Positions 1 to 64,000 of a stretch of DNA of 64,000 bases are shown here, piece by piece. Location of the stretch: contig CAZWVM010000001.1 of the NCBI GenBank assembly GCA_964637705.1, positions 29,985-93,984 on the forward strand. Direction: 5' to 3'. The notes below the pieces were generated by a model. That model made no database searches, had not been told where the DNA came from, and saw nothing but the letters and a program-made list of their open reading frames with translations. A program made the translations under genes and the position numbers. Within the stretch, counting starts at the first letter, position 1. Each line of letters starts with the position of its first letter. Source of the DNA: an uncultured bacterium (lineage in GTDB: Bacteria; UBA8481).

Positions 1-2688
1 GTCGATCATCGCGAACCGTTCCGAGGTCAGCCCGGGGCGTCCCCGGTACCCACGTGCCACGCCGTCTCCCCCGATGACGAGGTCGCCGGGAAGGCCGACC
101 GGGACCGGCTGCCCGGCGGCATCCAGGACGCGGACGATCGTCCCGCCGATCGGGCGGCCGATCGGGACGACGGGCACCGCCTCCCACGCCGACGGATGCC
201 CTTCGACCTTCATCGTCGTGGACCAGATGGTCGTCTCGGTCGGGCCGTACATGTTCCAGACCTCGCAGCCGGCGCGCAGGAGCTGCGCGACGAGGCGTCC
301 GGAGACGGCCTCTCCACCGACCAGGGCCTTGAAACCCGGGCGCGGTTTCCACCCGGCCATGAAGAGCATCTTCCAGGTGGCGGGCGTGGCCTGCATCACC
401 GTGGCGCCGCTCTCCCGCAGGAGCCCGGCGAGCCGCGCGGGCTCGGTCGCCTCGCGGCGCGTCGCGACCACGGTGCACGCCCCGGTGACGAGCGGGAGGA
501 AGAGCTCGAGGCCGGCGATGTCGAAGGAGACGGTGGTGACGGCGAGGAGCCGATCGTCGGCGCGCAGGCCCGGATCCTCCTGCATCGCGAGCAGGAAGTT
601 CGCGAGGTTGCGCTGCGTCACCTCGACGCCCTTGGGCGTGCCGGTCGATCCCGAGGTATAGATGATGTATGCGACGGCGTCGGGCCGGGCGGGCGGACGC
701 GGAGGCGCGTCGTTCCCGTCCGCGCACGCCTCCTCCAGCGTCATCGTGAGCGGGGCGCCGGGCGGCGCGGCTCCGTCGGCGAGCAGGAGTCGCGCGCCCG
801 CATCGCGGATCATGAAGTCGAGGCGATCGGCGGGAAAACCGGGATCGAGCGGCAGGTACGCGGCGCCGGCCTTCCAGATCCCGAGGAGCGCGGCCACCAT
901 GCGGCCCGTCCGCTCGGTGCAGACCGCCACCGTGTCCCCCGGGACGACGCCGCCCCGGGCCAGCCGCGCGGCCACGCGATCCGCGAGGCGTCCGAGCGCC
1001 CCGTACGTGAGCCGGTCCTGACCGCTCACGACCGCGATCGTGTCCGGGGAACGCTCGATGAGGCGCTCGATCATCTCGAGCGGCATCCGCTCGAGATCGT
1101 ACGCACCGTGCCGCGTCCCCCAGGTCTCGAGAAGCTCTCGGCGTTCACCGGCCGTGACATGCTCAAGCTGCGCGACCGGGCGGCGGGGGTTCGCGATCGC
1201 GTCGCGGATCAACGCGACCAGGTGCGTCCCCATGCGCCGGATGCGGGCGGGCGCGAAGAGATCGGTGCGATACTCGATGGCCGCCGCGATCCCGTCGGAT
1301 CCCTCGTGGAAGTTGAATGTCAGGTCGAATTTCGCGGTCCCCGTGTGCCCGCTCACCGCCTCCACCGCGACGTCCCGGAGCGCGAGACCGGAGGAGGCAG
1401 CCTGCTGGTTCTGCAGGATCACCATGACGTCGAAGAGCGGGGAGCGGCCGAGGTCGCGGTCGAGGGCGAGGTCGGAGACGAGGAGATCGAAGGGGTAGGA
1501 GGCGTGATCGAAGGCCTCGGCCGCGTTCCGCCCGACCGCGGCCAGGAAGTCCTCGAAGGGAAGAGCCCCGGGGATCGCGTCACGCAGGACGAGCGTGTTG
1601 ATGAAGAGACCGATGAGCGGTTCGATATCGACGTGGTCGCGGCCGGCGACGGGGGTTCCCACGAGGATCTCCGCGGCACCGGTGTAGCGATGGAGGAGCG
1701 CCTTGACCGCGGCGGCCAGGCCCATGAAGAGCGTGACACCGGCCTTGCGGCAGAGATCCTTCAGCCCGGCGGTCGTCGCGGCGTCGATCGGGAAGGTCTC
1801 CTCGGCGCCCGCGAAACCCTGCACGGCCGGGCGCGGGAAATCGGACGGAAGATCGAGAGCCGGGAGGGGCGCGGCCAGCCGGGCGGTCCAGTAGCGGCGC
1901 AGGTCGGCGAGACCGGCGGGATCATCGACGAGCCGGTTCCGCCAGGCCGCGTAGTCGCGGTATTGGACGCGAAGTTCCGGGAGGAGCGGCAGGCGGGCCT
2001 CCCGGATCGCGGCGTAGAACTCACCGATCTCCCTCCCGAGGACCGCAATGGAGACGCCGTCGGAGACGGCGTGGTGAAGTGAAACGGCGAGGAGATGGCG
2101 GGCGGGCGCCGCGCGATAGAGCTCGACGCCGAAGAGCGGCCCGCGCGCGAGATCGAAGGCGCGGCCGAGGAAGGCTCGCGCTCGCGCGACCGCCGCGGTC
2201 CCGGGATCGGGCTCACGGGTGAGGTCGAAGAAGGAGAAGAGAAGCTCGATCGACGGCGCCACACGCTGGAACGGCACGCCCTCGACCGACTCGATGACGG
2301 TCCGCAGCGACTCGTGGCGGGCCGCGATGCCCGCGAAGGCGGCGCGCAGGGCGTCGATGTCGAGGGGCCCGTTCAGCCAGTGCAGGAGCGGCACGTTGTA
2401 CGCGGCGGATGCGCCCTCGAGCCGCTCGAGGATCCAGAGTCGGCGCTGGCCCGGCGACGGTTCGTAGCGCGGTGCATCGGGCAGGCGCGGGATCTCCTCG
2501 CCCCCGGCACGCCCCCGCGCCTCGGCCTCGAGCCGGGCCAGGAGTTCCGCCTCGCAGGCCTTGATCCGGCCCTTGCGCTCGTCCGTCATAGCGCCCGCCG
2601 GCGCGCGGAAGCGGATGCGCCCTCCCTCGACCCACAACCGGATGCCCGCGCGCGCCATCTCCCCGAGGAGCTCGTCCACGCGGCTCAT
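1..2688 (-). CDS. NRPS, N-terminal 896 aa (partial; continues past window start). Domains: N-terminal beta-hairpin docking domain (TubC-like), condensation domain, adenylation domain through core A8.
   Basis: ATG at 2688..2686 overlaps the upstream PKS stop (ATGA). Hand translation of the reverse strand: MSRVDELLGEMARAGIRLWVEGGRIRFRAPAGAMTDERKGRIKACEAELLARLEAE (docking), PSPGQRRLWILERLEG (C1), RHESLRT, HHAVSDGVSI (C3), LTYGAL (A1), KAGAAYLPLDP (A2), YIIYTSGSTGTPKG (A3), NMYGPTETT (A5), GDLVIGGDGVARGYRGRPGLTSERF (A7/A8) reaching position 1. Not in ORF track because it has no in-window stop. Confidence 0.85.
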   Translation of the reverse strand, partial: MSRVDELLGEMARAGIRLWVEGGRIRFRAPAGAMTDERKGRIKACEAELLARLEAEARGRAGGEEIPRLPDAPRYEPSPGQRRLWILERLEGASAAYNVPLLHWLNGPLDIDALRAAFAGIAARHESLRTVIESVEGVPFQRVAPSIELLFSFFDLTREPDPGTAAVARARAFLGRAFDLARGPLFGVELYRAAPARHLLAVSLHHAVSDGVSIAVLGREIGEFYAAIREARLPLLPELRVQYRDYAAWRNRLVDDPAGLADLRRYWTARLAAPLPALDLPSDFPRPAVQGFAGAEETFPIDAATTAGLKDLCRKAGVTLFMGLAAAVKALLHRYTGAAEILVGTPVAGRDHVDIEPLIGLFINTLVLRDAIPGALPFEDFLAAVGRNAAEAFDHASYPFDLLVSDLALDRDLGRSPLFDVMVILQNQQAASSGLALRDVAVEAVSGHTGTAKFDLTFNFHEGSDGIAAAIEYRTDLFAPARIRRMGTHLVALIRDAIANPRRPVAQLEHVTAGERRELLETWGTRHGAYDLERMPLEMIERLIERSPDTIAVVSGQDRLTYGALGRLADRVAARLARGGVVPGDTVAVCTERTGRMVAALLGIWKAGAAYLPLDPGFPADRLDFMIRDAGARLLLADGAAPPGAPLTMTLEEACADGNDAPPRPPARPDAVAYIIYTSGSTGTPKGVEVTQRNLANFLLAMQEDPGLRADDRLLAVTTVSFDIAGLELFLPLVTGACTVVATRREATEPARLAGLLRESGATVMQATPATWKMLFMAGWKPRPGFKALVGGEAVSGRLVAQLLRAGCEVWNMYGPTETTIWSTTMKVEGHPSAWEAVPVVPIGRPIGGTIVRVLDAAGQPVPVGLPGDLVIGGDGVARGYRGRPGLTSERFAMID

Positions 2689-5600
2689 ATCGTGCCTTCC
2701 TCCTCGCCATCCGCGGGCGCGAGCAGGGCGTCGATGCGCGCGGCGAGCTTCGCCACGGTGCGGTCTTCGAAGAGGGCGCTGATCGGGAGCTTCACGCCGA
2801 GCGCCTTGCGGAGGCGCGCGACGACCTGAGCCCCCAGGAGCGAATCGCCCTGCAGGGCGAAGAAGTCGTCGTCGTCGCCGATCACGGCGCGGCCGAGAAG
2901 TTCCGACCAGATGCGCGCGACGATCCCCCGGGTGCCCGTCGGAGCGGCGGACGCGAGGACCGGCGTCTCCCCCGGAGCGCCGGCGATCTCCGCGAGGGAC
3001 TGGAGGCGTGAAGAGCCCGGGGCGAGGCTTGCGAGGCAGGCCTCGTGGTCGGAGAAGTCGAGCAGGAGCCGCCCGATATGCCGTCCCTTCGCCATCTCGC
3101 CGAAGGCCGCGGCGGCCGCGGCGGCGGAGAAGACGCGGAACGGGAGCGGCGGGAAATCCCCGGCCTCGATCCGGCCGCGGACCTCCGCCCAGGTCTCGTC
3201 GAAACCCGGCATGTCCGGGCCCACGTCGATCGCGATGAACGAGATCATCTTCGCGAAGCGCGCGAGCGAGATCGAGGTGCCGGCGAGGATGTCGCGCTTG
3301 CCCAATTCGAGGAAGCGGCCGCCCGGCGCGAGAACCGAGAGACCGAGATCGATCATCTCTCCTCCCAGGGAATTGAGCACAACGTCGACGCCCCGGCCGG
3401 CCGTTCGCTCCATCACGTCCCGTGCGAAAGAGCCGGTCCGGGAATCCATGACCGCGTCGATCCCGAGCGACCCCAGGTAATCCCGCTTCTCCCCGGTGCC
3501 GGCCGTGGCCAGGACGCGGGCGCCGACCGCGCGGGCCACGTTCACGGCCGCGAGCCCGACGCCACCGGCGGCCGAGTGGACGAGAACGGTCTCGCCGCGG
3601 CGCAGGTTCCCGCGCCGCACCAGGGCGGTGTAAGCCGTCATGTACGCGGCGGGCATCGTGGCGGCCTCCTCGAGGGAGAGCCCGGCGGGAACCGGAGCGA
3701 CCCGGGAGGCGGGCGCGGTCATGAAGAGGCGGGAAGCGCCGTTGGAGAAGGCCATGACGCGGTCGCCCGGGGCGACGGTCGTGACGCCCGGGCCGACGCG
3801 CGCGACGGTCCCGGCGCACTCGAGGCCGAAGCGCCAGCGGAGACCGGGCACGTCCGGCAACAGGTTGAGGGCGTAGAGGGTCTCGATGAAATTGAGGGCG
3901 ACGTGCTTGACCTCGATCTCGACCTCGCCCGGGCCGGGCTCGGGCCGCGGCGCCGACGCGAGTCCCATCGCATCGAACGAGCCGCGAACGGACAGCTCGA
4001 GCGCCGCGTTCTCCGGTCGCGCCGCGCCGGGAGCGGTCTCCACGCGGCGCAGGGCGTACCCCTCCGCCTCGAGAACCGGGCGGCCGCCATCGTCGGTCAC
4101 GCGGACCGCGTATGTCGCGGACTCGTCACCGGCCGGACCGGTCGCGTGCGCCGCGGCGCGCAGGCGTCCCTCGGCCGTTCCGTGGAAGCGCACGCGCGCG
4201 TAGGAGAACGGCAGGCGCGCGGAGCCGGCGGGGGCCGCGTGGATCGGGAGGAAACCGGTGGCGTTGTCGAGCAGGGCGGGATGCAGCGCGAAGGCGGCGG
4301 CCTCCTCGCGGTACGCCTCCGGCATCGCGAGCATCGCGGTTCCACGCGACCCGTCACCCGTGAAACGAACCTCCTCGATATTCGACCAGCGGGGCCCGAA
4401 TCCTTCCATCCGCGCGTGGAATTCCGGGGGCGCGTCATGGAACGTGCCGTGAGACGCCGCGGAGACGTCATCGGGGCGGGGCTTTTCATCCGCGGATCGC
4501 ATCACCTCGCCGCGGGCATGGAGTCGCCAGGATGCCTCCGCCTTCGGTGTCGATGAACTGGCGACGAAGAAGTCGCAGGACCCGGCGCGCTCCACCAGGA
4601 TCGTCCGCACCTCGCGCTCCTCCCCCGGATCCAGGACCAGCGGCTGGAGGAAGACCGCATCGCGGATCTCGACCGGACCCTCCCCTTTCATCTCGGCGAA
4701 GGCGGCGCGCGCCATCTCGAGATAGGCGGTGCCGACGAGCACGGGACGACCTTCGAGGCGGTGATCGTCGAGGAGACCGAGGTTCCCCGCCGAGAATCGG
4801 GCGCGGAAGTGAACCGCACCGTTCTCCTCGAGCCGCTCGCCCAGGAGCGGATGCGCCACCGGGCGGGCGACGGTGCGGGGAGGAATCGGTTCCGGCGAGA
4901 CGATGACCTCCGGCCCGAGCCGGCGGCGCAGGATCGCGCCGAGCACCTCCACGCCGGCGCCGGACCAGCCGCGCCGCCGGATCTCCCCGGCAATCCGCCT
5001 CTTCTCCTCCGCCGGCATGGCCGCCTGAGCGATCATCCCGAGGTCCTGCCAGAACCCCCACGCGATCGAGACGGCATAGGTTCCGGTCCTGCGCGCGAAG
5101 CGACGCGTCCAGGCGTCGAGCGCGGCGTTCGCGGCAACGTAATCGGCCTGCCCCGCCACCGGGATGCGAGTGGCGAGCGACGAGCAGGAGACGAGGAACT
5201 CGGGCGGGGACGAGGCGAGGGCCTCCTCGAGAGCGCGCGCCCCTCCGAGCTTTGGAGCGAAGACCGCGGCCGAGCCGTCCGTCGTCATGTCCCGGAGAAG
5301 CGCACCGCCGATGATGCCCGCGGTGTGGATCACGCCGACGAGCGGTCCCTGTTCTCGGGCGCGGGCCACGAGGGCGAAGACCGCGTGCGCGTCGGAGATG
5401 TCCACCGTCTCGATCTCGACCGTGGCGCCTCGTCGCCGGATCGCGTCCAGCCTCTCGCGTACCGCGCGGCCCGCCTCCCCTCCCGGAAGCACCGCCCGGT
5501 CGGCGAGAACGATCCGCGCCCGGCAATGACGCGCGATCCACTCGGCGAAGGCCAGTCCCATCGAACCGAGTCCGCCGGTGACGAGATAGACGCCGCCGTC

Positions 5601-8600
5601 GCGCCACGGCTCGAAGGTCGCGGTTCCGTTCCCGATGCGATGCGCATCGGGGAGTCGGCGGCGGCCCGCGCGATACGAGACGACCGGTTCGGTCTCGTCC
5701 GCGTCGAGGATCTCGTCCACGAGGCATCGCAACGTCTCCTCGTCCGCGCGGTCGATGCCGATCATCCGGCACGAGACGGCGGGATACTCGAGGGGCAGGA
5801 CGCGAAGGATTCCCTGGAGCGCGGCCTGCCCGGGCGAATCCTCCATGCGGGGGGCGACCGCCACGAGCCGGCACGGCCGGCTCCCGGCCCGTTCTCCCAG
5901 CGCTCGTGCCAGGCCGGCCAGCCGCCCATGAACGCGCGCGGGATCCGATTCATCCGCGCCCGCGAGGAAGACGAGTCGATCGGGGAGCGGATCGCCGAGA
6001 CAATCCGGCAGCGCGTCCGCGGTGCCGCCGCGCTCAAAGGAAACCCGCGTGACCACGGCGCCGCGCTTCGCGAGCGCGGCCGCCAGCGCGTCGCCGATTC
6101 CCTCCTCGGTCTCGACAACGGCCACGCGCCCGGCCTCCGCGACGGGAACGGGCGGTAATGCCTCGACCCAGGCCGGCTCGTAGAGCCAGGTCGCGACATC
6201 CGGTCCCGGCTCGACCGGCGCCGATACCTCCGGGCGATGCGGAGGTTCGATCCAGAACCGGCGACGCTCGAAGGGCGTCGTCGCCAGCGGCAGGCGGCGA
6301 CGCGACCCCGCCGGCTCCGCCGCCGCGTCGATCTCGACGCCGGCGACCCAGAGTTGGCCGGTCGTCCTGGCGAAGAACGCGGAGTCGTCGATCGGGTCCT
6401 CGGGATGGCGGATCGACGAGAGGACCGTGCAGGCCGATGCGGCGGGGTGGCGGGCGACCGGAGCGGCGAGAGTCCGGCCGGGTCCGATCTCGAGGAACAC
6501 CGCGCCCGGGTGCCGGCGCGCGAGCGCGGCGATCCCGTCGGAGAACCGGACGGGCGCGCGGAGGTGGCGCGCCCAGTAGTCGGGAGATGTCGCTTCCGCG
6601 GGATCCATCGGTGCGCCGGTGACGTTCGAGACGAGGGAGATCTTCGGCGGCGCGAGGGGCAGGCCCGCGACGACCTCGCGGAAGGGGCCCGTGATCGCAT
6701 CCATGAGCGGGGAGTGCGCCGCGCGATCGATCTCCACGGGCCGGCACTCGATCTCGTCCACCTCCGCGCGCTTCCGGAAATCCTCGACGGCCCCGGGATC
6801 GCCCGAGAGGACGCACATCCCGGGCGTCGTCATGACGGCCACCGCGAGATCACGGGAGGCTCCGAGGCGCGCGATCACTTCCTCCTCCGGGAGCGGGACG
6901 GCGAGCATGGCGCCCGGACGGGTCGAGCGGATGAGTCGTCCGCGCTCGGCCATCAGGCGCACTCCCTCTTCGGGCGAGAAGACACCGGCGGCGCAAGCGG
7001 CCGCGTATTCGCCGGCGCTGTGGCCCATCAGGGCCACCGGTCGGACGCCCCGCGATGCCCAGAGGCGAACCAGGGCGACCTGGAGGGCGAAGACCGCGGG
7101 CTGGGTCCACTCGATTCGGTGCACATCGTCGCCCATGATGATCTCGCGGATATCCCGTTTCGCGGTGGCTGACAGCGCCGCCGCGATCCCGTCGAGCGCC
7201 TCGCGGAAGACGGGTTCGTTCTCGTAGAGGCCGCGGCCCATGCCGGGATACTGCCCGCCGTGCCCGGAAAAGAGAAAGACAACCGGCGGCGTCGCAGACG
7301 CGGGCGGCACAGACGCGGGCGTCCCAGACGCAGGCGTCCCAGGCGCGGGCGGCACAGACGCAGGCGTCGTGTTCGACACGACGTGCTCCGCGTCGCGACA
7401 TCGAAGGTGGCGCGCGGCCTCGGCCGCGTCGCGCGCCACGACGACGCGACGGAACGGGAACCGGGCGCGGCCGGTTTGGAGCGTCCAGGCGGCATCCGCG
7501 AGCACGGACGGGTTCCCGTCGAGGCCGTCCAGCGACGCCGCCAGCCGGCCGGTCAGCGACTCCAGCGAGGAGGCCGATCGCGCCGAGATCGGAAGCCATT
7601 GCCACGGCTCCCGGGCGACTCCGGCCGCGGCGGACACGGATCCGCCGTGCGTCCCGCCCGCGTACTCCTCCAGCACCGCGTGCGCATTCGTGCCGCCCAG
7701 TCCGAACGAAGAGACTCCGGCCCGACGCGGAATCCCCCCCGTTTCCCACGGCACCGCCTTCGCCGCGACATGGAACGGGCTCGTCCCGAAGGCGCATTCC
7801 GGGTTGGGTGAGCGGAAGTGGAGCGTGGGGAAGACGCGGCGGTTCTCGAGCATGAGAACGGTCTTGATGAAGCCGGCCACGCCCGCCGCCTCGTCGAGGT
7901 GACCGAAGTTGGACTTCACCGACCCGATGGCGCAGTAACCGGTGCGGGTCGTCTTCTCCCGGAAGACGCGCGCCAGGGCGGCCAGCTCGATCGGATCGCC
8001 GACCCGCGTGCCGGTGCCGTGCGCCTCGACGTACGTGATCGTCGCCGGATCGACCTCGGCCGCGGCCAGGGCCAGCGCAATGGCATCGGCCTGGCCGTCC
8101 ACGCCCGGCGCGGTGAAGCCGATCTTGGCGTTCCCGTCGTTGTTGATCGCGCTGCCGCGCACGACGGCGCGAATCCGGTCGCCGTCGGCGACGGCCTCGT
8201 CGAGGCGCTTGAGGAGGACGACGCCGGCCCCGTTGCCGCTGATCGTCCCCTCCGCCGCCGCGTCGAAGGGACGGCAGTGCCCGTCGGGCGAAAGGATGCC
8301 GTCCGCGGCATAGAGGTAACCCTGGTCCTGCGGCAGCTGCACCGCGACGCCGCCGGCGAGCGCCATGTCGCACTCGTAGTTGAGCAGCGACTGGCAGGCC
8401 AGGTGGACGGCGACGAGCGAGGAGGAGCAGGCGCAGTTGACGTTGACGCTCGGCCCGCGCAGCCCGAGCTTGTACGAGACGCGGGTCGGGACGAAATGGT
8501 TGTTGTTGGCCATGAGCACCTGGAGCGGCGCGACGAACTCGAGGGCCCGCGGATTGCCGTGGAGGTGGTGGAGCAGGTACGTCGAGAGGTTGGCGGCGGC

Positions 8601-8951
8601 GAAGACGCCGATCTTCCGCCGGCACCGGGCCGGATCGATGCCGGCCGACTCGAGGCAGGTCCATGCCTCCTCGAGGAAGACGCGGTGCTGGGGGTCCATG
8701 ATCTCGGCCTCGCGCGGCGGGATCCCGAAGAAGTCCGCATCGAAATCCTCGATGCCCTCGAGCGCCGCGCAGGCCGGGACGTAGGCGGGATCGCGGCGGA
8801 CGGATTCCGGCACCCCGGCCGCGGCCAGTTCCTCGTCGGTGAAGGTGCGGATCGCCTCGCGCCCCTCCTCGAGGAGCCGCCGGTAGGCCTCGACGTCCGG
8901 CGCACCGGGGAAACGGCAGGCCATGCCGATGACCGCGATGAAATGGTTCAT
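2685..8951 (-). CDS. Type I PKS module, 2088 aa: KS-AT-KR(psiKR+KRc)-DH-ER-ACP
   Basis: ORF track 2685..8951. KS: GMACRFPG...CSSSLV...HGTGT. AT: GHSAGEYAAACAAGV with AAHS motif. KR: YLVTGGLGSMG...SSLATRIPVAGQADYVAANAALDAW. DH: HPLLGERLE...LDDHRLEGRPVLVGTAYLEMA. ER: VLVHSAAGGVGLAAVNVARAVGARV. ACP: ALQGDSLLGAQVV. Approximate domain coordinates: KR ~5050-6240, DH ~4030-4860, ER ~3010-3945, ACP ~2725-2955. Confidence 0.9.
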   Translation of the reverse strand: MNHFIAVIGMACRFPGAPDVEAYRRLLEEGREAIRTFTDEELAAAGVPESVRRDPAYVPACAALEGIEDFDADFFGIPPREAEIMDPQHRVFLEEAWTCLESAGIDPARCRRKIGVFAAANLSTYLLHHLHGNPRALEFVAPLQVLMANNNHFVPTRVSYKLGLRGPSVNVNCACSSSLVAVHLACQSLLNYECDMALAGGVAVQLPQDQGYLYAADGILSPDGHCRPFDAAAEGTISGNGAGVVLLKRLDEAVADGDRIRAVVRGSAINNDGNAKIGFTAPGVDGQADAIALALAAAEVDPATITYVEAHGTGTRVGDPIELAALARVFREKTTRTGYCAIGSVKSNFGHLDEAAGVAGFIKTVLMLENRRVFPTLHFRSPNPECAFGTSPFHVAAKAVPWETGGIPRRAGVSSFGLGGTNAHAVLEEYAGGTHGGSVSAAAGVAREPWQWLPISARSASSLESLTGRLAASLDGLDGNPSVLADAAWTLQTGRARFPFRRVVVARDAAEAARHLRCRDAEHVVSNTTPASVPPAPGTPASGTPASVPPASATPPVVFLFSGHGGQYPGMGRGLYENEPVFREALDGIAAALSATAKRDIREIIMGDDVHRIEWTQPAVFALQVALVRLWASRGVRPVALMGHSAGEYAAACAAGVFSPEEGVRLMAERGRLIRSTRPGAMLAVPLPEEEVIARLGASRDLAVAVMTTPGMCVLSGDPGAVEDFRKRAEVDEIECRPVEIDRAAHSPLMDAITGPFREVVAGLPLAPPKISLVSNVTGAPMDPAEATSPDYWARHLRAPVRFSDGIAALARRHPGAVFLEIGPGRTLAAPVARHPAASACTVLSSIRHPEDPIDDSAFFARTTGQLWVAGVEIDAAAEPAGSRRRLPLATTPFERRRFWIEPPHRPEVSAPVEPGPDVATWLYEPAWVEALPPVPVAEAGRVAVVETEEGIGDALAAALAKRGAVVTRVSFERGGTADALPDCLGDPLPDRLVFLAGADESDPARVHGRLAGLARALGERAGSRPCRLVAVAPRMEDSPGQAALQGILRVLPLEYPAVSCRMIGIDRADEETLRCLVDEILDADETEPVVSYRAGRRRLPDAHRIGNGTATFEPWRDGGVYLVTGGLGSMGLAFAEWIARHCRARIVLADRAVLPGGEAGRAVRERLDAIRRRGATVEIETVDISDAHAVFALVARAREQGPLVGVIHTAGIIGGALLRDMTTDGSAAVFAPKLGGARALEEALASSPPEFLVSCSSLATRIPVAGQADYVAANAALDAWTRRFARRTGTYAVSIAWGFWQDLGMIAQAAMPAEEKRRIAGEIRRRGWSGAGVEVLGAILRRRLGPEVIVSPEPIPPRTVARPVAHPLLGERLEENGAVHFRARFSAGNLGLLDDHRLEGRPVLVGTAYLEMARAAFAEMKGEGPVEIRDAVFLQPLVLDPGEEREVRTILVERAGSCDFFVASSSTPKAEASWRLHARGEVMRSADEKPRPDDVSAASHGTFHDAPPEFHARMEGFGPRWSNIEEVRFTGDGSRGTAMLAMPEAYREEAAAFALHPALLDNATGFLPIHAAPAGSARLPFSYARVRFHGTAEGRLRAAAHATGPAGDESATYAVRVTDDGGRPVLEAEGYALRRVETAPGAARPENAALELSVRGSFDAMGLASAPRPEPGPGEVEIEVKHVALNFIETLYALNLLPDVPGLRWRFGLECAGTVARVGPGVTTVAPGDRVMAFSNGASRLFMTAPASRVAPVPAGLSLEEAATMPAAYMTAYTALVRRGNLRRGETVLVHSAAGGVGLAAVNVARAVGARVLATAGTGEKRDYLGSLGIDAVMDSRTGSFARDVMERTAGRGVDVVLNSLGGEMIDLGLSVLAPGGRFLELGKRDILAGTSISLARFAKMISFIAIDVGPDMPGFDETWAEVRGRIEAGDFPPLPFRVFSAAAAAAAFGEMAKGRHIGRLLLDFSDHEACLASLAPGSSRLQSLAEIAGAPGETPVLASAAPTGTRGIVARIWSELLGRAVIGDDDDFFALQGDSLLGAQVVARLRKALGVKLPISALFEDRTVAKLAARIDALLAPADGEEEGTI
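7283..7375 (-). repeat. Degenerate ~15-18-bp tandem repeats (CAGACGCRGGCGKC) encoding a Pro/Ala/Ser/Thr linker (PASVPPAPGTPASGTPASVPPASATPP) between KS and AT
   Basis: Seen directly; low-complexity interdomain linker. Confidence 0.7.
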
Positions 8952-11900
8952 GGCCTCCTCCTCCTCTCCCGTGCCGCGCGCGCCTTCGCGGCGCGCTCGT
9001 CCGCTTCCGCCGTCACGCCGGAAGTCCCGGCCGCGCCCTCGAGGAACGACGCCAGCGCGCTCACCGTCGGATGCTGGTACAGGGCGATGAGCGGGAAGGT
9101 GCGGGCGAGCCGTTCTTTCAGTGTCGCATGGGCGCGGACGATGAGCAACGACTGCGCGCCGATGTCGAAGAAATTCTCGTGGCGGCCGACGCGCGCCGCG
9201 TTCAGTAGACCGGCGAAGATCTCGGCCACGAGGCGCTCCGTGTCCGAGCAGGGCTCCTCGGCGCCGCCGGAGCTCTCGAGGCGGGACGCGTCCGGATCGG
9301 GAAGCCGCCGGCGGTCGATCTTGCCGTGCTCGGTCAGCGGAAAGGACTCGATCGGCACGAAGACCGCGGGCACCATGTAATCCGGAAGCTTCGCCTTCAT
9401 GAAGGAGCGGAGCGCCGTCGGCTCCGGCCGGATGCCGGGCGCGGGCACGAGGTAGGCGACGAGCCGCGTCCCGTCCGGGCTCGTGCCCGGGACGATGAGC
9501 GCCTCGCGGACGTCGGCGTGGGCGGCGAGCACCGACTCGATCTCCCCGAGCTCGATCCGGAAGCCGCGGATCTTGACCTGGTGATCAATCCGGCCGAGAT
9601 ACTCGATGTCGCCGTCGGGCCGGTAACGCGCCAGGTCGCCCGAGCGGTAATGGATCGCCGCGCCGCCCTCCTCGAGCGCCACGAACTTCTCGGCCGTCAG
9701 TTCCGGCCGGTTCAGGTAGCCGTTCGAGACCCCCGCGCCCGCGACATACATCTCGCCGGCGATCCCGATCGGCACGGGCTGCCGCCGGGCATCGAGGATG
9801 CGCACCGTGAGATCGGGGATCGGGACGCCGATCACGCTCCCCTTGCCGTCGAGATCCGCCCGGCCCAGCGCGCGATACGTGACGTGGACCGTCGTCTCGG
9901 TGATGCCATACATGTTCACGAGGAGCGGCTCGCGGTCGCCGAAACGGTCGAACCACGGCCGGAGGTTCTCGAGGTCGAGCGCCTCGCCTCCGAAGACGAC
10001 CGTGCGAAGCGACGGTCGATCCGGGGCGGCCGTGGCCACGGGGATGAGCTGCCGGAATGCCGACGGCGTCTGGTTCAGGACCGTCACCCCCTCGGCGACG
10101 AGCAGGCGATGGAACTCCGCCGGGGAGCGGCTGATCCCGAAGGGGACGACGACGACGCGGCCGCCGTGGAGCAGTGCGCCCCAGATCTCCCAGACCGAGA
10201 AGTCGAAGGCCACGGAGTGGAAGAGCGTCCAGACATCGCTTTCATCGAACCCGAACCAGTGCCTCGTCGCGGAGAAGAGACGGGTGACGTTGCCATGGGT
10301 CACGAGGCAGCCCTTGGGCTGGCCCGTCGAGCCGGAGGTATAGATGACGTAGGCCACGTCGGCGCGCGCGACGGCTATGCCCGGGCGCGTCGCCTCCTCG
10401 TCCGCGAAGGCCGCGCCCCGGTCCATGAGCACGGTCGCGGCCGTGGCGCCGGCGAGCCGATCGAGAAGTTTCTCCTCCGTGACGATGACCGGCGCTTCCG
10501 CATCCTCCATGATGAAGCGCAGCCGCTCCGGGGGATAGGCCGGGTCCATCGGGACATAGGCCGCGCCGGCCTTCAGAATCCCGAGGAGCCCGACGACGAG
10601 ATCCGGCGAGCGCTCGAGGAAGAGACCGACCCGCCGGCCCGGCGCCACGCCGCGCCTCGCCAGGTGCCGGGCCAGCCGGTTCGAGATCTCGTCGAGCTCG
10701 CGGTAGGTCATCTCCCGGCGCGCCCCGACCGGTTCCCCCGATTCGGCGACCGGCTGGAAGGAGACGGCGACGCGATCCGGCGTCCGGCCGGCCTGCTCCT
10801 CGAACCAGGCGACGAGCGTCTCCGGCGGCGTCGGCAACGGGCCGGGACGCGGGTTGAAGTCGACGAGGACCCGATGCCGTTCGGCCTCGGGCAGGATCGG
10901 GAGGTCCCCGATCGCGCACTCCGGGTCCCGGGCCGCACCCCCCAGCAGTTCGAGCAGGTGGTCGCGCATCCGCTCGATCCGGTCGCGGTCGAAGAGGTCG
11001 GTGTTGAAGACGATCGAGGCCGCGAGACCGTCCTCACGCTCTTCGAAGTTGAACTGCAGGTCGTACTTGCTGACCGGGTAGTCGTCGAAGAAGGTCTTCA
11101 CGGCGACGCCCGGCATCGCGATCTCCACGCGCCCCGCGTTCTGCATCACCGCGACGACGTCGAAGAGCGGCATGCGCGAGACGTCCCGCTTCAGGTCGAG
11201 ATCGTCCACGAGCCGGTCGAATGGATACTCCTGCCGCTCGTACGCCTCGGTCGTGGTGGCGCGCACCCGGTCGAGGAGACGCGCGAAGGATTCACCGGCC
11301 CGCACGTCGTCGCGCAGGGCGAGCATGTTGATGAAGAACCCGATCTGGTCCTCGAGATCGGCATGGGTCCGCCCCGCAACCGGCGTCCCGACGACGATAT
11401 CCTCCTGGCCGGTGTAACGGTGGAGCAGGACCTTCACGCCGGCCAGGAGCGTCATGAAGAGGGTGGCCGTGCGGGCGCGCGCGAGCGCCGCGAGCCGATC
11501 CGCGACGTCACGCCCGACCCGGAAGGAAATCGCAGCGCCGTTGTAGGTCTTGACCGGAGGCCGCGGACGATCGGCGGGCAGGTCGAGAACCGGCAAGGTC
11601 CCCCCGAACCGATCCCGCCAGTAGCGCCGATCCCCGTCGGTCTCCTCCGCGCCGAGGCGCGCGGTCTGCCACGCGGCATAATCGCGGTACTGGATCCGGA
11701 GCGGCTTCCACGACGGCGCCCGCCCCTCGACGAGCTCGCGGTAGCGCCCGAGGAACTCGCGCGCCAGGACCCCGAGGCTCCAGTCGTCCGAGACGATGTG
11801 GTGCATGGTGAGGAGGAGCACGTGGCGGTCCGCGGCGAGCCGCAGGAGGCCGACCCGGATGAGCGGGCCCGTCTCCAGTTCGAAGGCGGCGGCCGCGTCG

Positions 11901-14900
11901 CGGGCCGCCCGCTCGCGGGCCTCGGCCTCGGGATCGGGCCCGCCGGACAGATCGACGACCTCGATCCGCGCCTCGCCCGGGGCCCTGACCTTCTGCCGCG
12001 CCGCCTCGCCCTCGAGGACGAAGGTCGTCCGCAGGGACTCGTGCCGCGCCACCGTATCGGCGTAGGCTTGTTCCAGGAGGTCGATCCTCAACGGTCCCTC
12101 CAGGAGCAGCGCGGCCGGCATGTTGTATGCGACCGATCCCTCCTCGAGGCGCGAGAGGAGCCAGAGCCGGCGCTGGGCGTGGGAGAGCGGATACGACTCC
12201 GCCTCGGGCGTGCGCGCGATGCCGCGGTACTCGGCGCGCTCCATCGTGTCGATGCGCGCCGCGAGCTCGGCCACGGTCGGACGACCGAAGATCTCGCGGA
12301 GCGGCAGTTCCACGCCGAGATCGCGGTTGACGCGCGAGACGACGAGCGTGGCCTTGAGGCTGTGGCCTCCGAGATCGAAGAAGTTGTCGCGGGCCCCGAC
12401 CCGCTCGACGCCGAGCACCTCGCCCCAGATCGCGGCGAGCCGCGCCTCCGTCCCGGCCGCGGGCTCGACGAAGACGTCGCCGCGCGCGACGCGGGTCCGC
12501 GAGGGCGACGGCAGGCGGCGACGATCGACCTTGCCGGCCGGAGTCTGGGGCAGGGACCCGAGGAGCACGAAGTCCGAGGGCACCATGTAGGCCGGAACCT
12601 TGTCGCGCAGGAAGTCCTTCCACTCCGGCACCAGGTCGCGCCCGAGCGCCTCGCGCAGCGGATCGTTCGCGAAGTGGCTCCACCCGACGGCCGCATCCGG
12701 CGGGTCGGTCATGAGCGGCGCAAACGGAAGACCGCGGCGCACGAAGACAGCGTCGAAGGCGCCGTCCGGGGCGCCCGAGGCGAGGCTGAGCCGTACCTCG
12801 AACGGCGTTTCATCGGCCAGGCGCCAGAGGTCCTCGGGCTCGATGCCGTCCACGCCCGCCCTCCCCTGTTCCTCGCGAAGCGCCGCCACGGTCGAGGGAC
12901 GCTCGCGCGAGGTCATGAGCCGGAGAGCCCGTTCCTCGGGAGCGACCCGCGCATTCGCGATGCCGCGCAGGGCCACCACGTCGTCGGTCGCCTTCGAGAG
13001 CCGGTCGCGGATCGCCTCGGCGGAGGGCCGGCCTTCGTCGGACCAGTCGCGCCAGGGGGGCCGCGACTCGGTCGTCGGCTCGCCGAGGCGCAGGATGACG
13101 TCGTAGCGGAAGCGCGTCATCTCGTTCAGGCCGCGCCCCCGCTTCGGGAGAATCTCGACCGAGCGGATCGCGGGCGTGCGCCGCTTCAAGGCGAGGAAGA
13201 ACGCCGGGTCCACCGCCATCTCCTGCTCCGCCTCCATCTGACGCCGGACCCGGTCGGCCAGCTCGCCGGTGGCGAGGGACTCCTCGCTCTTATAGAGCTG
13301 GACCGAGGCGTGGAAGGTCTCGAGCATCGGCAGGCTCCGGACGTCACCGACGAAGATCGAGCCGCCGGGCGAGAGCGCGGCAATCGCGCCCTCGAGCACC
13401 TTCACGAGGTACTCGGGGCCCGGGAAATACTGCACCACGGAAGACAGGATGACCGTATCGACCGAGCCGCGCGGGATGTCGGCGAGGTCGTCGGCACGAC
13501 GCGCCTCGAGGACGGCGCGGTCGAGCCCCGGGACCCGCCGGCCCAGCTCCTCGTCGGCGCGCAGTTCCTTCAACCGGTCGATGGCGACCTGCGAGAGGTC
13601 GATGCCGCGGTAGGATTCGAGGTGCGGGAGGAGCGGGAACATGATGAGCCCGGTGCCGCAACCGATCTCGAGCACGCGGCGCGGCGCGAGGCCGAGGATG
13701 CGGCCGGTCGTGCCGTCGACGTATTCCCTCATCTCCTCGCGCGGGAGCGGGGCGTTGGTGTAGTTCGAATCCCAGCCGATGACGTTGAAGGTCGGATCGC
13801 CGTAGGTGAGCGACTCCTGGTAGCTCTTCTCGTGGAGTTCCTCCCAGAGCTTCACCTGCGCGGCGCGGATCCGTTCGATCCGTTCCCGGTTCGCCTCCCG
13901 GTCGGGCACGACGTAGGCGACGAGGCGGCGATCCCCCGGCTCGTCCTCCCTCACCACGACCGCGTTTTCGCGGACGGCCACGTGCCGGCCGAGCACGGCC
14001 TCGATCTCGCCCAGCTCGATCCGGAAGCCCCGGATCTTCACCTGGTCGTCCATGCGCGAGAGGCACTCGAGCAGGCCGTCCGGCCTCCAGTACCCGATGT
14101 CTCCGGTCCGGTAGAGGACGTCGCCCCGCCCCTCGCCGGCGTACGGGTTCGGGACGAAGGCGGCCCGCGTCTTCTCCTCGTCGCGCCAGTATCCCTCGCC
14201 GACGCCGATCCCGGAGACGGCGATCTCGCCGCGCACGCCGGGCGGCACAAGCCGGAGGTTCCGATCGAGGACGTACATCGTGAGGTTCGGCTGCGCGGTT
14301 CCGACCGTGACCGTCGTCGCCGCCGCGGAAAGCGGCGCCTCGATGATCGACTCGCAGGTGTCGTCGGCGGCCTCGGTCGGGCCGTAGGCGTTGACCAGGC
14401 GCTTGTCCGGGAAGAGCGAGAGCCAGCGGTTGACGAGCGCCACGGAGACGGCCTCGCCGGTGGCCATGGCCCACTCCAGGGCGGGCAGGCGGCGCTCCTC
14501 GGGCGAGAGTCGCGCCGCGTGGTCGAGGAGCGCATTCATGACCACCGGCACGAGCTCGATCACGGTGACCGCTTCGCGCCGGATGAGCTCGAAGAGCCGC
14601 TCGGCGTCGCAGACCGTCTCGTAGTCCGCGATCACGGTCCGGCCGCCGCAGAGAAGGGGCCCGATGAACTGCCAGACGGAGATGTCCGACGAAGCGGGGG
14701 CGCTCTGGAGAAAGGCCGAATCCCGATGGAAGGCCATGCGCCGGAACTGCCCGTAGACATGGTTGATCTTGCCGTCGTGCCGGATGATGGCGCCCTTGGG
14801 GAGTCCGGTCGAGCCCGAGGTGTAGAGCATGTAGGCCCGGTCCGAGGCGAGGTTGACGTGGTCGGGTGTCGTCGCGGGCTGTCGGGCGATCTCCTCCGAC

Positions 14901-17900
14901 CCGAGGAAGACGGCGCGCACGGCTTCCTTCGCCGCGAGGCAGCCGAGGCGCGTCCAGGCCGGCTCGCTCGTCAGGACCAGCGGGACGCCCGAGTTCTCCA
15001 GCATGTACGCGATGCGATCCTCGGGATAACCCGGGTCGATCGGCACGTATGCGGCGCCCGCCTTGAGGATGCCCACGAGGGCCGCGAGGAAGCCGATGCC
15101 GCGCGGCTCGAGGATCCCGACGAAGTCGTTGCGCCGGATCCCGGCGCCCCGGAGGAGGTGCGCGATGCGGTTCGCCTCGGCATCGAGCTCCGCGTAGGTC
15201 ACCCGGCGCCCGTTGTGCACGGCCGCGATCCGGCCGGGACCGGCCGCGACCTCGTCCTCGAAGAGCTCGTGCAGGGTGCGATGAACCGGGAACGCGGCGC
15301 GCTCGCCCGTGCCCATCGCGAGCATCGCCCGCTCCCCGGCGGCGTCCAGTACCGGGATCTCTGAGGCGCGGAGCCCGGGCCGGTCCGCGACGGCCGCCAG
15401 GAGCGTCTCGAAGTGCCGCACGAGCCGCCGGGCCGTCGATTCGTCGAAGAGGTCGGTGCTGTACTCGAGGACGCCGAGGAGCCCGCCCCCCGTCTCCCAC
15501 ATGTCGAGGACGAGATCGAACTGGGCGGTCGTGCGGCCGAACTCGATCGTCGCGACGTCGAGCCCCGGCATCTCGAGATTTCTCATCGGCGCGTTCTGGA
15601 GCGCGAACATCACCTGGAAGACCGGGTTGCGGCTGAGATCGCGTTCCGGCTGGAGTTCGTCGACGAGGCGCTCGAAGGGTAGGTCCTGGTGGGCGTAGGC
15701 ATCGAGCGCGGCCTGCCGGGCCCGCTCGACCAGCGCGACGAAGGACGGGTCGTCCCCGAGATCGAGGCGCAGCGCGAGCGTGTTGACGAAGAAGCCGACG
15801 AGCGGCTCGACCTCGGAGCGCGTGCGGTTGGCGATCGGCGTGCCGATGACGATGTCGGCCTGGCCCGAGAGGCGGGAGAGCAGGACGCTGAAGGAGGCCT
15901 GGAGCGTCATGAAGAGCGTGGCCGACAAGCGGCGCGACAGGTCGTCGAGGCGGCGCCTCACCCCCGGATCGATCTCGAAGCGGATCGATCCGCCCCGGTA
16001 GCTCTGGAGCGCCGGGCGCGGCCGGTCGGTCGGCAGCTCGAGCTCGGCCGGGATCCCGGCGAGACGCTCCTTCCAGTAGTCCCATTGCTCCCGGTACCGT
16101 TCACCCGCGAGCCACTCCCTCTGCCAGGCCGCGAAGTCGGCGTACTGGACCGCGAGCGGCGCGAGCGGCGAGGGACGGCCGGCGCGGAAGGCCTCGTAGA
16201 GGAAGGAGAGCTCGCGGACGAGAATCCCCATGGACCAGCCGTCGGCCGCGATGTGATGCATGGTCAGGAAGAGCACCCACGCGGCCTCGCCCGTCGCGAG
16301 AAGCTTCGCGCGCAGGAGGGGGCCGCGCTCCAGGTCGAAGACGCCCCGCGCCTCCTCGGCCCCGAGCCGCCGCACCTCGGCCTCGCCATCGACCGCTCCG
16401 CGCACGTCGATCCGCTCGAGCGCGAAGGACCCCTCCGGGTGGATGACCTGGACCGTCCGCCCTCCCTCCTCGCGGTACGTCGTCCTCAGGATCTCGTGCC
16501 GCCGCACGATCTCGGCCAGGCTTCCTTCCAGCGCGGCCTCATCGAGGTCTCCGCGGATCGCGAGCGCCACGGCGACGTTGTAGAAGGGATTGTCCGGCTC
16601 GAGTCGGTTGAGGAACCAGAGCCGCTCCTGGGCGTAGGAGAGCGGAAGGGACTCGGCGCGCGAACGAACGATCATCGGCATCGGCCCGGCCGGGCTCGCC
16701 GCGACCGGGCCGGCCTCTTCCTCGACGGCCGCGGCCAGTTGCTCCACGCGGGAGCCGGAGAAAATCCGACGGAGCGGCAGGTCGATGGAGAAGCGCTTCC
16801 GGAGCCGCGAGACGAGCTGGGTGGCGAGGAGCGAGTTGCCCCCGATCGCGAAGAAGTCGTCGCGCAGGCCGACCCGTTCCCGGCCCAGCACCTCGGCGCA
16901 GATCGCGGCGACCGCCGCCTCCGTCTCGCTCCGCGGCGGCACGAACCCCTGCTCCGCGTCGGAGCGGCCGGGCGCCGGGAGCGCCCGCCGGTCGAGCTTG
17001 CCGTTCGCGGTGATGGGCAGGGCGTCGAGCACGACGATGTGAGACGGCACCATGAAGTCCGGCAGAACCCGGGCGAGATCCTCCCGGCCCGGCCCGGCCC
17101 TCGATACGTCCCGGCGGACGACGTAGGCGACGATCTCCTTCCGGCCCGGCGCGTCCTCGCGCACCAGGACGCACGCCTCCCGGGCGTTCTCGTGGCGGAG
17201 CAGCGCGGCCTCGATCTCCACCGGTTCGACCCGGAAGCCGCGGATCTTGGCCTGGTCGTCGAAGCGGCCGAGAAACTCGATCGCTCCGCCCGCGAGCCAG
17301 CGCGCGCGATCGCCGGTCCGGTAGAGGCGATGGCTCTCACCGTCGAGCGAAACCTCGAAGAACCGTTCCGCGGTCAATTCGGGCCGGTTCACGTACCCGA
17401 TCGCCAGGCCGTCCCCGCCGGTGTACAGCTCGCCCGGCACGCCGACCGGGACGCGGTTCCGGCGGGCATCGAGGATGAAGACCGAGGTGTTCGCGATGGG
17501 GCGGCCGATCGGGATCGAGCCCGCGTATTCCCGTCCCCGCTCCGCCTCGTGGCAGCACGTGAACGTCGTGTTCTCGGTGGGGCCGTAGCCGTTGACGAAG
17601 CGGCACGTCAACTCCGCCAGCACGCGATTCACGTGCGGCACGGATAGGACGTCGCCGCCGGCCAGGAGCCATTTCAGGGAGCGAAGGTCCTCGAGGCACT
17701 CGTCCACGACGAGGCTGAAAAGGCTCGCGGTGAGCCAGAGCGTCGTGACGCCGTGATCGCGGACGAGCGCGCCGATCTCGGCGGGCGTCAAGAGTCCCGG
17801 CGGCGCGATCACCAGCCGCCCGCCATTGAGGAGCGGGCCCCAGATCTCGAGCGTGGAGGCGTCGAAGGAGATCGGGGCGAGCTGGAGAAAGACATCCGCG

Positions 17901-19948
17901 GCCGTGTATGCGATGAAGTCCGTGCCCCGGACGAGCCGGACGACGGCGCGGTGAGGAACCACGACGCCCTTGGGCCGTCCGGTCGATCCGGAGGTGAAGA
18001 GGATGTAGGCGGGATCCTCGGGCCGGACGGGCGGGCTGGCACCGCCGTCCGCGTGATCCGACGGTCGATCGATCTCGAGCAGGCGGCAGGAAAGCCCGGT
18101 CGTCAACGACGCGCACCGGTCCCTCTCCGCGGTCCGCGTCACGATGATCCCGATGCCCGCCTCCGCGATCATGACGCGGAGCCGCTCGTCCGGATGGGTG
18201 GGATCGAGGGGCACGTAGGCGCCGCCCGCCTTCAGGATCGCGAGGATCGAGACGATCATCTCGAAGGAGCGATCGATGCAGATCCCGACCGGCCCGCCCC
18301 GTTCCACGCCGTGGTGCCGCAGGTGAACCGCGAGTTGGTCCGAGGCGGCACGGAGTTCCCCGTAAGTTTGGGTCCGACCGCCGCACTCGAGGGCGATCGC
18401 GCCCGGGGCGTGCGCGGCCGTCTCGTCGAAAAGCTCCACGATCGTCCGCTCGCGCGGATAAGCCGTCCGCGTGACTCTCCACGCGTCGAGCCGTTCGCGG
18501 TCGCCGGGCGGCAGCAGGTCGAGCTCCGAGAGACGCGCATCCGGCCGGCGCACGACCTCCGCCAGCAACCCGGTGAAGAGCCCGACCATCCGCCTCGTGG
18601 TCTCCCCGTCGAAGAGATCCCGGTTGTACTCGAGCAGTCCCGCGAGGCCGGTCCGCGATTCCTCGACGACGAAGGTCAGGTCGTATTTCGCGGTACGGCT
18701 CGCGATCCTCATGGGCGCGATCTCGAGACCCTCGAGCCCGAGCGTTCCCGACGAGGCGTTCCGGAGGGCGAGCACCACCTGGTAGAAGGGCGTGTGGCTC
18801 ATGTCGCGCTCCGGGATCAGCTCCTGGACGAGCCTCTCGAAGGGAATGCCCTGGTGCTCGACCGCGCCGAGCGTCGCCTGCCGTGCGCGCTCCAGCAGCT
18901 GCCGGAACGACGGATCGTCGCCGATGCCGACGCGAAGGGGCAGCGTGTTCACGAAGAACCCGATCAGGGGCTCGAGCGCCGGGTGAGCACGGTTCGCCAT
19001 CGGTGCGCCGACCACGATCTCCTCCATGCCGCTGAACCGGTGGAGGAGCGCGTCCAGGGCGGCGAGGAGCGCCATGAAGAGACTGGATCCCGTCGCATCC
19101 GCGAGCGCGCGGAGACCGTCGAGGACGGGACCCGCAACCTCGAAGCGCTCCGAGGCGCCGCGGTAGGTCATGACCGCCGGGCGCGGCCGGTCCGTGACGA
19201 GTTCCAGGAGCGGCGGAGCGCCGGACAGCGTCTCGCGCCAGAAGCGCAGGTCGTCCTCGATCCGGTCGGGCGTCAGTGTCGCGCGCTCCCACGCGGCGTA
19301 GTCCGCATACTGGATCTCCAGCGCGGGCAGGGACGGCGTTACGCCGGCGGCGAAGGCCTTGTAGCACGCGCCAAGCTCGGAGATCAGGAGGTCGATGCTC
19401 CAACCATCTCCGACGATGTGGTGCAGGGTGACGAGCAGGACGTGCGAGGCGTCGGAGAGCCGGAGCAGCCGGGCGCGGATGAGAGGTACGCGCGCGAGGT
19501 CGAAGGGTTCCTCAGCCTCGGCCAAAGCGATCCGCTCGACCTCGGCCATCCGCTCGGCGTCACTCCCCTTCTCCAGGTCCACCCGGGCGAGCGCGAAGGG
19601 GACCTCGTCATGGATGCGCTGGACGGGCAGGCCCGCGGCATCGCGATGAAACGAGGTCCGCAGGATCTCGTGCCGCCGGACGACGGCGTCGAAGCTCTTC
19701 TCGAGCGCGTCCGCATCGAGAGGCCCCCGGAGATCCAGTGCGAAGGGCATGTTGTAGGTCGCGCCGGGTCCCTCGAGCTCGTAGAGAACCCAGAGCCGCT
19801 GCTGGGCAAAGGAGAGCGGCAGGTCCGTTCCTCGCGGCACGCGGGGGATGGAGGAGGCATCCCGTCCGGCGCGCTCGCGCAGGCGGCGCATGACGAGCGC
19901 CCGCTTCTCGGGTGAGAGAGACTCCAGCCTCTGCCGCAGGTCGGTCAT
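8948..19948 (-). CDS. NRPS, 3666 aa, three modules: C-A-T / C-A(embedded methyltransferase)-T / C-A-T
   Basis: ORF track 8948..19948; ATGA overlap with neighbours at both ends. C motifs: HHIVGDGWS, MHHIAADGWS, MHHIVSDDWS. A motifs: FTSGSTGRPKG, LYTSGSTGLPKG, YTSGSTGQPKG, each followed by NxYGPTE, GELxxGGxGxxxGYxNRPELTAExF and KIRGFRIE(L/P)(G/V)EIE. T motifs: FFAIGGNSLL, FFDLGGHSLK, FFDIGAQSLL. Confidence 0.9.
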   Translation of the reverse strand: MTDLRQRLESLSPEKRALVMRRLRERAGRDASSIPRVPRGTDLPLSFAQQRLWVLYELEGPGATYNMPFALDLRGPLDADALEKSFDAVVRRHEILRTSFHRDAAGLPVQRIHDEVPFALARVDLEKGSDAERMAEVERIALAEAEEPFDLARVPLIRARLLRLSDASHVLLVTLHHIVGDGWSIDLLISELGACYKAFAAGVTPSLPALEIQYADYAAWERATLTPDRIEDDLRFWRETLSGAPPLLELVTDRPRPAVMTYRGASERFEVAGPVLDGLRALADATGSSLFMALLAALDALLHRFSGMEEIVVGAPMANRAHPALEPLIGFFVNTLPLRVGIGDDPSFRQLLERARQATLGAVEHQGIPFERLVQELIPERDMSHTPFYQVVLALRNASSGTLGLEGLEIAPMRIASRTAKYDLTFVVEESRTGLAGLLEYNRDLFDGETTRRMVGLFTGLLAEVVRRPDARLSELDLLPPGDRERLDAWRVTRTAYPRERTIVELFDETAAHAPGAIALECGGRTQTYGELRAASDQLAVHLRHHGVERGGPVGICIDRSFEMIVSILAILKAGGAYVPLDPTHPDERLRVMIAEAGIGIIVTRTAERDRCASLTTGLSCRLLEIDRPSDHADGGASPPVRPEDPAYILFTSGSTGRPKGVVVPHRAVVRLVRGTDFIAYTAADVFLQLAPISFDASTLEIWGPLLNGGRLVIAPPGLLTPAEIGALVRDHGVTTLWLTASLFSLVVDECLEDLRSLKWLLAGGDVLSVPHVNRVLAELTCRFVNGYGPTENTTFTCCHEAERGREYAGSIPIGRPIANTSVFILDARRNRVPVGVPGELYTGGDGLAIGYVNRPELTAERFFEVSLDGESHRLYRTGDRARWLAGGAIEFLGRFDDQAKIRGFRVEPVEIEAALLRHENAREACVLVREDAPGRKEIVAYVVRRDVSRAGPGREDLARVLPDFMVPSHIVVLDALPITANGKLDRRALPAPGRSDAEQGFVPPRSETEAAVAAICAEVLGRERVGLRDDFFAIGGNSLLATQLVSRLRKRFSIDLPLRRIFSGSRVEQLAAAVEEEAGPVAASPAGPMPMIVRSRAESLPLSYAQERLWFLNRLEPDNPFYNVAVALAIRGDLDEAALEGSLAEIVRRHEILRTTYREEGGRTVQVIHPEGSFALERIDVRGAVDGEAEVRRLGAEEARGVFDLERGPLLRAKLLATGEAAWVLFLTMHHIAADGWSMGILVRELSFLYEAFRAGRPSPLAPLAVQYADFAAWQREWLAGERYREQWDYWKERLAGIPAELELPTDRPRPALQSYRGGSIRFEIDPGVRRRLDDLSRRLSATLFMTLQASFSVLLSRLSGQADIVIGTPIANRTRSEVEPLVGFFVNTLALRLDLGDDPSFVALVERARQAALDAYAHQDLPFERLVDELQPERDLSRNPVFQVMFALQNAPMRNLEMPGLDVATIEFGRTTAQFDLVLDMWETGGGLLGVLEYSTDLFDESTARRLVRHFETLLAAVADRPGLRASEIPVLDAAGERAMLAMGTGERAAFPVHRTLHELFEDEVAAGPGRIAAVHNGRRVTYAELDAEANRIAHLLRGAGIRRNDFVGILEPRGIGFLAALVGILKAGAAYVPIDPGYPEDRIAYMLENSGVPLVLTSEPAWTRLGCLAAKEAVRAVFLGSEEIARQPATTPDHVNLASDRAYMLYTSGSTGLPKGAIIRHDGKINHVYGQFRRMAFHRDSAFLQSAPASSDISVWQFIGPLLCGGRTVIADYETVCDAERLFELIRREAVTVIELVPVVMNALLDHAARLSPEERRLPALEWAMATGEAVSVALVNRWLSLFPDKRLVNAYGPTEAADDTCESIIEAPLSAAATTVTVGTAQPNLTMYVLDRNLRLVPPGVRGEIAVSGIGVGEGYWRDEEKTRAAFVPNPYAGEGRGDVLYRTGDIGYWRPDGLLECLSRMDDQVKIRGFRIELGEIEAVLGRHVAVRENAVVVREDEPGDRRLVAYVVPDREANRERIERIRAAQVKLWEELHEKSYQESLTYGDPTFNVIGWDSNYTNAPLPREEMREYVDGTTGRILGLAPRRVLEIGCGTGLIMFPLLPHLESYRGIDLSQVAIDRLKELRADEELGRRVPGLDRAVLEARRADDLADIPRGSVDTVILSSVVQYFPGPEYLVKVLEGAIAALSPGGSIFVGDVRSLPMLETFHASVQLYKSEESLATGELADRVRRQMEAEQEMAVDPAFFLALKRRTPAIRSVEILPKRGRGLNEMTRFRYDVILRLGEPTTESRPPWRDWSDEGRPSAEAIRDRLSKATDDVVALRGIANARVAPEERALRLMTSRERPSTVAALREEQGRAGVDGIEPEDLWRLADETPFEVRLSLASGAPDGAFDAVFVRRGLPFAPLMTDPPDAAVGWSHFANDPLREALGRDLVPEWKDFLRDKVPAYMVPSDFVLLGSLPQTPAGKVDRRRLPSPSRTRVARGDVFVEPAAGTEARLAAIWGEVLGVERVGARDNFFDLGGHSLKATLVVSRVNRDLGVELPLREIFGRPTVAELAARIDTMERAEYRGIARTPEAESYPLSHAQRRLWLLSRLEEGSVAYNMPAALLLEGPLRIDLLEQAYADTVARHESLRTTFVLEGEAARQKVRAPGEARIEVVDLSGGPDPEAEARERAARDAAAAFELETGPLIRVGLLRLAADRHVLLLTMHHIVSDDWSLGVLAREFLGRYRELVEGRAPSWKPLRIQYRDYAAWQTARLGAEETDGDRRYWRDRFGGTLPVLDLPADRPRPPVKTYNGAAISFRVGRDVADRLAALARARTATLFMTLLAGVKVLLHRYTGQEDIVVGTPVAGRTHADLEDQIGFFINMLALRDDVRAGESFARLLDRVRATTTEAYERQEYPFDRLVDDLDLKRDVSRMPLFDVVAVMQNAGRVEIAMPGVAVKTFFDDYPVSKYDLQFNFEEREDGLAASIVFNTDLFDRDRIERMRDHLLELLGGAARDPECAIGDLPILPEAERHRVLVDFNPRPGPLPTPPETLVAWFEEQAGRTPDRVAVSFQPVAESGEPVGARREMTYRELDEISNRLARHLARRGVAPGRRVGLFLERSPDLVVGLLGILKAGAAYVPMDPAYPPERLRFIMEDAEAPVIVTEEKLLDRLAGATAATVLMDRGAAFADEEATRPGIAVARADVAYVIYTSGSTGQPKGCLVTHGNVTRLFSATRHWFGFDESDVWTLFHSVAFDFSVWEIWGALLHGGRVVVVPFGISRSPAEFHRLLVAEGVTVLNQTPSAFRQLIPVATAAPDRPSLRTVVFGGEALDLENLRPWFDRFGDREPLLVNMYGITETTVHVTYRALGRADLDGKGSVIGVPIPDLTVRILDARRQPVPIGIAGEMYVAGAGVSNGYLNRPELTAEKFVALEEGGAAIHYRSGDLARYRPDGDIEYLGRIDHQVKIRGFRIELGEIESVLAAHADVREALIVPGTSPDGTRLVAYLVPAPGIRPEPTALRSFMKAKLPDYMVPAVFVPIESFPLTEHGKIDRRRLPDPDASRLESSGGAEEPCSDTERLVAEIFAGLLNAARVGRHENFFDIGAQSLLIVRAHATLKERLARTFPLIALYQHPTVSALASFLEGAAGTSGVTAEADERAAKARAARERRRRP
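12690..13890 (-). other. SAM-dependent methyltransferase domain inserted in adenylation domain 2 of the 3-module NRPS, between cores A8 and A10
   Basis: aa ~2020-2420 of the 3666-aa protein: RVLEIGCGTGLIMFPLLP (MT motif I) ...VDTVILSSVVQYF...LSPGGSIFVGDV. It is flanked by KIRGFRIELGEIE (A8) upstream and VPSDFVLLGSLPQTPAGKVDRRRLP (A10) downstream. Confidence 0.75.
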
Positions 19949-22900
19949 CGGTCGTCACCCGGTCCCGGCGCGGAAGCCAGCAGGGCGCGGGCCTCCTCTT
20001 CCGTCAGGGATTCCACCTCGGCCAGCAGGTCCTCGAGGCCGTCTGTCGATCCAAGGTCCGGGGCGCAGGCCGCCTGGGCGGCCACGGTCGGCTTCCCGAA
20101 GAACTCGCGGATCGTCATCGCGACACCCGCCTCCTCGGCGAGGCGAGCCACGATGCGCATGGCCAGGAGCGAATGCCCGCCGAGTTCAAAGAAGTTGTCG
20201 TGCACGCCGACCTTCTCCAGGCCCAGGACGTCGGCCCAGACCGCGGCCACGGCCCGCTCCGCCTCGTTGCGCGGCGCGACCCGCTCCCGGTCCCCCGGCG
20301 ACGAGACCGGCTCCGGCAGGGCGCGGCGGTCGATCTTGCCGGAGGGAGTCAGCGGCAGAGCGTCGAGTCGGACGAACCACGAGGGCACCATGTAGTCGGG
20401 CAGGACGGCGGCCGCATGCGACCTCAGTGCCTCGTCCGACACGGGGCCGTCCTCGACGATGTAGGCGGCCAGGGCGTCCCCGGTTTCCCGGCGGCGCGCG
20501 GCGACCACGGCATCCCTGACCGCGGGATGGTCCCTGAGCCGGGCCTCGATCTCACCGGGTTCGATCCGGAAGCCGCGCACCTTGACCTGGAAATCGATCC
20601 GGCCGAGGAACTCGATCGTGCCGTCGGGCCGCCAGCGTCCACGATCCCCCGTGCGGTACATCATCGATCCGGTATCGCCCGCGAAGGGATCGGGAACGAA
20701 CCGGGCCTCGGTCAGTTCCGGATCGCCGACGTAGCCCGCCCCGACGCCGACACCACCGACCACGATCTCGCCCGGAGCCCCGATCGGCACCGGTTTCAAA
20801 TCGCCGTCCAGGACATACATGCGCGTATTCGGAACCGGGCACCCGATGGGCACGACGGGCAGCGGCACCGCGGTCGCCCGGGGGACTTCGCACCAACCGC
20901 AGATGTCGGTGCACTCGGTGGGCCCGTAATTATTGAAGAGACGCGCCGCGCAGGAGGGGTTCTTGAACCAGGGCCAGAGGCGGGCCGCGTCGACCGGTTC
21001 TCCTCCGAGGTGAACCGCCCTAAGCGAGGACAGCCGGCTCCATGACCCGGGGCCGATGTTTTCGAGGAGCGCGTACAGCATGCTCGGGGTGCCGTTGAAG
21101 AGCGTCACCGATTCCTTCTCGACGAGGGCCGCGGTCTCGCGCGCGTCGAACGGACCGTCGGGGCGGAAGAGCACGCGACCGCCGACGAGCAAGGGAGCGA
21201 AGAGATTCTTCTGGGTGAGATCGAAGCTCAAGGACGTGACCACGAGACCCGCGGTCGAAGCGTCGAGCGCGCTCGCCTCGATGTACCAGTTGAGCAGGTT
21301 GACGAAGCCGCGATGGCGCACGGCCGCGCCCTTGGGACGACCGGTGGAACCCGAGGTGTAGATGGCATACACCAGGTCGTCCTCTTCCCCCTCGGGCAGA
21401 CCGACCGGTTCATCGCCACCGGTCTCGACCCGCGACGCGTCGATCACGGGGCCGGTGAAGACACCGTCGGGAATCTCGTGCCTCCCGTCGGTCACGGCCG
21501 CGACCGCGCCGCAGTCCGAGAGCATGAACGCGACGCGATCGCGCGGATAGTCCGGGCTCACGGGAACATACGCGGCGCGGGTCTTCAGGATCCCGAGGAT
21601 CCCCACGAGGGCGAGCTCGGAACGGCCGGCGAAAAGCGCGACCTTGTCGCCGGGTTTCACGCCCCGGTCCACGAGCCGCGCCGCCAGGCGCGCGGACCGT
21701 CGTTCCAGCTCGGCGTAAGTCAGGCGCCCGTCACCGCACGCGACCGCGATCGCATCGGGCGTGCGCGCGGCCTGGGCCGCGACGAGCCGGGTGACGGTTC
21801 CGCGCGGGCTCTCGCCGCCCCGATCGTTGAATCCATGAAGCACCGCCGCGCGCTCCTCCGGCGGCAGCGCCAGCAGGTTCCCGAGAGGCGCGGCGGGATC
21901 GGCGGCGGCGAGGAAGAGCAACAGGTGGTCGATGATGCGCCGGATGGTCCGGGCGTCCAGAATCGCCGCGTTGTAGAAGAAGATGACGGAGAGATCGTCC
22001 GCGCGCTCCTCGACCTCCAGGTCGATGTCGAATTTCACGCCGGAAGAATCGAGCGGGAAGTGCGCACACGTGAGCCCCGCCATCGACATCTCCACGGGAC
22101 CGCCGGGAAGCCAGCTCACCGAGGCCTGGAAGAGGGGCGCCGCATCGAGATGGCGGTCCGGCTGGAGCGCGTCCACGACGCGCTCGAACGGGGCCTCGCG
22201 GTTCGCGTAGGCCTCCAGCGCGGCCTGGCGCGCACTCTCGACGAGCGCCGCGAAGGTCCGGTCGCGGGCGACCTCGATCCGCAGGACGAGCGTGTTCACG
22301 AAGAGGCCGAGCAGGGATTCGGTGCCGGGTTCCAGCCGGTTCTCCACGGGGAAGCCGATGCAGACCTCCTCCTGCCCGCCGAACCGCGCCAGCACCGCGG
22401 CCCAGGCCGCCGCGAAGATCATGAAGAGGCTGGCGCCGGCCGACGAAGCCATCGCGCGGAGACGAGCGGTCACCGCGGGATCGATCGTGAATGTTTCCCT
22501 CGCCCCGTGGGGGATCGAGCCGGCGCGCGGCCGGTCGAGGGGCAGGTCGAGGAGCTGCGGCGCGCCGGCGAGCCGCTGCTTCCAGTAATCGACCTGGGCC
22601 TCGAACGCCCCCGTCTCGACGCGCTGTCGCATGGCGACGGCATAATCCGCGTAGGCGAAGGAACCCGGGGGCGCCGATGGTTCCCGGCCCACGCGTCGCG
22701 CCTCGTAGGCGGCCGCCAGTTCGTCGCGAAGGACCCGGACGGACCTCCCGTCCGCGATGATGTGATGCAGGACGAGGAGCAGGACGTGATCCTCATCGTC
22801 CAGGCGATACAGGCGGGCGCGCAGGAGCGGGGCGTCCGTCAGCGTGAAGGGAATCGAGGCCTCGAGCGCGGCCAGCCTCCGCGCCTCGCGCTCGGCCGCC

Positions 22901-25900
22901 GGCCACGACCGGAGATCGACGAGCGGAAGCGAAACCGGTGTCGACGGATGAATCCTCTGGCGCGGCTCTCCCCGGAACGATTCGAAGGATGTGCGCAGGA
23001 CTTCGTGCCTCTTCACCAGGTCCTCGAGGCATCGGCCCAGCACATCCGCGTCGAGGGCGCCCCGGAGCCGCATCGACTGGATCACGTTGTAGCTCGCGTC
23101 GGCGGGTTCGAGTTGCTGGAGGAACCAGAGGCGCTCCTGGGCCGGAGAAAGCGGGATAGGTTCGTCGCGCGAGACGATCGGGATCGCGGCGGAACCGGCC
23201 GGTACAACCGGCTCAGCCGGCGCAACCGGCGCGGCCGGCGCAACCGGTGCAGCCGGCTCCGCGCCGGGCGTCGTTTCCCGGCGCGATTCCACGAAGGCCG
23301 CGAGGCGCGCCACGGTCGGGTTCTCGTAGATCGTGCGCACCGTCACCGGCGCGCCGGTCCTCTCCCGAATCCGCGCCGCCAGGCGGACCGCCAGCAGGGA
23401 ATCGCCGCCGACCCGGCCGAAGTCGTCGTCCCGGCCGAGATCCTCCAGCCCGAGCACCTCGATCCATGCGTTCGCGACGACGTGCTCGACCTCGCTCCCC
23501 GCCCACCGCGCGTGCCCCGCCCGATCATCCGATCGTTGGTTCGCCGCAGCGACTCCTTCCTCCGCCACGAGGCAGCGGTCCGCGGTGCGGGACGACTGCT
23601 TCATGTCGAAGGGCGTCACGATGATGTTTCCGACGCCGGAGGCGATCACGCGCGTGAAGGCCCGTCTCCCCTCCTCGGCCGCCAGGCCGGGCGGCAGATC
23701 CTGTCCAGTCAGGGCGCGGTGAAGCCGGGCGGTCTCGACGGCCATGCCGATCTCGTGCCAGCGGCCCCACGCGATCGAGACGAGCGGAGGCCCCTCGACC
23801 TCGGCGAGAGCGTTCATGAAGGCGGCCGAGGCGGCATACGCCGATTGGCCGAGACCCCCGAGGAATGCGTTCGTGGAGGAACAGAGCGCGATGAAGTCCG
23901 GAGCGTCGCCGGCGAGCGCGGCCCGGAGGCCGATCGTCCCGTGGATCTTCGCCGCGAACTCGGCCTCGACCGATTCCCGGCTTCTCGTCGCGATCAATCC
24001 CCCCCCGGGAATCCCCGCGGCGTGGATCACCCCGTCGATCCGCCCTCGCCGCCGGCGCGTCTCCGCGACGAGCGATGCCGTCCACGACGCGTCCGCGACA
24101 TCGCCCGTCACGACGGAGACCTCCGCGCCGAGAGCCTCGAGTTCTCTCACGGCCCGGGTCCGCGCATCGGCCTCGTCGCCCGGCAGGCCCTGCCGCGCCA
24201 CGAGGATCAACGACACGCCGCGGGCGCCCTCCGCCACGGAGCGAGCCAATTCCCGTCCGACACCGCCGAGACCGCCCGTGACGAGATACGTGCCCCCGTC
24301 CCGGAAAGCGGGCCGGACGGAAGCGAGCGGCCGGCCGGAGAACGTCTCGCCCCACCGCTCGCCGCCGCGAATCGCCACCAGGGGCTCGTCGTGCGGGACC
24401 TCGGCCTCGGCTAGAATCCTCGCCGGCAGGCCAGGGGCGCCCAGGTCCTCATCCCGCAGGTCGAGACCGCGGCAGACGAGGTGGGCGTTTTCCTGCGGCA
24501 CGACGCGGATCAGCCCCAGAACGGCTGAGCGCCCGGGCGCGATCGGTTCGTCACCGAGGACGCGCTTCATCCGCGTCGAGAGAAGGGTGACACGGCAGGA
24601 CGACGGTTGAACGGCGAGCGCCTGAACGAGGCGGAAGAGGCTGAAGAACCCGCGCTCGAGATCGTCTTCGACGCTTTCCTCACCGCGCCCGACCAGGCCC
24701 GCGTGAAAGACGTGATCCGGCGCGCGTCCCGAGGGATCGGTGATCGATGCGAAGTCATCACGGACATCCCGGCGCGCGACGACGGCGCCCCGCGCCGCCA
24801 GAAGGGCCTCGATCCTGTCCCCCATCCCGCCACCGCCGACGACGAGACAGGACCGCCCTTCCCACGATACCGGCGCGGTGGCCGGCAAGGCGGGCAGGCG
24901 AATCCAGGTCGATGCCTCGAAGACATCGTCGTGCGTTCGACGGGAAACCGACGCCGCCCGCGCGCCCTCTCCTCCCGCGGCCTCGATCCAGTGGCGATGC
25001 CCGTCGCGGGGGTGACCCGGCAGGACGACCTTGCGCCGCTCCTCCGGTGCGAAGAGCCCGGCCTCATCCAGCGCCGCGCCGGCCATCCACGCCTCGCCCA
25101 GCGACGAGAGCAGGAACGTGGCGTCGTCGTGGAGTTCGTCGGCGTTGCGAAGCGAGGTGAGAATGACGTGGCGGGGATGACGCGCGGGATGGTGTCGGAC
25201 CGCGTTCGCCAGCGACCGTCCCGGACCGATCTCCACGAAGATGCGGTCGGGGTCATCCATCACCGCGGACAAACCGTCCTGGAAACGCACCGTCTCGCGA
25301 AGGTGCCGGGCCCAGTAGGAGGGATCGCAGGCCTCGTCGGGGGTCATGAAACGACCGTCGAGGTTCGAGACGATCGGGATGTGCGGCGCCGAGAGGCGCA
25401 CGCGTCCCATCACGGCCGCGAAGGCGTCGCGCACGGGATCGAGGAGAGGCGAATGGGCGGCCCGGCGGACCGGGAGGTCGTGGACCTCGAACCCCTTCGC
25501 CGCCATCTCCTGAGCGAAACGGGCGACGTCCTCGGCGAGACCCGAGACCGCGCAGAGCCCGGGCGAGTTGACGGCGGCGAGGGCGAGGTGAGCGGGCAGA
25601 AGGGGCCGGAGATCATTCTCCCCGAGCCGCACGGCGAGCATGGCTCCCGCGGGGGTGGAGTCCATCAGGCGACCGCGTTCGTGCACGGCGAAGAGGGCAT
25701 CTTCGCGCGAGAGGATCCCGGCGACGCAGGCCGCGGCGAAGTCTCCCCCGCTGTGCCCGATCAGCGCGTCAGGTCGGAGACCCCGGTCCATCCAGAACCG
25801 GGCCAGGGCGAGTTGGAGCGCGAGGAGCGCGGGCTGGCTCGCGGCCTGCGACCAGGACGCGGCGGGCGGGCCGGCCGCATCGAAGAGAAGAGCGCGGACG

Positions 25901-28900
25901 TCATGACCGGAGAACGACGATACGTGAGCGGCGCACGCGTCGATCTCGTCCCGGAACCCGGCAAAGGCGTCGTAGATCCCGCGCGCCATGCCGGGATACT
26001 GGCCTCCCTGTCCCGAGCAGGCGAAGACCACGCTCCGGCCCGCACTGTCGTCGGCGCGCGTGAAGACGCGTTCCGGATCCCGCGCGCGGAGAGCGGTCGC
26101 CGCCTGCGCCGCATCGCGGCAGACCGCGATCCGGCGATGGTGATGGCGCTTCCGACCCGCGACCAGCGTGAAGGCCGCGGCCGGCAGGCCGGGCGCGCCT
26201 GGGCGGGCGAAGGTCTCGGCGAGGTCGTCGGTCAGGCGTTCGAGCGCCGCGGGGGTCCGGGCGGAGAGGACGAGGAGACGCGGCTCATCCACGGGCGGCA
26301 CCGCGGCGTGGGGAGGCGGTTCCTCGAGGATCACGTGGGCGTTCGTGCCGCCGAGCCCGAAGGAACTGACCGCCGCGATCCTCGGCCGATCCTCGGTCCA
26401 CGGCGCGAGCGCCGTGTTGACGCGGAACGGACCCGCGGCGAGATCGAGCCGCGGATTCGGGCTCGCAAAGTGGAGGCTCGGCGGGATCGCGCCGTGCTTC
26501 ACCGCCAGCACGGCCTTGATCAGGCCGGCCACGCCCGCGGCCGCGTCGAGGTGACCGATGTTCGTCTTGACCGATCCCAGGGCGCAGGGTTCGTCGCGCC
26601 GGGCGCCGCCGCAGGCGCGCCAGGCGCGCGCCAACGCCGCGATCTCGATGGGATCGCCGATCGGGGTGGCCGTGCCGTGAGCCTCGACGTAGCCGATGGC
26701 CGAGGGCGCGACGCCCGCCCGGCGCAGGGCGGCCTCGATCACCGCGCTCTGCCCCTCGACGCTCGGCGCGGTGTAGCCCGCCTTCACCGCGCCGTCATTG
26801 TTGATCGCCGCGCCGCGGATGACGGCGTGGATCTCGTCGCCGTCGGCAAGGGCGTCGTCCAGCCGCTTGAGCAGCACGGCGCCGGCGCCGCTCCCGGAGA
26901 CGATGCCGGCGGCCGCCGCGTCGAAGGCGCGGCAGTGTCCGTCCGGCGAGAAGATCATCCCCTCCTCGTACCGGTATCCGGCGACCTGGGGCACCCGCAC
27001 CGAGACGCCGCCCGCGATCGCGGCATCGCACTCTCCGCGCGCCAGGCTCTCGCACGCCAGCGTGACCGCGACGAGCGAGGTCGAGCAGGCGGTCTGCACG
27101 TTCACGCTCGGACCCTTCAGGTTCAGCTTGTACGAGACGCGGGTCGGGAGGTAGTCCTTGTCGTTCGTGATCATGAGCTGGAACCCGCCCACGGAGCGGA
27201 CGACGTCCTCGCGCGTGGCGATGTGGCGCAGCAGGTAGGTGTTCATCGCCGACCCGGCGAAGACGCCGATCGGGCCCGCGGCGCGCTCCGGATCGATCCC
27301 GGCGTTCTCGAGCGCCTCCCGCGCGACCTCGAGGAAGAGCCTCTGCTGCGGATCGATCAGCTCCGCCTCGCGGGGGCTGTAGTCGAAGAAGGCCGCGTCG
27401 AACTCGTCGATCGGGACGGGGAGCGGCGCGTAGGCGCGGACATAGTCCGGCTGCGCGATGAGCGACGGACCCTCGCCCGCGGCGAGCAGTTCCTCGTCCG
27501 TGAAGAACCGCACCGACTCGACCCCGTCCCGCAGGTTGAGCCAGTATTCGTCGGTGTTCCGCGCGCCCGGGAAGCGGCAGGCCATGCCGATCACGGCGAT
27601 CGCGCCCGCGCCGGACACCGCCCGTCGCGCGCCGACGCCGGGGCGGACACCGTCGCCCTTCTCGCCGTCCTTCCCGGCCAGGTGCCGCGCCAGCCGCCGG
27701 ATCGTCGGGTGCTCGAAGAGCTCGACGAGCGTCAGCGCCGGGCCGAAGGTCTCCTGGAGCCGAGCGTGGACGCGGATCATCTTCAGGGAGTGCCCGCCCA
27801 CGTCGAAGAAGTTCTCGTCCGCGCCGACCTTCTCGATCCCGAGCACCTCCCGCCACGCCGCCGCGATCGATTCCTCGGCGGCCCCCCGGAGCAGGCCCTC
27901 CCCCTTCGCGGCGAGCGCCGCCTCGTCCGGCAGGCTCCGGCGATCGACCTTGCCGTTGGAGAGGAGCGGCAGGCGCGCGAGGAAGACGAAACGGGCCGGG
28001 ACCATCGCCTCCGGCAGGCGCTCGCGGAGCGCAGCGCGCATCTTCGCCTCGGAAGGCGGGGCGTCGGGTGACGCGACCCACGCGACGAGCGTCTTCTCGC
28101 CGGCCGCCTCCCGCGCCATGACGATCGCGTCGGCCACGCCCTCGCAGTTCCTCAGCGCCGCCTCGATCTCGCCCAGCTCGATCCGGAAGCCGCGGATCTT
28201 GACCTGGTGATCGATGCGGCCGAGGTATTCGATGGCCCCGTCGTCCCGGTAGCGGGCCAGGTCGCCGGTGCGGTACAGGACCCGCTCACGCCGGCCCGGG
28301 ATCCCGGGATCGACCCGGACGAACTTCTCCGCCGTCAATTCCGGCCGATTCCAGTAGCCGCGCGCCAGGCCGATGCCCCCGATGAAGAGTTCGCCCGGCA
28401 CGCCGGGCGGAACCGGCCGGCGACGGTGATCGAGGATGCACAGCTCCACGTTCGCGATCGGGCGCCCGATCGGAACCGGCACGCCCTCGCCCTTCCGGCA
28501 CGGCCACGAGGAGACATCCACCGCCGCCTCGGTGGGGCCGTACAGGTTGTGCAGCTCCGCCCCGAAGCGCTCGAGGAAGCGGTCGCGGAGATCGGCGGTG
28601 AGTTCCTCGCCGCTGGCCATCACGCGCTCGAGTCCCGGGCAGCGCCCCGCTCCGACGGCCTCGACGAAGGCGCGGAGCATCGACGGCACGAAGTGGATCG
28701 TGGTGACGCCGTGCCGCTCGACGCACTCCACGATGTACTGCGGATCGCGATGCCCGCCCGGTTGCGCCACGACGAGACGGGCCCCGGCCATGAGCGGCCA
28801 GAAGAATTCCCAGACCGAGACATCGAAGCCGAAGGGCGTCTTCTGCAGGACCGCGTCCGAGGCGTCGAGCCGATACTCGTCCTGCATCCAGAGGAGGCGG

Positions 28901-31900
28901 TTGGCGATACCCGCGTGGGTGTTCATGGCGCCCTTGGGTTCCCCGGTCGAACCCGAGGTGTAGATGACGTAGGCCAGGTTCCACGGCTCGAGGCGGCGCG
29001 CCGGCGGCTCGGACGGGAGCTCGGACAGCGCGGCACGCGCGGTATCGAGGGCGATGACCGCTCCGCCGAATCCTTCGGCGGCCTCGGTCACGACGGGCGC
29101 CAGCCGCGACGAGGTCAGGATGACGGTCGGCCTCGCGTCCCGGATCATGAACGCGAGGCGCGGACGAGGCAGATCGGGATCGAGCGGGACATACGCCGCC
29201 GCCGCCTTCAAGGCCCCGTAGAGCGCCTCGACCATCTCGATCGAGCGCTCCAGGGCCACGCCGACGAGCGTCTCCGGGCCGACGCCCAGCGACCGCAGGC
29301 GATGCGCCAGCCGGTTCGCGCGGACATCCAGCTCGCGGTAGGTCATGCTCCCCGCGCCGTCCATCACCAACGCCGGCGCATCCGGCGTTCGCCGGGCCTG
29401 TTCCTCGAAGTGATCGATGATCGTCTTCTCGAGCGGGTAGTCGCGCCGCGTCGCGTTCCACTCCACGAGCACGCGCCGTTCTTCCTCCGCCGTCATCGCG
29501 CTCACGTCGCCGACCGGCGCATCCTCCCGCGCGGCCCTCACCAGCGTCTCCAGCACGGTCTCGAAATGCCGGAGGATCCGGCCTGCATCCGGCGCTCCGA
29601 TCCGTGCCTCGTCGAAGATGACGGCCACGTCGAGACGCGTGCCCGCGGTCACGACGACGCTCAAGGGGTAGTTGGTCCGCTCGAAGACCCCCACGTCCTC
29701 GACGCCGAGCCGACCGCATCGACCTCGGAGCGATTCGTCCACGGGATAGTTTTCGAGCACGACGAGGCTCTCGAAGAGTTCCGAGCCGCGCGGCAAGTCG
29801 GTGAATTCCCTGAGGTGAGCGAGCGGGTCGTGGGCATGGGCCTCGCGCGCGGCTTGCCGGGCCTGGATCGCCGAGAGCCACTCCGGGACCGCCGCGTCCT
29901 CCTCGATGCGCAGCCGGACCGGCACGGTGCCGATGAAGAGCCCGGCCATATCCCCGGAGCCGGAAAGATCCGCGGGCCGGCCCGCGTGGGCCGTGCCGAA
30001 GCAGACGTCGGTGCGGCCGGTCAGGCGCGAGAGGAGCAGGCCCCAGGCCGTGGAGAGGAAGGTGTGAAGCGTCACGCGGCGCGAGCGCGCCAACTCCCTG
30101 ATCTCGGCAAAGAGCCCGGGCGAAAGGGCGGCGCGGATCTCCCCCCTCCGCGACGCGCCTCGTCGCGGCTTCTCGAAGGGCAGCGGGGTCGGCTCGGAGA
30201 AGCCGCCCAGTTCCGCGCGCCAGAACTCCTCGGAGCCCGCGGCATCACGCCGCTCGTGCCAAGCCAGGAAATCGCTGAAGGGACGCACCGGCGGCAATAC
30301 CGGCTCGCGTCGTTCTTCGGCCGCCGCAAGATATTCCATCACGTCCCTCAGGACGTTCGCGAGGCTCCAGCCGTCGAGAAGAACATGGTGGCTGCTCCAG
30401 GTGAAATGCCACCGGTCCTCGGCAAGCCGCGCATCGGCAAGCCGCGCATCGGCAAGCCGCGCATCGGCAAGCCGCGCGAGCGTGAAACGAAGCGGCGGAC
30501 CCGCGGCCAGGTCGAAACCCGCGGCGCGATCCTCCTCCAGGAACGTCTCGATACGCGCGGTCTGCGCCGCCGCGTCGAGGCCGGACCAGTCCTCGTCCCG
30601 CCAGGCCGGCTCGGCATGCTTCAACTCAACGATCACGGGATCCCCGTCCGACGTCCTCCGTATGACCGACCTCAAGGCCGCGTGGCGCCTGATCGCGGCC
30701 TGCCACGCGGAACGGAAGGCCGCGGGATCGAGCGCCCCTTTGAGTCTCATCGCGACCTGGGTGAAATACATGTCCGGCTCCCGGGCCAGGAGCGCATGGA
30801 AGAGAATCCCCTCCTGGGCGGGCGAGAGACGGTCGATCGACTCGACATTGCGCCGGAAGATCGGTTCGGCGAGCAGGCGATCGAGTTCCGACAGGGCGAG
30901 AGGAATGCGGAAATCGGCGGGCGAGTAGCGGCCGGCGCCGGGCGCGCGGCAGGTTGCGACGATCGACGCGAGCGACTGGCGCAGGTCCTCGACCAGCGCC
31001 TCGACCCTCCCGCGGGCAAGAGCGCGCCCGTTGAAGGCGACATCGATCTTCATGTGCCCTCCCGCGAGCACCGCGCTCACCTCCAGCGCGTGGCGGCGGC
31101 GGCGCGACGGGGCGACCGAGAGCCCGGCGAGATCGGGAAGGAACCGGAGTCGGGATCCGGCCGGAAGAAGCGCATCGAGACGACCCAGGTAATTGAAGAC
31201 GACCGCGCCGCGGCGATCCGCACAGCGGCGATCCGCGCAGCGGCAATCCGCGCGGAGCCTCTCCTTGACCGCGATCAGGAAATCCTCGAGCGGGCCGGAG
31301 ACCGGGCCGGAGAGTTCCACGCGGGAGATCGAGGTGAACCAGCCCGTCGTGCGCGTCAGGTCCAGCTCCTCCCCTCCGCGATCACGGCCGTGCCCCTCGA
31401 TCTCGATCGCGTGGCTCCCCCGGCCGGTCCAACGCGTGAGCGCCTCCACGAGCCCGGCCACGATCGTCTCGGGCACCTGCAGGTTGAAAGCCTGCTGAGG
31501 TTCCGCGACGAGCGCGGCCGTGGTCTCGACATCGAGGACGAGGCCGACCTTGTCCTGGTCGCCGAAGGTTCCCGGGTCTCCGAGGAGCTCGCGTTCGTCC
31601 GCTCCGATGCCGCTCGGGGCCGACGCGTCGGAACCGGCCGTCGTCACGGCCCACTCCTGGTACGACGCGGTCCGGTCCGGGAGGCGGATGGCCTCCCCGG
31701 CCAGGACCTGGCGCAGGGCGGTGTCGAGGTCCTCGGCCAGGATGCGCCAGGAGACGCCGTCGATCACGAGATGATGGGCGACCAGGATCAGGCGGCGGGG
31801 CACGCCTTCCCGCTCGACCAGCGCCGCCCGGAAGAGCGGGCCGGTCTCGAGGTTCATCTCCTCGTTGAGCGCGCGCACGCGCGCCGCGGCGACCGGCGCG

Positions 31901-34900
31901 CCGGCCTCCTCGTTCGAGGTCGCGATGAGTTCCAGCCGCGCACCCGCCTCCGCGGCATGCCATTGCCGCCAGCCGTCCTCGGCCGCGGCGAACCTGAGGC
32001 GCAGGCTGTCGTGGTGATCGGCGACCGCCGCGACCGCGGCCCCGAGCGCGGCCGGCGGAACCGCGTCGTCGACCTCGAAGCCGACATGCTGGTTGAAATG
32101 CGCGATCCCCGGCGCGTCATCCTCGAAGAACCAGCGCTGGATCGGCGCCAGGGGCACCGCGCCATCCGGCCGCGCGAAGGCGCACGCGACCGACTTGTCC
32201 CCGCAGGCCGCGGCCAGCTCCGCCACGGTCTGGTGCTTGAAGAGCATGGCGGGGCGAACGTCGAGACCCGCGGTGCGGGCCCGGGCGACGATCCTCATCC
32301 CGAGGATCGAGTCGCCGCCCAGCGCGAAGAAGTTGTCGTGACGCCCGACGCGCTCGAGGCCCAGCGCCTCGCTCCACGCCTCGGCCAGCTGCGCCTCGAC
32401 CTCGGTCCGGGGCGGTTCGTGCTCGTGCCTCCCCTCGTCCCGGCCGGGCTCGGGCAGGGCCTTGCGGTCGATCTTGCCGTTCGGCGTCATGGGAAGCCGT
32501 TCCATCTTCACGAAGACCGGCGGCACCATGAACTCCGGCAAGCTCTTCCGGAGCGCGACCCGAAGATCTCCCGCATCCGCCGATCCGCTGAAGTAGCCGA
32601 CGAGCCGCTTGCCGCCGCCGGACTCCTCCCGCGCATGCACCACGCACTCCGCGACACCCGGCAGGGCGAGAAGGGCGTTCTCGATCTCGCCCAGCTCGAT
32701 CCGGAAACCGCGGATCTTGACCTGGTGATCGAGCCGGCCGAGATACTCGATCTGGCCGTCCGGCCACCAGCGGCCGAGATCCCCCGTGCGATAGGCGCGC
32801 AACGGTTCTCCCGGCGCGATCGTCACGTATCGCTCCGCCGTCAGCTCCGGCCGGTTCCAGTACCCCCTCGTCACGCCCGCGCCCGAGAGGTGGATCTCGC
32901 CCGGCACCCCGATCGGCACGGGCGCGCCCTCGCGATCGAGGATGAAGGCCTTCGTGTTCGCGATCGGTCGCCCGATCGTCTCGCGGCCCCCCGGCACGCG
33001 GCGTGCGAATGTCGAGTAGGTCGTGTCCTCGCCGGGACCGTAGAGGTCGTAGACGTGGCGCACGTGACCGAGCGCGTAGATGCCGTCGGCGAGACGGGCC
33101 TTCAGGGGCTCCCCGGCGAGATTCACGGTGATGACCGAGCGCGGCACGCCTCCCGACCGGAGCAGTTCGGCCATGGCCGAGGGCACGGTGTTGACGAGCG
33201 TGACACGCCCCGCGGCCGGGAGTTCCGGCAGGACCAGCGCATTCTCGGCGAGGATCACGGTCCCGCCGGTGACGAGCGGCAGGAAGATCTCGAAGATCGA
33301 GAGGTCGAAGCAGATCGAGGTCGAGAAGAGCGTGCCGCGGAGTTCCTCGGCCGTGAAGACGGTCCGCGCCCAGGCGAGGAAGGCCACGGTGTTCCGGTGC
33401 TCGATCATGATCCCCTTGGGCCGCCCCGTGGAGCCCGAGGTGTAGATGACGTAGGCGAGGTTTTCCGGCGTGATGCCGGGATCGAGCCGCGTCGCCGGCT
33501 CCCGCGCGATCGCGTCGGACTCCGCGTCGAGCGCCAGGAGGTTCGTGCCCCCGGGCAGGCCGGGCGCGAGATCCGAGCGCGTCACGATGATCTCCATCCG
33601 CGCGTCCTCCGCCACGAAGCGGATCCGCTCGGCCGGGTAGGCCGGGTCCAGCGGCACGTAGGCGCCGCCCGCCTTGAGGATCGCGAGGACCGCCACGACG
33701 AGATCCGCGGTGCGCGGCAGGCAGACGCCGACGAGCGTCTCGGGTCCCACGCCCCGCGCACGCAGGCGGTGCGCAAGGCGGCAGGCCCGAGCCTCGAGGT
33801 CCGCGTAGGTGATCTCGTTGCGGCCGTCGATGAGCGCGGTCTCGTTCGGATGCCGCGCGGCGCACGCCTCCAGGAGATCCATGATCGTCCGGTCTTCCGG
33901 CCAATCCGCCTCGGTCCGGTTCCACTCCACGAGAATCCGCTCCCGTTCCTCCGGCGCCATGAGGTCCATCCGGCCTATCGCCTCGTCCGGGTTCCGCACC
34001 GCCGACTCCAGGAGCCGGACGAGATGGCCGGCCATCCGCCGGATCGTCGCGGCATCGAAGAGATCGAGGGCGTATTCCCACTCGCCCCGGAGCCCCCCGG
34101 GCGTCTCCTCGAAGGAGAGATACATGTCGAACATCGAGCGAGTCCGCTCGGCCTTGAACGGCCGCAGCACGACCTCCTTCATGCGGAGCGAAGCGGGCGG
34201 CGTGTTCTGGAGCGCGAACATCACCTGGAAGAGAGGGCTGTGGGCGAGATTGCGCTCGGGCTGGAGGGCGGAGACCACGGCCTCGAAGGGAAGTTCCTGG
34301 TGCGCGTACGATTCGAGCGTCCCGGTCCGGACCCGCTCGAGAAGGTCGCGGAAGGAGACCGTGCCGTCGAGATCCGCGCGCAGGACGAGCGTATTGACGA
34401 AGAAGCCGACGAGGTTCTCGATCTCCGGCCGGTTGCGATTCGCCACCGGGCAGCCGACGAGAATCGTCTCCTGGCCGCTGTAGCGATGGAGGAGCACCTG
34501 GAAGGCGGCGAGGAGCGTCATGAAGAGCGTGGTGCCGCTCCCGCGGCCGAGCCCGCGCAGACGCTCGAGCAGTTCACCCCCGATCTCGAAGCGCTCCATG
34601 CCGCCCCGGAAGCTCTGCTCCGCTTGGCGCGGCCGGTCCGCCGGCAACTCGAGAACCGAGGGCGCCCCGGCCAGCCTCCGCTTCCAGAAATCCACCTCGG
34701 ACTCGAGACGATCCCCGGAGAACTCCTCCCGCTGCCGCCGCGCGAAACCGGCGTACGTGACGGGAAGTTCGGGCAGGACGGCGGGGCGACGCTCTAGCGA
34801 AGCCGCGTAGAGCTCGGTCAGCTCGCGGAGAAGCACGGCCACGGACCAGCCGTCCGCCGCGATGTGATGGAGGCAGAGGACCAGGGCGTGCCGATCGGTG

Positions 34901-35465
34901 CCGAGGCGGATGAGCGCGGCCCGCATGAGGGGGGCGGAGGCCAGGCTGAAGGGACGCGTCGTGATCTCGCCGACGAGGCGCTCGAGCTCGGACTCGGCGC
35001 CGGACGATCCGGCCAGGTCGATTCTCTCGAGCCGGAACGACGGATCGGGATCCACGACCTGCACCGCCCGGCCCTCGCGAACCTCGAACCTCGTCCGAAG
35101 AGGCTCGTGACGACGGACGATCGCCCGCAGGGCCTCCTCGAGCGCATCCGCATCGAGCGGACCGTCGAGATGCGCGCAGGCCGGGATGTTGTAGGTCGCC
35201 GAGGGTCCCTCGAGCTGGTCGAGGAACCAGAGACGCTGCTGGGAGAAGGAAAGCGGCGCCTCACCGTCGCCTCCCGGGCTCCCGCCGGGCGCGCCCCGGG
35301 GCGCCTCGGCCTTCAACGCGGCGACGAGTTCCTCCTTCGCGCCGGCGAGATGCTGCCGCAGCTCGTCCGTGAGCGCATGTTTCGGCGCGCGCACCCGAAG
35401 ATGCTCGCCCTCGAGCTCGATGAGGACGCCCCGCTCCGCGAGGAGCCGCCGCAGCTCGGACGTCG

Positions 35466-35469
<4 letters not shown>
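19945..35469 (-). CDS. Hybrid NRPS-PKS megasynthase (~5174 aa): Ndock-C-A-T-E / C-A-T / KS-AT-KR-ACP / C-A-T-Cdock
   Basis: The ORF track frame is open to 36018, but a GTG at ~35469 overlaps the upstream PKS stop (GTGA) and is preceded by GGAGGAG. That GTG begins a TubC-like docking domain, VTTSELRRLLAERGVLIELEGEHLRVRAPKHALTDELRQHL. Motifs: LHHIAADGWS (C), YVIYTSGSTGRPKG (A), FFALGGDSILG (T), AHHLVIDGVSW (E), SHHVLLDGWS (C), YVIYTSGSTGEPKG (A), VGGHSLKM (T), IAVIGMACRFPG...GHSGGDFAAACVAGI...TYLVTGGLGGVGRELA...FGRVGGDSLLAV (KS-AT-KR-ACP), LHHIIADGRS (C), YAIYTSGSTGRPKG (A), LGGHSLLAM (T). Confidence 0.85.
23195..23265 (-). repeat. 18-bp tandem repeats encoding the (AAPVAP)n ACP-to-C interdomain linker
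   Basis: ccggcgcaaccggcgcgg / ccggcgcaaccggtgcag; translation AAPVAPAAPVAPAEPVVPAG. Confidence 0.7.
30418..30480 (-). repeat. Perfect in-frame tandem repeat, 15 bp x 4 (CGGCAAGCCGCGCAT), encoding (LADAR)4 in a condensation domain
   Basis: Seen directly: ggcaagccgcgcatcggcaagccgcgcatcggcaagccgcgcatcggcaagccgcgcgag. The translation ARLADARLADARLADARLAED lies just N-terminal to the SHHVLLDGWS core. Confidence 0.9.
30870..32170 (-). other. Epimerization (E) domain following module 1 of the hybrid gene
   Basis: aa ~1100-1530 (real numbering): PIQRWFFEDDAPGIAHFNQ...AHHLVIDGVSWRILAEDL...VVFNYLGRLD. The next C domain (SHHVLLDGWS) has the expected DCL-type position. Confidence 0.7.
31205..31256 (-). 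repeat. Imperfect in-frame tandem repeat, 15 bp x 3 (GCGGCGATCCGCACA / GCGGCGATCCGCGCA / GCGGCAATCCGCGCG), encoding RCADRRCADRR in the E domain
   Basis: Seen directly in the sequence and in the track translation (DCRCADRRCADRRGAVVFNY). Confidence 0.85.
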
Positions 35470-39875
<4,406 letters not shown>

Positions 39876-39886
39876 CGACGCGCCGC

Positions 39887-40834
39887 TCACGGGATCCGCG
39901 TCCACAGGGGATCGAGCGCCGGCAGGGAACCCGAGGCCCGCATCCGTTCCATCCGCCCCGATGCGTCCGGTTCGAAGGCGAGGAGAATGCACGTCCCCTC
40001 CACCTCGAACGTCCTCTCCCCCGAGGGGAAGAGAAGGGCGCCGTCCGTCGCCCTCAGGAGACCGTCCGAGGCCGTGATCGTCATCTCGTTCCCGGTGCCG
40101 ACGGCGCGGTACGTGCCCGCGAAACGCTCCGCGCCCGCGATCCGCGGCGGGCGCGCATCCAGGGGCGGCAGTTCGAGGAAGGCGCAGATCCTGTCAAGGT
40201 GGCTCGCCCAGTCGCCGGCGTCGGTCTCGATCGCCAGGCACGGCATCTCCAAGCGTTGCGCGAGCGTATCGACGAGATCCTGGTAGCGGCGGAAGTATTC
40301 CTCGAGGCCGGGGAGACCCGTGAGCCCGAGCCGCGCCCCGAGCGGCGAGGCGGCGATGCGCGCGGAGAGGAACGGCGCGAACCACTCTCCCCTCTTCTCG
40401 TAGGTCCGGGGTAGCGCCGTCGCGAGGTCCGCATGGCGCAGGAGAACGAGCCTCGGGTCGCAGGGCCTCACGGTCGCGACGACCCGGTCGACGTACTTCG
40501 AAATCTCGTCGAGGGACCGATCGTTGAAGAAGAAAACGTGGAGCGGCGTCTGGAAGAAGGTACTCTCGAAGAGGGTCGTCGCGGTCGCGCCCGGTCCATT
40601 CACGTGGCGCGACCAATTCTCGAGAGCCAGCGCATGAAGCGCCGGGTCGAGCGGTCCGCCGTTGAGCACATCGACGACGCGCGCATGCTCGATGACCGGG
40701 TGCGGCGTCTCGTGCTCGTAGACCCAGCGGGCATCGCGCCCCAGCGAGCGAAGATGGCGGCAGAGGCGATGGGCGGTCGCGGACTTGCCCGTGCCGGGAA
40801 TCCCGTCGATGAAGATGAGCCGCGACGTGGTCAT
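39887..40834 (-). CDS. P-loop NTPase, nucleoside/nucleotide-kinase-like (315 aa), embedded between PKS genes
   Basis: Walker A LIFIDGIPGTGKSATAHRL at the N-terminus; ESTFFQTP and LLRHADLATALPRTYEKRGEWF resemble deoxynucleoside-kinase ERS/lid motifs. ATG at 40834 overlaps the FAAL-PKS stop (ATGA). There is a ~120 aa C-terminal extension with no recognisable motif. Confidence 0.7.
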   Translation of the reverse strand: MTTSRLIFIDGIPGTGKSATAHRLCRHLRSLGRDARWVYEHETPHPVIEHARVVDVLNGGPLDPALHALALENWSRHVNGPGATATTLFESTFFQTPLHVFFFNDRSLDEISKYVDRVVATVRPCDPRLVLLRHADLATALPRTYEKRGEWFAPFLSARIAASPLGARLGLTGLPGLEEYFRRYQDLVDTLAQRLEMPCLAIETDAGDWASHLDRICAFLELPPLDARPPRIAGAERFAGTYRAVGTGNEMTITASDGLLRATDGALLFPSGERTFEVEGTCILLAFEPDASGRMERMRASGSLPALDPLWTRIP

Positions 40835-43800
40835 TCGATCCCCACCAGGCTCTCCAGCCGGCGCAGGCTCTCCTCGAAGCCGTCGCCCCCGGCACGGGCC
40901 GAGGCGGCCGACGGCGCCGCGGCGCGCGGCGCGGGCCGGTCCACCGGGGCTGATGGCGCGATCGCGCCCACGAGATGATCCGCGAGCGCGTTGACGTTCG
41001 GGTAGTTGAAGACGGCAGTCGCGGGAAGGGAACGGCCCATCCCCTTCTCGAGGCGGCGCTTGAACTGCATGGCCGTGATCGAGTCCATGCCCATCGCGAA
41101 GAATCCCGCGTCCCGGTCGAGGTTCTCCGCATCGAGGCGCAGGACATCGGCCAGCGCGGCGGCGAGGTGACGCGCCAGCCGCTCGCGGGCCGCTCCGGGA
41201 TCGAGACCCTCAAGCGCATCCACGAAGGTCGCGCGCGGCGCCGCAGGCGCTATGGGCGCCGCAGGCGCTATGGGCGCCGCGGCCGTAGTCGCGACCGGCT
41301 GAGAACCCAGCCGGCTGAAGAGCGGACGCGAACGACGCGCCTCGTGCACCCCGCGGTAGGTGGCCCAGTCGATCCGCGCCGCGACGATGCGCGGCAGGCG
41401 CGATCCGGCTCGCCGCAGCACCACTTCGACCGCTTCGTCGACGGTCCAGAAAGCCAACCCCATCCGCTCGAGGTTCCCGGCGCCGCCCTCGTGGAGCATG
41501 CCGGCGCCGGAGACCGGGCCGAGCCCGATCGAGACGGTCGGCGCGCCGGCGGCCGAGCGACGAGCCGCGAAGAGGTCGAGGAAGTGGTTCGTCGCGACGT
41601 AGTGCGCCTGCTCCGCCGCGCCCCACGCGGCGACCATCGAAGAGAGGCAGGCGAAGAAATCGAGTGTCCGGCCGCGGGCGAGGCGGTCGAGGTTGAGGGC
41701 GCCGCGCGCCTTGGCGGCGAGAAGCGGTTCCAGGTCCTCGGCCGTCAAGCCGTCGATCCGCCGCTTCCGGCCCGATCCGGCGGCATGGATGATACCGCGG
41801 AGCGGCGGCAAGCCGTCCAGCGCCTGCTCCAGCGTCGCGACGATCGCCGTGTCGCCCACGTCCGCGGCCCGCACCGCGACGCGCGCGCCCAGCGCCTCGA
41901 TCGCCTCCACCGCCGCGCGACGTTCCGCCGTGGCGGCCCCGGTGCGACCGACGAGGAGGAGCTGACTCGCGCCCCGCCGGGCGAGACCGCGCGCCAGCCC
42001 GAGCCCCAGGCCGCCGAGGCCGCCCGTGACGAGGTAGGTCGCATCGCGGCGGATCGCGACCGGACGCGTATCCGGAACGCCCGGCTCGATCCGAGCCCCG
42101 TGCCGCGCGCCGGCGCGATACGCGATCTCCTCCTCGTCATCCCCCGAGCCGAGCTCGGCGATGATCTCGTTCGCACCGGCCTCGGCATCGAGGTCTACGA
42201 GCCGGACGACGACATCGGGATGCTCGAGAGGTATGTTGCGCCCGAGACCCCAGAGCCAGGACTGGCTCAAACCCGCGACGCGGTCGTCCGGCCGAACCTG
42301 CTGGGCATCGCGGGTCACGATGAGGAGCCGTGCGCCGTCCGGTCGTCCGGTCATTGCCTTCGCGAGTCCGGCCACGCGGAGGAAATCCTCTCCGCAAGGT
42401 TCAGGATCCCCGCCGCGATCCGGCGCGAGGAGGATCGCCGCAGTCGCATCCGCCGCCCTCGACTCGTCGAGGACGATCCCGCCGCGCGCCTCGATGAGCG
42501 CCGCGAGTTCGTTGCGCAGGGCTTCGCCCGCACCCGAGATCAGGCACGCTCCGGGAGCACGTTCCGGCCGCGATGCCGCCACCGCGGGCCACGCGACCGA
42601 AGAAAGGTTGTCGGAGGCTTCGTGCGGGCGGGGAACGGCAGCCGGTCCCTCGCCCCGTATCCAGTAGCGCCTCCGCTGGAACGGGTAGGTCGGCAGGGCG
42701 ATGCGTCGTCCGCCGCTCGCGCGGAGCAAGGCCGCATCGTCGATCGCGATGCCTCCGGCGAAGAGCGCGCCGAGCGCCAGGCGGATCTGCCGCGCCGCCG
42801 GTCGCTCGCGGTCGAGTGAGGCCGCCCGGCAGCGCCCCGTCCGCCCCACGTTCTCCTCGGCGATCCCGAGGAGCGTCGGGTGAGGTCCGATCTCGAGGAA
42901 GACCCGGTGACCGGCGCCGTCGAGCGCGCGCAGGTTCTCGCCGAAGCGCACCGTCTCGCGGAAGTGACGCACCCAGTACCCGGCCGTCGTCACCTCGTCG
43001 CCCGCCGCGCCCCCGCTCACGTTCGACATCAGGGGGATCCTCGGCCTCGAGAACCGGACGCCTCCCGCGAAGCGTTCGAACGCGGCCAGGATCGGTTCGA
43101 CGAGCGGCGAGTGGGCCGCGACCGGGATCTCGAGCCTCGTGCACTTGAGGCCGCGCGCCGCGAGCTTCGCGATCGCGGACTCGAGCGCGGCGCGCCGGCC
43201 CGAGAGGATCGTGTTGACCGGCGAGTTCGAGACCGCGACGGCGAGGTCCTCACCCTCCGGTATCGCCTCCCGGACCACCGCCTCGTCCGCCATGACCGCG
43301 GCCATGGCACCGTCGGGCGGCAGCGTCTGCATCAGGCGGCCGCGCTCGGCGACGAGCGCCAATCCGTCTTCGAAGGTCATCACGCCGGCCGCGCAGGCCG
43401 CCGCGTACTCGCCGGCGCTGTGCCCCGCGACGGCCGCGGGCCGCACGCCCCAGGAGCCCCAGAGCTCGGTCAGCGCGTACTGGAGGGCGAAGAGCGCGGG
43501 CTGGGACCAGTCCATGCGCTTCAGGCGATCGGTATCGCGATAGAGCGCGTCGCAGAGCGAGGCGTCGAGGAGCGGCCGCAGGATCGCGTCGCACCGGTCG
43601 ATCGTGCGGCGGAACACGGGCTCGCGCTCGTAAAGGTCGGCACCCATCCCCGGGTAGATCGAACCGTGGCCTGTGTAGAGGAAGACGACGCCGGGATCGC
43701 CCGGGAGAACCTCTCCCGTGACCAGCCCCTCGTGCTCCTCGCCCCGTGCCGCCGCCTCGAGCGCCGCCGCCATCGAGGCCGCGTTCTCCGCGACGACACC

Positions 43801-46800
43801 CAGGCGCTTCGGGCAACGCGAGCGGCCGAGGCTCGAGGTGACGGCGAGATCCGTGAGCGGGATCTTCGGGCGCTCGGCGAGGAACGCGGCGTAGCGGGCC
43901 GCGAGTTCCCGCAGGGCGGGTTCGGTACGAGCCGAGAGCCACAGGTGATTCCAGGTCGTGCCGTCTCGCCTCTCGTCCCGGTCCTCGCCCGGTCCTCCCT
44001 CCACGATGGCATGTGCGTTCGTGCCCCCGAAGCCGAACGAACTGACGCCCGCCAGTCGCTCACCCTCCCACGGCCGGCGCTCCGACGCGATCGTGAACGC
44101 CGTCCCCGCGATCGGGAGGCGCGGATTCATCGACGTGTAATGCAGTTGCCGGGGAATCTCGGCATGGCCGAGCATCAGGACGACCTTGATGAGACCCGCG
44201 ATCCCGGCCGCGCTCTCGAGGTGACCGATGTTCGCCTTCACCGACCCGATGATGCAGGGAGCCCCGTCCCGTCCCTCGCCGAGCGCCTCCCGGATCGCCC
44301 CGACCTCGATGGGGTCGCCGAGAGCCGTGCCCGTGCCGTGTGCCTCGACATAGCCGATCGCGCCCGGTTCGACCCCTGCGTCGCGGAGTGCGCGGCGGAT
44401 CACGTCCACCTGGGCCGGCCCGTTCGGCGCGGTCAGGCCGTTCGAACGGCCGTCCTGGTTCACGGCCGTGCCGCGAATGACGGCGAGGACGCGGTCCCCG
44501 TCGCGCCGGGCGTCCGCGAGGCGCTTCAGCACCACGATGCCGCACCCCTCGGACCTCACGTACCCGTCGGCCTTCGCGTCGAAGGCCTTGCACCGGCCGT
44601 CCGGCGCCATGAGGCCCGCCTTCGAGAAGGAGATGGTGTACTCGGGCGAGAGGACGAGGTTCACCCCGCCGGAGAGAACCAGGTCGCATTCGCCGCCGCG
44701 CAGGGCCCGAACGCCCTGGTGGAGAGCCACGAGCGAGGAGGAGCAGGCCGTGTCGACCGCGACGCTCGGTCCACGCAGGTCGAGGAAATAGGAGAGGCGG
44801 TTGGCGGTGACGGAGAGCGCGGTGCCGGTCCCGGCATAGATGTCCGTCCCGCCGTTGGACGCCAGCAGCATCCGGGCGTAGTCGAAGTTGCTCACGCCGA
44901 CGAAGACCCCGGTGTTCGTGCCGGCCAGGCCGTCGGCCGCCACGCCCGCGTCCTCCAGCGCCTCCCAGCTCACCTCCAGGAGCAGGCGTTGCTGCGGGTC
45001 CAGGCTCTCCGCCTCGCGCGGCGATAGCCCGAAGAAGTCGGCGTCGAAGTCGCCGACGCCGTCGAGAAAGCCGCCCCATTTCGTCGTCGTCTTACCCGTC
45101 GCGTCCGGGTCGGGATCGTAGAGCGCCGCCGCATCCCACCGGTCCGCCGGCACCTCGCGGACCGCGTCCACGCCGTCGCGCAGGAGGTTCCAGAACGATT
45201 CCGCGTCCGGCGCGCCGGGGAAGCGGCAGGCCAGGCCGATGACCGCGACCGGTTCGCGGTCGCCTGGATCCGTCGGTTTCGCTGAGGCACGGCGCGCTGC
45301 GCCCCCGCGCGTCTCTCCGCCCAGGAACGAGACGAGCGCCGAGACGGTCGGGTGGTCGTAGAGAAGGGTCGGCGGCAGATCGCGGCCGAGCATCGCGGCC
45401 ATTTCGCCCGAGACCTGGACCGCGCCGGCGGAGTCGAGGCCGTAGGAAGCGAAGGAGGCCCGGGGATCGATCGAGGAGGCGGGAATACCGAAGCGCCGCG
45501 CCAGGATCCCGAGGAGTTTCGTCCGGATGTCGTCGCCCGAGGCGGTCTCCCCCGCCCCGGCCGGCCCCGGCTCACGCCTGACCGCCACCGCCTCGAGCGT
45601 TCCGTCGAGGAACGCCTTCCGGCAGGCGCCGCGCATCACCTTGCCGCTCGAGGTCTTGGGCAGGGCGTTGGGCTTCAACAGGACGACGGCGTGCACGGGC
45701 ACGCCGTGTTCCTCGACGATTCTCTCGCGCAGGCGCCCCAGGACCTCGTCGGCGTCGATCCTGCGGAGCCAGGTCCGCTCGACTTCCTGGACGACGACGA
45801 TCCGTTCCCCCTCCCCGGTCTCGATCGCGAAGGCCGCGGCGCCGGAGGCGCGCAGGGCGGGGTGAGCCGTCTCCGAGGTCAGTTCCAGGTCCTGCGGGTA
45901 ATGGTTGAGACCGTTGACGATGATCATGTCCTTGATCCGGCCCGTCACGAAGAGCTCGCCGCCGTGCAGGAATCCCAGGTCGCCGGTGCGCAGCATCGGC
46001 CCCTCGCCGGAACCGGCGATCCGGCCGTCGAACACGTCCCGAGTCTCTCCGGGCCTGTTCCAGTAGCCGCCGGCCACGATCCGGCCCCCGACCCAGATCT
46101 CTCCGACCCGATCCTCCGGGCACGCATCGCACGACTCCGGTTCCACGATCCGGACCGTCGTCTCGGAGACCGGCACTCCGCAGCCCACGATCGGCACCGC
46201 GCCGGGTGCATGCTCAGCGATGGCCCGGACCCGGTGTCGCGCCAATTCCTCCGCGTCCACGTAGAGGACCGTGGCCGCCCGGTCCGCGGGATTCGTCGTC
46301 ACCTTCAGCGTCGATTCGGCGAGACCGAAGCCCGGGGTGAGAACGTTGCGCCCCAGGCCGCACGGCGCAAAGGCCTCGTGGAAACGGTCGAGCGTCTCGG
46401 CGCGCACCGTCTCCGCCGCGTTCAGGGCGACGCGCCAGCTCGAGAGATCGAGCCCGGCCTTCTGCTCGCCGGTGATCTTCTTCGCGCAGAGATCGTAGGC
46501 GAAGTTCGGCGCGGCCGCGTGGGTGCCGCGGTAGCGCGAGATCGCGGCCAACCACCGGCGAGGTCTCTGCAGGAAGGCCGCGGGCGGCATCATGACGCAG
46601 GTGAAGCCCATGAGGAGCGGCTGCAGGAGACCGTAGATCAGCCCCATGTCATGGAAGAGCGGCAGCCAGGTCACCATGACGCTTCCGGGCGCATGTCCCC
46701 AGTTCGCGTCCATGTCGCGGACGTTGTCGAGGATGTGCCGGTGCGTGACCATGACCCCGCGCGGCGCCGAGGTCGAGCCCGAGGTGTATTGCAGGAGCGC

Positions 46801-47280
46801 GAGCGTCTCCGGCCCGATCGCGGGCCGCTGCCACGCGGGGATCTCCTCCCCGCCCTCGGCATCGGTCGCGATCCAGTCGAGCGCACCGAGTTCCGGGTAG
46901 TGCGCGACCTGGGTGTCACGCGCCGCCATCACCCGTGTCGTGGTCAGGACCCGGCGCGCGCCGGCGTCGGAAGCGATGACCGGGAGCCGTCGGTCCGGCC
47001 GGAGACGGCCGGGCGGATAGCATGGGACCGGCACGACGCCGGCGTAGAGGCAGCCGCAGTAGGCGGTGACGAACTCGAGGCCCGAGGGATACAGGAGCAG
47101 GGCCCGGTCTCCCGTCATGCCCCCGGTCGCCAGGCGGGCCGCCAGGACCCGAGCCCGGTGATCCAGGTCACGGAAGGTCAGCCGGCCCGCTTCGGTCTCT
47201 CCGTCCTCCAGGAAGATGCAAGCCGTTCCGCCCGGGTCGGTTTCCGCCCGGCGCGCAAGGACCTCGACAACGGTTCTCAC
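40831..47280 (-). CDS. Loading/first-extension megasynthase, 2149 aa: FAAL-ACP-KS-AT-KR-ACP-Cdock
   Basis: ORF track 40831..47280; start codon is GTG. FAAL: LTFRDLDHRARVLAARL, LQYTSGSTSAPRGVMVTH, ILPKRGRGL-free long insertion region, GDLGFLHGGELFVTGR. ACP: YGLDSAGAVQV. KS: VIGLACRFPG...CSSSLVALH. AT: GHSAGEYAAACAAGV, VAAHSPL. KR: TYLVTGGLGGLGLGLARGL. ACP: FFAMGMDSITAM. C-terminal LRRLESLVGIE. Confidence 0.9.
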   Translation of the reverse strand: MRTVVEVLARRAETDPGGTACIFLEDGETEAGRLTFRDLDHRARVLAARLATGGMTGDRALLLYPSGLEFVTAYCGCLYAGVVPVPCYPPGRLRPDRRLPVIASDAGARRVLTTTRVMAARDTQVAHYPELGALDWIATDAEGGEEIPAWQRPAIGPETLALLQYTSGSTSAPRGVMVTHRHILDNVRDMDANWGHAPGSVMVTWLPLFHDMGLIYGLLQPLLMGFTCVMMPPAAFLQRPRRWLAAISRYRGTHAAAPNFAYDLCAKKITGEQKAGLDLSSWRVALNAAETVRAETLDRFHEAFAPCGLGRNVLTPGFGLAESTLKVTTNPADRAATVLYVDAEELARHRVRAIAEHAPGAVPIVGCGVPVSETTVRIVEPESCDACPEDRVGEIWVGGRIVAGGYWNRPGETRDVFDGRIAGSGEGPMLRTGDLGFLHGGELFVTGRIKDMIIVNGLNHYPQDLELTSETAHPALRASGAAAFAIETGEGERIVVVQEVERTWLRRIDADEVLGRLRERIVEEHGVPVHAVVLLKPNALPKTSSGKVMRGACRKAFLDGTLEAVAVRREPGPAGAGETASGDDIRTKLLGILARRFGIPASSIDPRASFASYGLDSAGAVQVSGEMAAMLGRDLPPTLLYDHPTVSALVSFLGGETRGGAARRASAKPTDPGDREPVAVIGLACRFPGAPDAESFWNLLRDGVDAVREVPADRWDAAALYDPDPDATGKTTTKWGGFLDGVGDFDADFFGLSPREAESLDPQQRLLLEVSWEALEDAGVAADGLAGTNTGVFVGVSNFDYARMLLASNGGTDIYAGTGTALSVTANRLSYFLDLRGPSVAVDTACSSSLVALHQGVRALRGGECDLVLSGGVNLVLSPEYTISFSKAGLMAPDGRCKAFDAKADGYVRSEGCGIVVLKRLADARRDGDRVLAVIRGTAVNQDGRSNGLTAPNGPAQVDVIRRALRDAGVEPGAIGYVEAHGTGTALGDPIEVGAIREALGEGRDGAPCIIGSVKANIGHLESAAGIAGLIKVVLMLGHAEIPRQLHYTSMNPRLPIAGTAFTIASERRPWEGERLAGVSSFGFGGTNAHAIVEGGPGEDRDERRDGTTWNHLWLSARTEPALRELAARYAAFLAERPKIPLTDLAVTSSLGRSRCPKRLGVVAENAASMAAALEAAARGEEHEGLVTGEVLPGDPGVVFLYTGHGSIYPGMGADLYEREPVFRRTIDRCDAILRPLLDASLCDALYRDTDRLKRMDWSQPALFALQYALTELWGSWGVRPAAVAGHSAGEYAAACAAGVMTFEDGLALVAERGRLMQTLPPDGAMAAVMADEAVVREAIPEGEDLAVAVSNSPVNTILSGRRAALESAIAKLAARGLKCTRLEIPVAAHSPLVEPILAAFERFAGGVRFSRPRIPLMSNVSGGAAGDEVTTAGYWVRHFRETVRFGENLRALDGAGHRVFLEIGPHPTLLGIAEENVGRTGRCRAASLDRERPAARQIRLALGALFAGGIAIDDAALLRASGGRRIALPTYPFQRRRYWIRGEGPAAVPRPHEASDNLSSVAWPAVAASRPERAPGACLISGAGEALRNELAALIEARGGIVLDESRAADATAAILLAPDRGGDPEPCGEDFLRVAGLAKAMTGRPDGARLLIVTRDAQQVRPDDRVAGLSQSWLWGLGRNIPLEHPDVVVRLVDLDAEAGANEIIAELGSGDDEEEIAYRAGARHGARIEPGVPDTRPVAIRRDATYLVTGGLGGLGLGLARGLARRGASQLLLVGRTGAATAERRAAVEAIEALGARVAVRAADVGDTAIVATLEQALDGLPPLRGIIHAAGSGRKRRIDGLTAEDLEPLLAAKARGALNLDRLARGRTLDFFACLSSMVAAWGAAEQAHYVATNHFLDLFAARRSAAGAPTVSIGLGPVSGAGMLHEGGAGNLERMGLAFWTVDEAVEVVLRRAGSRLPRIVAARIDWATYRGVHEARRSRPLFSRLGSQPVATTAAAPIAPAAPIAPAAPRATFVDALEGLDPGAARERLARHLAAALADVLRLDAENLDRDAGFFAMGMDSITAMQFKRRLEKGMGRSLPATAVFNYPNVNALADHLVGAIAPSAPVDRPAPRAAAPSAASARAGGDGFEESLRRLESLVGIE
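41235..41292 (-). repeat. 18-bp x 3 tandem repeat encoding (IAPAAP)2-TTAAAP linker before the C-terminal ACP of the loading gene
   Basis: ggcgccgcaggcgctatg x2 plus a degenerate third copy. Confidence 0.7.
45510..47280 (-). other. Fatty acyl-AMP ligase (FAAL) starter domain
   Basis: N-terminal ~590 aa of the loading gene, with adenylate-forming cores and a downstream ACP instead of a CoA-ligase context. This architecture is established for lipopeptide/lipoketide initiation. Confidence 0.75.
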
Positions 47281-47634
47281 GACCGGACCGCCGGGGGATC
47301 GGCATGGGCGCGAAAAGCGCCCGTGTCGAAAGGACTATGAAAACGGCCGAGTGCAGACACGCGCGAACACCACCTCTTGGGGAAGTCATGGGTTGAGAAT
47401 GAAAGTGATGACGACAGGACCGCGGCCCTGCCCTTCACTCACTTTTTAACCCCGAAGGGGGTTCGCTGGAGCGTGCGTTACTCGATGTGGTTTGCTGGGG
47501 ATGTCGCGTCCTCTGGAGGAACGCGAACGATCAACCCCGTGCCGTATTCAGTGCTTCGTGATCGTGCCTCGTAGTCGCCACATTTCTACAGGAGAAGGGG
47601 GGGCGATTCAAGGCTGATCTTCGGGAGGTTGGAC
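47281..47634. promoter_or_regulatory. 354-bp lower-GC intergenic region upstream of the FAAL gene; presumed promoter/operator of the megasynthase operon
   Basis: Only sizeable non-coding gap for 47 kb. Contains the hairpin AACCCC-GAAG-GGGGTT (~47448-47463) and a G7 run. No promoter hexamers could be assigned with confidence. Confidence 0.3.
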
Positions 47635-48174
47635 CTAGATTTCCGGCAGTTTCGCGGCTTCCTTGCCCTTCTTCTGCTCCTGCATGTGGCTGGCGACCTT
47701 CTGTCCTTCCTCGAACTGGTCGATGAAGTACTGGTGCATCCGGGCCGGGTCGAAATCCAGGAGCGTGCCGCCCGTCTCGAAGTGCATGATGAAGACCTTG
47801 CCCACGGCATACGTCGTGGCTCCGGCGAAGATCGGCATCGAGACGGCCCCGATGAAGGTGCCGACGACGGGCACGAGCTTCAGGAGGCTCCCGATCGCCC
47901 CTTGAGCGATCGTGGTCGCCACGAGGCTACCGATGAGAGAAGCGATGATGGCCTTGCCCCGGTTCTCGGAATACTTGATGTCGTAGTGACCGGCGATCTC
48001 CTCGACCAGTTTCAACTGCACCGCGGTGACGGCGAGGATATCCGCGAAAGGATAGGGAATGAGCCCCGCACCCATGGCCCACCACATGTAATTCCGAGTC
48101 GCCTGCTTCGCCCGCGTTTCGCGGGAAAGCTCGGCGGCAGGATCCTTTTCCGGGTTGTCGTTCGTGCTCGTCAT
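47635..48174 (-). CDS. DUF697/YcjF-like small protein, paralogue 1 (179 aa)
   Basis: ORF track. Core YMWWAMGAGLIPYPFADILAVTAVQ...TYAVGKVFIMHFETGGTLLDFDP is shared with the two other paralogues. AGGAGA sits 5-10 nt upstream of the ATG. Confidence 0.7.
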   Translation of the reverse strand: MTSTNDNPEKDPAAELSRETRAKQATRNYMWWAMGAGLIPYPFADILAVTAVQLKLVEEIAGHYDIKYSENRGKAIIASLIGSLVATTIAQGAIGSLLKLVPVVGTFIGAVSMPIFAGATTYAVGKVFIMHFETGGTLLDFDPARMHQYFIDQFEEGQKVASHMQEQKKGKEAAKLPEI

Positions 48175-48240
48175 ATATCTCCTGAAAATTCTGCGCCCGG
48201 CGGCGTAAAAAGCAAGCGGAATTATCGTCGGGGATAATCA

Positions 48241-48269
48241 TTGACTCCCTCGAGGCCCGGGCGTACATT
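48241..48269 (+). promoter_or_regulatory. Candidate sigma70-type promoter TTGACT-N17-TACATT for the DUF697-small TM-secretin operon
   Basis: Read directly in the divergent 48175-48347 gap, ~80 nt upstream of the GGAGG-preceded ATG at 48348. Confidence 0.3.
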
Positions 48270-48347
48270 TTCCCCGTTCGAGGTCGATTTCCCATGGAGT
48301 TTCGCGATGGAGATTGGCCGAGCCTCAAAGACCCCCGGAGGTGCGTG

Positions 48348-48845
48348 ATGACAGAAACGGCGACAGTGGTGGAATCGAAGGACGCCAAGGCGAAGGAAAT
48401 CGTCAAGAACTACATGTATTGGACCATGGGAGCGGGGCTGATTCCCTATCCGTTGGTCGATCTTGCGGCCGTCATCGGAATCCAGATCAAGATGACCAAG
48501 GATTTGGCCGAACTGTATGAGGTTCCCTTCCGTGAGAACGCCGTGAAGTCGATCGTCGGATCGCTCCTGGGCGGCGTCACGTCCTCCTCCATCGCTTTCG
48601 GCAGCATCGGCCTGCTCGCGGCGAGCCTCGTGAAGATGGTTCCCTTCATCGGGACGGCCCCCGGTCTCGTCACCGTGCCCCTGATCTCCGGCGCCGTGAC
48701 CTACGCCGTGGGCAAGGTCTTCATCATGCACTTCGACACGGGTGGCACGCTCCTGGACTTCGACCCGGTGAAGGTCCGCGAGTATTTCCGCGAGTCCCTC
48801 AAGGAAGGCGAGAAACTGGCCAAGGAGATGAAGAGCTCCAAGTAG
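48348..48845 (+). CDS. DUF697/YcjF-like small protein, paralogue 2 (~165 aa)
   Basis: ORF track frame 48294..48845; start moved to the internal ATG at 48348 (MTETATVVESKD), preceded by GGAGG and matching the N-termini of the paralogues. Core NYMYWTMGAGLIPYPLVDLAAV...TYAVGKVFIMHFDTGGTLLDFDP. Confidence 0.7.
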   Translation: MTETATVVESKDAKAKEIVKNYMYWTMGAGLIPYPLVDLAAVIGIQIKMTKDLAELYEVPFRENAVKSIVGSLLGGVTSSSIAFGSIGLLAASLVKMVPFIGTAPGLVTVPLISGAVTYAVGKVFIMHFDTGGTLLDFDPVKVREYFRESLKEGEKLAKEMKSSK

Positions 48846-48941
48846 GCGTCAAGCGGGGCCATGCGGGCCTTTCGTGTCTTCCCTCGCGGAAGAGACGGAC
48901 GCCGCATGGCCCCGGTCGTTTAGGGAGGCAGGAGCGGACCC

Positions 48942-49127
48942 ATGATCAACGTCGTCGTCCCTACGCTCTACGTGGCACTGAGCCTCATGGTCGGGCTCCT
49001 GGGCAGGAAGAAGCTCCTCGGGTTCTGGGGATTCTTCCTGGGCTCCCTCATCCTGACTCCGGTCATGGGTTTTCTCGGCTTGATCTTCTTCGAAATGATC
49101 TCCCTCGTGGGAGAATCGAAAAACTGA
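48942..49127 (+). CDS. Small hydrophobic two-TM membrane protein (61 aa)
   Basis: ORF track. GGAGG/AGGAG RBS 7-17 nt upstream; GC3-rich codons; two predicted TM helices (VVPTLYVALSLMVGLLG; LGSLILTPVMGFLGLIFF). Confidence 0.5.
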   Translation: MINVVVPTLYVALSLMVGLLGRKKLLGFWGFFLGSLILTPVMGFLGLIFFEMISLVGESKN

Positions 49128-49173
49128 CGCGTTCCGGCCGCCGCGCGCGGACGCGATCCAAGGAGCGATTGCG

Positions 49174-50388
49174 ATGACGACGAGACTGATCGACGGGCTG
49201 AATCGCGCCGGCGCGTTCCGGCGCGGACTCGGGACCTGCCTGCTCGGGGCGCTCCTTCTCCTGGCCGGTTCCACGAGCACGACGGCCCAGGCCCAGGAAT
49301 CTCCCGCCCGCTATCGCACGGTCGTGTATTACCTCGAGAACGCCGACGCCGCCAAGCTCGTCACCGTCCTCAACGCCGTCTACAGCCCCGGCAGCGGCGG
49401 AGCCCTCGGGCTCGGAAACCAAGGCGTCTCCATCGTCGCCGATGTCGGTACCAATTCCCTCGTCCTGAGCGCGCCCGAGGAGACCATCGACGCGGTCCTG
49501 GAGACGGTCAAGAAGCTCGACATCGCCCCCTTCCAGGTGCTCATCGAATGCATCATCCTGGAAGTGCGGCTCGACGCCGCGAAGAACCTCGGCGTGGACT
49601 GGACCTGGAAGAACTCCAACGTGGACTTCGGCATCCGCGGGAACGCGCCCGGCGTGGGCGTTCTCGAGGCCCTCGCCTTCACGGGTCTCAAGCAGGGCGT
49701 GATCGGCGACCAGCGCACGCTCCAGGGGGTCATCCAGGCTCTCGTCCGCGACAATCGCACCCGCATCGTGGCCACGCCGCGCATCTTCGCGGCGAACAAC
49801 CGGGAGGCCTCGATCACGATCGGCGACAACGTCCCCGTTCTCTTGAACCAGGCCACGACCGTGGGCGGCGTGACGCAGAACACCTTCAGCTACACCGATC
49901 TCGGGATCAAGCTGGTCGTGACGCCCCACATCAACCGGCGGCGCCAGACCGTGCTCGAGGTCTTCCAGGAGATCAAGTCCTTCTACGACATGAACAACCT
50001 CCCCACGGGCGTCAACGTCCAGAACGCGAACCCCATCATCTCCACGCGCAACAGCCGCACCGTGGTCACACTCGGGGACAGCGAATCGGTCGTCATCGGC
50101 GGCCTCATCCGGACCGACCGGACGAGGTTGGAGAGCCGCGTGCCGGTCCTGGGAGATATCCCGATCATCGGCGCGGCCTTTCGTTCCAAGCAGTATCGCG
50201 AAGAGAAGACGGAACTGCTCGTCTTCCTCACCACGCGCGTCGTCACGAACGGCGACGAACTGCGATCCATGGTGAGCGAGCAGGTCGACGACTCCATCTA
50301 CATGGAACAGAGGGCCCAGGACTTCTTCAGCGACACGCACTCGATCCGGAACGGCGCGGGATTCGTGGAGAGTCACATCCTCAGGTAG
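49174..50388 (+). CDS. Secretin (GspD/PilQ/CpaC/pIV superfamily), 404 aa with signal peptide
   Basis: ORF track. N-terminal signal peptide. C-terminal secretin signature SVVIGGLIRTDRTRLESRVPVLGDIPIIGAAFRSKQYREEKTELLVFLTTRVV. Confidence 0.85.
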   Translation: MTTRLIDGLNRAGAFRRGLGTCLLGALLLLAGSTSTTAQAQESPARYRTVVYYLENADAAKLVTVLNAVYSPGSGGALGLGNQGVSIVADVGTNSLVLSAPEETIDAVLETVKKLDIAPFQVLIECIILEVRLDAAKNLGVDWTWKNSNVDFGIRGNAPGVGVLEALAFTGLKQGVIGDQRTLQGVIQALVRDNRTRIVATPRIFAANNREASITIGDNVPVLLNQATTVGGVTQNTFSYTDLGIKLVVTPHINRRRQTVLEVFQEIKSFYDMNNLPTGVNVQNANPIISTRNSRTVVTLGDSESVVIGGLIRTDRTRLESRVPVLGDIPIIGAAFRSKQYREEKTELLVFLTTRVVTNGDELRSMVSEQVDDSIYMEQRAQDFFSDTHSIRNGAGFVESHILR

Positions 50389-50425
50389 TCGAGCGCGCCG
50401 CGCCTCCCGGGGCGGTCGCGGCCGG
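50389..50425. terminator. Possible GC-rich bidirectional terminator hairpin between convergent secretin and binding-protein genes
   Basis: CCGCGCCTCCCGGGGCGGTCGCGG is an imperfect inverted repeat with no U-tract. Confidence 0.2.
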
Positions 50426-51586
50426 TCAGTGGATCTCGGGGTAGATGAACTTTCCGTCCCGGAGAACCTTGAAGAAGACGTGCTCGTCCACGAGGTCCCC
50501 GTTCTCGTCGAAGTCGATCGGGCCCGTCACGCCCTCCGCGGAATAGTTCACCCGGAGTGTGTCCTGCACCGTGACCGGGACCGTGCTCCGGCAGCGATTC
50601 ATGGCCCCCGCCAGCGTCATGACGGCGTCGTAGCCGCGCGCCGCGCGCACGTCCGGGACTTCGCCGTAACGCGCGATGAACTTCTCGTGGAAATCCAGGG
50701 CCGCCGGGCGAATCTCCCGGGGCGAGTAGTTCGTCGCGATCATCGTGCCGTTCGACGCCACCCCCGCCTCGTTCCAGAGGTCGAGCGTGTCCAGCGCGCT
50801 TTTGCCGATGAACGGCGCCGTGATTCCCATCTCCCGGGCCTGGCGCATGAGGAGCGCCGCGGCCGTGGCCGGGCTCTGCAGGAGGATCACGTCGTAGGTG
50901 ACGTCGGACAGCTTGGACAGGAGCGTCCGGAAGTTGGTCTCCTCGGGGTTGAAATGCTGGACCGAGACGATGTCCATGGCCTGCGACTCCCGCGACAGCT
51001 GATACTGGATGGTCGTGGCGAAGGAATTGCCGTCGACATCGTCGGTGTGGATGATCACCGCGCGGCGGATGGGCTTGTATCCGCGGTAGAGTCTCAGGCC
51101 GGCGATCGCCCTGCTGTAATCCTCGTCGCTGGGCAGGAGACGGAAAACGTTTTTGAAGCCGTGCAGGGTGAGATAGGGATCCGTGGCGCCCGTCGACAGG
51201 AACGTGATGCCGCTCTGCTCGTAGATGATCGAGGCGGGCAGGGCCACCTCGGAACTGCGATGGCCGATCACCGCGACCAGGTCCGGATCGGCCGCGAAAC
51301 GCCGGGCGACCCGGCGTCCCTCTTCAGCGGTCACGCCCTCGTCCTCGACCCGGATCACCATGGGCCGGCCCATCACGCCGCCCTTCGCGTTCACCTCGTC
51401 CAGCGCCAGCTGGACCCCCTCGAGAAACCTGTGGGACGGACTGGCCGCGAACGACCAGGCCACGCCCACGACGACATCACCCTTGGAGAAGTAGGCCCGG
51501 ACGGCTCGGTCGTAGGCCGCGTCGTTCCCGCCGCAGGCGGCCAGGAGGACGGCGGCCGCCAGGGCGGCGCCGAGACGCCGGAACAC
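50426..51586 (-). CDS. Periplasmic binding protein type 1 lipoprotein (Leu/Ile/Val-binding, LivJ-like), 386 aa
   Basis: ORF track. Lipobox LLAACGG. PBP1 fold features: alternating beta-alpha pattern and typical Liv-family length. Confidence 0.75.
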   Translation of the reverse strand: MFRRLGAALAAAVLLAACGGNDAAYDRAVRAYFSKGDVVVGVAWSFAASPSHRFLEGVQLALDEVNAKGGVMGRPMVIRVEDEGVTAEEGRRVARRFAADPDLVAVIGHRSSEVALPASIIYEQSGITFLSTGATDPYLTLHGFKNVFRLLPSDEDYSRAIAGLRLYRGYKPIRRAVIIHTDDVDGNSFATTIQYQLSRESQAMDIVSVQHFNPEETNFRTLLSKLSDVTYDVILLQSPATAAALLMRQAREMGITAPFIGKSALDTLDLWNEAGVASNGTMIATNYSPREIRPAALDFHEKFIARYGEVPDVRAARGYDAVMTLAGAMNRCRSTVPVTVQDTLRVNYSAEGVTGPIDFDENGDLVDEHVFFKVLRDGKFIYPEIH

Positions 51587-51593
51587 GCGCGGC

Positions 51594-52565
51594 CTACGGT
51601 TCCGGATTCAGGATGACGGGGAGACCGCCCCGGCCCGATCCGATGACGATGACCTTCGAGTTGGTGCAGGTGGCCAGGTCCCGGGTCGCACGGATGCCTT
51701 CCCACCGCAGGAGGTTCTCGCCGAGCGAGGCCGTCACGGTGCGGTTGTATTGCTCGATCCCGCGCGCCTCGATGGCCTTGCGTTCCGCCTCCCGCTGCTC
51801 GCGGTTGAGCCGGAAGTCGTATTCGAGCATCAACTGCTCCTGCGTCAACTTCGCCTCGATCGCCGACGTCAGGTTCTGCGGCAGCGTGATCCGGCGGACC
51901 ACCACGTTGTCGAGCGTGATGAAGTTCTTTCCCACCGCCGTGAAGGCGCCGACCACCAGCCGCTCCAGCACGCCGCCCTGCGTCGTGAAGAGCTCCTCGG
52001 GCGTGAAGCGCCCGATGACGTTGCGGATCACCGCCTCCACTTCCGGCAGGACGATCACGTTGAGGTAGTCGGGACCGATGCGCTGGTGCAGCACCGGCAG
52101 GAACTGATACTCCGGCTGGTAGCGGATCGAGAGGCTGATCTGGACCGGGAGCCCGTTCACCGTCAGGGCCGTCATCTCGTGGCTGACCGTCTGCTTCCGG
52201 ATGTTGTATACGAAGAACTTGTTGAAGGGATTGATCAGGTGCGTCCCTTCCGGGTAGACCCGGTCCAGGATCGTGCCCCCCTGGAAGCGGCTCCACTCGA
52301 CCCCCGCCTCGCCCGCGTGGACGGTCACCACGAAGAAGGGCCAGAAGAAGAGGACGAAGAGCGTCAGGAGCATCATCCAGATGTAGAAGGAGATCCGGTT
52401 CCGGCGGTAGTAGTCCTTCCCCCACCGGGTCACGGGATTGTCGCGCAGGTGGCCATAGGCGATCCCCAGGCCCCGGGCCGTGGCACGGACCGCGTTCACG
52501 AGATGCGCCCAGGCCCGCGAAAGCGCGCCGGGGACCGCGTCAACAGGTTCCATGCTGGACGACAC
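51594..52565 (-). CDS. SPFH/band-7 (prohibitin/HflK/C-like) membrane protein, 323 aa
   Basis: ORF track. One N-terminal TM (ISFYIWMMLLTLFVLFFWPFFVV), then an SPFH domain and coiled coil EAKLTQEQLMLEYDFRLNREQREAERKAIEARGIE. Confidence 0.8.
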   Translation of the reverse strand: MSSSMEPVDAVPGALSRAWAHLVNAVRATARGLGIAYGHLRDNPVTRWGKDYYRRNRISFYIWMMLLTLFVLFFWPFFVVTVHAGEAGVEWSRFQGGTILDRVYPEGTHLINPFNKFFVYNIRKQTVSHEMTALTVNGLPVQISLSIRYQPEYQFLPVLHQRIGPDYLNVIVLPEVEAVIRNVIGRFTPEELFTTQGGVLERLVVGAFTAVGKNFITLDNVVVRRITLPQNLTSAIEAKLTQEQLMLEYDFRLNREQREAERKAIEARGIEQYNRTVTASLGENLLRWEGIRATRDLATCTNSKVIVIGSGRGGLPVILNPEP

Positions 52566-53316
52566 CTCCCATCGCGGCCCGGGAACAGGTTGCGGCCGGG
52601 CGGGCGGGATCGCACCCCAAGGCCGCGTTCACGAGTCCGGCGAGTTCCTGGACATGATCATTGATGAAGAAATGCCCGCCGTCAAACTCCTTGATCGTCA
52701 CCGGCTCCGTGCTCGCCTCCTGCCACCGCCGGGCCTCCTCGCGGGTCACGTCGTCTCGCCGCCCGATCCAGGCCGAGAGGGGCACGGGCAGGGCCGCGAT
52801 GACCGGCGCCGGTTCGTAGGTGTCGGCCGCCTCGAAATCCGCGCGCAGGATGGGCAGGAAGAGTTCCATCAGTTCCTCGTTCCCGAGGATCTCCTCCGCG
52901 CTGCCGCCCATCGCGCGCAACTCGGCGATCAGGCGGTCCTGCGACATGAGGTGGCGGGGTTCCCCGGTGCGCTTCACGCCCGGGCCGCCGCGGCCCGAGA
53001 CGAACAGGTGCTGCGGGCGCGGTGCGCCGGCCTCGACGGCGCGTAGCGCCAGGAGGTAGGCCAGCAGCGCTCCGAGGCTGTGGCCGAAGACGGCCCAGCG
53101 TTCCGGCCAGCGCCCTTCCATCTGGGCGGCCAGGTCGCATGTCATCGCGTGGACATCGTCGAGAAGCGGCTCGGCCATGCGCCGACCGTGGCCCGGCAGT
53201 TCCAGGGCGATCGGTTCGACGAACGGCGCGAGGTGCGAACAGAGCGCGCGGTAGCCGTAGGCGTTTCCGCCGGAATACGGAAGGCAGACGAGCGCCACCC
53301 GATCCCCGGAGGTCAC
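52540..53316 (-). CDS. Type II thioesterase (alpha/beta hydrolase, GHSLG), ~258 aa
   Basis: C-terminal part of ORF 52540..53790: ALVCLPYSGGNAYGYRAL...WAVFGHSLGALLAYLLA...EFDGGHFF. The first 156 codons of the track ORF overlap the DUF697 gene and are junk. Proposed GTG start is 2 nt after the DUF697 TGA. Confidence 0.8.
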   Translation of the reverse strand: MTSGDRVALVCLPYSGGNAYGYRALCSHLAPFVEPIALELPGHGRRMAEPLLDDVHAMTCDLAAQMEGRWPERWAVFGHSLGALLAYLLALRAVEAGAPRPQHLFVSGRGGPGVKRTGEPRHLMSQDRLIAELRAMGGSAEEILGNEELMELFLPILRADFEAADTYEPAPVIAALPVPLSAWIGRRDDVTREEARRWQEASTEPVTIKEFDGGHFFINDHVQELAGLVNAALGCDPARPAATCSRAAMGGVVQHGTC

Positions 53317-53318
53317 GA

Positions 53319-54005
53319 TCAGGCCCTGCCCGGGGCCTCGGCGCGCGCACCGCGCGCGGGAGAAACCCGGCCGCCCACGCGGAACTCCGCCTCGTAATGC
53401 TCCTTCATCTTCTCGGGGCGGAACGTCAGGAGCGTGCCTCCCGACTCGAAATGCTGGATGAAGACGCGACCGACGGCGTAGGTCGAGGCGGCCGCGACGC
53501 CGGACACGGCGGCCGCACCCGTCAGGTAACCGAGGATCGGGATGGCCTTGAGAATCGAGGCCTTGGCGACGGGCATCCCTCCCACGACGCTCGCGATCAG
53601 GGACTTGCCCAGGTCCCGGCTGAACGGGACACCGTAGAGGAAGGTGAGGCGGCGGAGCATGAGCAGTTGAAGGGCGGAGACCGCGACGAAATCGAGCGCG
53701 ACGGCCGGTATGAGCGCCCCGGCGCCCGCCGACCAGCACATGTACCGCTTGACGATGTCCTCGGCGCGACGCACCCGCTCCGCCTCCCACGCGCGACCCG
53801 CCGTCACCTCGCTCGTCGCGGAGGGAACCGGCAGCCTTCGCTCCGACCGTTCGACGGGCGCCGCGACGGATCGCGCCTTCCGCGCGGGCCGCACGATCTC
53901 GGGCTCGAGCGGAATCGGCGATTCATCGCTCCCGGGGAGCTGGTAGAGGCGTGTCCGTTCCCGCTTCACCTTGCGGCGCGCGGACGGGACACCGGTCTCA
54001 GTCAT
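53319..54005 (-). CDS. DUF697/YcjF-like small protein, paralogue 3 (228 aa, N-terminally extended)
   Basis: ORF track. Core RYMCWSAGAGALIPAVALDFVAV...TYAVGRVFIQHFESGGTLLTF. The start overlaps the ParA-like stop by 8 nt (ATGACTGA). Confidence 0.7.
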   Translation of the reverse strand: MTETGVPSARRKVKRERTRLYQLPGSDESPIPLEPEIVRPARKARSVAAPVERSERRLPVPSATSEVTAGRAWEAERVRRAEDIVKRYMCWSAGAGALIPAVALDFVAVSALQLLMLRRLTFLYGVPFSRDLGKSLIASVVGGMPVAKASILKAIPILGYLTGAAAVSGVAAASTYAVGRVFIQHFESGGTLLTFRPEKMKEHYEAEFRVGGRVSPARGARAEAPGRA

Positions 54006-55149
54006 AGCTCATCTCCTCGTCCGATCTCCTCCGCGGCTTCACGCGGGGCTCCGCCTCCTCGTCGCCGGCGGGCGAAGCCGCCTCGAAGGAGGAAAGCCCG
54101 GTCGCGATGTCGCGTGCCGGTTCGGGCGGCTTCTCCCGGACCCGGGCCGGCTCCGGGGCGCGCACCGGAACCTCCTTGACGAGTTCCGGCGCCGCCTCGA
54201 GGAGAGGATCAAGCCCCAGCGCCAGGCGGACGTAACCGTCGTAATCCTCCTTGGCGCGGCTGCGGCCGGGCGCGGAGAAGATGGTGCGCCCTCCGTCCAG
54301 CGCCCTCACGTATTCCGCGCTCGTGCGGATCACCTCGGGCAGGAGCTGCCCGGGATAATCCCGCTTCAGGCGCTCGAGGGCCTCGATCGAGGTCTTCTCG
54401 CGGCGGTCATAGCGCGAGTAGAGGATCTTCACGGCCGGCGGATCCACGTGGAAGGTGTCGCAGATCGACGCGATCTCGCGCATCGTCAGCTCGATGCCCT
54501 TGAATGAGAAGGCGTCGGCGCCCGTGGGGATCGTCACCGCGTCGGCGGCGCAGATGGTGGAGATGACGGCCGCGCCGAGCGACGGCGGGCAGTCGATGAC
54601 GACGAGGTCGAAGCCGAGGGCGCGGAGCGCCTCGCAGACGCCCTTCACGGCGTTCTTTTGCGAAACGGGGCTGGCGAGCGCGGAATCGAGGAGCCCGTTC
54701 TGGAGCGAGGACGGGAGGAGCGAGAGGCCGGGAGCGATCTCGCGCAGCGCCGCCGCCGTGTCCGCCTCCGGGTCCTGCCACGTGTCGTAGAAGACCGGGT
54801 CGTCCTCCTCCGCCGTCACGCCCAGGGCGAGGGAGGCCGAGGCCTGGGAATCGAGGTCGAGGAGGCAGGTGCGAAACCCGGCCTGGGCGGCGCGCACGGC
54901 GAGAGCGACCGAGGCCGTGGTCTTGCCGATCCCGCCCCTCATATTCACGTGGGCGATGACGCGGAAGGAGAAATCCGCGCCGCGTTCCTCCAAGAACCCG
55001 CGGACGCGCGCCGAGGATATCGCGCGGGCCTCGGCCGCGCCGGCGCCGAGCGCCCGTGCGGCCAGCGGGGCGGGCATCCTCAGGAATCCGGCCAAGTCAT
55101 GGAGCGTCGGTCCGGACGTCTCCCCTGCCGTGTGCTCGACTTCGTTCAT
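53998..55149 (-). CDS. ParA/MinD-family deviant Walker-A ATPase, ~383 aa
   Basis: ORF track frame 53998..55326. Start trimmed to M60 (MNEVEHT; ATGA overlap with the ABC exporter stop). Motifs NMRGGIGKTTASVALA and VVIDCPPSLG; Pro/Glu-rich C-terminal tail. Confidence 0.8.
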   Translation of the reverse strand: MNEVEHTAGETSGPTLHDLAGFLRMPAPLAARALGAGAAEARAISSARVRGFLEERGADFSFRVIAHVNMRGGIGKTTASVALAVRAAQAGFRTCLLDLDSQASASLALGVTAEEDDPVFYDTWQDPEADTAAALREIAPGLSLLPSSLQNGLLDSALASPVSQKNAVKGVCEALRALGFDLVVIDCPPSLGAAVISTICAADAVTIPTGADAFSFKGIELTMREIASICDTFHVDPPAVKILYSRYDRREKTSIEALERLKRDYPGQLLPEVIRTSAEYVRALDGGRTIFSAPGRSRAKEDYDGYVRLALGLDPLLEAAPELVKEVPVRAPEPARVREKPPEPARDIATGLSSFEAASPAGDEEAEPRVKPRRRSDEEMSYD

Positions 55150-56804
55150 GACGGGCCTCCGTTCGCCGCGATCCGGCCGTAATCCATCTTGATGACCCGG
55201 TCCGCGACCGGGAAATACCTGTCGTCGTGAGTCGCCGCGATCACCGTCTTGCCGCGGCGCTTGAAGTCCGCGAGGATCTCCTCGTAGAAGAACCGCCGGA
55301 ACGCCGGGTCCTGGTCGGCCGCCCACTCGTCGAAGACATACACCGGCTTGTCGTCGAGCATGGCGACGAGAAGCGCGAGGCGCTTCTTCTGCCCGCTCGA
55401 GAGATCCTGGTGGGTGAACCTCCCGTCACGGAAGGACGTCTTCCGGTCCAGCTCCAGCATCTTCAGGAGCTCGTTCACGCGCGCTTCGTCGATCCCGTTT
55501 CCGCCGTAGATGCGATCAAAGAGGTGGTAGTCCGAGAAGATGGCCGCGTAGAGCTCCCGGTACTCGCCGATGTTCTGCGGCGAAAGCACCCAGCCGTCCC
55601 AGCGGATGATGCCGCCCTCGGCGGCGTAGAGTCCCGTCAAGAGCTTCAGGAAGGTCGACTTGCCGCTGCCGTTTCCGCCGACGAGGAAGACCGTCTCGCC
55701 GCCGCGAATCGTGAGATCGATCGGGCCGACGTTAAAAAGCGCCCTTCCCTCCTCGTCACGATACGCGAAAACCACGTCCTCGAAGTGGATCTCCCGCGGC
55801 GCCGCGCACTTGCCTCTCACGGGCACCGGTTCGGCCGGTTCGCCCAGCGCCTCCTCGAGCCGGTAAAGGTTGGAGATCGACACGTTGGCCATGGCGAAGA
55901 CCTGGATCGACGAGACGACGGCGGTGAGCGGCCCGACGATGAAGAGGATGGCGGCCGTGATCCTCACCATCTGGTCCGTGTAGGTGGCGCTGAAGCGGGG
56001 CAGGATGAAGACCAGGATCCCGATCAGGACGTAGAAGAAGGATTGCGAAAACGTGGCCATCCCGGCGAACTGCGTGCCCGTGCGGATCTTCAGGTCACGC
56101 GTGCTGTTCGAGATCCCGCTCAGGACGTCGAAGACGTCGTCGCTCTTGCGGCGGTTCAGCCGGATCTCCTTGAATCCGTTCAGGACGTTGGTGAGCGAGC
56201 CGAAGAACTCGATCTCCCTCTGCGTCGAAAGCTGGAGCGCGGACCGGATCGTCTTCTTCTCCTTGAAATAGTGCGCGATCCCGGCGGCGACGATCGCGGC
56301 AGCCAGGAGGAAGGCCGACGGCGAAAGCCAGGCGATGTAGAGGCTGCAGAAGAGAACCATCACGCCGTTCTGGAAGGTCTGGATGATGAAGGGAGCCGCC
56401 TGCGATATCGTCTGCGTCTCCGTCGTGATGCGCGTGTAGATCTGCGCCTGCCCCAGGCGTTCGAGGAGGAGGAGCTCCGAGTTCCGGACCTTGTTCGAGA
56501 GACGTACGCGCATCTTGTTGATCATCGTCTCCGCCAGGACGATGGACCGCACGAGGATGACACGGTTCGTGAGGATGTAGAGCGCCATCGCGACGAGGAA
56601 GATGAGGAAGAGGCGGGGGCTGGGATGGCTCGGATCCGCGGCCGTCGAGCCGGCGTTGATCAGGCCGAGAAGCAGCGCGTTGGCGATTCCGGAGATCACG
56701 GAAATCGTCACGAGCTGCGCGACCGAATCCTCGGATTCGCGTCTCACCAGGTCCAGGATCTGGGTGTATTGCTTCGGCTTCACGCCCTCACCGTCGTCGT
56801 TCAC
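55146..56804 (-). CDS. ABC exporter, fused TMD-NBD, SyrD/PvdE-type 'cyclic peptide transporter' family, 552 aa
   Basis: ORF track. Six N-terminal TM helices. NBD motifs: GGNGSGKST (Walker A), LSSGQKKRLALL (signature), VYVFDEWAADQD (Walker B). Confidence 0.85.
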   Translation of the reverse strand: MNDDGEGVKPKQYTQILDLVRRESEDSVAQLVTISVISGIANALLLGLINAGSTAADPSHPSPRLFLIFLVAMALYILTNRVILVRSIVLAETMINKMRVRLSNKVRNSELLLLERLGQAQIYTRITTETQTISQAAPFIIQTFQNGVMVLFCSLYIAWLSPSAFLLAAAIVAAGIAHYFKEKKTIRSALQLSTQREIEFFGSLTNVLNGFKEIRLNRRKSDDVFDVLSGISNSTRDLKIRTGTQFAGMATFSQSFFYVLIGILVFILPRFSATYTDQMVRITAAILFIVGPLTAVVSSIQVFAMANVSISNLYRLEEALGEPAEPVPVRGKCAAPREIHFEDVVFAYRDEEGRALFNVGPIDLTIRGGETVFLVGGNGSGKSTFLKLLTGLYAAEGGIIRWDGWVLSPQNIGEYRELYAAIFSDYHLFDRIYGGNGIDEARVNELLKMLELDRKTSFRDGRFTHQDLSSGQKKRLALLVAMLDDKPVYVFDEWAADQDPAFRRFFYEEILADFKRRGKTVIAATHDDRYFPVADRVIKMDYGRIAANGGPS

Positions 56805-56987
56805 GTTGCCGCCCCGCCGCGTTCCCGGGGCGCGGCAGGCCGGGAACCTCGGGTTCCGGGACCGCCGTCCCTATCAAACAGCAGCTTCCCCCGGACGGCA
56901 AGCGGTTTCAACGAACAGGGCACGTTCGACAACGCTTACGACCCGTGATGAATGCGGCGGAGCGGTTTTCGAGGCGCGACCGTCTCG

Positions 56988-59114
56988 TCAATAGAAGTGG
57001 AAGGCCGTGACCAGGAGGATCGAGAAGCAGAGCAGGGGCCAGAAGACGACCTTCGGCAGGAAATTGTCCCGGTACTGGACCAGCTTCAGCGGGGTCTTCG
57101 CTCCCACCAGAGCCACGTCCACCACCACGCCCAGGGCCGCCATGTACATGAGGAAGTAGAAATACTCGAGGTAGATCAGCTGGTTCAGCCCGCCCATGTC
57201 GTTCCGCAGGCGGATGTGAGCGAGGAGCACGGCGAAGAAGAGGGCCGCGCTCGTGCCGGTCACGCGTCCTCCGCGGGCGTCGAAGGCCGTGATCCGCTCC
57301 GGCTGGCCCGAGATCATGAAGAGGAGGGCGAAGATGATGCCGCCGATCAAAAAGAGCGGAAGGATGTTCGAGATGAAAGGGGCCAGGAAGGAACGGCGGA
57401 GAATGACATTGTAGGAGAGCACCGGGTAGTCGGTCTGCCCCACGAAATGGTCGATCCCGAAATTCGTGTTCAACCTTTCGTTCATGAAATCGAAGAAGCA
57501 CTTCTCGGCGCGCCAGCCCGCCGTCAGGAAGTTCGGGGAGAGGCCGGGAAGGGTCTGGGGAATGAGGGAGTCATAGGCATCGATGTCGGGCACAAGGATG
57601 ACGTTGCTGGAAAAATCACGGCGCGAAACGTAGAGCCAGACGTTCTGGGGATCGAGAGGATACTGCGAGAAATCGAAGTGCTGTCTCAGGGTCAGCCGGA
57701 AGTCCCACCCCACCGTCACGGTACTGCCGTCGGCGTGCCCGTGCTCGAAGGCCGGGTCGAGCCGCGTTTCGACCGCCTCCGGGAAGCTCACGCCGCGGAT
57801 CACGCCATCGTGCCATCCCTTCTCGAACTTCTGCCAGATCGTGCCGCAAACCACGACGTCCGTCGTGCTCTTGAATTCGATCGAGCGCAGGAAGACTCCC
57901 GTCGGCACGAATATCGGCTCCGGCTCGCCGCGCGCCGCCGCCCGATCGCTCCGCTCGGTCATGAAATCCTGCAGACCCGTGCGGTCATGGATCAAGCGTC
58001 TCTTGCAGGACTCGAAGAAGCGCTGGTCGAACGAAAGGCTCCAGATGTATGCCGTAGCAAGGGTCATGAAGAAGGCCGAGAGAATGGAACCCGCCATGAG
58101 GCGCGCCGTCGCCCCCTCTTCCGCGCGCAGGAGCAGGAGGCAGGAGGCGGAGAGGAAGAGGGCCAGGGCGATGGCGATCAGGATCTTGTCCTGCCTCGTC
58201 TCCGTCACCCCGCCGATCATCTCGTCCCTCATGAAGAGAAGCGACAGGCTCCAGTCCGTGCCGGGGATCTGGCGGTAGTAGGTCCAGGCCATTTCCCCGG
58301 TCAGGTACGCCTTCCGCTCCATCATGCCCGGAATGCCGCTCGCGACACGCTCCGCGAGCTGCGCGAGATCCGGATCGGCATTCTCCTCCCCGAGGCTTCT
58401 CAGCGACTTCCTGTCCAGGACGTAATCCTCGTTGGGATGGTAGATGAAGCACCCGTCGCCCGAGGTGATGAACCCGTAGCCCTCCTCGCCGAGCGCGATC
58501 CGGGAGAGGATCTGGCGCAGGCCGCGGATCGCGTAGTTGACGCGGACCACGCCGATCGGCGCCGCCCCGGGCGCGTCGCCGGGACGCCGGACGGGGACGA
58601 GACAGCCCACCGTCCACTGCTTCGTGGCCTGGCCGAAGCTCGGCTCGCTCCATGTCACGCCGGAGTCCAGGGCGCTGCGATACCAGGAGGACTTCGTGTA
58701 GTCGTAGAACTGCTCGACCCGGAAGGCCTGTCGCCTCCCCTCGCGCATCCCGTAGTGAGGAGCGAAGAGCCGGTGGCCGGCGGCGGCGGAACCGGGCTCG
58801 AAGGCGACACCCGCCTCCAGGATCAGCGAATCCGATTCCACCGCGGCGCGGAAGAGCTCGGTCAGGGCTTCCTCGTCCAGGGTTTCCCGGCCCAGGGTGT
58901 CGGCCAGGGCATGCGCCAGCACCCCGATCCGGGAGATCTCGAGCGAGAGGTCCTGGGCCGCGTTCTGTGTCAGGAGATCGAGCCGTGCCTGGACGGAACG
59001 CGCGCGATGCTCACGGTGGACGATGTAGTAGGCGAGCGTGGCGGCGAAGAAGATGAAGGAACCGAGCGCGAGAAACCTGACCGCCCTGCGGACCGAATCC
59101 GACCGTTCCGTCAT
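56988..59114 (-). CDS. Membrane protein with periplasmic Cache-like sensor domain and large C-terminal multi-TM region; no recognisable output domain (~708 aa)
   Basis: ORF track frame 56988..59828. Real start ATG at ~59114 (MTERSDSVRRAVRFLALGSFIFFAATLAYY). The 238 upstream codons are Arg/Gly/Pro junk. Confidence 0.65.
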   Translation of the reverse strand: MTERSDSVRRAVRFLALGSFIFFAATLAYYIVHREHRARSVQARLDLLTQNAAQDLSLEISRIGVLAHALADTLGRETLDEEALTELFRAAVESDSLILEAGVAFEPGSAAAGHRLFAPHYGMREGRRQAFRVEQFYDYTKSSWYRSALDSGVTWSEPSFGQATKQWTVGCLVPVRRPGDAPGAAPIGVVRVNYAIRGLRQILSRIALGEEGYGFITSGDGCFIYHPNEDYVLDRKSLRSLGEENADPDLAQLAERVASGIPGMMERKAYLTGEMAWTYYRQIPGTDWSLSLLFMRDEMIGGVTETRQDKILIAIALALFLSASCLLLLRAEEGATARLMAGSILSAFFMTLATAYIWSLSFDQRFFESCKRRLIHDRTGLQDFMTERSDRAAARGEPEPIFVPTGVFLRSIEFKSTTDVVVCGTIWQKFEKGWHDGVIRGVSFPEAVETRLDPAFEHGHADGSTVTVGWDFRLTLRQHFDFSQYPLDPQNVWLYVSRRDFSSNVILVPDIDAYDSLIPQTLPGLSPNFLTAGWRAEKCFFDFMNERLNTNFGIDHFVGQTDYPVLSYNVILRRSFLAPFISNILPLFLIGGIIFALLFMISGQPERITAFDARGGRVTGTSAALFFAVLLAHIRLRNDMGGLNQLIYLEYFYFLMYMAALGVVVDVALVGAKTPLKLVQYRDNFLPKVVFWPLLCFSILLVTAFHFY

Positions 59115-59167
59115 CACGCCCTTCGCGTCATCCTTTCTCGCTCCCGCCGCCCCGGTTCGCGGCGCCG

Positions 59168-59908
59168 CTAGGGTATATCCTCGAACGTCCGAATTGGCAA
59201 GGCGCCCCCCTCCAGGCAAAGAGCCGCCGCGTAGCCGGGGGCCACGTCGAGCCCGGTCAGGCTCCAGCGCGAGGCCTCGTTGGCGTCGCCCCCGATCGCC
59301 GTGAGCGCGGCCGGAACGCCCGGCCTCAACTCGACATCGAAGGAATCGAGCGGCATCGAGAGCCCCTCGCCCACGGCCTTGATGAACGCCTCCTTGCGCG
59401 TCCAGCAGAGGTAGAAGGCCTGCCGCCGGTCCTCCCCTTCGATCGTGTCCCAGGCCGCGCGCTCGCGCGCCGAGAAGTTCTGCCGGGCGATGTCGTCCAT
59501 CTCGTCGATCTCCCGGACGGCGTGCTCCACGTCCACGCCGATGCGGCGGTCGCGGACGGCGGCCAGGAGGACGTAATCGCCGGAGTGGGAAAGGTTGAAG
59601 CGCACCGGAGGCGAGGATATGGGTGCGGCGACCTCCGGCTTCCCGCGAGGGCCCGTCGAAAAACGAACCCGGCCGGGGTCCTCGCCCAGGTAGCGCGCCA
59701 GGATCGTCCTCTGGCGCGCCCGCGCGATCGTGAAGGCGCGGGCCAGGTGATCGAAGCGGAACCGCGCCGCGCGTTCCCGCTCGGCGGGATCGAGAAGCGA
59801 AGCCAGCTTCTCGGAGCAGAAATGCCACGTCCGGAGATCGATCCTCCAGGCATGAACCTCTCCCTCCGGAAGCCGGTCCTTCTCCTCCATGGGAATCCGC
59901 CAGGTCAT
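59168..59908 (-). CDS. Sfp-type 4'-phosphopantetheinyl transferase, 246 aa
   Basis: C-terminal 246 aa of track ORF 59168..62275. Motifs FNLSHSGDYVLLA, IGVDVEH, WTRKEAFIKAVG. The upstream part of the track ORF is antisense to the cyclase gene. Confidence 0.8.
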   Translation of the reverse strand: MTWRIPMEEKDRLPEGEVHAWRIDLRTWHFCSEKLASLLDPAERERAARFRFDHLARAFTIARARQRTILARYLGEDPGRVRFSTGPRGKPEVAAPISSPPVRFNLSHSGDYVLLAAVRDRRIGVDVEHAVREIDEMDDIARQNFSARERAAWDTIEGEDRRQAFYLCWTRKEAFIKAVGEGLSMPLDSFDVELRPGVPAALTAIGGDANEASRWSLTGLDVAPGYAAALCLEGGALPIRTFEDIP

Positions 59909-60031
59909 CGGCTGACAGGATAATCCCGCAAGCCGCTCCGGGAAAGCCCGGGCGGCCGGGAACTCGACCTCGGGGCGTGGGGCGAGATCCCTTGGCGGGA
60001 CGGCGGGATCTGATATTCTGGCCTCGATGTC

Positions 60032-62212
60032 ATGAGGTCCCCGGACACAGGCTTGCTGAAAGGCGTATCGGTCCGCTCCGGCGGTCGCGTCAGCATCCGG
60101 TTCTCCCTCGCGACCCTGGTCAGCTTCTGCGTCGTGGTCGCGGCCTTCCTGACGCTCGTCCTCGTCTTCTCGGCCGCCCGCGACTCCGCCCGCATGCTCC
60201 TCGTCCAGGTCATGCGCGAACTGAATCAGAACCTGCGCTCCCAGGCCTCTCTCTACCTCAACCAGGCCGGCCGCGCGCTCGAGACCGTCCGGACGCTTCA
60301 TGACGCGGGCGGCTTCGAGGAATCCGGCCGGCGCGCCCTGGATCGTTTTCTCGTCACCCTCATGGAGAACAACCCCCAGTTCGCCGATGTCTTCGTGGCG
60401 TCGCGGGACGGGCAATACATCGGGCTCAAGCGCATGCCCGACGGATCCCTGAGCGTTCGCAGCGTGAGGCGCGAAGCCGGTCGCGTGCTCACGCGGTGGA
60501 ATCACGCCGCGGCCGCGTGGACCGCGTCCTTCCCCGACGCGGATGAGCCGGTGAGCAGCGGGTATGACCCCCGGACGCGCCCCTGGTATCGTGCCGCCGT
60601 CGAGTCGAAGGGCCTGGCCTGGTCCGACGTCTACTTCTTCTCCACGACGCGCCGCCCCGGCGTCACCTGCTCCCTCCCGATCTACGGAGACGACACCGCG
60701 ACGCCCCGCTTCGTCGTCGGCATCAACATCGGGCTCGAGGCCTTCTCCCATTTCCTGGGCACGAAGCTCCGGGACCGGATCTTCGTCGTCATCCTGGATG
60801 ACGCGCGCCGCGTCGTCGCCCTCCCTCTCGCCCCGGGGGATGAAATGCCCGTGTCGAACGACGGCACGGCCACGGGGGGAGACGAACCCGGGCTCCCGAG
60901 GCTGGAGGAGAGCGGAAAGGCGGACCTGGTCGCCATGCTCATGTCTCTCGAGGGCGCCGATCCGCTCGAGGAAGCGACGGCCGGCGCGCGGGAGTTCATC
61001 GGCGAATTCGAGACCGCGGGCGAGCCTCATCTCGGGCTTCGCTACTCCCTCGCCGGCGAGACCCCCTGGAACTGGACGGTCCACGTCATGGTCCCGGAGG
61101 GGATCTACATGGATGCCGTGCAGGACCGGATCATCGCGGCGGTCCTCGCCTCGCTCCTCCTCATCGCCCTCGCCCTCGCGCTCGGTCTCGTGCTCTCCCG
61201 CCGCATCGCCGAACCCATGAAGCGGCTGGCGGCGGACATGGCGCGCGTCGAGCACTTCGACCTCGACGGGGATCATGGCGTGACGAGCCAGATCCGTGAG
61301 ATCGACGGGATCGCCAAGGCTTTCGACCGCATGAAGACCGGTCTTCGTTCCTTCCGCAAGTACGTGCCGGCCGATCTCGTCAAGAGCCTCGTCCGGCTCG
61401 GGCAGGAGGCGGACCTGGGCGGAGAGAGGCGCGAGATGACGGTCTACTTCTCGGACATCGCCGGCTTCACGACGATCTCGGAGCGCATGGACCCGGAGCA
61501 GCTCGTCCACCATCTCTCCGCCTATTTCTCCGACCTCGGCACCGTCTTCCGCGAGAACCGCGGCACGATCGACAAGTACATCGGCGACGCGATCATGGCC
61601 TTCTGGAACGCCCCGGAACGCGCCGAGAACCACGCGGAGCTGGGCTGCCGCACGGCGCTCCAGGTCCAGGCGCGCCTCGCCGTCCTCAACAGCCGCTGGC
61701 GCTCCGAGGGCCGGCCCGAGCTCGGCACCCGTTGCGGTCTCTCCACGGGGGAGGTCATCGTCGGCAACATGGGTTCCGAGGACCGGTTGAACTACACGGT
61801 GATCGGTGACACCGCCAACCTGGCCAGCCGCCTCGAGGGCCTGAACAAGTATTACGGCACGAGGATCATGCTGAGCGAGTCGACCTGGGAGCGCGTCAAG
61901 GAGTCGTTCCGAGCCCGGCGGCTCGATTACGTCGCGGTCAAGGGCAAGACGAAGCCGGTCGCCGTCTACGAGTTGCTCGCGGAGGGGCGGATCCTTCCGC
62001 CCGAGGAAGAGCGTTTCGTCGCGGTCTACGAGGAGGCCCTCTCGCTCCACGTCGCTCGCCGCTGGACCGACGCGATCCGGAAGCTCGATGAAGCCCTCCG
62101 CTTGAGACCGGACGACCTGGCCTCGCGCGGCCTGCGCGAGCGGTGCGAGGACTGCATCACCTCGCCGCCTCCCCCCGACTGGAACGGCAGCCACGTCATG
62201 GAGTCGAAGTAG
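60032..62212 (+). CDS. Membrane-bound class III adenylate/guanylate cyclase with periplasmic Cache-like sensor and HAMP domain, 726 aa
   Basis: ORF track. Two TM helices flank a ~300 aa periplasmic domain; HAMP follows. Cyclase core: MTVYFSDIAGFTTISE...KYIGDAIMAFWNAP...GNMGSEDRLNYTVIGDTANLASRLE. Confidence 0.85.
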   Translation: MRSPDTGLLKGVSVRSGGRVSIRFSLATLVSFCVVVAAFLTLVLVFSAARDSARMLLVQVMRELNQNLRSQASLYLNQAGRALETVRTLHDAGGFEESGRRALDRFLVTLMENNPQFADVFVASRDGQYIGLKRMPDGSLSVRSVRREAGRVLTRWNHAAAAWTASFPDADEPVSSGYDPRTRPWYRAAVESKGLAWSDVYFFSTTRRPGVTCSLPIYGDDTATPRFVVGINIGLEAFSHFLGTKLRDRIFVVILDDARRVVALPLAPGDEMPVSNDGTATGGDEPGLPRLEESGKADLVAMLMSLEGADPLEEATAGAREFIGEFETAGEPHLGLRYSLAGETPWNWTVHVMVPEGIYMDAVQDRIIAAVLASLLLIALALALGLVLSRRIAEPMKRLAADMARVEHFDLDGDHGVTSQIREIDGIAKAFDRMKTGLRSFRKYVPADLVKSLVRLGQEADLGGERREMTVYFSDIAGFTTISERMDPEQLVHHLSAYFSDLGTVFRENRGTIDKYIGDAIMAFWNAPERAENHAELGCRTALQVQARLAVLNSRWRSEGRPELGTRCGLSTGEVIVGNMGSEDRLNYTVIGDTANLASRLEGLNKYYGTRIMLSESTWERVKESFRARRLDYVAVKGKTKPVAVYELLAEGRILPPEEERFVAVYEEALSLHVARRWTDAIRKLDEALRLRPDDLASRGLRERCEDCITSPPPPDWNGSHVMESK

Positions 62213-62267
62213 CCGTCCGGCGGCGCCGGGTTGCGGGGCGTATCCCGCGCAGCCTGCCCTTGATTCC

Positions 62268-63254
62268 ATGAACACAGGGACTTATGATCGAGGCATGAAG
62301 GAAGAGATCCCGAGCGAAACTCCTGCGAGGTCGGCCCCGCGCACGATCCGTTTCCTGATCGGGATGGCGCTCGGCTGTCTCGTCGTCGTCTCCTTCATGC
62401 TCTGGACGCAGGACAGGGACGAGGCCACGCTGGGATCACCCGGCCACCCGGTCATCTTCATGCTCTCGCCCGAGCACGGGCGCAACCTCACTTCGGAGGA
62501 CCGGACGGCGCTGGTCGATCTCCTCGAGAAGGGGAGCGGACTGAGAATCGAGATCCTCGTGGCCGCGACTCCCCTCGCCGCCATCGAATCCTTCGGCGCC
62601 CACGCGGACGTCGGGCTCCTGAACCTCTTCGAATACATCCTGGCCCGCCGCGAGTACGGCGTCTCCGCGGCGCTCCAGGCCACGCGCGACGACGGGCGGT
62701 CGCACTACGCGGGCGCAATCGCAGTCCGCGCGGCCGACGACTTCCAGTCCCCGGCCGACCTGGCCGGGAAGACCGTCGCCTATGTCGATCCCTTCTCCAC
62801 CTCCGGGTTCGTCTTCCCGGCCCGGCTCTTCCGGGACGGAGGCTACGACGTGAAGCCGCTGTTCTGCGGCAGTCACGAGGGCGTGCTCGATGGCCTGATC
62901 GAGGGAAAGGCCGAGGCGGCGGCCACCTATGCCGCCGCCGTCGAGAACGACTCGCGCTTCCGCATCATCGCGCGGACCGAGCACATTCCCCACGAACCTC
63001 TGTTCTTCAGGAACTCGGTCCGCGATGAGAAGCGCGCGCGCCTCATCGCGGCCTTCACCGGCCTTGCGGGGTCGTCCGAGGGCGCCCGGCTTCTCGCTCT
63101 CCTCGCCGACATCAGGGGTTTCAGGGCGACGACGGACGAGGATTACGCGCCCGTGATGACCGCGGTCCGTCGCGCCGGCGTCTCGGTTTACTCGCTCGTT
63201 CCGGAAGGCATCCACGTCGAATCGCGGCGGCGGGGCATCGAGATTCTCTACTGA
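62268..63254 (+). CDS. PhnD/SsuA-family (phosphonate/phosphate-type) periplasmic substrate-binding protein, 328 aa
   Basis: ORF track. Signal/[17 protein letters not shown]. Family-like segments [38 protein letters not shown]. Confidence 0.7.
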
Positions 63255-63270
63255 CCGGAGCCGCCTCTTC

Positions 63271-64000
63271 ATGAACGACATCGCCCATCGTCGCACCTTC
63301 GCCATCATCTCGCACCCCGACGCCGGCAAGACGACCCTGACCGAGAAACTTCTCCTCTACGGCGGCGCCCTGCGGCTCGCGGGCACGGTCACGGCCCGGA
63401 AGCACGAGCGCGCGACGGCGTCGGACTGGATGGAACTGGAGAAACAGCGCGGCATCTCCATCAGTTCGACCCTCCTGCAGTTCGACTACAGCGGCTTCAA
63501 GGTGAACCTCCTCGACACGCCCGGCCACCGCGACTTCTCCGAGGACACCTACCGCGTCCTCACCGCCGTCGACTCGGCCATCATGGTGATCGACGCGGGC
63601 AAGGGCATCGAGGCGCAGACGAGGAAGCTCTTCGAGGTCTGCCGACGGCGCGGCGTCCCGATCTTCACCTTCATGAACAAGCTCGACCGCCCCGCCCTCT
63701 CCCCTCTCGACCTTCTCGACGAACTGGAGAAGATCCTCGGCATCGGATCGGTGCCGATGAACTGGCCGCTCGGGTCCGGTCCCGGCTTCCGCGGGGTGTA
63801 TGACCGGCAGGAGAGGAAAGTCTGCCTCTTCGAACGCACGCCCGGCGGAGCCTACAAGGCGCCGATCAACGTCATGGACCTGCACGATCCCCTGATCCGC
63901 GAGAAATGCCTGCCGGAGGACTACACGCGGTTCATCGAGGAGGCGGAGATCCTCGACGCGGCCTGCGCGCCCTTCGACCGCGACGCCGTGCTGGCGGGGA
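63271..64000 (+). CDS. prfC: Peptide chain release factor 3, N-terminal 243 aa (partial; runs off window end)
   Basis: ATG at 63271. [33 protein letters not shown] (G1 motif), DTPGHRDF (G3), NKLD (G4). Not in ORF track because it has no in-window stop. Confidence 0.9.

Follow-up and report, generated by a model that had tools for sequence, protein, structure and literature searches.

FAAL-primed assembly lines, such as those for mycosubtilin/iturin, puwainaphycin, hapalosin, corramycin and vioprolide, pass a fatty acid via FAAL-ACP into a polyketide synthase (PKS)/non-ribosomal peptide synthetase (NRPS) line (PMC11837247). The start architecture in corramycin is FAAL-ACP-C-FkbH(HAD)-T (PMC10099666), and the corramycin self-resistance kinase, ComG, transfers phosphate to a hydroxyl group on the peptide (PMC10996006). 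The ClbB module of the E. coli pks island (colibactin), written KS-AT-KR-DH-ER-T, turns Ala into 4-aminopentanoate, a gamma-amino acid, via one fully reduced malonate unit (PMC5490422). We analyzed a 64,000-nucleotide stretch of DNA (the window) from an uncultured bacterium (GTDB lineage Bacteria; UBA8481; GenBank assembly GCA_964637705.1, contig CAZWVM010000001.1, positions 29,985 to 93,984). It probably carries one co-linear, translationally coupled hybrid line, lying mostly inside the window, for an uncharacterised lipopeptide-like product.

Positions 1-47280 are filled by seven co-directional ORFs on the minus strand (GC3 0.87-0.91; antisense ORFs, 0.73-0.75). Domain maps were made with Pfam, gene D being scanned as overlapping pieces, and gave the following genes, in order of transcription:

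40831-47280, minus strand: gene A, 2149 aa, FAAL-ACP-KS-AT-KR-ACP, loading unit and PKS module 1
39887-40834, minus strand: gene B, 315 aa, P-loop GIPGTGKS, thymidylate-kinase-fold domain (aa 1-225) and 7-strand beta domain (aa 235-301)
35466-39890, minus strand: gene C, 1474 aa, N-terminal helical dock and KS-AT-KR-ACP, PKS module 2
19945-35469, minus strand: gene D, 5174 aa, TubC_N-C-A-PCP-E-C-A-PCP-KS-AT-KR-ACP-C-A-PCP
8948-19948, minus strand: gene E, 3666 aa, helical N-dock, C-A-PCP, C-A(MT)-PCP, C-A-PCP, basic C-terminal tail
2685-8951, minus strand: gene F, 2088 aa, KS-AT-KR-DH-ER-ACP
1-2688, minus strand: gene G, first 896 aa only, TubC_N-C-A, cut inside A by the window edge

The original prediction of seven co-directional genes with a FAAL-primed hybrid PKS/NRPS line of at least 11 modules, four PKS and seven NRPS, agrees with these maps. 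Only six of the seven genes are megasynthases, the claimed seventh assembly-line gene (B) being a P-loop kinase-fold protein. Together, the six supply a FAAL-ACP loading unit, four PKS modules and seven NRPS modules, the last of which (gene G) is truncated at the left edge of the window. Every junction is a 4-nt stop/start overlap, as had been claimed (6/6, read directly from the sequence): ATGA at 40831, GTGA at 39887, GTGA at 35466, and ATGA at 19945, 8948 and 2685. The five positions given originally are correct, and the list had omitted the sixth overlap, 39887-39890. The minus strand has about 5 ATGA/GTGA per kb; the overlaps are nevertheless not chance, because each sits exactly at the end of one long frame and the start of the next. 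The same overlaps recur in a homologous locus (L003), whose first four genes are the same and whose first A domain is Ala-coded.

Residue inspection was consistent across modules. All four KS domains have Cys/His/His (TACSS/ACSS/CACSS, HGTGT or HGTAT, N[IF][GA]H), and the serine motif GHS[AVG]G[ED] is found in 4/4 ATs. Seven C domains and one E domain carry HHxxxD, with one variant, HHIVSDD, in the third C domain of gene E. GK[IVL]DR is present in the six complete A domains, that of gene G being truncated by the window edge. Pfam places a carrier (PP-binding) domain in every module, and the catalytic residues of the carrier domains are intact. The KS, AT, carrier, C and A residues of a modular type I PKS/NRPS hybrid line are all in place. 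Scans detected no Rfam family, tRNA or MbtH-like motif, and no sigma-70-like promoter was found upstream of gene A on the minus strand.

The line extends past the left edge, as predicted, with gene G cut at residue 896, and within the window Pfam gave no cis release domain (TE, R or terminal C). The earlier statement that no TE is present holds for cis domains; a discrete type II enzyme lies in the flank, and an ABC exporter follows it, 5-9 kb upstream of gene A:

52540-53337, minus strand: discrete type II thioesterase, start codon uncertain (PF00975, E 4e-37; GHSLG motif)
55146-56804, minus strand: ABC exporter, fused permease and ATPase, cyclic-peptide type (TIGR01194, 353.6 bits, NCBIfam cut-off 286.2 bits; Pfam ABC_membrane and ABC_tran)

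The thioesterase is on the same strand as the line, about 5 kb away. It is probably an accessory gene of the cluster, and the exporter is probably its export gene.

The proposed pathway is read from domain content and begins with the loading gene. Its domains, and the internal ones of genes D to G, map as follows (Pfam, all on the minus strand):

45586-47256, minus strand: gene A FAAL (aa 9-565)
44137-45255, minus strand: gene A KS
42763-43686, minus strand: gene A AT
41509-42042, minus strand: gene A KR
40972-41166, minus strand: gene A C-terminal ACP
35311-35442, minus strand: gene D TubC_N dock
30850-32160, minus strand: gene D E domain (residues about 1104-1540)
23290-27603, minus strand: gene D internal KS-AT-KR-ACP
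13313-13735, minus strand: gene E MT, embedded in the second A domain (residues 2072-2212)
5043-5594, minus strand: gene F KR (residues 1120-1303)
4029-4853, minus strand: gene F DH (residues 1367-1641)
3060-3935, minus strand: gene F ER (residues 1673-1964)
2733-2921, minus strand: gene F ACP (residues 2011-2073)
2530-2679, minus strand: gene G TubC_N dock

For the gene A FAAL, the top NCBIfam models are fatty-acid--AMP ligases at 380-447 bits (PRK05850 447, FadD32 418), whereas most fatty-acid--CoA ligase models stay at or below about 150 bits; every one of these scores lies below its curated equivalog cut-off. Judged by these profiles, FAAL models fit the loading domain better than acyl-CoA ligase models do, and an ACP stands directly after it. 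It would adenylate a fatty acid and load the fused ACP. The first 1200 aa of gene A are 71% identical to the L003 counterpart. Gene C is 50% identical to its own, and its GTG start at 39890 is supported because the L003 protein has an N-terminus of equal length. The KS triad of gene C is intact and its AT has the textbook HAFH motif; the other three ATs show [VR]AAH instead, which leaves little confidence in the predicted extender unit. Two malonate units, added by modules 1 (gene A) and 2 (gene C) and reduced only to the alcohol, would give a 3,5-dihydroxyacyl chain. With the module inside gene D, three modules have KR as their only reductive domain and thus predict beta-hydroxyl groups, in agreement with the beta-hydroxylated product originally proposed.

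The peptide part of the chain was predicted from A-domain codes extracted by multiple alignment with GrsA. These read, in order, Ala, Ser and homoserine (Hse)-like for gene D, Val, diamino-acid-like and Thr for gene E, and Gly for gene G. The Ser code DVWHMSLVD is identical to a listed Ser code, and that of gene G, DILQLGMIW, is a listed Gly code (PMC12283262). DLKNHGNDI, in the third A domain of gene D, resembles the Hse codes DLKNVGSDVK and DLKNLGTDVK, and DIWEMTADD, in the second A domain of gene E, shares the ..DDK end with the Dab code DVWQMIGDDK (PMC12283262). Since the match to DVWQMIGDDK is partial, we call this domain only diamino-acid-like, and an exact precedent is missing for two of the codes. 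DIWELTADDK is presumably a Dab code as well.

One E domain and one A-embedded MT had been claimed, and both are present. The E domain of gene D shows the motifs PIQRWFF, HHLVIDG, EGHGRD and FNYLG, and the C domain that follows it is the outlier among the C domains. As the E domain stands after an Ala-coded A domain, D-Ala is predicted, matching the claim of at least one D-residue. The MT of gene E has VLEIGCGTG and NEMTRFRYDV, which we take to be motifs of NRPS N-MT type, and this one N-methyltransferase within an A domain is in line with at least one methylated residue. Gene D is 51% identical to its L003 counterpart over 1760 aa. By this reading, gene D would add Ala (as D-Ala after epimerisation), Ser, a beta-hydroxylated C2 unit and a homoserine-like residue, and gene E would add Val, an N-methylated residue (probably a diamino acid) and Thr. 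Gene F may then extend the Thr thioester by one saturated C2 unit to a gamma-amino acid, before gene G adds Gly and the line goes on past the left edge. The predicted chain is acyl-(C2,OH)-(C2,OH)-D-Ala-Ser-(C2,OH)-Hse-like-Val-N-Me-(diamino-acid-like)-Thr-(C2 saturated)-Gly-....

Gene F, a single fully reducing module, accounts for the fully reduced late ketide unit of the original prediction, in which its non-canonical, ClbB-type domain order had gone unremarked. In tblastn, residues 5-825 and 1119-1964 are colinear with clbB of E. coli CFT073, and KR-DH-ER falls in a single HSP; by order and colinearity, gene F is of ClbB type. Homologues P0083 and P0101 keep the order as well. Gene F and ClbB share KS-AT-KR-DH-ER-carrier, but the ClbB module is fused in cis behind C-A-T, whereas gene F is a separate protein that is predicted to be fed in trans. 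Further differences are that gene F lacks an N-terminal dock and has an acidic tail for a TubC-type dock, that identity is only 30-38%, and that the residue entering gene F is predicted to be Thr, whereas ClbB takes Ala.

Subunit order would be set largely by docking. TubC-type N-docks had been expected on the NRPS genes that follow PKS ACPs, and Pfam finds them on genes D (39.9 bits) and G (50.7 bits), both above the TubC_N (PF18563) cut-off of 26 bits. The partners upstream end in acidic tails (gene C, ...EWEEMLL; gene F, ...GEEEGTI), so that both profile and partner tail are, at sequence level, those of TubC-type docking. In tubulysin biosynthesis, the TubC-type dock mediates an NRPS-to-NRPS contact; here the N-termini of D and G match the same family, but both predicted contacts are from a PKS ACP to an NRPS C domain. 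A coiled-coil dock from A to C and a 'COM-like' dock from D to E are plausible on sequence. Helical docks would thus join A to C and D to E, acidic tails and TubC-type docks C to D and F to G, and E would pass to F by exclusion. Inspection of the termini gave no recognisable docking pair for E to F: gene F has only 4 residues ahead of its KS core, and the tail of gene E is basic. The C-terminus of E and the N-terminus of F are the sole unpaired termini in the window.

This junction is where a different reading of the locus has its footing. Two lines sharing one operon, or a convergent pathway, may be encoded, with A, C, D and E making a lipo-octapeptide-like chain and F-G forming a separate cassette, in which F initiates a saturated acyl chain by itself, perhaps iteratively, and delivers it to the Gly NRPS. 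In two loci (L005 and L006), F-type PKSs head operons with non-coding DNA upstream. They are 44-46% identical to F, with the same domain order and the same ...EEEGEL tail, and downstream of each lies an NRPS of TubC_N-C-A(Gly, DILQLGLIW) type with 45-49% identity to gene G; the missing N-terminal dock of gene F fits such a start. However, gene F has no loading domain, and gene E, which has no release domain, is coupled to it translationally and would be left with the one unpaired C-terminus. The KS of gene F also groups with the internal, PCP-fed KS of gene D (whose KS-AT-KR is 42-46% identical to the L005/L006 PKSs) and with ClbB, itself a PCP-fed module. Peptidyl transfer from E to F is therefore favored by gene order and by the exclusion of other partners, set against the lack of a dock and the operon-heading homologues, and we regard two separate lines as unlikely.

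Within the single line that we prefer, gene B is the member that does not fit a synthase. It is coupled translationally to A (ATGA) and to C (GTGA), matches no Pfam family above any cut-off, and is not a member of the TMK models PF02223 and TIGR00041 at their cut-offs (TIGR00041 appears faintly, in relatives only). In NCBIfam it comes closest to PRK06761, 'hypothetical protein' (63 bits; cut-off 270). In motif and fold, it is a thymidylate kinase/dNK-like P-loop protein with Walker A intact. Compared with the kinases of this fold (including chloramphenicol phosphotransferase and TmrB/TmrD), it has an additional conserved motif, RWxYExExxHP, and ends in a beta domain of about 90 aa. The order PKS-B-PKS, with its overlaps, is kept in three related metagenomic loci (L001, L003 and L004), where B is only 38% identical; the wider family occurs mostly outside biosynthetic clusters, and its members adjoin transporters, not synthases. 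We infer that gene B is a conserved accessory protein of P-loop kinase fold whose most likely task is to phosphorylate a hydroxyl group on the product or an intermediate, as self-protection or tailoring. ComG, too, is a kinase encoded inside a FAAL-primed PKS/NRPS cluster, but its fold is the bilobed aminoglycoside phosphotransferase (APH) fold (PF01636), not a P-loop, and the likeness is one of functional analogy only. As a homologue of ComG, gene B was rejected on this ground.

Alternatively, gene B may act on the line, phosphorylating the module-1 beta-hydroxyl on the ACP, with a phosphorylated lipid head or elimination to an alkene, in place of a DH, as the outcome. In favor of this role are a position directly between the module-1 and module-2 genes, which L001, L003 and L004 share, the intact Walker A, the kinase fold and the absence of DH from both modules. 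Yet gene order need not mirror timing, the conserved docks at the C-terminus of A and the N-terminus of C seem to pair directly, and the wider family sits beside transporters, not synthases; we think on-line action improbable. We know of no TMK-fold kinase that acts on a polyketide bound to its carrier. There is a slim chance that gene B, together with its PKS-embedded relatives, represents the first recruitment of a TMK-fold P-loop kinase to a polyketide line, with phosphorylation of the module-1 beta-hydroxyl or another hydroxyl giving a phospholipopeptide or a dehydration that replaces a DH.

As a genome-mining target, the locus offers a predicted lipopeptide that combines a dihydroxy-acyl head with two ketide units derived from amino acids and a number of polar residues, from a producer without a close sequenced relative. 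Gene B, between PKS genes, is a cheaply testable lead to a novel enzyme of self-resistance or of tailoring, and a split, trans-acting ClbB-type module would provide a second context for the unusual reductive-loop order. The current understanding of assembly lines is not challenged.

No characterised cluster matching this one was found in literature and protein comparisons with limited search terms, and the best relatives beyond the cluster's own record are metagenomic, at 38-71% identity. Many FAAL-primed hybrid clusters exist, and this one may have been described under another product name. That is very unlikely: among 5.8 billion proteins, genes B and F each have a single identical entry, and relatives beyond it reach 39% identity for gene B and at most 46% for full-length gene F. 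The A(MT) module of gene E has a best match of 56%, in MAGs or unlabelled records, with no orthologue from an L003-type contig. A scan with gene B found no match in GTDB species representatives, and no product in the table of a FAAL review fits the predicted chain. With the PrfC fragment as query, the matches listed were at 68-75% and lay mostly in Verrucomicrobiota and Planctomycetota MAGs; a myxobacterial origin, which GC content and TubC docks had suggested, gains no support. The cluster, whose lipopeptide-like product is uncharacterised, is an orphan of a very common kind.

Like the known FAAL-primed lines, it has a FAAL fused to an ACP and followed by a PKS/NRPS line. Identity with corramycin or vioprolide is ruled out by the start architecture, C-FkbH-T following FAAL-ACP there and KS-AT-KR-ACP here. 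Iturin-type lines continue with a KS-aminotransferase, whereas here two KR-only PKS modules follow FAAL-ACP and thereby predict the 3,5-dihydroxyacyl head. The less ordinary details of an otherwise fairly ordinary cluster are the kinase-like gene between two synthase genes and the colibactin-type module arrangement.

GC content is about 71% across 1-47 kb of the window, where the minus strand carries a head-to-tail series of seven long ORFs (1-47280). GC3 reaches 0.87-0.91 in these ORFs versus 0.73-0.75 in long antisense ORFs, which identifies the minus strand as coding. Six genes (A and C-G) form a FAAL-primed hybrid PKS/NRPS line, with the following Pfam domain maps.

Genes of the assembly line
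40831-47280, minus: gene A, AMP-binding/DIP2-like C-domain, PP-binding, KS, AT, KR, PP-binding
39887-40834, minus: gene B, no Pfam match above any cut-off
35466-39890, minus: gene C, KS-AT-KR-ACP
19945-35469, minus: gene D (5174 aa), TubC_N, C-A-PCP, Condensation-family epimerase (E), C-A-PCP, KS-AT-KR-ACP, C-A-PCP
8948-19948, minus: gene E, three C-A-PCP modules, methyltransferase (MT) within the A domain of the second
2685-8951, minus: gene F, KS, AT, KR, DH, ER, ACP in that order
1-2688, minus: gene G, TubC_N, C, A, the A domain truncated by the window edge

These maps bear out the original count of a loading unit, four PKS modules and at least seven NRPS modules. Direct reading gave 4-nt overlaps at every minus-strand junction: ATGA at A/B (40831-40834), D/E (19945-19948), E/F (8948-8951) and F/G (2685-2688), and GTGA at B/C (39887-39890) and C/D (35466-35469). 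The five overlaps named originally are all real, and the B/C overlap had been overlooked. The original prediction was otherwise mostly right, requiring correction on gene B, which had been counted among seven synthase genes and is not one (no Pfam match above cut-off, kinase-fold model), on the domain order of gene F, and on a discrete thioesterase and exporter upstream. Upstream of their starts, D, F and G have purine-rich runs that resemble Shine-Dalgarno sequences. An alternative ATG for gene C lies 15 nt downstream of its GTG; starting at the GTG gives an N-terminus of the same length as its counterpart in the related locus L003, up to a conserved ERAR(T/S)EP motif.

The N-terminus of A grouped with fatty-acid--AMP ligases (380-447 bits versus ~150 for most CoA ligases in NCBIfam), with every score under the strict equivalog cut-offs. 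The Cys-His-His triad is kept in 4/4 KS domains. All ATs carry GHSxG and lack the Gln typical of methylmalonyl ATs. HAFH marks malonyl ATs and YASH methylmalonyl ATs; HAFH occurs only in C, and the other three of four ATs (A, about 42763-43686; D; F) have [VR]AAH instead, so that the extender unit is uncertain and malonyl is predicted from AT motifs with low confidence. C domains have HHxxxDG, except the third of E (HHIVSDD, about 11790-11810). The E domain of D retains PIQRWFF, HHLVIDG, EGHGRD and FNYLG, and the C domain after it is an outlier (26-32% identity to other C domains), a pattern that would be expected of a D-donor C domain. The MT of gene E carries VLEIGCGTG and NEMTRFRYDV, which are typical of NRPS N-methyltransferases.

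Specificity codes were read from a multiple alignment of all A domains with GrsA-PheA. GrsA itself gave its published code, DAWTIAAIC, in this alignment, confirming that the register is right.

Specificity codes of the A domains of D, E and G, in order
D1: DLFNNALTY, Ala
D2: DVWHMSLVD, Ser; identical code given as Ser in PMC12283262
D3 (19948-21400): DLKNHGNDI, near the Hse codes DLKNVGSDVK and DLKNLGTDVK
E1: DALWLGGTF, Val; compare published DALWIGGTFK
E2 (12449-15271): DIWEMTADD, no precedent found; W239, M299 and the D330-D331-K end are common with the Dab code DVWQMIGDDK
E3: DFWNVGMVH, Thr; compare published DFWNIGMVHK
G1: DILQLGMIW, Gly; given as a Gly code in PMC12283262

Two codes are unusual, D3 (DLKNHGNDIK) and E2 (DIWEMTADDK). 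In E2, SSD replaces the usual FD of motif A4, and the two Asp at 330/331 suggest a cationic substrate.

The only feature of the cluster with real potential for surprise is gene B, which has a Walker A motif (GIPGTGKS). Its AlphaFold model (five input sequences, mean pLDDT 79) comprises a P-loop kinase domain (residues 1-225) and a seven-strand beta domain (235-301). Foldseek against the PDB matched the model to thymidylate kinases (E about 1e-6), with weak agreement from a profile search of PDB sequences (TMK, E 0.002). No Pfam or NCBIfam kinase model was reached, the best being the uncharacterised PRK06761, far under its cut-off. Profile searching of 1.84 billion representatives found 2019 relatives, mostly ~320 aa, that form a large, unnamed two-domain family with invariant GxPGxGKS and RWxYExExxHP. 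The closest relatives (P0002/P0006, 38-39% identity) lie between FAAL-PKS and KS-AT-KR-ACP genes, with 4-nt overlaps on either side, in loci L001, L003 and L004, where a 5663-aa TubC_N-NRPS comes after the KS-AT-KR-ACP gene. Identity of the proteins around the L003 relative is 71% with A (first 1200 aa), 50% with C and 51% with D, and the first A domain there has an Ala code identical to that of D1. Distant relatives adjoin ABC exporters (L002) or a Liv-type importer (P0003), or occur in unrelated contexts (P0129, P0130). Because it is placed alike in L001, L003 and L004 while family contexts vary elsewhere, gene B is an element that clusters of this type conserve, drawn from a family of broad distribution. 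We infer a putative hydroxyl kinase, which would phosphorylate a hydroxyl of the product or of an intermediate.

GC content in the right flank (47281-64000) is 0.62-0.69 versus 0.70-0.73 in the cluster. The flank includes a solute-binding protein and the genes below; of these, only the second DUF697 gene and the secretin lie on the plus strand, and the rest share the strand of the cluster.

Right-flank genes
47635-48174, minus: DUF697 paralogue
48294-48845, plus: DUF697 paralogue
49174-50388, plus: short secretin
51594-52565, minus: Band7/SPFH protein
52540-53337, minus: type II thioesterase (PF00975 E 4e-37, GHSLG motif), 5 kb upstream of A
53319-54005, minus: DUF697 paralogue
53998-55326, minus: ParA/MinD-like ATPase
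55146-56804, minus: ABC exporter (NCBIfam TIGR01194 cyclic peptide export ABC transporter, 353.6 bits versus cut-off 286.2)

The earlier statement that no TE is present holds for cis domains and fails for the discrete type II enzyme, encoded on the same strand as A. The exporter is likely to export the product. The DUF697/ParA/Band7/secretin grouping between cluster and exporter is unusual. Flank genes, including exporter and TE, were not found upstream of L003, and their link to the pathway is therefore only probable. Further out, the ORF at 56988-59828, in which the high-GC3 frame switches near 59000, may be two genes; the region also encodes two dCache sensor proteins, of which one is an adenylate/guanylate cyclase (60032-62212); and PrfC begins near 63270 and continues past the window edge, its fragment being 68-75% identical to representatives, mostly Verrucomicrobiota/Planctomycetota MAGs among the matches listed.

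Most subunit termini suggest how the line is ordered. The tail of A (...LRRLESLVGIE) and the ~30-residue helix before the KS of C are conserved in L003 and resemble docking partners of a PKS. Acidic C-terminal tails close C and F, and TubC_N domains start D and G. The C-terminus of D (...LTEEEARALLAS...) and the N-terminus of E (...LESLSPEKRALVMRRLRE) resemble the helical pairing characteristic of NRPS subunits. At E/F, no recognisable dock was found and the junction suits none of the known docking types: the C-terminal tail of E is helix-like and strongly basic (...AEADERAAKARAARERRRRP, 8951-9070), and only four residues precede the KS core of F (8940-8951). F and G could instead be a separate initiating cassette rather than a continuation of A-E, as F-type PKSs of the related loci L005 and L006 (44-46% identical to F, tail EEEGEL) head their operons with non-coding DNA upstream and are followed by TubC_N-C-A(Gly) NRPSs 45-49% identical to G; we consider this improbable. 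On the preferred reading, in which F and G continue A-E, the E tail and F N-terminus would pair, by exclusion. The cassette of a ClbB-type KS-AT-KR-DH-ER-ACP PKS ending in EEEGEL and a TubC_N-C-A(Gly) NRPS recurs at 10001-19851 of L005 and 134-11565 of L006; it has no loading module there, and its PKSs may start chains, possibly iteratively.

The cluster was not found among GTDB species representatives. In a 5.8-billion-protein collection, B and F are each matched exactly by a single entry; after that entry, full-length relatives of F reach 44-46% identity, and the best match of the A(MT) module is 56% identical, among unnamed proteins and Acidobacteriota MAG proteins. Corramycin and vioprolide were ruled out, and none of the products tabulated in the FAAL review matches the predicted chain. 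Overall, the cluster adds a further example to a type of system that is already very well known. The domain order of gene F, unlike the canonical KS-AT-DH-ER-KR-ACP, is the KS-AT-KR-DH-ER-carrier order of ClbB, the colibactin PKS module that converts an Ala thioester to 4-aminopentanoate (PMC5490422). Querying clbB of E. coli CFT073 with gene F by tblastn gave colinear alignments over residues 5-825 (KS-AT, 38% identity) and 1119-1964 (KR-DH-ER, 30% identity, one HSP), which makes gene F a ClbB-type module; the internal KS-AT-KR of D is of the same type. Acting on Thr, ClbB-type chemistry by F would yield 4-amino-5-hydroxyhexanoate.

Follow-up and report, generated by a model that had tools for sequence, protein, structure and literature searches.

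The polyketide synthase (PKS) gene described here encodes its reducing domains in the linear order KR-DH-ER, which differs from the textbook order but is common in a PKS family including ClbB (colibactin) and TubD (tubulysin). The gene occupies positions 2685 to 8951 on the minus strand of the window, i.e., the whole 64,000-nucleotide stretch of DNA from an uncultured bacterium analysed here. As judged from the list of open reading frames, the translation and Pfam, it codes for a single-module type I PKS of 2088 amino acids with the layout KS-AT-psiKR-KR-DH-ER-ACP and without a TE. Very probably, this enzyme should be regarded as a single-module, fully reducing cis-AT PKS of the TubD/ClbB type, which acts at an NRPS-to-PKS-to-NRPS interface and shows the order typical of its lineage.

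Domain order and catalytic residues

A Pfam scan of the 2088-aa translation establishes the linear order KS-AT-psiKR-KR-DH-ER-ACP, the GC3 frame plot agrees with the minus-strand frame of the gene, and the catalytic motifs located in the translation are complete. The order is real, the E-values of the domains being far beyond chance. The KS (aa 5-430; positions 7662 to 8939, minus strand as for all domains of this gene) is matched by ketoacyl-synt and Ketoacyl-synt_C over aa 5-379 (E-values of 6e-71 and 2e-41) and contains Cys175, His311, and His351 in the motifs CACSSS, EAHGTGT, and KSNFGHL. It is connected via a linker (aa 431-555; 7287 to 7661) with matches to KAsynt_C_assoc, CurL-like_PKS_C, and RhiE-like_linker to the AT (aa 556-850; 6402 to 7286; Acyl_transf_1 over aa 558-848, E-value 6e-54), which carries Ser645 in the motif GHSAGE. 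The specificity motif of the AT reads RAAHS, while the aligned position is HAFHS in TubD and ClbB, and the extender unit is therefore uncertain. The ACP (aa 2005-2078; 2718 to 2939; PP-binding over aa 2011-2073, E-value 1e-15) contains Ser2037 in the motif GDSLL. With the KS triad, an integrated AT and the ACP serine on one polypeptide, the protein is an extension module of a type I cis-AT modular PKS.

The reducing region starts with the structural subdomain psiKR (aa 905-1118; 5598 to 6239), which is without any Pfam match, but is predicted by AlphaFold2 as a Rossmann-like beta/alpha subdomain with block pLDDT values mostly of 75-92. It directly abuts the catalytic KR (aa 1119-1310; 5022 to 5597), which is matched by the Pfam KR family over aa 1120-1303 (E-value 8e-45). 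The motif TGGLGSMG and the residues Lys1234, Ser1258, Tyr1271, and Asn1275 of this domain are invariant across the 28 KR-DH-order sequences of alignment A2; read against the established motif rules, the KR contains neither the LDD nor the Trp motif of stereochemistry. The KR part of the AlphaFold2 model superimposes on EryKR1 (2fr0; target-normalised TM-score of 0.78 over 465 columns) and TylKR1 (2z5l; 0.77), both of which are complete two-subdomain KRs from KR-only modules. Because psiKR is contiguous with the KR and both together correspond to whole two-subdomain KRs, the ER is not nested within the KR, as the preliminary description of this DNA had already proposed.

A linker of aa 1311-1361 (4869 to 5021), containing a conserved helical insert (EIRRRGWSGAGVEVL...) in alignment A1, leads to the DH (aa 1362-1645; 4017 to 4868). 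The insert is predicted to form two helices by AlphaFold2, is kept in the window's enzyme and the homologues P0001-P0004 in alignment A1, and appears as a gap when TubD or ClbB is aligned with the window's enzyme. The DH is matched over aa 1367-1641 by PKS_DH_N (E-value 1e-22) and PS-DH (E-value 1.5e-19), starts with HPLLG and contains the motifs FGPRW and HPALLD. A beta-rich, double-hotdog-like fold is predicted for it by AlphaFold2, and the residues His1397, His1557, Pro1558, and Asp1562 are invariant in alignment A2; in the motif HxxxGxxxxP with the catalytic His1397, the usual Pro is replaced by Val. Finally, the MDR-type ER (aa 1651-1968; 3048 to 4001) is matched by ADH_N, ADH_zinc_N, and ADH_zinc_N_2 over aa 1673-1964 and contains the NADPH motif HSAAGGVGLAAV. 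The textbook order DH-psiKR-ER-KR is not matched by this arrangement, since the DH follows the KR, and psiKR and KR are not separated by an ER. The preliminary description had put a complete psiKR and KR before the DH, the DH before the ER, and the ACP last, and had suggested a Pfam scan as a check; the resulting coordinates agree with this succession (KS-AT-KR-DH-ER-ACP), and all motifs quoted at that time are found in their places (TGGLGSMG at 1125-1132, HPLLGERLE at 1367-1375, DDHRLEGRP at 1395-1403, GTAYLEMA at 1407-1414, and the NADPH motif of the ER at 1792-1803).

Relatives sharing the KR-DH-ER order

The best full-length relative is TubD from Archangium (Angiococcus) disciforme (CAF05649.1, P0233), which is 40% identical to the window's enzyme in one collinear alignment of 2111 columns. 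The same mapping procedure yields the linear order KS-AT-psiKR-KR-DH-ER-ACP for TubD as well, an assignment that rests on the present domain mapping because no usable open paper on the domain order of TubD was found. In TubD, the PKS module lengthens valine by a C2 unit in reduced form en route to tubuvaline. Both enzymes are placed between NRPS modules, and TubC-type N-terminal docking domains occur in the same type of cluster. They differ in that TubD (3515 aa) continues into a heterocyclising NRPS module, whereas the window's module is free-standing, and in the KR-DH linker, which spans only 19 aa between the domain hits in TubD and is devoid of the helical insert, compared to 52 aa in the window's enzyme. 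Moreover, the rest of the cluster in the window, with its FAAL start and many NRPS modules, does not represent a tubulysin cluster.

ClbB from E. coli (WP_001518711.1; C-A-T-KS-AT-KR-DH-ER-(T)) is more distant than TubD, but shares the order of the reducing domains, and its PKS module is written as KS-AT-KR-DH-ER-T in the colibactin literature, where it is shown to extend an alanyl chain by one malonyl unit that is fully processed. It aligns with the window's enzyme in two collinear stretches, with 38% identity in KS-AT and 30% in the reducing region; domain by domain, the identities are 46% for KS, 35% for AT, 28% for KR, 26% for DH, and 42% for ER. In contrast to the window's enzyme, ClbB carries an NRPS module on the same polypeptide, upstream of the PKS module, possesses a KR-DH linker that is short and devoid of the insert, and is followed by a PKS (ClbC) instead of an NRPS. 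A mis-assembly of ClbB is implausible, because clbB is present in 288 complete E. coli genomes. Linear order and collinear full-length homology to these characterised members place the window's enzyme in the TubD/ClbB type.

An exhaustive profile search shows that KR-DH-ER adjacency with short linkers is found in 50 of the 150 best representatives of 50%-identity clusters, including the window's enzyme and P0001. In these 50 representatives, the gaps amount to 9-97 aa between KR and DH (with one outlier of 526) and 6-38 aa between DH and ER, and several of the proteins are fused on one side to C-A-T. The lengths of the KR-DH linkers fall into a short and a long group across the family, and the domain junctions are conserved in alignment A1. 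Genomes encoding such modules come from at least seven bacterial lineages (Competibacteraceae, Opitutaceae, Latescibacterota, Gemmatimonadaceae, Verrucomicrobiae, Acidobacteria, and Cellvibrionaceae); a genome scan with alignment A1 as query retrieved relatives, and the scan with the window's protein alone as query retrieved none. The view of the preliminary description that the order is non-canonical still holds with respect to the textbook, but the order occurs commonly within a known family of PKSs, which had been named there as a refuting finding, and the proposed comparison with homologues shows that it is not unique to this synthase.

The ER sequences point in the same direction. In a nearest-neighbour comparison, 152 of 156 slots of ERs from KR-DH-ER modules are filled by ERs of the same module type, and the mean identity is 52% within this group versus 41% to ERs of canonical modules, although the sample is biased towards KR-DH-ER modules because the profile used to gather it was built from such modules. 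The ER of the window's enzyme, which is 40-47% identical to those of canonical modules, appears to belong with the ERs of KR-DH-ER rather than canonical DH-ER-KR modules. The best explanation for all this is that the order was inherited from an old and widespread module lineage and did not arise by local rearrangement. Note that the term KR-DH-ER mostly denotes the catalytic and not the linear order in the literature retrieved; searches for the linear order KS-AT-KR-DH-ER-ACP or the domain order of ClbB as such did not return any papers.

Some other PKS classes share features with the window's enzyme. The KR-DH order has been described as unusual and rare, yet conserved in the ER-less synthases of the rakicidin/BE-43547 type. 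The KS-AT-KR-DH-ACP(-TE) modules of the rakicidin/BE-43547 APD-warhead and thalassospiramide synthases contain psiKR-KR-DH directly after an NRPS module, as observed here, but lack an ER and are often terminal with a TE, whereas the window's enzyme possesses an ER whose NADPH motif is intact. Because of the missing ER, the double bond is kept in these vinylogous-amino-acid modules. The searches of this study also yielded more than 20 ER-less relatives in which the DH follows the KR, at 26-35% identity, which may include the synthases just named. Mammalian FAS, MAS-like PKS, and DEBS module 4 (DH-psiKR-ER-KR) share all four folds and their chemistry with the window's enzyme, but their DH is N-terminal and their ER is inserted between psiKR and KR, whereas the ER stands apart and the DH follows the KR in the window's enzyme.

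Gene neighbourhood and proposed reaction

The PKS gene is located directly downstream of an NRPS module. The upstream gene (8948 to 19948, minus strand) codes for three C-A-T modules according to Pfam, one of them with a methyltransferase, and its stop codon overlaps the start codon of the PKS gene (ATGA). The same overlap connects the stop codon of the PKS gene with the start codon of another NRPS gene (1 to 2688, minus strand, continuing beyond the edge of the window), which was recognised from frame plot and translation and encodes a TubC-type N-terminal docking domain followed by C and A domains (Pfam TubC_N, Condensation, and AMP-binding). An ORF on the plus strand (196 to 2082) was rejected as downstream gene, having no family match and lying where the frame plot puts the real gene on the minus strand. 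Since an NRPS gene follows, the PKS also does not represent the last module of the assembly line. The same setting recurs elsewhere: NRPS genes are present on both sides of the KS-AT-KR-DH-ER-ACP genes in all four loci with both flanks readable (L005, L006, L008, and L020), and on the readable side or sides in L003, L010, and L028.

The enzyme most likely extends a peptidyl chain by two fully reduced carbons, yielding a gamma-amino-acid unit. The three-module NRPS upstream would transfer the peptidyl chain from its last carrier domain to Cys175 of the KS, while the AT would load a malonyl-type extender via Ser645 onto Ser2037 of the ACP. Condensation would then generate a beta-keto-gamma-amino acyl-ACP, which would be reduced by the KR (Lys1234, Ser1258, Tyr1271, and Asn1275), dehydrated by the DH (His1397 and Asp1562) and saturated by the ER. 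The resulting two-carbon homologated gamma-amino-acid unit may finally reach the C domain of the NRPS that follows, which starts with a docking domain of the TubC type. The domain content of this scheme is observed, the chemistry is deduced from the domains and from what ClbB and TubD are known to produce, and the hand-off from and to the NRPS follows from gene order, start/stop overlaps and the docking domain only.

Several other readings of the domain order have to be weighed. That the segment upstream of the DH serves merely for structure or docking, with the genuine KR residing elsewhere, as considered in the preliminary description with a KR after the ER, is hardly conceivable, and no finding speaks in its favour: the complete and invariant KR motifs, the strong Pfam match and the correspondence of the model to whole active KR structures demonstrate a complete KR before the DH, the Pfam scan reveals no second KR after the ER, and the gap of only about 40 residues between ER and ACP leaves no space for one. 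A one-off rearrangement in this synthase, creating a new kind of beta-processing region, would be in line with the deviation from the textbook order and with the absence of the KR-DH-ER order from solved structures, but is extremely improbable in view of its presence in ClbB, TubD, 50 of the 150 best representatives and the genomes of at least seven lineages, and of the conserved domain junctions. An equally slim chance is given to an iterative enzyme resembling PUFA synthases or enediyne PKSEs, although the NCBIfam model for PfaA matches and one genome paper describes KR-DH adjacency as specific for PksE. The PfaA match (TIGR02813) covers only KS-AT with 361 bits versus a cut-off of 1010, the best full-length relative is TubD, and the gene is in line within an NRPS/PKS assembly line, where start codons overlap with stop codons. 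PfaA and PKSE contain one or more ACPs between AT and KR, a C-terminal KR-DH and no cis ER, whereas the window's enzyme has a single, C-terminal ACP, none between AT and KR, and an ER in cis.

With the lineage-typical TubD/ClbB-type module as the preferred reading, it may still be asked whether the module is fully reducing. One of the reducing domains might be inactive or otherwise used, e.g., the DH as vinylogous dehydratase or in helping to epimerise the amino-acid carbon, roles which have been discussed for KR-DH modules, and the product would then keep a hydroxyl group or a double bond. The Val in the DH motif and the absence of canonical A-type or B-type motifs from the KR would fit to this option, as would the epimerisation during PKS elongation suspected for rhabdobranin. 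It is nevertheless considered unlikely, because KR and DH retain all their catalytic residues, which do not vary within the family, the ER keeps its NADPH motif, and ClbB gives a fully processed unit with the same set of domains.

Architecture of the reducing region and significance

No solved structure with the KR-DH-ER order was found by sequence search of the PDB or by Foldseek with the model; the sequence search returned canonical DH-ER-KR structures only, matched mainly via the ER. The individual domains of the AlphaFold2 model are confident, whereas the pTM of the whole model is only 0.54. The low TM-scores of 0.22-0.25 obtained with Foldseek between the whole model and the modifying regions of MAS and FAS are not taken as sign of a different architecture, given the uncertain inter-domain geometry of the model. 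As a tentative idea, which we consider somewhat less probable than its opposite, KR-DH-ER modules including the window's enzyme might form a beta-processing region with a three-dimensional and dimer arrangement unlike FAS and MAS; the preliminary description had deduced a different topology of this region from the domain order. The helical insert of about 50 residues between KR and DH in the subgroup of the window's enzyme could serve as additional dimerisation or docking element, and the arrangement might suit gamma-amino substrates arriving from NRPS modules. A structure of a KR-DH-ER reducing region would show whether the architecture of reducing modules is affected by the linear order, a question also raised in recent work on the ER-less relatives with KR-DH order.

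The KR-DH-ER order should be seen as the standard layout of a recognised lineage represented by ClbB and TubD, and the window contributes a further, uncharacterised example of it but no new principle. Its value is mainly general, lying in a layout which occurs across phyla, in short- and long-linker forms, and between NRPS modules wherever both flanks are readable. Since the order is real and deviates from the textbook, rules for automated annotation or for engineering that assume DH-ER-KR would mis-describe such modules.

Domain order and completeness of the ketoreductase

The polyketide synthase gene at 2685-8951 of the minus strand encodes a protein of 2088 aa, whose reading frame is backed by the third-codon-position GC profile. 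A Pfam scan placed the KS at residues 5-379, the KS-AT linker families at 382-518, the AT at 558-848, the KR at 1120-1303, the DH (PKS_DH_N plus PS-DH) at 1367-1641, the ER (ADH_N, ADH_zinc_N) at 1673-1964 and the ACP at 2011-2073. The order KR-DH-ER with the ACP in last position, as read in the preliminary description, is thereby borne out, and all motifs quoted there were recovered in their assigned places. The protein contains the catalytic residues of the KS (Cys175, His311, His351), the AT (Ser645) and the DH (His1397, Asp1562), the complete KR set (TGGLGSMG, Lys1234, Ser1258, Tyr1271, Asn1275), the ER motif HSAAGGVGLAAV and the ACP serine (Ser2037); the KR and DH catalytic residues are invariant in the 28 aligned sequences of KR-DH order.

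Residues 905-1118 gave no match in the Pfam scan; in an AlphaFold2 model covering aa 890-2088 (mean pLDDT 76.5, pTM 0.54), they form a beta/alpha subdomain that adjoins the catalytic KR directly. In Foldseek, the modelled KR superimposes on two-subdomain KRs from KR-only modules, with target-normalised TM values of 0.78 over 465 columns for EryKR1 (2fr0) and 0.77 for TylKR1 (2z5l), and the trans-AT KRs 4j1q and 5d2e match likewise. Since the modelled KR superimposes on complete two-subdomain KRs, it is whole and uninterrupted by the ER. A complete KR ahead of the DH and an ER not nested within it had also been proposed before, and both the Pfam order and the structural comparison agree with this; a second KR behind the ER is precluded by an ER-to-ACP spacing of only ~40 residues. 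No solved structure with the KR-DH-ER order was found by sequence search or fold search. The whole model fails to superimpose on MAS or FAS modifying regions (TM values of 0.22-0.25), but this comparison is sensitive to the order of the residues and to the unreliable placement of the domains relative to one another in the model, so that it argues neither for nor against the different chamber topology that had been proposed.

Distribution and origin of the KR-DH-ER order

The KR-DH-ER order departs from the textbook order, as had been noted, yet it is neither rare nor new. A profile of the KR-DH-ER stretch, made from the protein and its four closest relatives (P0001-P0004), was searched exhaustively against 1.84 billion cluster representatives, and adjacent KR-DH-ER domains were found in 50 of the best 150 (the protein itself and P0001 counted in), with gaps of 9-97 aa between KR and DH (one outlier of 526) and of 6-38 aa between DH and ER. 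The remainder are canonical multi-module synthases scoring via separate pieces. NRPS fusions, either with C-A-T on the upstream side or with a C domain on the downstream side, occur in several representatives, and more than 20 matches show an ER-less KS-AT-KR-DH-ACP(-TE) arrangement. A genome scan recovered the same collinear stretch in loci of Competibacteraceae, Opitutaceae, Latescibacterota, Gemmatimonadaceae, Verrucomicrobiae, Acidobacteria and Cellvibrionaceae. All four loci with a KS-AT-KR-DH-ER-ACP gene and both flanks readable (L005, L006, L008, L020) carry NRPS genes on both sides. L010 shares this arrangement, except that its ER-ACP portion occupies a reading frame of its own; in L003 and L028, which are truncated on the upstream side, NRPS genes follow downstream.

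The scan also returned three AT-less loci of trans-AT style from Flavobacterium and Flavobacteriaceae (L013, L014, L017), in which a protein ending in KS-DH-KR is followed by one that starts with ER-KS; they do not represent the same architecture. Another non-canonical order, KS-AT-ER-KR-DH-ACP, with the ER before the KR and the DH still after it, occurs in four database proteins (P0007, P0221, P0256, P0260), two of them fused to a downstream A-ACP.

Characterised systems share the order. ClbB, the colibactin NRPS/PKS, whose gene was taken from the E. coli strains CFT073 and Nissle 1917, reads C-A-T-KS-AT-KR-DH-ER when the protein's domains are mapped onto it; in the colibactin literature its module is written KS-AT-KR-DH-ER-T and is shown to extend alanine by a single fully processed malonyl unit. 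One of the 50 representatives (P0233) is the tubulysin synthase subunit TubD of Archangium disciforme (CAF05649.1), which aligns with the entire protein in a single collinear alignment of 2111 columns at 40% identity. An ER-less KR-DH order following an NRPS module was described for the rakicidin/BE-43547 warhead in a preprint from 2026, which called it unusual, rare and conserved in the compound family. Unlike known members, the protein is free-standing, without NRPS fusion. By length, the KR-DH linkers of the family form two classes of roughly 9-29 and 42-97 aa, and the protein belongs to the long-linker subgroup: its conserved insert EIRRRGWSGAGVEVL... (aa 1311-1361, window 4869-5021), predicted to be helical and common to P0001-P0004, is gapped out in the alignments to TubD and ClbB.

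Among sequences gathered with the KR-DH-ER profile, 152 of 156 nearest-neighbour slots of the ERs from KR-DH-ER modules are taken by ERs of the same type, and in this sample the ERs of the group share a mean identity of 52% among themselves, compared with 41% when they are paired with ERs from canonical modules. That these ERs are each other's nearest neighbours points, at the sequence level, to an established lineage rather than to repeated local shuffling.

Position in the assembly line and proposed chemistry

All on the minus strand, the large genes of the window make up a single hybrid assembly line, encoding FAAL-ACP-KS-AT-KR-ACP (40831-47280), KS-AT-KR-ACP (35466-39992), an NRPS/PKS/NRPS protein of roughly 5170 aa (19945-~35469), a three-module NRPS with a methyltransferase (8948-19948), the KR-DH-ER protein and, as indicated by frame plot, translation and Pfam, an NRPS that has C and A domains behind an N-terminal docking domain of the TubC type and whose gene fills 1-2688 and runs off the window. 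This last gene rules out that the KR-DH-ER gene ends the line; together with the four-base start/stop overlaps (ATGA) at 8948-8951 and 2685-2688, it identifies the protein as an internal module that is flanked by an NRPS protein on each side. A four-base overlap also occurs at 35466-35469 (ATGA or GTGA across the junctions), and such overlaps suggest translational coupling of consecutive megasynthase genes. The NRPS/PKS/NRPS gene was listed as a 5357-aa ORF (19945-36018); its true start is most likely the GTG at 35469, just ahead of its docking domain, giving about 5170 aa. Pfam TubC_N domains thus open two NRPS proteins (1-2688 and ~35320-35469, both minus strand), indicating tubulysin-style docking at the PKS-to-NRPS junctions, yet the cluster is not a tubulysin cluster.

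Immediately past the assembly-line genes, on their upstream side, the GC content falls from about 0.71 to 0.62-0.67 (46000-50000, 56000-58000), which marks the cluster border, adjoining a secretin gene (49174-50388). The right part of the window contains ordinary genes for this secretin, a periplasmic binding protein, an ABC transporter, adenylate cyclase and peptide chain release factor 3. The latter is a fragment (63160-63999, plus strand) with best relatives about 66-78% identical, the few named ones coming from Verrucomicrobiota (Opitutus, Pedosphaera, Limisphaerales), Armatimonadota (including Abditibacteriaceae) and Bacteroidota; with several Verrucomicrobiota among them, this phylum is a possible, though uncertain, source of the DNA.

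Judged from the domain set and the characterised relatives, the module most likely performs a saturated two-carbon extension. The KS would accept a peptidyl chain from the upstream NRPS, the AT would load a malonyl-type unit, and condensation would be followed by KR, DH and ER acting in the normal catalytic order, yielding a gamma-amino-acid unit to be accepted by the downstream C domain. The chemistry is less certain because Val replaces the customary Pro that follows the catalytic His of the DH, the common stereochemistry motifs are missing from the KR, and reports on related KR-DH modules raise the possibility that they also take part in vinylogous dehydration or epimerisation. Doubt also attaches to the extender unit, since the AT specificity motif is RAAHS (aa 743-747, window 6711-6725) compared with HAFHS in TubD and ClbB; the unit may therefore be other than plain malonyl-CoA. 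The remaining interest of the module lies in the architecture of the putative KR-DH-ER module lineage.

Follow-up and report, generated by a model that had tools for sequence, protein, structure and literature searches.

The window analyzed here, a stretch of 64,000 nt from an uncultured bacterium, holds part of a FAAL-primed PKS/NRPS gene cluster, and between the first two PKS genes of this cluster lies a gene for a 315 aa P-loop protein. The genes and junctions concerned are as follows.

40831..47280 (-): upstream loading/first module gene, FAAL-ACP-KS-AT-KR-ACP, per Pfam
40831..40834 (-): ATGA start/stop overlap with the upstream synthase gene, read from the sequence; the start ATG at 40832-40834 overlaps the TGA of ORF 40831-47280
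39887..40834 (-): gene for the 315-aa two-domain P-loop protein, stop codon at 39887-39889; supported by a GC3 of 0.87, by homologues and by an AF2 model with a pLDDT of 90.3
39876..39886 (-): 11-nt spacer, read from the sequence, from the stop of the P-loop gene to the ATG (39873-39875) that opens the following PKS gene
35466..39875 (-): downstream second module gene, KS-AT-KR-ACP, per Pfam; the KS starts at residue 25 from the ATG at 39873-39875
19945-35469: PKS/NRPS hybrid gene with a TubC_N docking domain
8948-19948: NRPS gene
2685-8951: further PKS module
1-~2690 (-): additional NRPS gene (TubC_N dock-C-A...) running off the window start

The cluster is only partly inside the window. Per Pfam, neither module 1 nor module 2 contains a DH domain. 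The accessory genes flanking the cluster comprise two DUF697 genes, a binding protein, a Band 7 protein, a type II TE, a ParA-like ATPase and an ABC exporter, and the portion of the cluster inside the window, which is incomplete, showed no gene for a phosphatase, a lyase or other handling of phosphate. From the GC content of about 71% and the TubC_N docking domains, an origin in Myxococcota may tentatively be guessed.

Overlapping spurious ORFs are abundant in a window of ~71% GC, and the GC content at each codon position was therefore checked for ORF 39887-40834. The values for positions 1, 2 and 3 are 0.67/0.52/0.87 and are even throughout the gene, which is the same pattern as in the flanking synthase genes (0.74/0.54/0.88-0.89). 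The ORF is a coding gene on the minus strand, and the reality of its 315 aa product is further backed by homologues (to E 1e-56 and beyond) and by a confident predicted fold. An earlier note on this DNA had placed a Walker-A gene of this length between the loading megasynthase and the next PKS gene, and the ORF, the codon GC and the Pfam assignments of its neighbors all agree with that placement. The same note's description of the coupling, by ATGA upstream and an 11-nt gap downstream, is borne out by both junctions as read from the sequence: the upstream junction reads ...GGTGGGGATCGAATGACC, with GGTGGGGA preceding the ATGA overlap at the start of the P-loop gene. The P-loop gene and the synthase genes thus form one tightly coupled operon, as had been proposed. 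We would like to note that co-translation of the P-loop protein with the synthase is only what we would infer from gene spacing.

Fold, conserved residues and family

An AlphaFold2 model of the P-loop protein, predicted from a 17-sequence alignment, has a pLDDT of 90.3 and a full-length pTM of 0.90, the latter of which indicates a fixed arrangement of two domains in the model. The domains and conserved residues are listed below, and the conservation figures refer to 149 aligned members of the family.

40175..40834 (-): N-terminal NMP/dN-kinase-fold domain, residues about 1-220
40781..40804 (-): P-loop (Walker A) GIPGTGKS, residues 11-18, read from the sequence; G11, G14, G16, K17 and S18 conserved in 97-100% of the 149 members
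40715..40717 (-): Glu40, following strand 2 within the motif RW-x-YE-x-E-x-x-HP, a putative catalytic base or acid of the acceptor site; conserved 97-100%
40565..40567 (-): Glu90 at the end of strand 3, Walker-B-like acid; E or D in 99-100% of members
40391..40393 (-): Arg148 on helix 137-148, in the lid-like segment PRTYEKRG (secondary structure from the AF2 model); conserved 99-100%
39890..40150 (-): C-terminal lipocalin-like beta-barrel, DUF3471-type, residues 229-315, ending in the clade motif SGSLPALDPLWTR

The NMP-kinase fold with a P-loop is present in the N-terminal domain, whose top structural neighbors by Foldseek are all kinases, with thymidylate kinases matching best; chloramphenicol phosphotransferase (CPT) and a tunicamycin-resistance protein are also among the structural relatives. 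The C-terminal domain is an eight-stranded lipocalin-like barrel of the kind found in the C-domains of DAP, Pab87, Rv0907, SurE and Ulm16, and its structural matches are the lipocalin-like domains of these proteins and of IS11. Foldseek retrieved no solved structure spanning both domains (best TM on the query, 0.48). What had been described as an unassigned 120-aa C-terminal extension is in fact a linker followed by this folded domain of about 87 residues (229-315). The earlier reading had overlooked both the DUF3471/lipocalin-like barrel and the membership of the protein in a large two-domain family.

The N-terminus of the protein, MTTSRLIFIDGIPGTGKS, contains a canonical Walker A motif. Across the family, K17, S18, E40, E/D90 and R148 are each conserved in about 97-100% of the 149 members, and in 100% of the PKS-linked clade described below; further conserved positions in the same alignment are W37 (97-100%), H45-P46 (95-100%) and W74 (95-100%). 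The role given to Glu40 is deduced from where dNK, CPT and shikimate kinases carry their equivalent acid, and the enzymology of these same three groups is the source of the other residue roles. Judged in this way, a P-loop Lys/Ser pair, an acid after strand 2, a Walker-B-like acid and a lid Arg make up the pattern that would be expected of an active P-loop phosphotransferase. TMP and dN kinases additionally use the arginine of a DRY or ERS motif, the DR(Y/H) arginine being the one that follows strand 3. This arginine is absent from the family: the position after E/D90 is S in 53-77% and G in 15-35% of members, and Arg is not among the common residues there. The dNK-like ERS motif reported in the earlier note is accordingly not found, as the equivalent position reads F-E90-S91.

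A word-indexed protein search retrieved five relatives of the P-loop protein, or 17 with a profile, and an exhaustive profile search retrieved 2019 cluster representatives (at 50% identity) with E<=1e-3, 461 of them with E<=1e-30. Almost all among the best 150 of the 2019 are 290-350 aa long and match from end to end, and by these sequence comparisons the P-loop protein therefore belongs to a large, unnamed two-domain family. No named or solved homologue was found by PDB sequence and fold searches, with the family profile or in the literature; the PDB sequence searches, with the protein itself and with profiles of the family and of the C-domain as queries, returned P-loop-level matches or noise only. 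A tblastn search against plasmids gave no match for the P-loop protein.

The only curated model to recognize the kinase domain beyond the P-loop is NCBIfam NF005250 (PRK06761, "hypothetical protein"), which no paper retrieved in our literature search mentions. It matches the window protein with 63.2 bits (E 1.8e-17), well below its equivalog cut-off of 270 bits, and it matches all of the 82 family members sampled, at best with 2.5e-38. The model is 282 positions long, and the match in the window protein stops at residue 218, before the barrel. By profile score, then, the window protein is homologous to NF005250 but lies outside the equivalog. The barrel itself matches DUF3471 (PF11954) at residues 229-315 with 17 bits (E 0.008), below the gathering score of 29.3, and the same model matches 15 of the 82 relatives at E<=0.01 (best 4.5e-6).

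Membership in the established kinase families is not supported by sequence. Against the thymidylate kinase model TIGR00041, the window protein scores 14.1 bits where the cut-off is 83.25. PF02223 does not match it (23 of 82 relatives match weakly), nor does the deoxynucleoside kinase model PF01712 (4/82 relatives), and there is no sequence-profile match to PF07931 (chloramphenicol phosphotransferase-like). In hhalign comparisons of the family profile with approximate reference sequences, the P-loop alone aligns to E. coli Tmk and human dCK (21 columns for dCK), and CPT aligns over 93 columns with a probability of 9.7%. Some relatives carry the JGI label "thymidylate kinase". The proposal that this is a kinase-like P-loop NTPase was to be checked by structural comparison with kinases, and on fold it stands, as the best matches are all kinases and there is no confident match to a non-kinase P-loop family; membership by sequence in any of the dNK, TMPK, CPT, APS-kinase or zeta families does not. 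The N-terminal domain is, in short, kinase-like in fold and outside these five families by sequence.

Other assignments were considered and rejected. The Pfam matches of the window protein are sub-threshold and P-loop only (AAA_16, AAA_18 and AAA_33), and an assignment to STAND/AAA_16/NACHT proteins on that basis fails, since these matches cover only the P-loop segment of a protein whose fold is NMP-kinase-like. A sulfotransferase, which would also have a kinase-like fold, is set aside by the canonical GxxGxGKS Walker A and by top structural matches that are all kinases. There is no match to PF00144, the PBP/beta-lactamase-fold catalytic domain, and the N-terminal domain has a P-loop kinase fold instead. 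The model PF01636 of APH-type antibiotic kinases such as ComG and Cph, which describes a bilobed protein-kinase-like fold, likewise gives no match to this Rossmann-like P-loop protein.

Genomic contexts of the family

A C-terminal motif, G-x-[LIVMF]-P-x-[LIVMF]-x3-W-x-R (GxLPxLxxxWxR), ends 17 of the 168 proteins examined. In the window protein it reads SGSLPALDPLWTR, and the protein translated from the DNA of a Verrucomicrobiae locus (L007) ends in the same motif, SGALPGLARRWLRV. The window protein, two further relatives (P0002 and P0012) and the L007 protein fall into one 46-member subtree (p-distance/NJ). In each of the eight lineages examined, the motif-bearing clade adjoins FAAL-PKS genes or their accessory genes, and in six of the eight the P-loop gene is wedged between the first two PKS genes. 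The lineages are listed here, with the six wedged cases first.

Window: wedged, as described above
L001/L034/L035 (P0002/P0165): FAAL-PKS, P-loop, KS-AT-KR-ACP, TubC_N-NRPS; the gene order of the window, with 4-nt overlaps on both sides
L007/L015/L017 (Verrucomicrobiae MAG, bog metagenomes): FAAL-KS-AT-KR-ACP, P-loop, KS-KR-ACP, KS-AT-KR-ACP, KS...; gaps of 77 and about 50 nt
P0056 contig: Band 7, binding protein, TE, MbtH, FAAL-PKS, P-loop, next large gene
L036 (P0089): KR-ACP, P-loop, KS, with overlaps on both sides
L038 (P0062): KR-ACP, P-loop, KS
L003 (P0012): gene divergent from the FAAL-PKS, adjoining MbtH, thioesterase, S8 peptidase and PPTase genes
L037 (P0076): gene adjoining a ParA-like gene, two DUF697 genes and a type II TE, with a transposase directly downstream

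Members of the PKS-linked clade thus usually sit wedged between the first two PKS genes, with looser spacing around the gene in the Verrucomicrobiae locus. That the position in the window is selected and not accidental is supported by the same wedge in five other lineages, including that Verrucomicrobiae MAG. The clusters are homologous to one another (58-76% identity to the window FAAL and 67-83% to its KS1), so the repeated wedge reflects retention over long divergence across phyla and not independent invention. Common to the clusters of the clade are a FAAL-loaded chain and early KR-containing modules without DH, i.e., a FAAL-KS-AT-KR-ACP head, whereas the later modules vary by lineage, being NRPS in the window and L034 and more PKS modules in L007. 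The L034 ortholog of the P-loop protein is ~40% identical to it, and the adjacent module 1 is 76-83% identical.

Near the motif-less members, in contrast, no PKS or NRPS domain was found within up to 10 kb at any of 12 loci (L002, L004/L005, L006, L008-L013, L016, L018 and L019). Their neighbors are mixed, comprising ABC exporters, a PF00144 protein, peptidases, STAND/TIR proteins and an integrase, and no common partner emerged among the immediate neighbors of ten family members outside biosynthetic clusters. With eight of eight motif-bearing lineages linked to FAAL-PKS genes and none of the 12 motif-less loci, it is therefore a specific clade of the family that was recruited to FAAL-primed PKS clusters. 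As a finding drawn from gene order, the conserved and unusual placement of the P-loop gene makes a solid, testable lead.

Possible function

Since relatives occupy the corresponding place in related antibiotic-type clusters of other bacteria, the P-loop protein is probably a dedicated ATP-using tailoring or self-protection enzyme. The more specific reading that we favor, and to which we would give slightly less than an even chance, is that of a small-molecule phosphotransferase that is dedicated to the pathway, uses ATP and modifies the hydroxy-fatty-acyl part of the product. This reading starts from the gene itself, its fold, its conserved catalytic-type residues, its domain architecture and its recurrent FAAL-PKS linkage, and would add to them a kinase activity, roles for the individual residues, a barrel packed over the active site, an acceptor and a timing for the transfer.

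In such an enzyme, K17/S18 and the Walker-B-like E90 would be the Mg-ATP-binding residues of the N-terminal domain, the lid arginine R148 would stabilize the phosphate during transfer, and E40 would activate the acceptor hydroxyl. The absence of the DRY/ERS arginine means that the catalytic geometry is not simply transferable from TMP and dN kinases. Also counting against this reading are the lack of phosphate-handling genes in the portion of the cluster inside the window and the ~40% identity of the L034 ortholog beside a module 1 of 76-83% identity, which could also mean relaxed constraint. The C-terminal barrel would pack on the kinase domain and offer a putative binding surface for a bulky lipid or lipopeptide acceptor. 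A FAAL-loaded fatty acyl chain extended by KR-containing modules would give a 3-hydroxy or 3,5-dihydroxy acyl head, and a hydroxyl on this head is the most likely acceptor, since the FAAL-loaded chain and the KR modules are the sole chemistry common to the clusters of the clade. The pathway would thereby yield a phospho-lipopeptide, which might be the end product or a masked form that protects the producer itself. For masking or self-protection by phosphorylation, there are precedents in CPT and in the action of ComG on corramycin (PMC10996006).

The place of the gene between the module-1 ACP and the module-2 KS in six lineages, where start and stop codons mostly overlap or nearly do so, could also suit a kinase acting in trans on the assembly line, which would phosphorylate the beta-hydroxyl of the ACP-tethered 3-hydroxyacyl chain from module 1 before or during its hand-over to module 2; the phosphate would then be kept or serve as a leaving group for a DH-independent dehydration. 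Such chemistry would have analogues in sulfonation by the CurM ST and in the phosphorylation-elimination of class III/IV lanthipeptide synthetases. The lack of DH domains in modules 1 and 2 is consistent with this, as is the presence of a related barrel in the trans-acting SurE and Ulm16, which take carrier-protein-bound substrates. We nevertheless consider on-line action unlikely: the shared position in these homologous clusters may be due to common descent; the L003 gene is divergent and outside the PKS operon; at L007 there are gaps of 77 and about 50 nt; a partner lyase or eliminase was not seen; and most family members have no carrier protein nearby. Somewhat more doubtful is the version in which an in-line PKS kinase works between modules 1 and 2 with a SurE-like barrel engaging the carrier-bound chain, the phosphate being kept, to give a phospholipopeptide, or lost, to give an olefin without a DH. 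The conserved wedge might equally belong to an ATPase or nucleotide-binding adaptor that transfers no group and that would organize or gate the assembly line, by binding the synthases (e.g., at the ACP1/KS2 docking interface) or by linking the line to the membrane-associated DUF697/Band7/ParA-like proteins. The same accessory families (two DUF697, a ParA-like ATPase, Band 7, a binding protein and a type II TE) do co-occur in the window, L037 and the P0056 contig, and the P-loop sequence evolves fast relative to module 1. We give this reading a low probability as well, as the fold and the conserved E40 and R148 fit phosphotransferases and not P-loop switches or motor ATPases, and most family members stand alone in unrelated contexts with no synthase to bind.

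Two further readings place the substrate outside the pathway. Given that the family is large and mostly found outside biosynthetic clusters, that some members adjoin ABC exporters (L002) or PF00144 beta-lactamase-family genes (L004/L005), and that CPT and a tunicamycin-resistance protein are among its structural relatives, the gene might be a hitch-hiker from a broad soil-bacterial family of general xenobiotic or antibiotic-resistance kinases, with a target other than the cluster's own product. This we hold to be quite improbable, since a clade with its own motif is tied to FAAL-PKS loci in eight of eight lineages versus none of 12 motif-less loci, which argues for a pathway-specific role. A divergent nucleotide kinase, i.e., a thymidylate or deoxynucleoside kinase paralogue supplying or salvaging nucleotides, would account for thymidylate kinases being the best structural matches, for the JGI labels and for the weak Pfam/TIGR matches of some members. 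It is very improbable, however, in view of the low TIGR00041 score (14.1 bits against 83.25), the alignment of the P-loop alone to E. coli Tmk and human dCK (with approximate reference sequences) and the missing DRY/ERS arginine, and it offers no rationale for the lipocalin-like domain or the PKS linkage.

Should the favored phosphotransferase reading be true, the protein would represent a new small-molecule kinase family of about 2000 clusters at 50% identity, combining a P-loop kinase with a PBP-associated lipocalin-like barrel, and would make it possible to test the reuse of the DUF3471 barrel for substrate binding in enzymes other than serine hydrolases. FAAL-primed PKS(/NRPS) clusters of this kind, which are phylogenetically widespread, being found in the high-GC organism of the window and in Verrucomicrobiae, would then make phosphorylated lipids or lipopeptides, or pass through phosphorylated intermediates, and the phosphorylation would be missed by standard genome-mining structure prediction. 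The C-terminal motif of the clade, combined with the wedge position, would provide a simple genome-mining handle for such clusters. An in-line PKS kinase, if that reading were true instead, would be a new type of on-line tailoring and would give the kinase-barrel fusion family of about 2000 clusters its first function.

Comparison with known systems

A small-molecule P-loop kinase in a biosynthetic cluster is an already known kind of enzyme. For the combination of a kinase with a DUF3471-type barrel, no solved structure or paper was found, and no description of the PKS-embedded clade or of the window cluster was found in the literature. The P-loop protein is like thymidylate and deoxynucleoside kinases in fold, with sequence similarity confined to the P-loop; it differs from them in lacking the DRY/ERS arginine, in carrying a C-terminal barrel and in scoring below every curated cut-off.

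In known DUF3471 proteins (DAP, Pab87, Rv0907, IS11 and the NRPS cyclases SurE and Ulm16), the barrel follows a serine-hydrolase domain, whereas here it follows a P-loop kinase domain. In PBP-type thioesterases, the lipocalin-like barrel borders the substrate cleft and is needed for cyclization (PMC11735501, PMC11601455). The window protein is not itself a thioesterase of this type, because the catalytic PBP domain is absent.

Among P-loop resistance proteins, CPT and TmrB-like proteins offer a comparison: CPT is a single-domain protein encoded outside synthase operons, whereas the window protein has two domains and is PKS-embedded. The closest functional precedent for the proposed role is ComG, the corramycin kinase of Corallococcus coralloides, which is encoded in a myxobacterial PKS/NRPS cluster and phosphorylates a hydroxyl on the PKS-derived part of its product for self-resistance (PMC10996006). 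The fold of ComG is the bilobed one of APH and protein kinases (PF01636), which has no relation to the P-loop fold, and homology to ComG is thereby ruled out; it is an analogue and not a homologue. It is in its likely role that the P-loop protein described here resembles both CPT, with its P-loop fold, and ComG, with its APH fold.

Divergence and variable architecture of the P-loop protein

The P-loop protein encoded at 39887-40834 (minus strand) of the window is only about 40% identical to its counterpart at 10001-11146 of L034, a locus from another genome or metagenome, although the two clusters are otherwise orthologous, with identities of 76-83% for the adjacent module 1 (the FAAL-ACP-KS-AT-KR-ACP gene) and about 50-53% for module 2 (the KS-AT-KR-ACP gene). 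Either the P-loop protein has evolved very fast, or a recombination boundary lies where the first gene ends. Some members of the L034-type ortholog also carry a low-complexity insertion of ~60 residues, rich in Pro, Ala and Gly, between the last strands of the C-terminal beta-barrel. This insertion varies inside one 90% cluster, where the family proteins P0002 and P0165 (381 aa) contain it, whereas P0166 and P0167 (322 aa) do not.

Genes adjoining family members

In two metagenome contigs, a PF00144 beta-lactamase-family gene is found directly upstream of a family member lacking the C-terminal GxLPxLxxxWxR motif (L004 1711-4250 and L005 2019-4552). Because the C-terminus of the PF00144 protein (residues 386-467) aligns weakly to the kinase barrel (hhalign E 0.0018, probability 15%), this protein and the adjoining kinase may, judging from sequence, both carry the same DUF3471-type domain. 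In two other family-bearing contigs the P-loop gene is directly preceded by a small gene encoding about 145-160 aa, which overlaps the start of the P-loop gene by 4 nt, and no Pfam match was found for the small gene at either locus:

L003 9570-10004, small upstream gene
P0003 contig 623-1108, small upstream gene

Members of the kinase clade, which do have the motif, share a recurrent set of neighbours in the window (47635-55326), L037 (1-3064) and the P0056 contig, namely two DUF697 genes, a ParA-like AAA_31/CbiA ATPase, a Band 7/SPFH protein, a periplasmic binding protein and a type II thioesterase. Their recurrence in unrelated samples suggests that these FAAL-PKS clusters are accompanied by a conserved module, which may be associated with the membrane. 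The window thioesterase is encoded as follows:

52540-53790, minus strand, type II thioesterase ORF, 416 aa from the first start codon

In this reading the first 166 residues lie outside the thioesterase domain, which starts at residue 167; either the real start codon lies further on or the protein has an N-terminal extension.

Other biosynthetic genes of the window

Three further features were annotated:

~59168-59830, minus strand, Sfp-type PPTase (AASDHPPT_N + ACPS), the 3' end of a long ORF (59168-62275)
1-~2690, minus strand, TubC_N dock-C-A open frame, stop-less, leaving the window at its start
2685-8951, minus strand, last complete PKS gene, Pfam domain order KS-AT-KR-DH-ER-ACP

Outside its PPTase part, the long ORF is probably non-coding; the opposite, plus strand carries a Cache-HAMP-adenylate/guanylate cyclase gene there (60032-62212). 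The truncated open frame encodes TubC_N dock-C-A, and the assembly line therefore extends past the window. In the last complete PKS gene, the KR (residues 1120-1303) precedes the DH (1367-1641) and ER (1673-1964), in contrast to the usual order KS-AT-DH-ER-KR-ACP.

Follow-up and report, generated by a model that had tools for sequence, protein, structure and literature searches.

Genes at the locus

The window, by which we mean the whole stretch of 64,000 nucleotides analysed here, contains a hybrid lipopeptide/polyketide biosynthetic cluster in which two conserved modules meet. The following features were annotated:

40831..47280, minus strand: loading megasynthase, FAAL-ACP-KS-AT-KR-ACP (Pfam domains)
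47635..48174, minus strand: DUF697 paralogue 1 (D1), 179 aa (Pfam PF05128, E 8.4e-14, 52.1 bits)
48348..48845, plus strand: DUF697 paralogue 2 (D2), 165 aa (Pfam PF05128, E 2.7e-9, 37.4 bits)
48942..49127, plus strand: conserved two-TM protein, 61 aa, downstream of the D2-type DUF697
49174..50388, plus strand: short secretin, 404 aa, one Secretin_N and one Secretin domain (PF00263, E 3.4e-43; PF03958, E 6.8e-16)
50426..51586, minus strand: LivK-like periplasmic binding lipoprotein (Peripla_BP_6), last gene of the operon (PF13458, E 3.4e-37)
51594..52553, minus strand: prohibitin-like SPFH/Band 7 membrane protein (PF01145, E 2.3e-22)
52540..53316, minus strand: type II thioesterase (TEII), GTG start (PF00975, E 1e-37)
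53319..54005, minus strand: DUF697 paralogue 3 (D3), 228 aa (Pfam PF05128, E 1.9e-13, 50.9 bits)
53940..53981, minus strand: N-terminal tag of D3, residues 9-22, ARRKVKRERTRLYQ, proposed ParA-binding peptide
53998..55149, minus strand: ParA/Soj/McdA-like ATPase, 383 aa (Pfam AAA_31, E 2.2e-29; CbiA, E 1.5e-14)
55146..56804, minus strand: cyclic-peptide export ABC transporter of the SyrD/PvdE/YojI type, fused TMD-NBD (TIGR01194)
56988..59117, minus strand: dCache_1 sensor protein, start approximate (PF02743, E 2.4e-15)
59168..59809, minus strand: Sfp-type phosphopantetheinyl transferase (PPTase), start provisional (PF01648, E 5e-18; PF22624, E 1e-11)

The loading megasynthase is the first gene of a PKS/NRPS assembly line that reaches down to position 2685 and, according to Pfam, also holds KS-AT-KR-ACP and C-A-PCP modules. 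The FAAL domain at its start predicts an acylated, possibly membrane-active product. A preliminary description had located the three DUF697 genes correctly, including their strands, but had them frame the cluster; in fact, the trio is confined to one end of the cluster, with the PKS/NRPS genes (2685-47280) on one side and the genes for the sensor and the PPTase (57-60 kb) on the other. D1 is encoded on the same strand as the FAAL-PKS gene and 354 nt upstream of it, while D2 is divergent from D1 and carries a Shine-Dalgarno sequence (GGAGG) 8 nt upstream.

The stop codon of the ABC transporter gene overlaps the start of the ParA-like gene in ATGA, which puts this start at 55149; a start at 55326 was therefore rejected. 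Reading of the sequence confirmed two junctions reported earlier: the ParA-like stop and the D3 start overlap by 8 nt (ATGACTGA), and the thioesterase gene begins with GTG (53316) 2 nt past the TGA stop codon of D3. The TEII and SPFH genes overlap by 14 nt, and 7 nt separate the SPFH gene from that of the binding protein. These overlaps and short gaps indicate that the genes for the ABC transporter, ParA-like ATPase, D3, TEII, SPFH protein and binding protein form one tight minus-strand operon.

The exporter scores 353.6 bits against TIGR01194 (cut-off 286.2), the closest solved relatives of the SPFH protein are prohibitin-2 and prohibitin-1 (E 4e-18), and the binding protein has a LAAC lipobox at its N-terminus. 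No match in Pfam was obtained for the 61-aa protein. The sensor has a C-terminal region of about 400 aa with four hydrophobic segments at its end; these C-terminal 404 aa matched neither Pfam nor PDB sequences. The PPTase domains correspond to residues 823-1020, the C-terminal part of a long ORF (59168-62275).

Three DUF697 paralogues and their replica loci

D1, D2 and D3 are short-form DUF697 inner-membrane proteins. All three exceed the PF05128 cut-off of 27.7 bits, as the preliminary description had expected, and HMM searches returned DUF697 only and no other, characterised family. Their paralogy, also suggested previously, is borne out by mutual similarity (E 2e-32 to 1e-46). Pairwise BLASTP gave 40% identity for D1 and D3 (E 2e-32) and 39% for D2 and D3 (E 5e-31), and D2 (P0056) was recovered with D1 as query (E 4e-46). 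The shared cores GAGLIP.P..D..AV and TYAVG[KR]VFI[MQ]HF[ED].GGTLL.F are present and mostly invariant among homologues. D1 and D2 represent a head-to-head inverted duplication which is still detectable in the DNA (arms 47680-47890 and 48623-48833, 73% complementarity). The AF2 model of D1 has six helices (pLDDT 83.9), and a search of solved structures revealed none related to the DUF697 fold. In D3, the DUF697 domain is preceded by a basic, disordered-looking N-terminal extension of 85 aa.

The six-gene operon is repeated in two related metagenomic loci, L168 and L169. In L169, the order ABC, ParA, DUF697 (228 aa), TEII, Band_7 and binding protein is followed by secretin, DUF697, a 67-aa ORF, PPTase, DUF697 and FAAL-PKS, so that the triplication of the window recurs in the same relative positions and the D1 counterpart directly precedes the FAAL-PKS gene. 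A third locus, L002, carries D1 and D2 orthologs together with a secretin and an ortholog of the dCache_1 sensor, and no PKS on its 8.5-kb contig. Identities are 66% between D1 and its L002 ortholog, 55% between D2 and its positional counterparts in L169 and L002, and 56% between D3 and the post-ParA DUF697 protein of L168. Secretin orthologs adjoin the DUF697 pairs in both L002 and L169, and in these loci the place of the 61-aa protein is occupied by 67-aa and 69-aa ORFs with 51-56% identity to it. The position of the sensor is taken by a cyclase gene in L168 (dCache plus guanylate cyclase) and in L169, where only Guanylate_cyc is listed.

A cassette of DUF697, exporter and SPFH genes

Gene content across genomes shows a first module that combines DUF697 with a SyrD-type cyclic-peptide ABC exporter and a prohibitin-like SPFH protein beside NRPS/PKS genes, often together with a LivK-like lipoprotein, TEII or PPTase. 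We compared 80 species-representative DUF697 genome loci with 76 control loci, in which none of the following genes was found. SPFH homologues were present at 30 of the 80 DUF697 loci (23 of the 44 with complete flanks), the orthologous exporter, called at a score of at least 300 bits, at 25, PKS/NRPS genes at 29, TEII at 14 and a homologue of the LivK-like binding protein at 12. Exporter orthologs in cassette loci score 430-510 bits, and PPTase homologues are recurrent among these loci. This enrichment supports the earlier proposal linking a membrane module with product export or immunity.

In Limisalsivibrio acetivorans, the genes for DUF697, ABC, Band_7, Peripla_BP_6 and NRPS follow each other with 4-nt overlaps, and megasynthase genes lie directly downstream of DUF697 in six loci (L001, L004, L009, L010, L013 and L169). 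Record titles of the DUF697 loci name Bacteroidota, Ignavibacteriales/Kapaibacterium, Acidobacteriota, Verrucomicrobiota, Desulfobacterota, Planctomycetota (Scalindua), Chlorobiaceae, SAR324 and Deferribacterota. The cassette is absent from more than half of the DUF697 loci, for example in Saprospiraceae, which points to a more general role of DUF697. In the literature searched, we found no description of this module or of the second one described below, nor the combination of a SyrD/PvdE-type exporter with DUF697, SPFH and LivK-like proteins.

A ParA-like ATPase and its probable tagged partner

The second module, again shown by gene comparison, consists of a distinct ParA/Soj/McdA-like subfamily and a downstream gene, usually DUF697, whose product opens with a conserved basic peptide. 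The ATPase of the window has a small three-helix N-terminal domain and a non-conserved, acidic/proline-rich C-terminal tail. Its AF2 model (pLDDT 86.3) resembles Soj, ParA and McdA in Foldseek (TM about 0.9). The Walker A motif reads NMRGGIGKTT, and an alignment of 33 subfamily members shows no variation in the Walker A, A' and B residues. The window ATPase and 26 of the 33 members have arginine in place of the signature lysine that marks the deviant Walker A motif, and the ATPase cycle may therefore differ from that of canonical ParA.

DUF697 is encoded directly downstream of the ParA-like ortholog in eight of ten loci that were picked via the ATPase; these tagged DUF697 genes are found in L087, L088, L090 and L168-L172. 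The pairing noted in the preliminary description is thus conserved from the side of the ATPase, but sampling from the DUF697 side retrieved a ParA-like gene in just one of the 80 genome loci, indicating an add-on to the common cassette rather than a part of it. The dyad also occurs without exporter, SPFH or NRPS genes nearby (L171, L172 and L173), and its cargo need not be an export platform.

With the exception of L089, each ParA-like ortholog examined is followed by a gene whose product has the tag (consensus [IV]K[VI]KRxR[RK]RLY[ED], in short form IKVKRxRRRLYE) at its N-terminus. The D3 tag is the sole match in all six frames of the window, and the tag is absent from both D1 and D2. In Desulfonema magnum (L167), a non-DUF697 protein encoded after an ATPase of the same subfamily carries the tag MTERPVIKVKRTRRRLYDPL; the tag thus follows the ATPase and not the DUF697 fold. 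A word-indexed search found it in 8 of 235 homologues; in a search with a tagged-DUF697 profile, it was located at residues 5-42 in 55 of 141 newly listed matches (150 listed overall). One DUF697 protein selected by its tag alone (P0325) has an upstream ParA-family gene with an 8-nt overlap.

Partners of ParA/MinD ATPases bind via a positively charged, disordered N-terminus (PMC10241942), a rule which the D3 tag fits. Judging by this tag, D3 is likely the docking partner of the ATPase encoded upstream; we infer the direct interaction from synteny and the family rule, and the conservation of the tag supports it.

A possible export platform and alternative explanations

From the gene content and pairings of both modules, we infer a mechanism to which we would give even chances: a membrane platform for export of, or protection from, the cluster product, in which D3 serves as adaptor to a positioning ATPase. 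The ABC half-transporter would move the acylated peptide-polyketide over the inner membrane. Prohibitins are ring formers, and the SPFH protein might build a prohibitin-type ring bounding a membrane patch around the exporter. Within this patch, the DUF697 paralogues could be small integral partners, and tagged and untagged copies might form a hetero-oligomer. ParB, MinE and McdB use their N-termini to dock on and stimulate their ATPases; similarly, the cytoplasmic tag of D3 may bind the ATP-bound ParA-like dimer and stimulate its ATPase, whereby positioning, spacing or assembly of the platform would depend on ATP. The untagged D1 and D2 would, in this lineage, pair with the secretin and the conserved 61-aa membrane protein.

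A possible, though rather doubtful, alternative that is compatible with the platform is self-protection: DUF697 and SPFH proteins would stabilise the inner membrane of the producer against its own membrane-active lipopeptide or against stress from secretin insertion, in a Psp-like manner, with the ParA-like ATPase merely regulating their assembly. The predicted acylated product and the secretin adjoining D1/D2 and their counterparts in L169 and L002 are consistent with such a role. Psp guards against mislocalised secretins (PMC5596341), and ycjX-ycjF, encoding a DUF463 NTPase and a DUF697 protein, extend the psp operons of many proteobacteria; ycjX occurs in 32 of 81 psp operon structures, almost always beside ycjF (PMC3041696, PMC9239133). 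However, no physiological connection of ycjXF with Psp has ever been demonstrated (PMC9239133), the Pfam scan found no PspA, PspB or PspC genes in the operon, and an adjacent secretin was seen in only one of the 86 first-analysed DUF697 loci (L002), besides the ParA-selected L169.

It is unlikely that the ATPase and its tagged partner instead serve a mobile element carrying the cluster, as a pair for DNA partition or regulation, with a DUF697 link unrelated to export. The additional three-helix N-terminal domain of the ATPase would then bind DNA as in type Ia ParA, and the long ParA proteins V. cholerae ParA2 and P1 ParA indeed align over 360-375 columns. Moreover, the tagged partner in L167 has a recombinase/HTH-like C-terminus, L172 has an integrase and the toxin-antitoxin pair MqsRA as neighbours, and the GC content of the window falls to 62-67% over 46-58 kb. 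Yet the partner in eight of ten loci is a membrane protein without a DNA-binding domain, the ParA-like gene is wedged between exporter and DUF697 genes by ATGA-type overlaps, the Pfam scan revealed no ParB-like gene in the region, and a comparison with 72,556 plasmids gave a top match of only 33% identity, compared to 45-72% inside the subfamily. Finally, although the cassette is missing at many DUF697 loci and the L002 contig has D1-/D2-type genes, secretin and sensor without PKS, we regard it as highly improbable that the trio are housekeeping membrane proteins that lie beside the cluster by coincidence, with D1/D2 in a separate secretin/sensor unit, since the gene order recurs over phyla with none in 76 controls, DUF697 directly precedes megasynthase genes in six loci, and L169 repeats the triplication.

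Comparison with known systems

The exporter is of the SyrD/PvdE type and lies, like these, inside an NRPS/PKS cluster; we know of no DUF697, SPFH or LivK-like genes in the characterised SyrD and PvdE loci. The likeness to ycjX-ycjF drawn in the preliminary description holds as an analogy: in E. coli and Yersinia, too, a DUF697 membrane protein, presumably co-working, is encoded right after a cytoplasmic P-loop NTPase, and the gene context (psp operons) connects the pair with envelope stress. The likeness does not extend to the families, as D1-D3 failed to match a YcjF equivalog model and the scanned ORFs of the region included no DUF463 gene. The window proteins have 165-228 aa, compared to about 353 aa for YcjF, the NTPase is ParA/Soj-like, its partner has a specific N-terminal tag, and the context is an NRPS/PKS cluster instead of psp.

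With ParA-ParB, MinD-MinE, McdA-McdB and PomZ-PomX, the pair shares an ATPase of Soj/McdA-like fold in which the Walker A, A' and B residues do not vary, a partner gene immediately downstream, a short, positively charged and probably disordered N-terminal peptide, and a cargo indicated by gene neighbourhood. In contrast to these systems, the pair described here is known from its genes, arginine mostly stands in place of the signature lysine, the partner belongs to DUF697 and is integral to the membrane, and a membrane export patch is the presumed cargo. ParA/MinD-family ATPases in membrane-secretion operons also include BcsQ (cellulose synthase), TadZ/CpaE (Tad pilus, secretin), FlhG and VirC1. 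As in the window ATPase, RGG replaces KGG in the Walker A motif of BcsQ, but the window ATPase matches the BcsQ HMM weakly (54 bits, far under the cut-off of 157.85), partner and apparatus differ, and the operon has no c-di-GMP module. In HflK/C-FtsH, stomatin-NfeD, YqiK-YqiJ and prohibitin-m-AAA protease complexes, which form rings or cages enclosing a client, SPFH proteins likewise share operons with small membrane proteins of several helices and with an ATP-driven membrane machine; here, the partner is DUF697 instead of NfeD/YqiJ and the putative client an ABC exporter instead of a protease.

Three DUF697 paralogues at one end of a PKS/NRPS cluster

The assembly line occupies the minus strand of the window at 2.7-47.3 kb. 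It starts with FAAL-ACP-KS-AT-KR-ACP, and its later parts comprise KS-AT-KR-ACP, multi-module NRPS genes and a reducing PKS module; based on the FAAL loading and the PKS/NRPS modules, an acylated peptide-polyketide hybrid is predicted. The accessory region at 47.6-60 kb contains three DUF697 genes (D1, D2 and D3), a 61-aa membrane protein, a short secretin, a LivK-like lipoprotein (the binding protein, Peripla_BP_6), a prohibitin-like SPFH (Band 7) protein, a type II thioesterase (TEII), a ParA-like ATPase, an ABC exporter, a dCache sensor and an Sfp-type PPTase. The DUF697 genes therefore do not frame the cluster, as the preliminary description had wrongly stated, and all three are located at one of its ends. 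The GC content is ~70% for the window, 70-73% for the PKS/NRPS genes and down to 62-67% for the accessory genes (46000-58000).

Features of the window discussed in the text
39887-40834, minus strand: putative 315-aa ORF between two PKS genes; AAA_16 match sub-threshold only
47635-48174, minus strand: DUF697 paralogue D1
48348-48845, plus strand: DUF697 paralogue D2
47680-47890 / 48623-48833 and 47991-48094 / 48407-48510: arms of the D1/D2 inverted repeat, 71-73% complementary
48942-49127, plus strand: two-TM protein, 61 aa; counterparts in the homologous loci L169 (11995-12198) and L002 (3149-3358)
49174-50388, plus strand: unusually short secretin, 404 aa, one N-domain
53319-54005, minus strand: DUF697 paralogue D3
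53998-55149, minus strand: ParA-like ATPase
56988-59117, minus strand: dCache_1 protein; by eye, four hydrophobic helices after a beta-rich C-terminal region
59168-62275, minus strand: long ORF, 1035 aa, only putatively coding at 59.9-62.3 kb; PPTase domain only in the C-terminal 200 residues

ORF listing and translation recovered the three DUF697 genes where they had been described, and Pfam places all of them in DUF697 (PF05128; D1 52.1, D2 37.4 and D3 50.9 bits vs a gathering cut-off of 27.7). Their paralogy is likewise borne out, since D1 and D2 are 40% (E 2e-32) and 39% (E 5e-31) identical to D3 in pairwise comparison and a D1 query retrieves D2 at E 4e-46; D3 is the most divergent copy. 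Both motif cores quoted previously are the most conserved portions of DUF697 homologues. Homologues of D1 are plentiful, short (~160 aa) and come from many phyla, and their NCBI name "YcjF family protein" applies at the domain level only. DUF697/YcjF is a large family without known function or solved structure, and our literature searches turned up no functional work on DUF697, YcjF or YcjX. An AF2 model of D1 (pLDDT 83.9) consists of six small-residue-rich helices, the central ones moderately hydrophobic; it had no match below E 0.8 in a fold search against the PDB, and a DUF697 profile retrieved nothing meaningful from PDB sequences. Some DUF697 homologues carry a SHOCT domain (PF09851; P0089-P0091, P0108, P0110, P0111, P0113 and P0117-P0120 among the proteins retrieved), a bihelical module with a proposed role in anchoring proteins at the inner membrane face.

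D1 and D2 form a head-to-head inverted duplication with a DNA-level trace (73% over 211 nt), and good Shine-Dalgarno sequences precede both. The divergent intergenic region between them measures 173 bp and holds a single sigma-70-like match (48241-48269), at the chance level of the promoter scans. The small two-TM protein always follows a D2-type DUF697 gene (window, L169 and L002); these 61-69 aa proteins are 51-56% identical, share an invariant GRK..GFWG motif and have no family assignment. The short secretin recurs beside DUF697 pairs in L002 and L169, the latter with an additional OMP beta-barrel gene, and no type II, type III or type IV pilus genes were found near it.

A compact six-gene operon

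The junctions read on the minus strand confirmed that the ParA stop and the D3 start overlap as ATGACTGA and that the thioesterase starts 2 nt past the D3 stop, with GTG as start codon. The exporter stop and the ParA start (at 55149) overlap as ATGA, TEII and SPFH overlap by 14 nt, and a gap of 7 nt separates SPFH from the binding protein. Given these overlaps and short gaps, the ABC exporter, ParA-like ATPase, D3, TEII, SPFH and binding protein genes constitute one compact operon. Promoter and terminator scans stayed at chance level, with no terminator inside the operon, and Rfam families were absent from 46.5-60.5 kb. The 183 nt that separate the sensor and exporter genes include a near-perfect palindrome (CCGGAACC-CGA-GGTTCCCGG, ~56840-56860, minus strand), located upstream of the exporter start, which might serve as an operator or form a stem-loop.

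The exporter passes the model for cyclic peptide export ABC transporters (TIGR01194; 353.6 bits, trusted cut-off 286.2), whose members export peptides such as syringomycin or pyoverdine precursors. The SPFH protein matches PF01145 (80.4 bits, cut-off 23.6), shows an N-terminal hydrophobic segment in translation and has prohibitin-2 and prohibitin-1 as its closest PDB relatives. Proteins of the SPFH/prohibitin type assemble into rings in the membrane that surround client machines.

Upstream of the operon, the dCache ORF is overlapped by the long PPTase ORF. Neither Pfam nor PDB sequences match the last 404 aa of the dCache protein, and by eye the layout of these ~400 residues is reminiscent of a ligand-gated ion channel. 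An ortholog is present in L002. At the same operon-upstream position, a cyclase gene occurs in L168 (dCache + guanylate cyclase) and in L169, where only Guanylate_cyc is listed.

The ParA-like ATPase belongs to a coherent subfamily

The ATPase is a member of a coherent subfamily (45-72% identical) with the Walker A motif N[LM][RK]GG[IVT]GKTT and a small N-terminal helical domain. Its own Walker A reads NMRGGIGKTT, with the P-loop lysine present; at the signature-lysine position of the deviant Walker A (xKGGxxK[ST]), 26 of the 33 subfamily members carry Arg and 7 Lys. Residues D98, D100, Q102, D186, P188 and P189 of Walker A' and Walker B are invariant. In Foldseek, the ATPase model (pLDDT 86.3) aligned with Soj, ParA and McdA at E 1e-17 to 1e-15 and target-normalised TM of 0.85-0.92, and the ATPase HMM also matched Soj and McdA chains. 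The extra N-terminal part is aligned by long ParAs as well (ParA2, P1 ParA). Since Pfam returned no more than a spurious sub-threshold match for its 63 aa, its apparent "HTH" character is an impression from the model only. Inspection by eye of the conserved C-terminal end (alignment A3) revealed no amphipathic membrane-targeting helix.

A conserved N-terminal tag marks the putative partner of the ATPase

Seen from the DUF697 side, ParA-like genes are rare, with a single case among 80 genome loci (L065 from Scalindua). From the ATPase side, the pairing noted in the preliminary description is tight, with DUF697 as the next gene, often overlapping, in 8 of the 10 loci selected by the ATPase (L087, L088, L090 and L168-L172). 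When the ParA alignment was used for a metagenome scan, generic ParAs made up most of the matches, and only those of L087-L090 are orthologs. L168 reproduces the six-gene operon, and L169 the full window arrangement with three DUF697 genes, secretin, small ORF, PPTase and FAAL-PKS.

Translation of the genes downstream of the ATPase revealed a conserved, short basic N-terminal peptide, which we refer to as the tag.

Tag sequences of D3 and its counterparts
Window (D3): ARRKVKRERTRLYQ
L065: IKVKRSRTRLYE
L171: TKVKRTRRRLYE
L170: KRRTRRRLYE
L172: KIARPRRRIYE

Besides the window, the downstream gene carries the tag in 9/10 ParA-selected loci. D1 and D2 are untagged, and a six-frame search of the window gave no other match to the pattern; the 2.17 Mb of fetched DNA contained 15 matches, eight of them at an N-terminus after the ATPase. 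In a forward test, a protein picked by its tag alone (P0325) turned out to be preceded by a ParA-family gene whose end overlaps its own gene by 8 nt. When 1.84 billion cluster representatives were searched with a profile of tagged short-form DUF697 proteins, 4,200 were retrieved at E <=0.001; among the 150 matches listed, 141 had not been found earlier, and 55 of these carry the tag at residues 5-42. Tagged DUF697 is thus a broad subclass.

In L167 (Desulfonema magnum), the gene after the ATPase encodes a non-DUF697 coiled-coil protein starting MTERPVIKVKRTRRRLYDPL:

L167 10968-11507 (CP061800.1): tagged coiled-coil protein, 179 aa, with a recombinase/HTH-like C-terminus

The tag therefore tracks the ATPase and not the DUF697 fold. 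This partner points to a second cargo class for the ATPase subfamily, possibly a DNA-linked one. In L089, no tagged gene follows the ParA-like ortholog; the DNA after it (7600-8255) is repetitive and appears to be non-coding, and genes for DUF697 and an ABC exporter are found on the opposite strand, ~5 kb upstream. In L171, L172 and L173, the ATPase and its tagged partner occur without exporter, SPFH or NRPS nearby, indicating that this dyad is an autonomous module which was inserted into the cassette described below in the lineage of the window.

Partners of ParA/MinD ATPases use a disordered, positively charged N-terminus to bind and stimulate the ATPase, and their cargo can usually be told from the gene neighbourhood (PMC10241942). 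A short conserved N-terminal peptide would mark a new class of such partners and provides a sequence rule for locating the cargo of the ParA-like ATPase in other genomes.

An exporter-SPFH-DUF697 cassette recurs in NRPS/PKS clusters

Using the window proteins as queries, we searched 80 species-representative DUF697 loci together with 76 control loci, which had been picked regardless of DUF697 and were left over from the metagenome scan. The SPFH co-occurrence is conserved: a homologue (>=100 bits) was found in 30/80 DUF697 loci vs 0/76 controls, and in 23 of the 44 DUF697 loci with full flanks. The orthologous exporter (>=300 bits; 25/80), PKS/NRPS (29/80), TEII (14/80) and binding-protein homologues (12/80) were likewise absent from all 76 controls. 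The commonest order is DUF697 > ABC > SPFH (> binding protein) > NRPS, as in Limisalsivibrio acetivorans (DUF697 > ABC exporter > Band_7 > Peripla_BP_6 > NRPS, with 4-nt overlaps); other contigs show ABC / DUF697 / NRPS or DUF697 / AT / NRPS, and DUF697 immediately precedes megasynthase genes in L001, L004, L009, L010 and L013. Multiple DUF697 copies in one locus are frequent (L002, L007, L019-L021, L051, L065, L088 and L169). Saprospiraceae and other loci lack the cassette, so DUF697 is not confined to such clusters.

The exporter, prohibitin-like SPFH and DUF697 genes hence form an accessory cassette that recurs in NRPS/PKS clusters, and the literature searched contained no paper on a cassette of SPFH, exporter and NRPS. 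Genome-mining pipelines file these genes under "other". For lipopeptides from uncultured phyla, the cassette could be relevant to export, self-tolerance and heterologous production.

Discussion

Our comparison revealed two conserved modules, the cassette and the dyad, which are joined in the operon of the window. D3 may act as the adaptor that links the ParA-like ATPase to the membrane. In concert with D1, D2 and an SPFH ring, it could organise or position an export membrane patch for the product of the cluster, and this patch is possibly protective as well.

The main rival is a Psp-like role in self-protection, which fits most of the data and is compatible with the export-patch reading. P-loop NTPase and DUF697 genes (ycjXF) often extend psp operons with no shown function (PMC3041696, PMC9239133); the Psp system itself was rejected as an identification, as the ORFs scanned at 47.6-62.3 kb contain no Psp domain (PspA, PspB, PspC). 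That the ATPase acts in partition or for a mobile element is disfavoured, and the system was rejected as a ParABS system. The partner is a membrane DUF697 protein, no ParB domain was found in the neighbours, the best ParA among 72,556 plasmids is 33% identical, and NCBIfam partition models score far under their cut-offs. A coincidental neighbourhood is likewise disfavoured, with SPFH and exporter homologues found at DUF697 loci and at none of the controls.

Extending the export-patch reading, we tentatively suggest, as a rather doubtful generalisation, that DUF697 might be a general membrane receptor or adaptor of cytoplasmic P-loop NTPases (YcjX, fused GTPases and, via the portable RxRRRLY tag, ParA-type ATPases), with the dyad of natural-product clusters organising a prohibitin-ringed exporter in space, and perhaps the membrane-associated megasynthase, into discrete, positioned assembly and export sites. 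If true, this would provide a function for the YcjF family and add a membrane export platform to the cargos of ParA/MinD ATPases; the positioning model would make this the first ParA-type system to organise a secondary-metabolite export site. Against the literature searched, three elements appear to be new, namely the partner class (DUF697 with the RxRRRLY tag), the cargo presumed for it, and the cassette of DUF697, exporter and SPFH in NRPS/PKS clusters. An uncharacterised family thereby gains a concrete and cheaply testable hypothesis.

Among known systems, the parallel drawn previously with E. coli YcjX-YcjF holds as an analogy; the window proteins are not YcjF equivalogs, and an HMM search found no DUF463/YcjX match among the operon genes. 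Identity with E. coli-type YcjF (UPF0283) was rejected, as no NCBIfam YcjF model matches and the paralogues measure 165-228 aa vs ~350 aa for the E. coli type. D1 and D3 match only slr1306_fam (18.6-23.5 bits vs a cut-off of 490) and D2 only a CrcB model, sub-threshold. Known anti-phage defence was discarded as well: PADLOC gave no match for DUF697, SPFH, binding protein or secretin, and generic ATPase-domain matches only for ABC and ParA. In its proposed working, the window system resembles the positioning pairs formed by ParA/MinD ATPases and their partners, and it can be likened to the scaffolds that SPFH proteins build with their clients.
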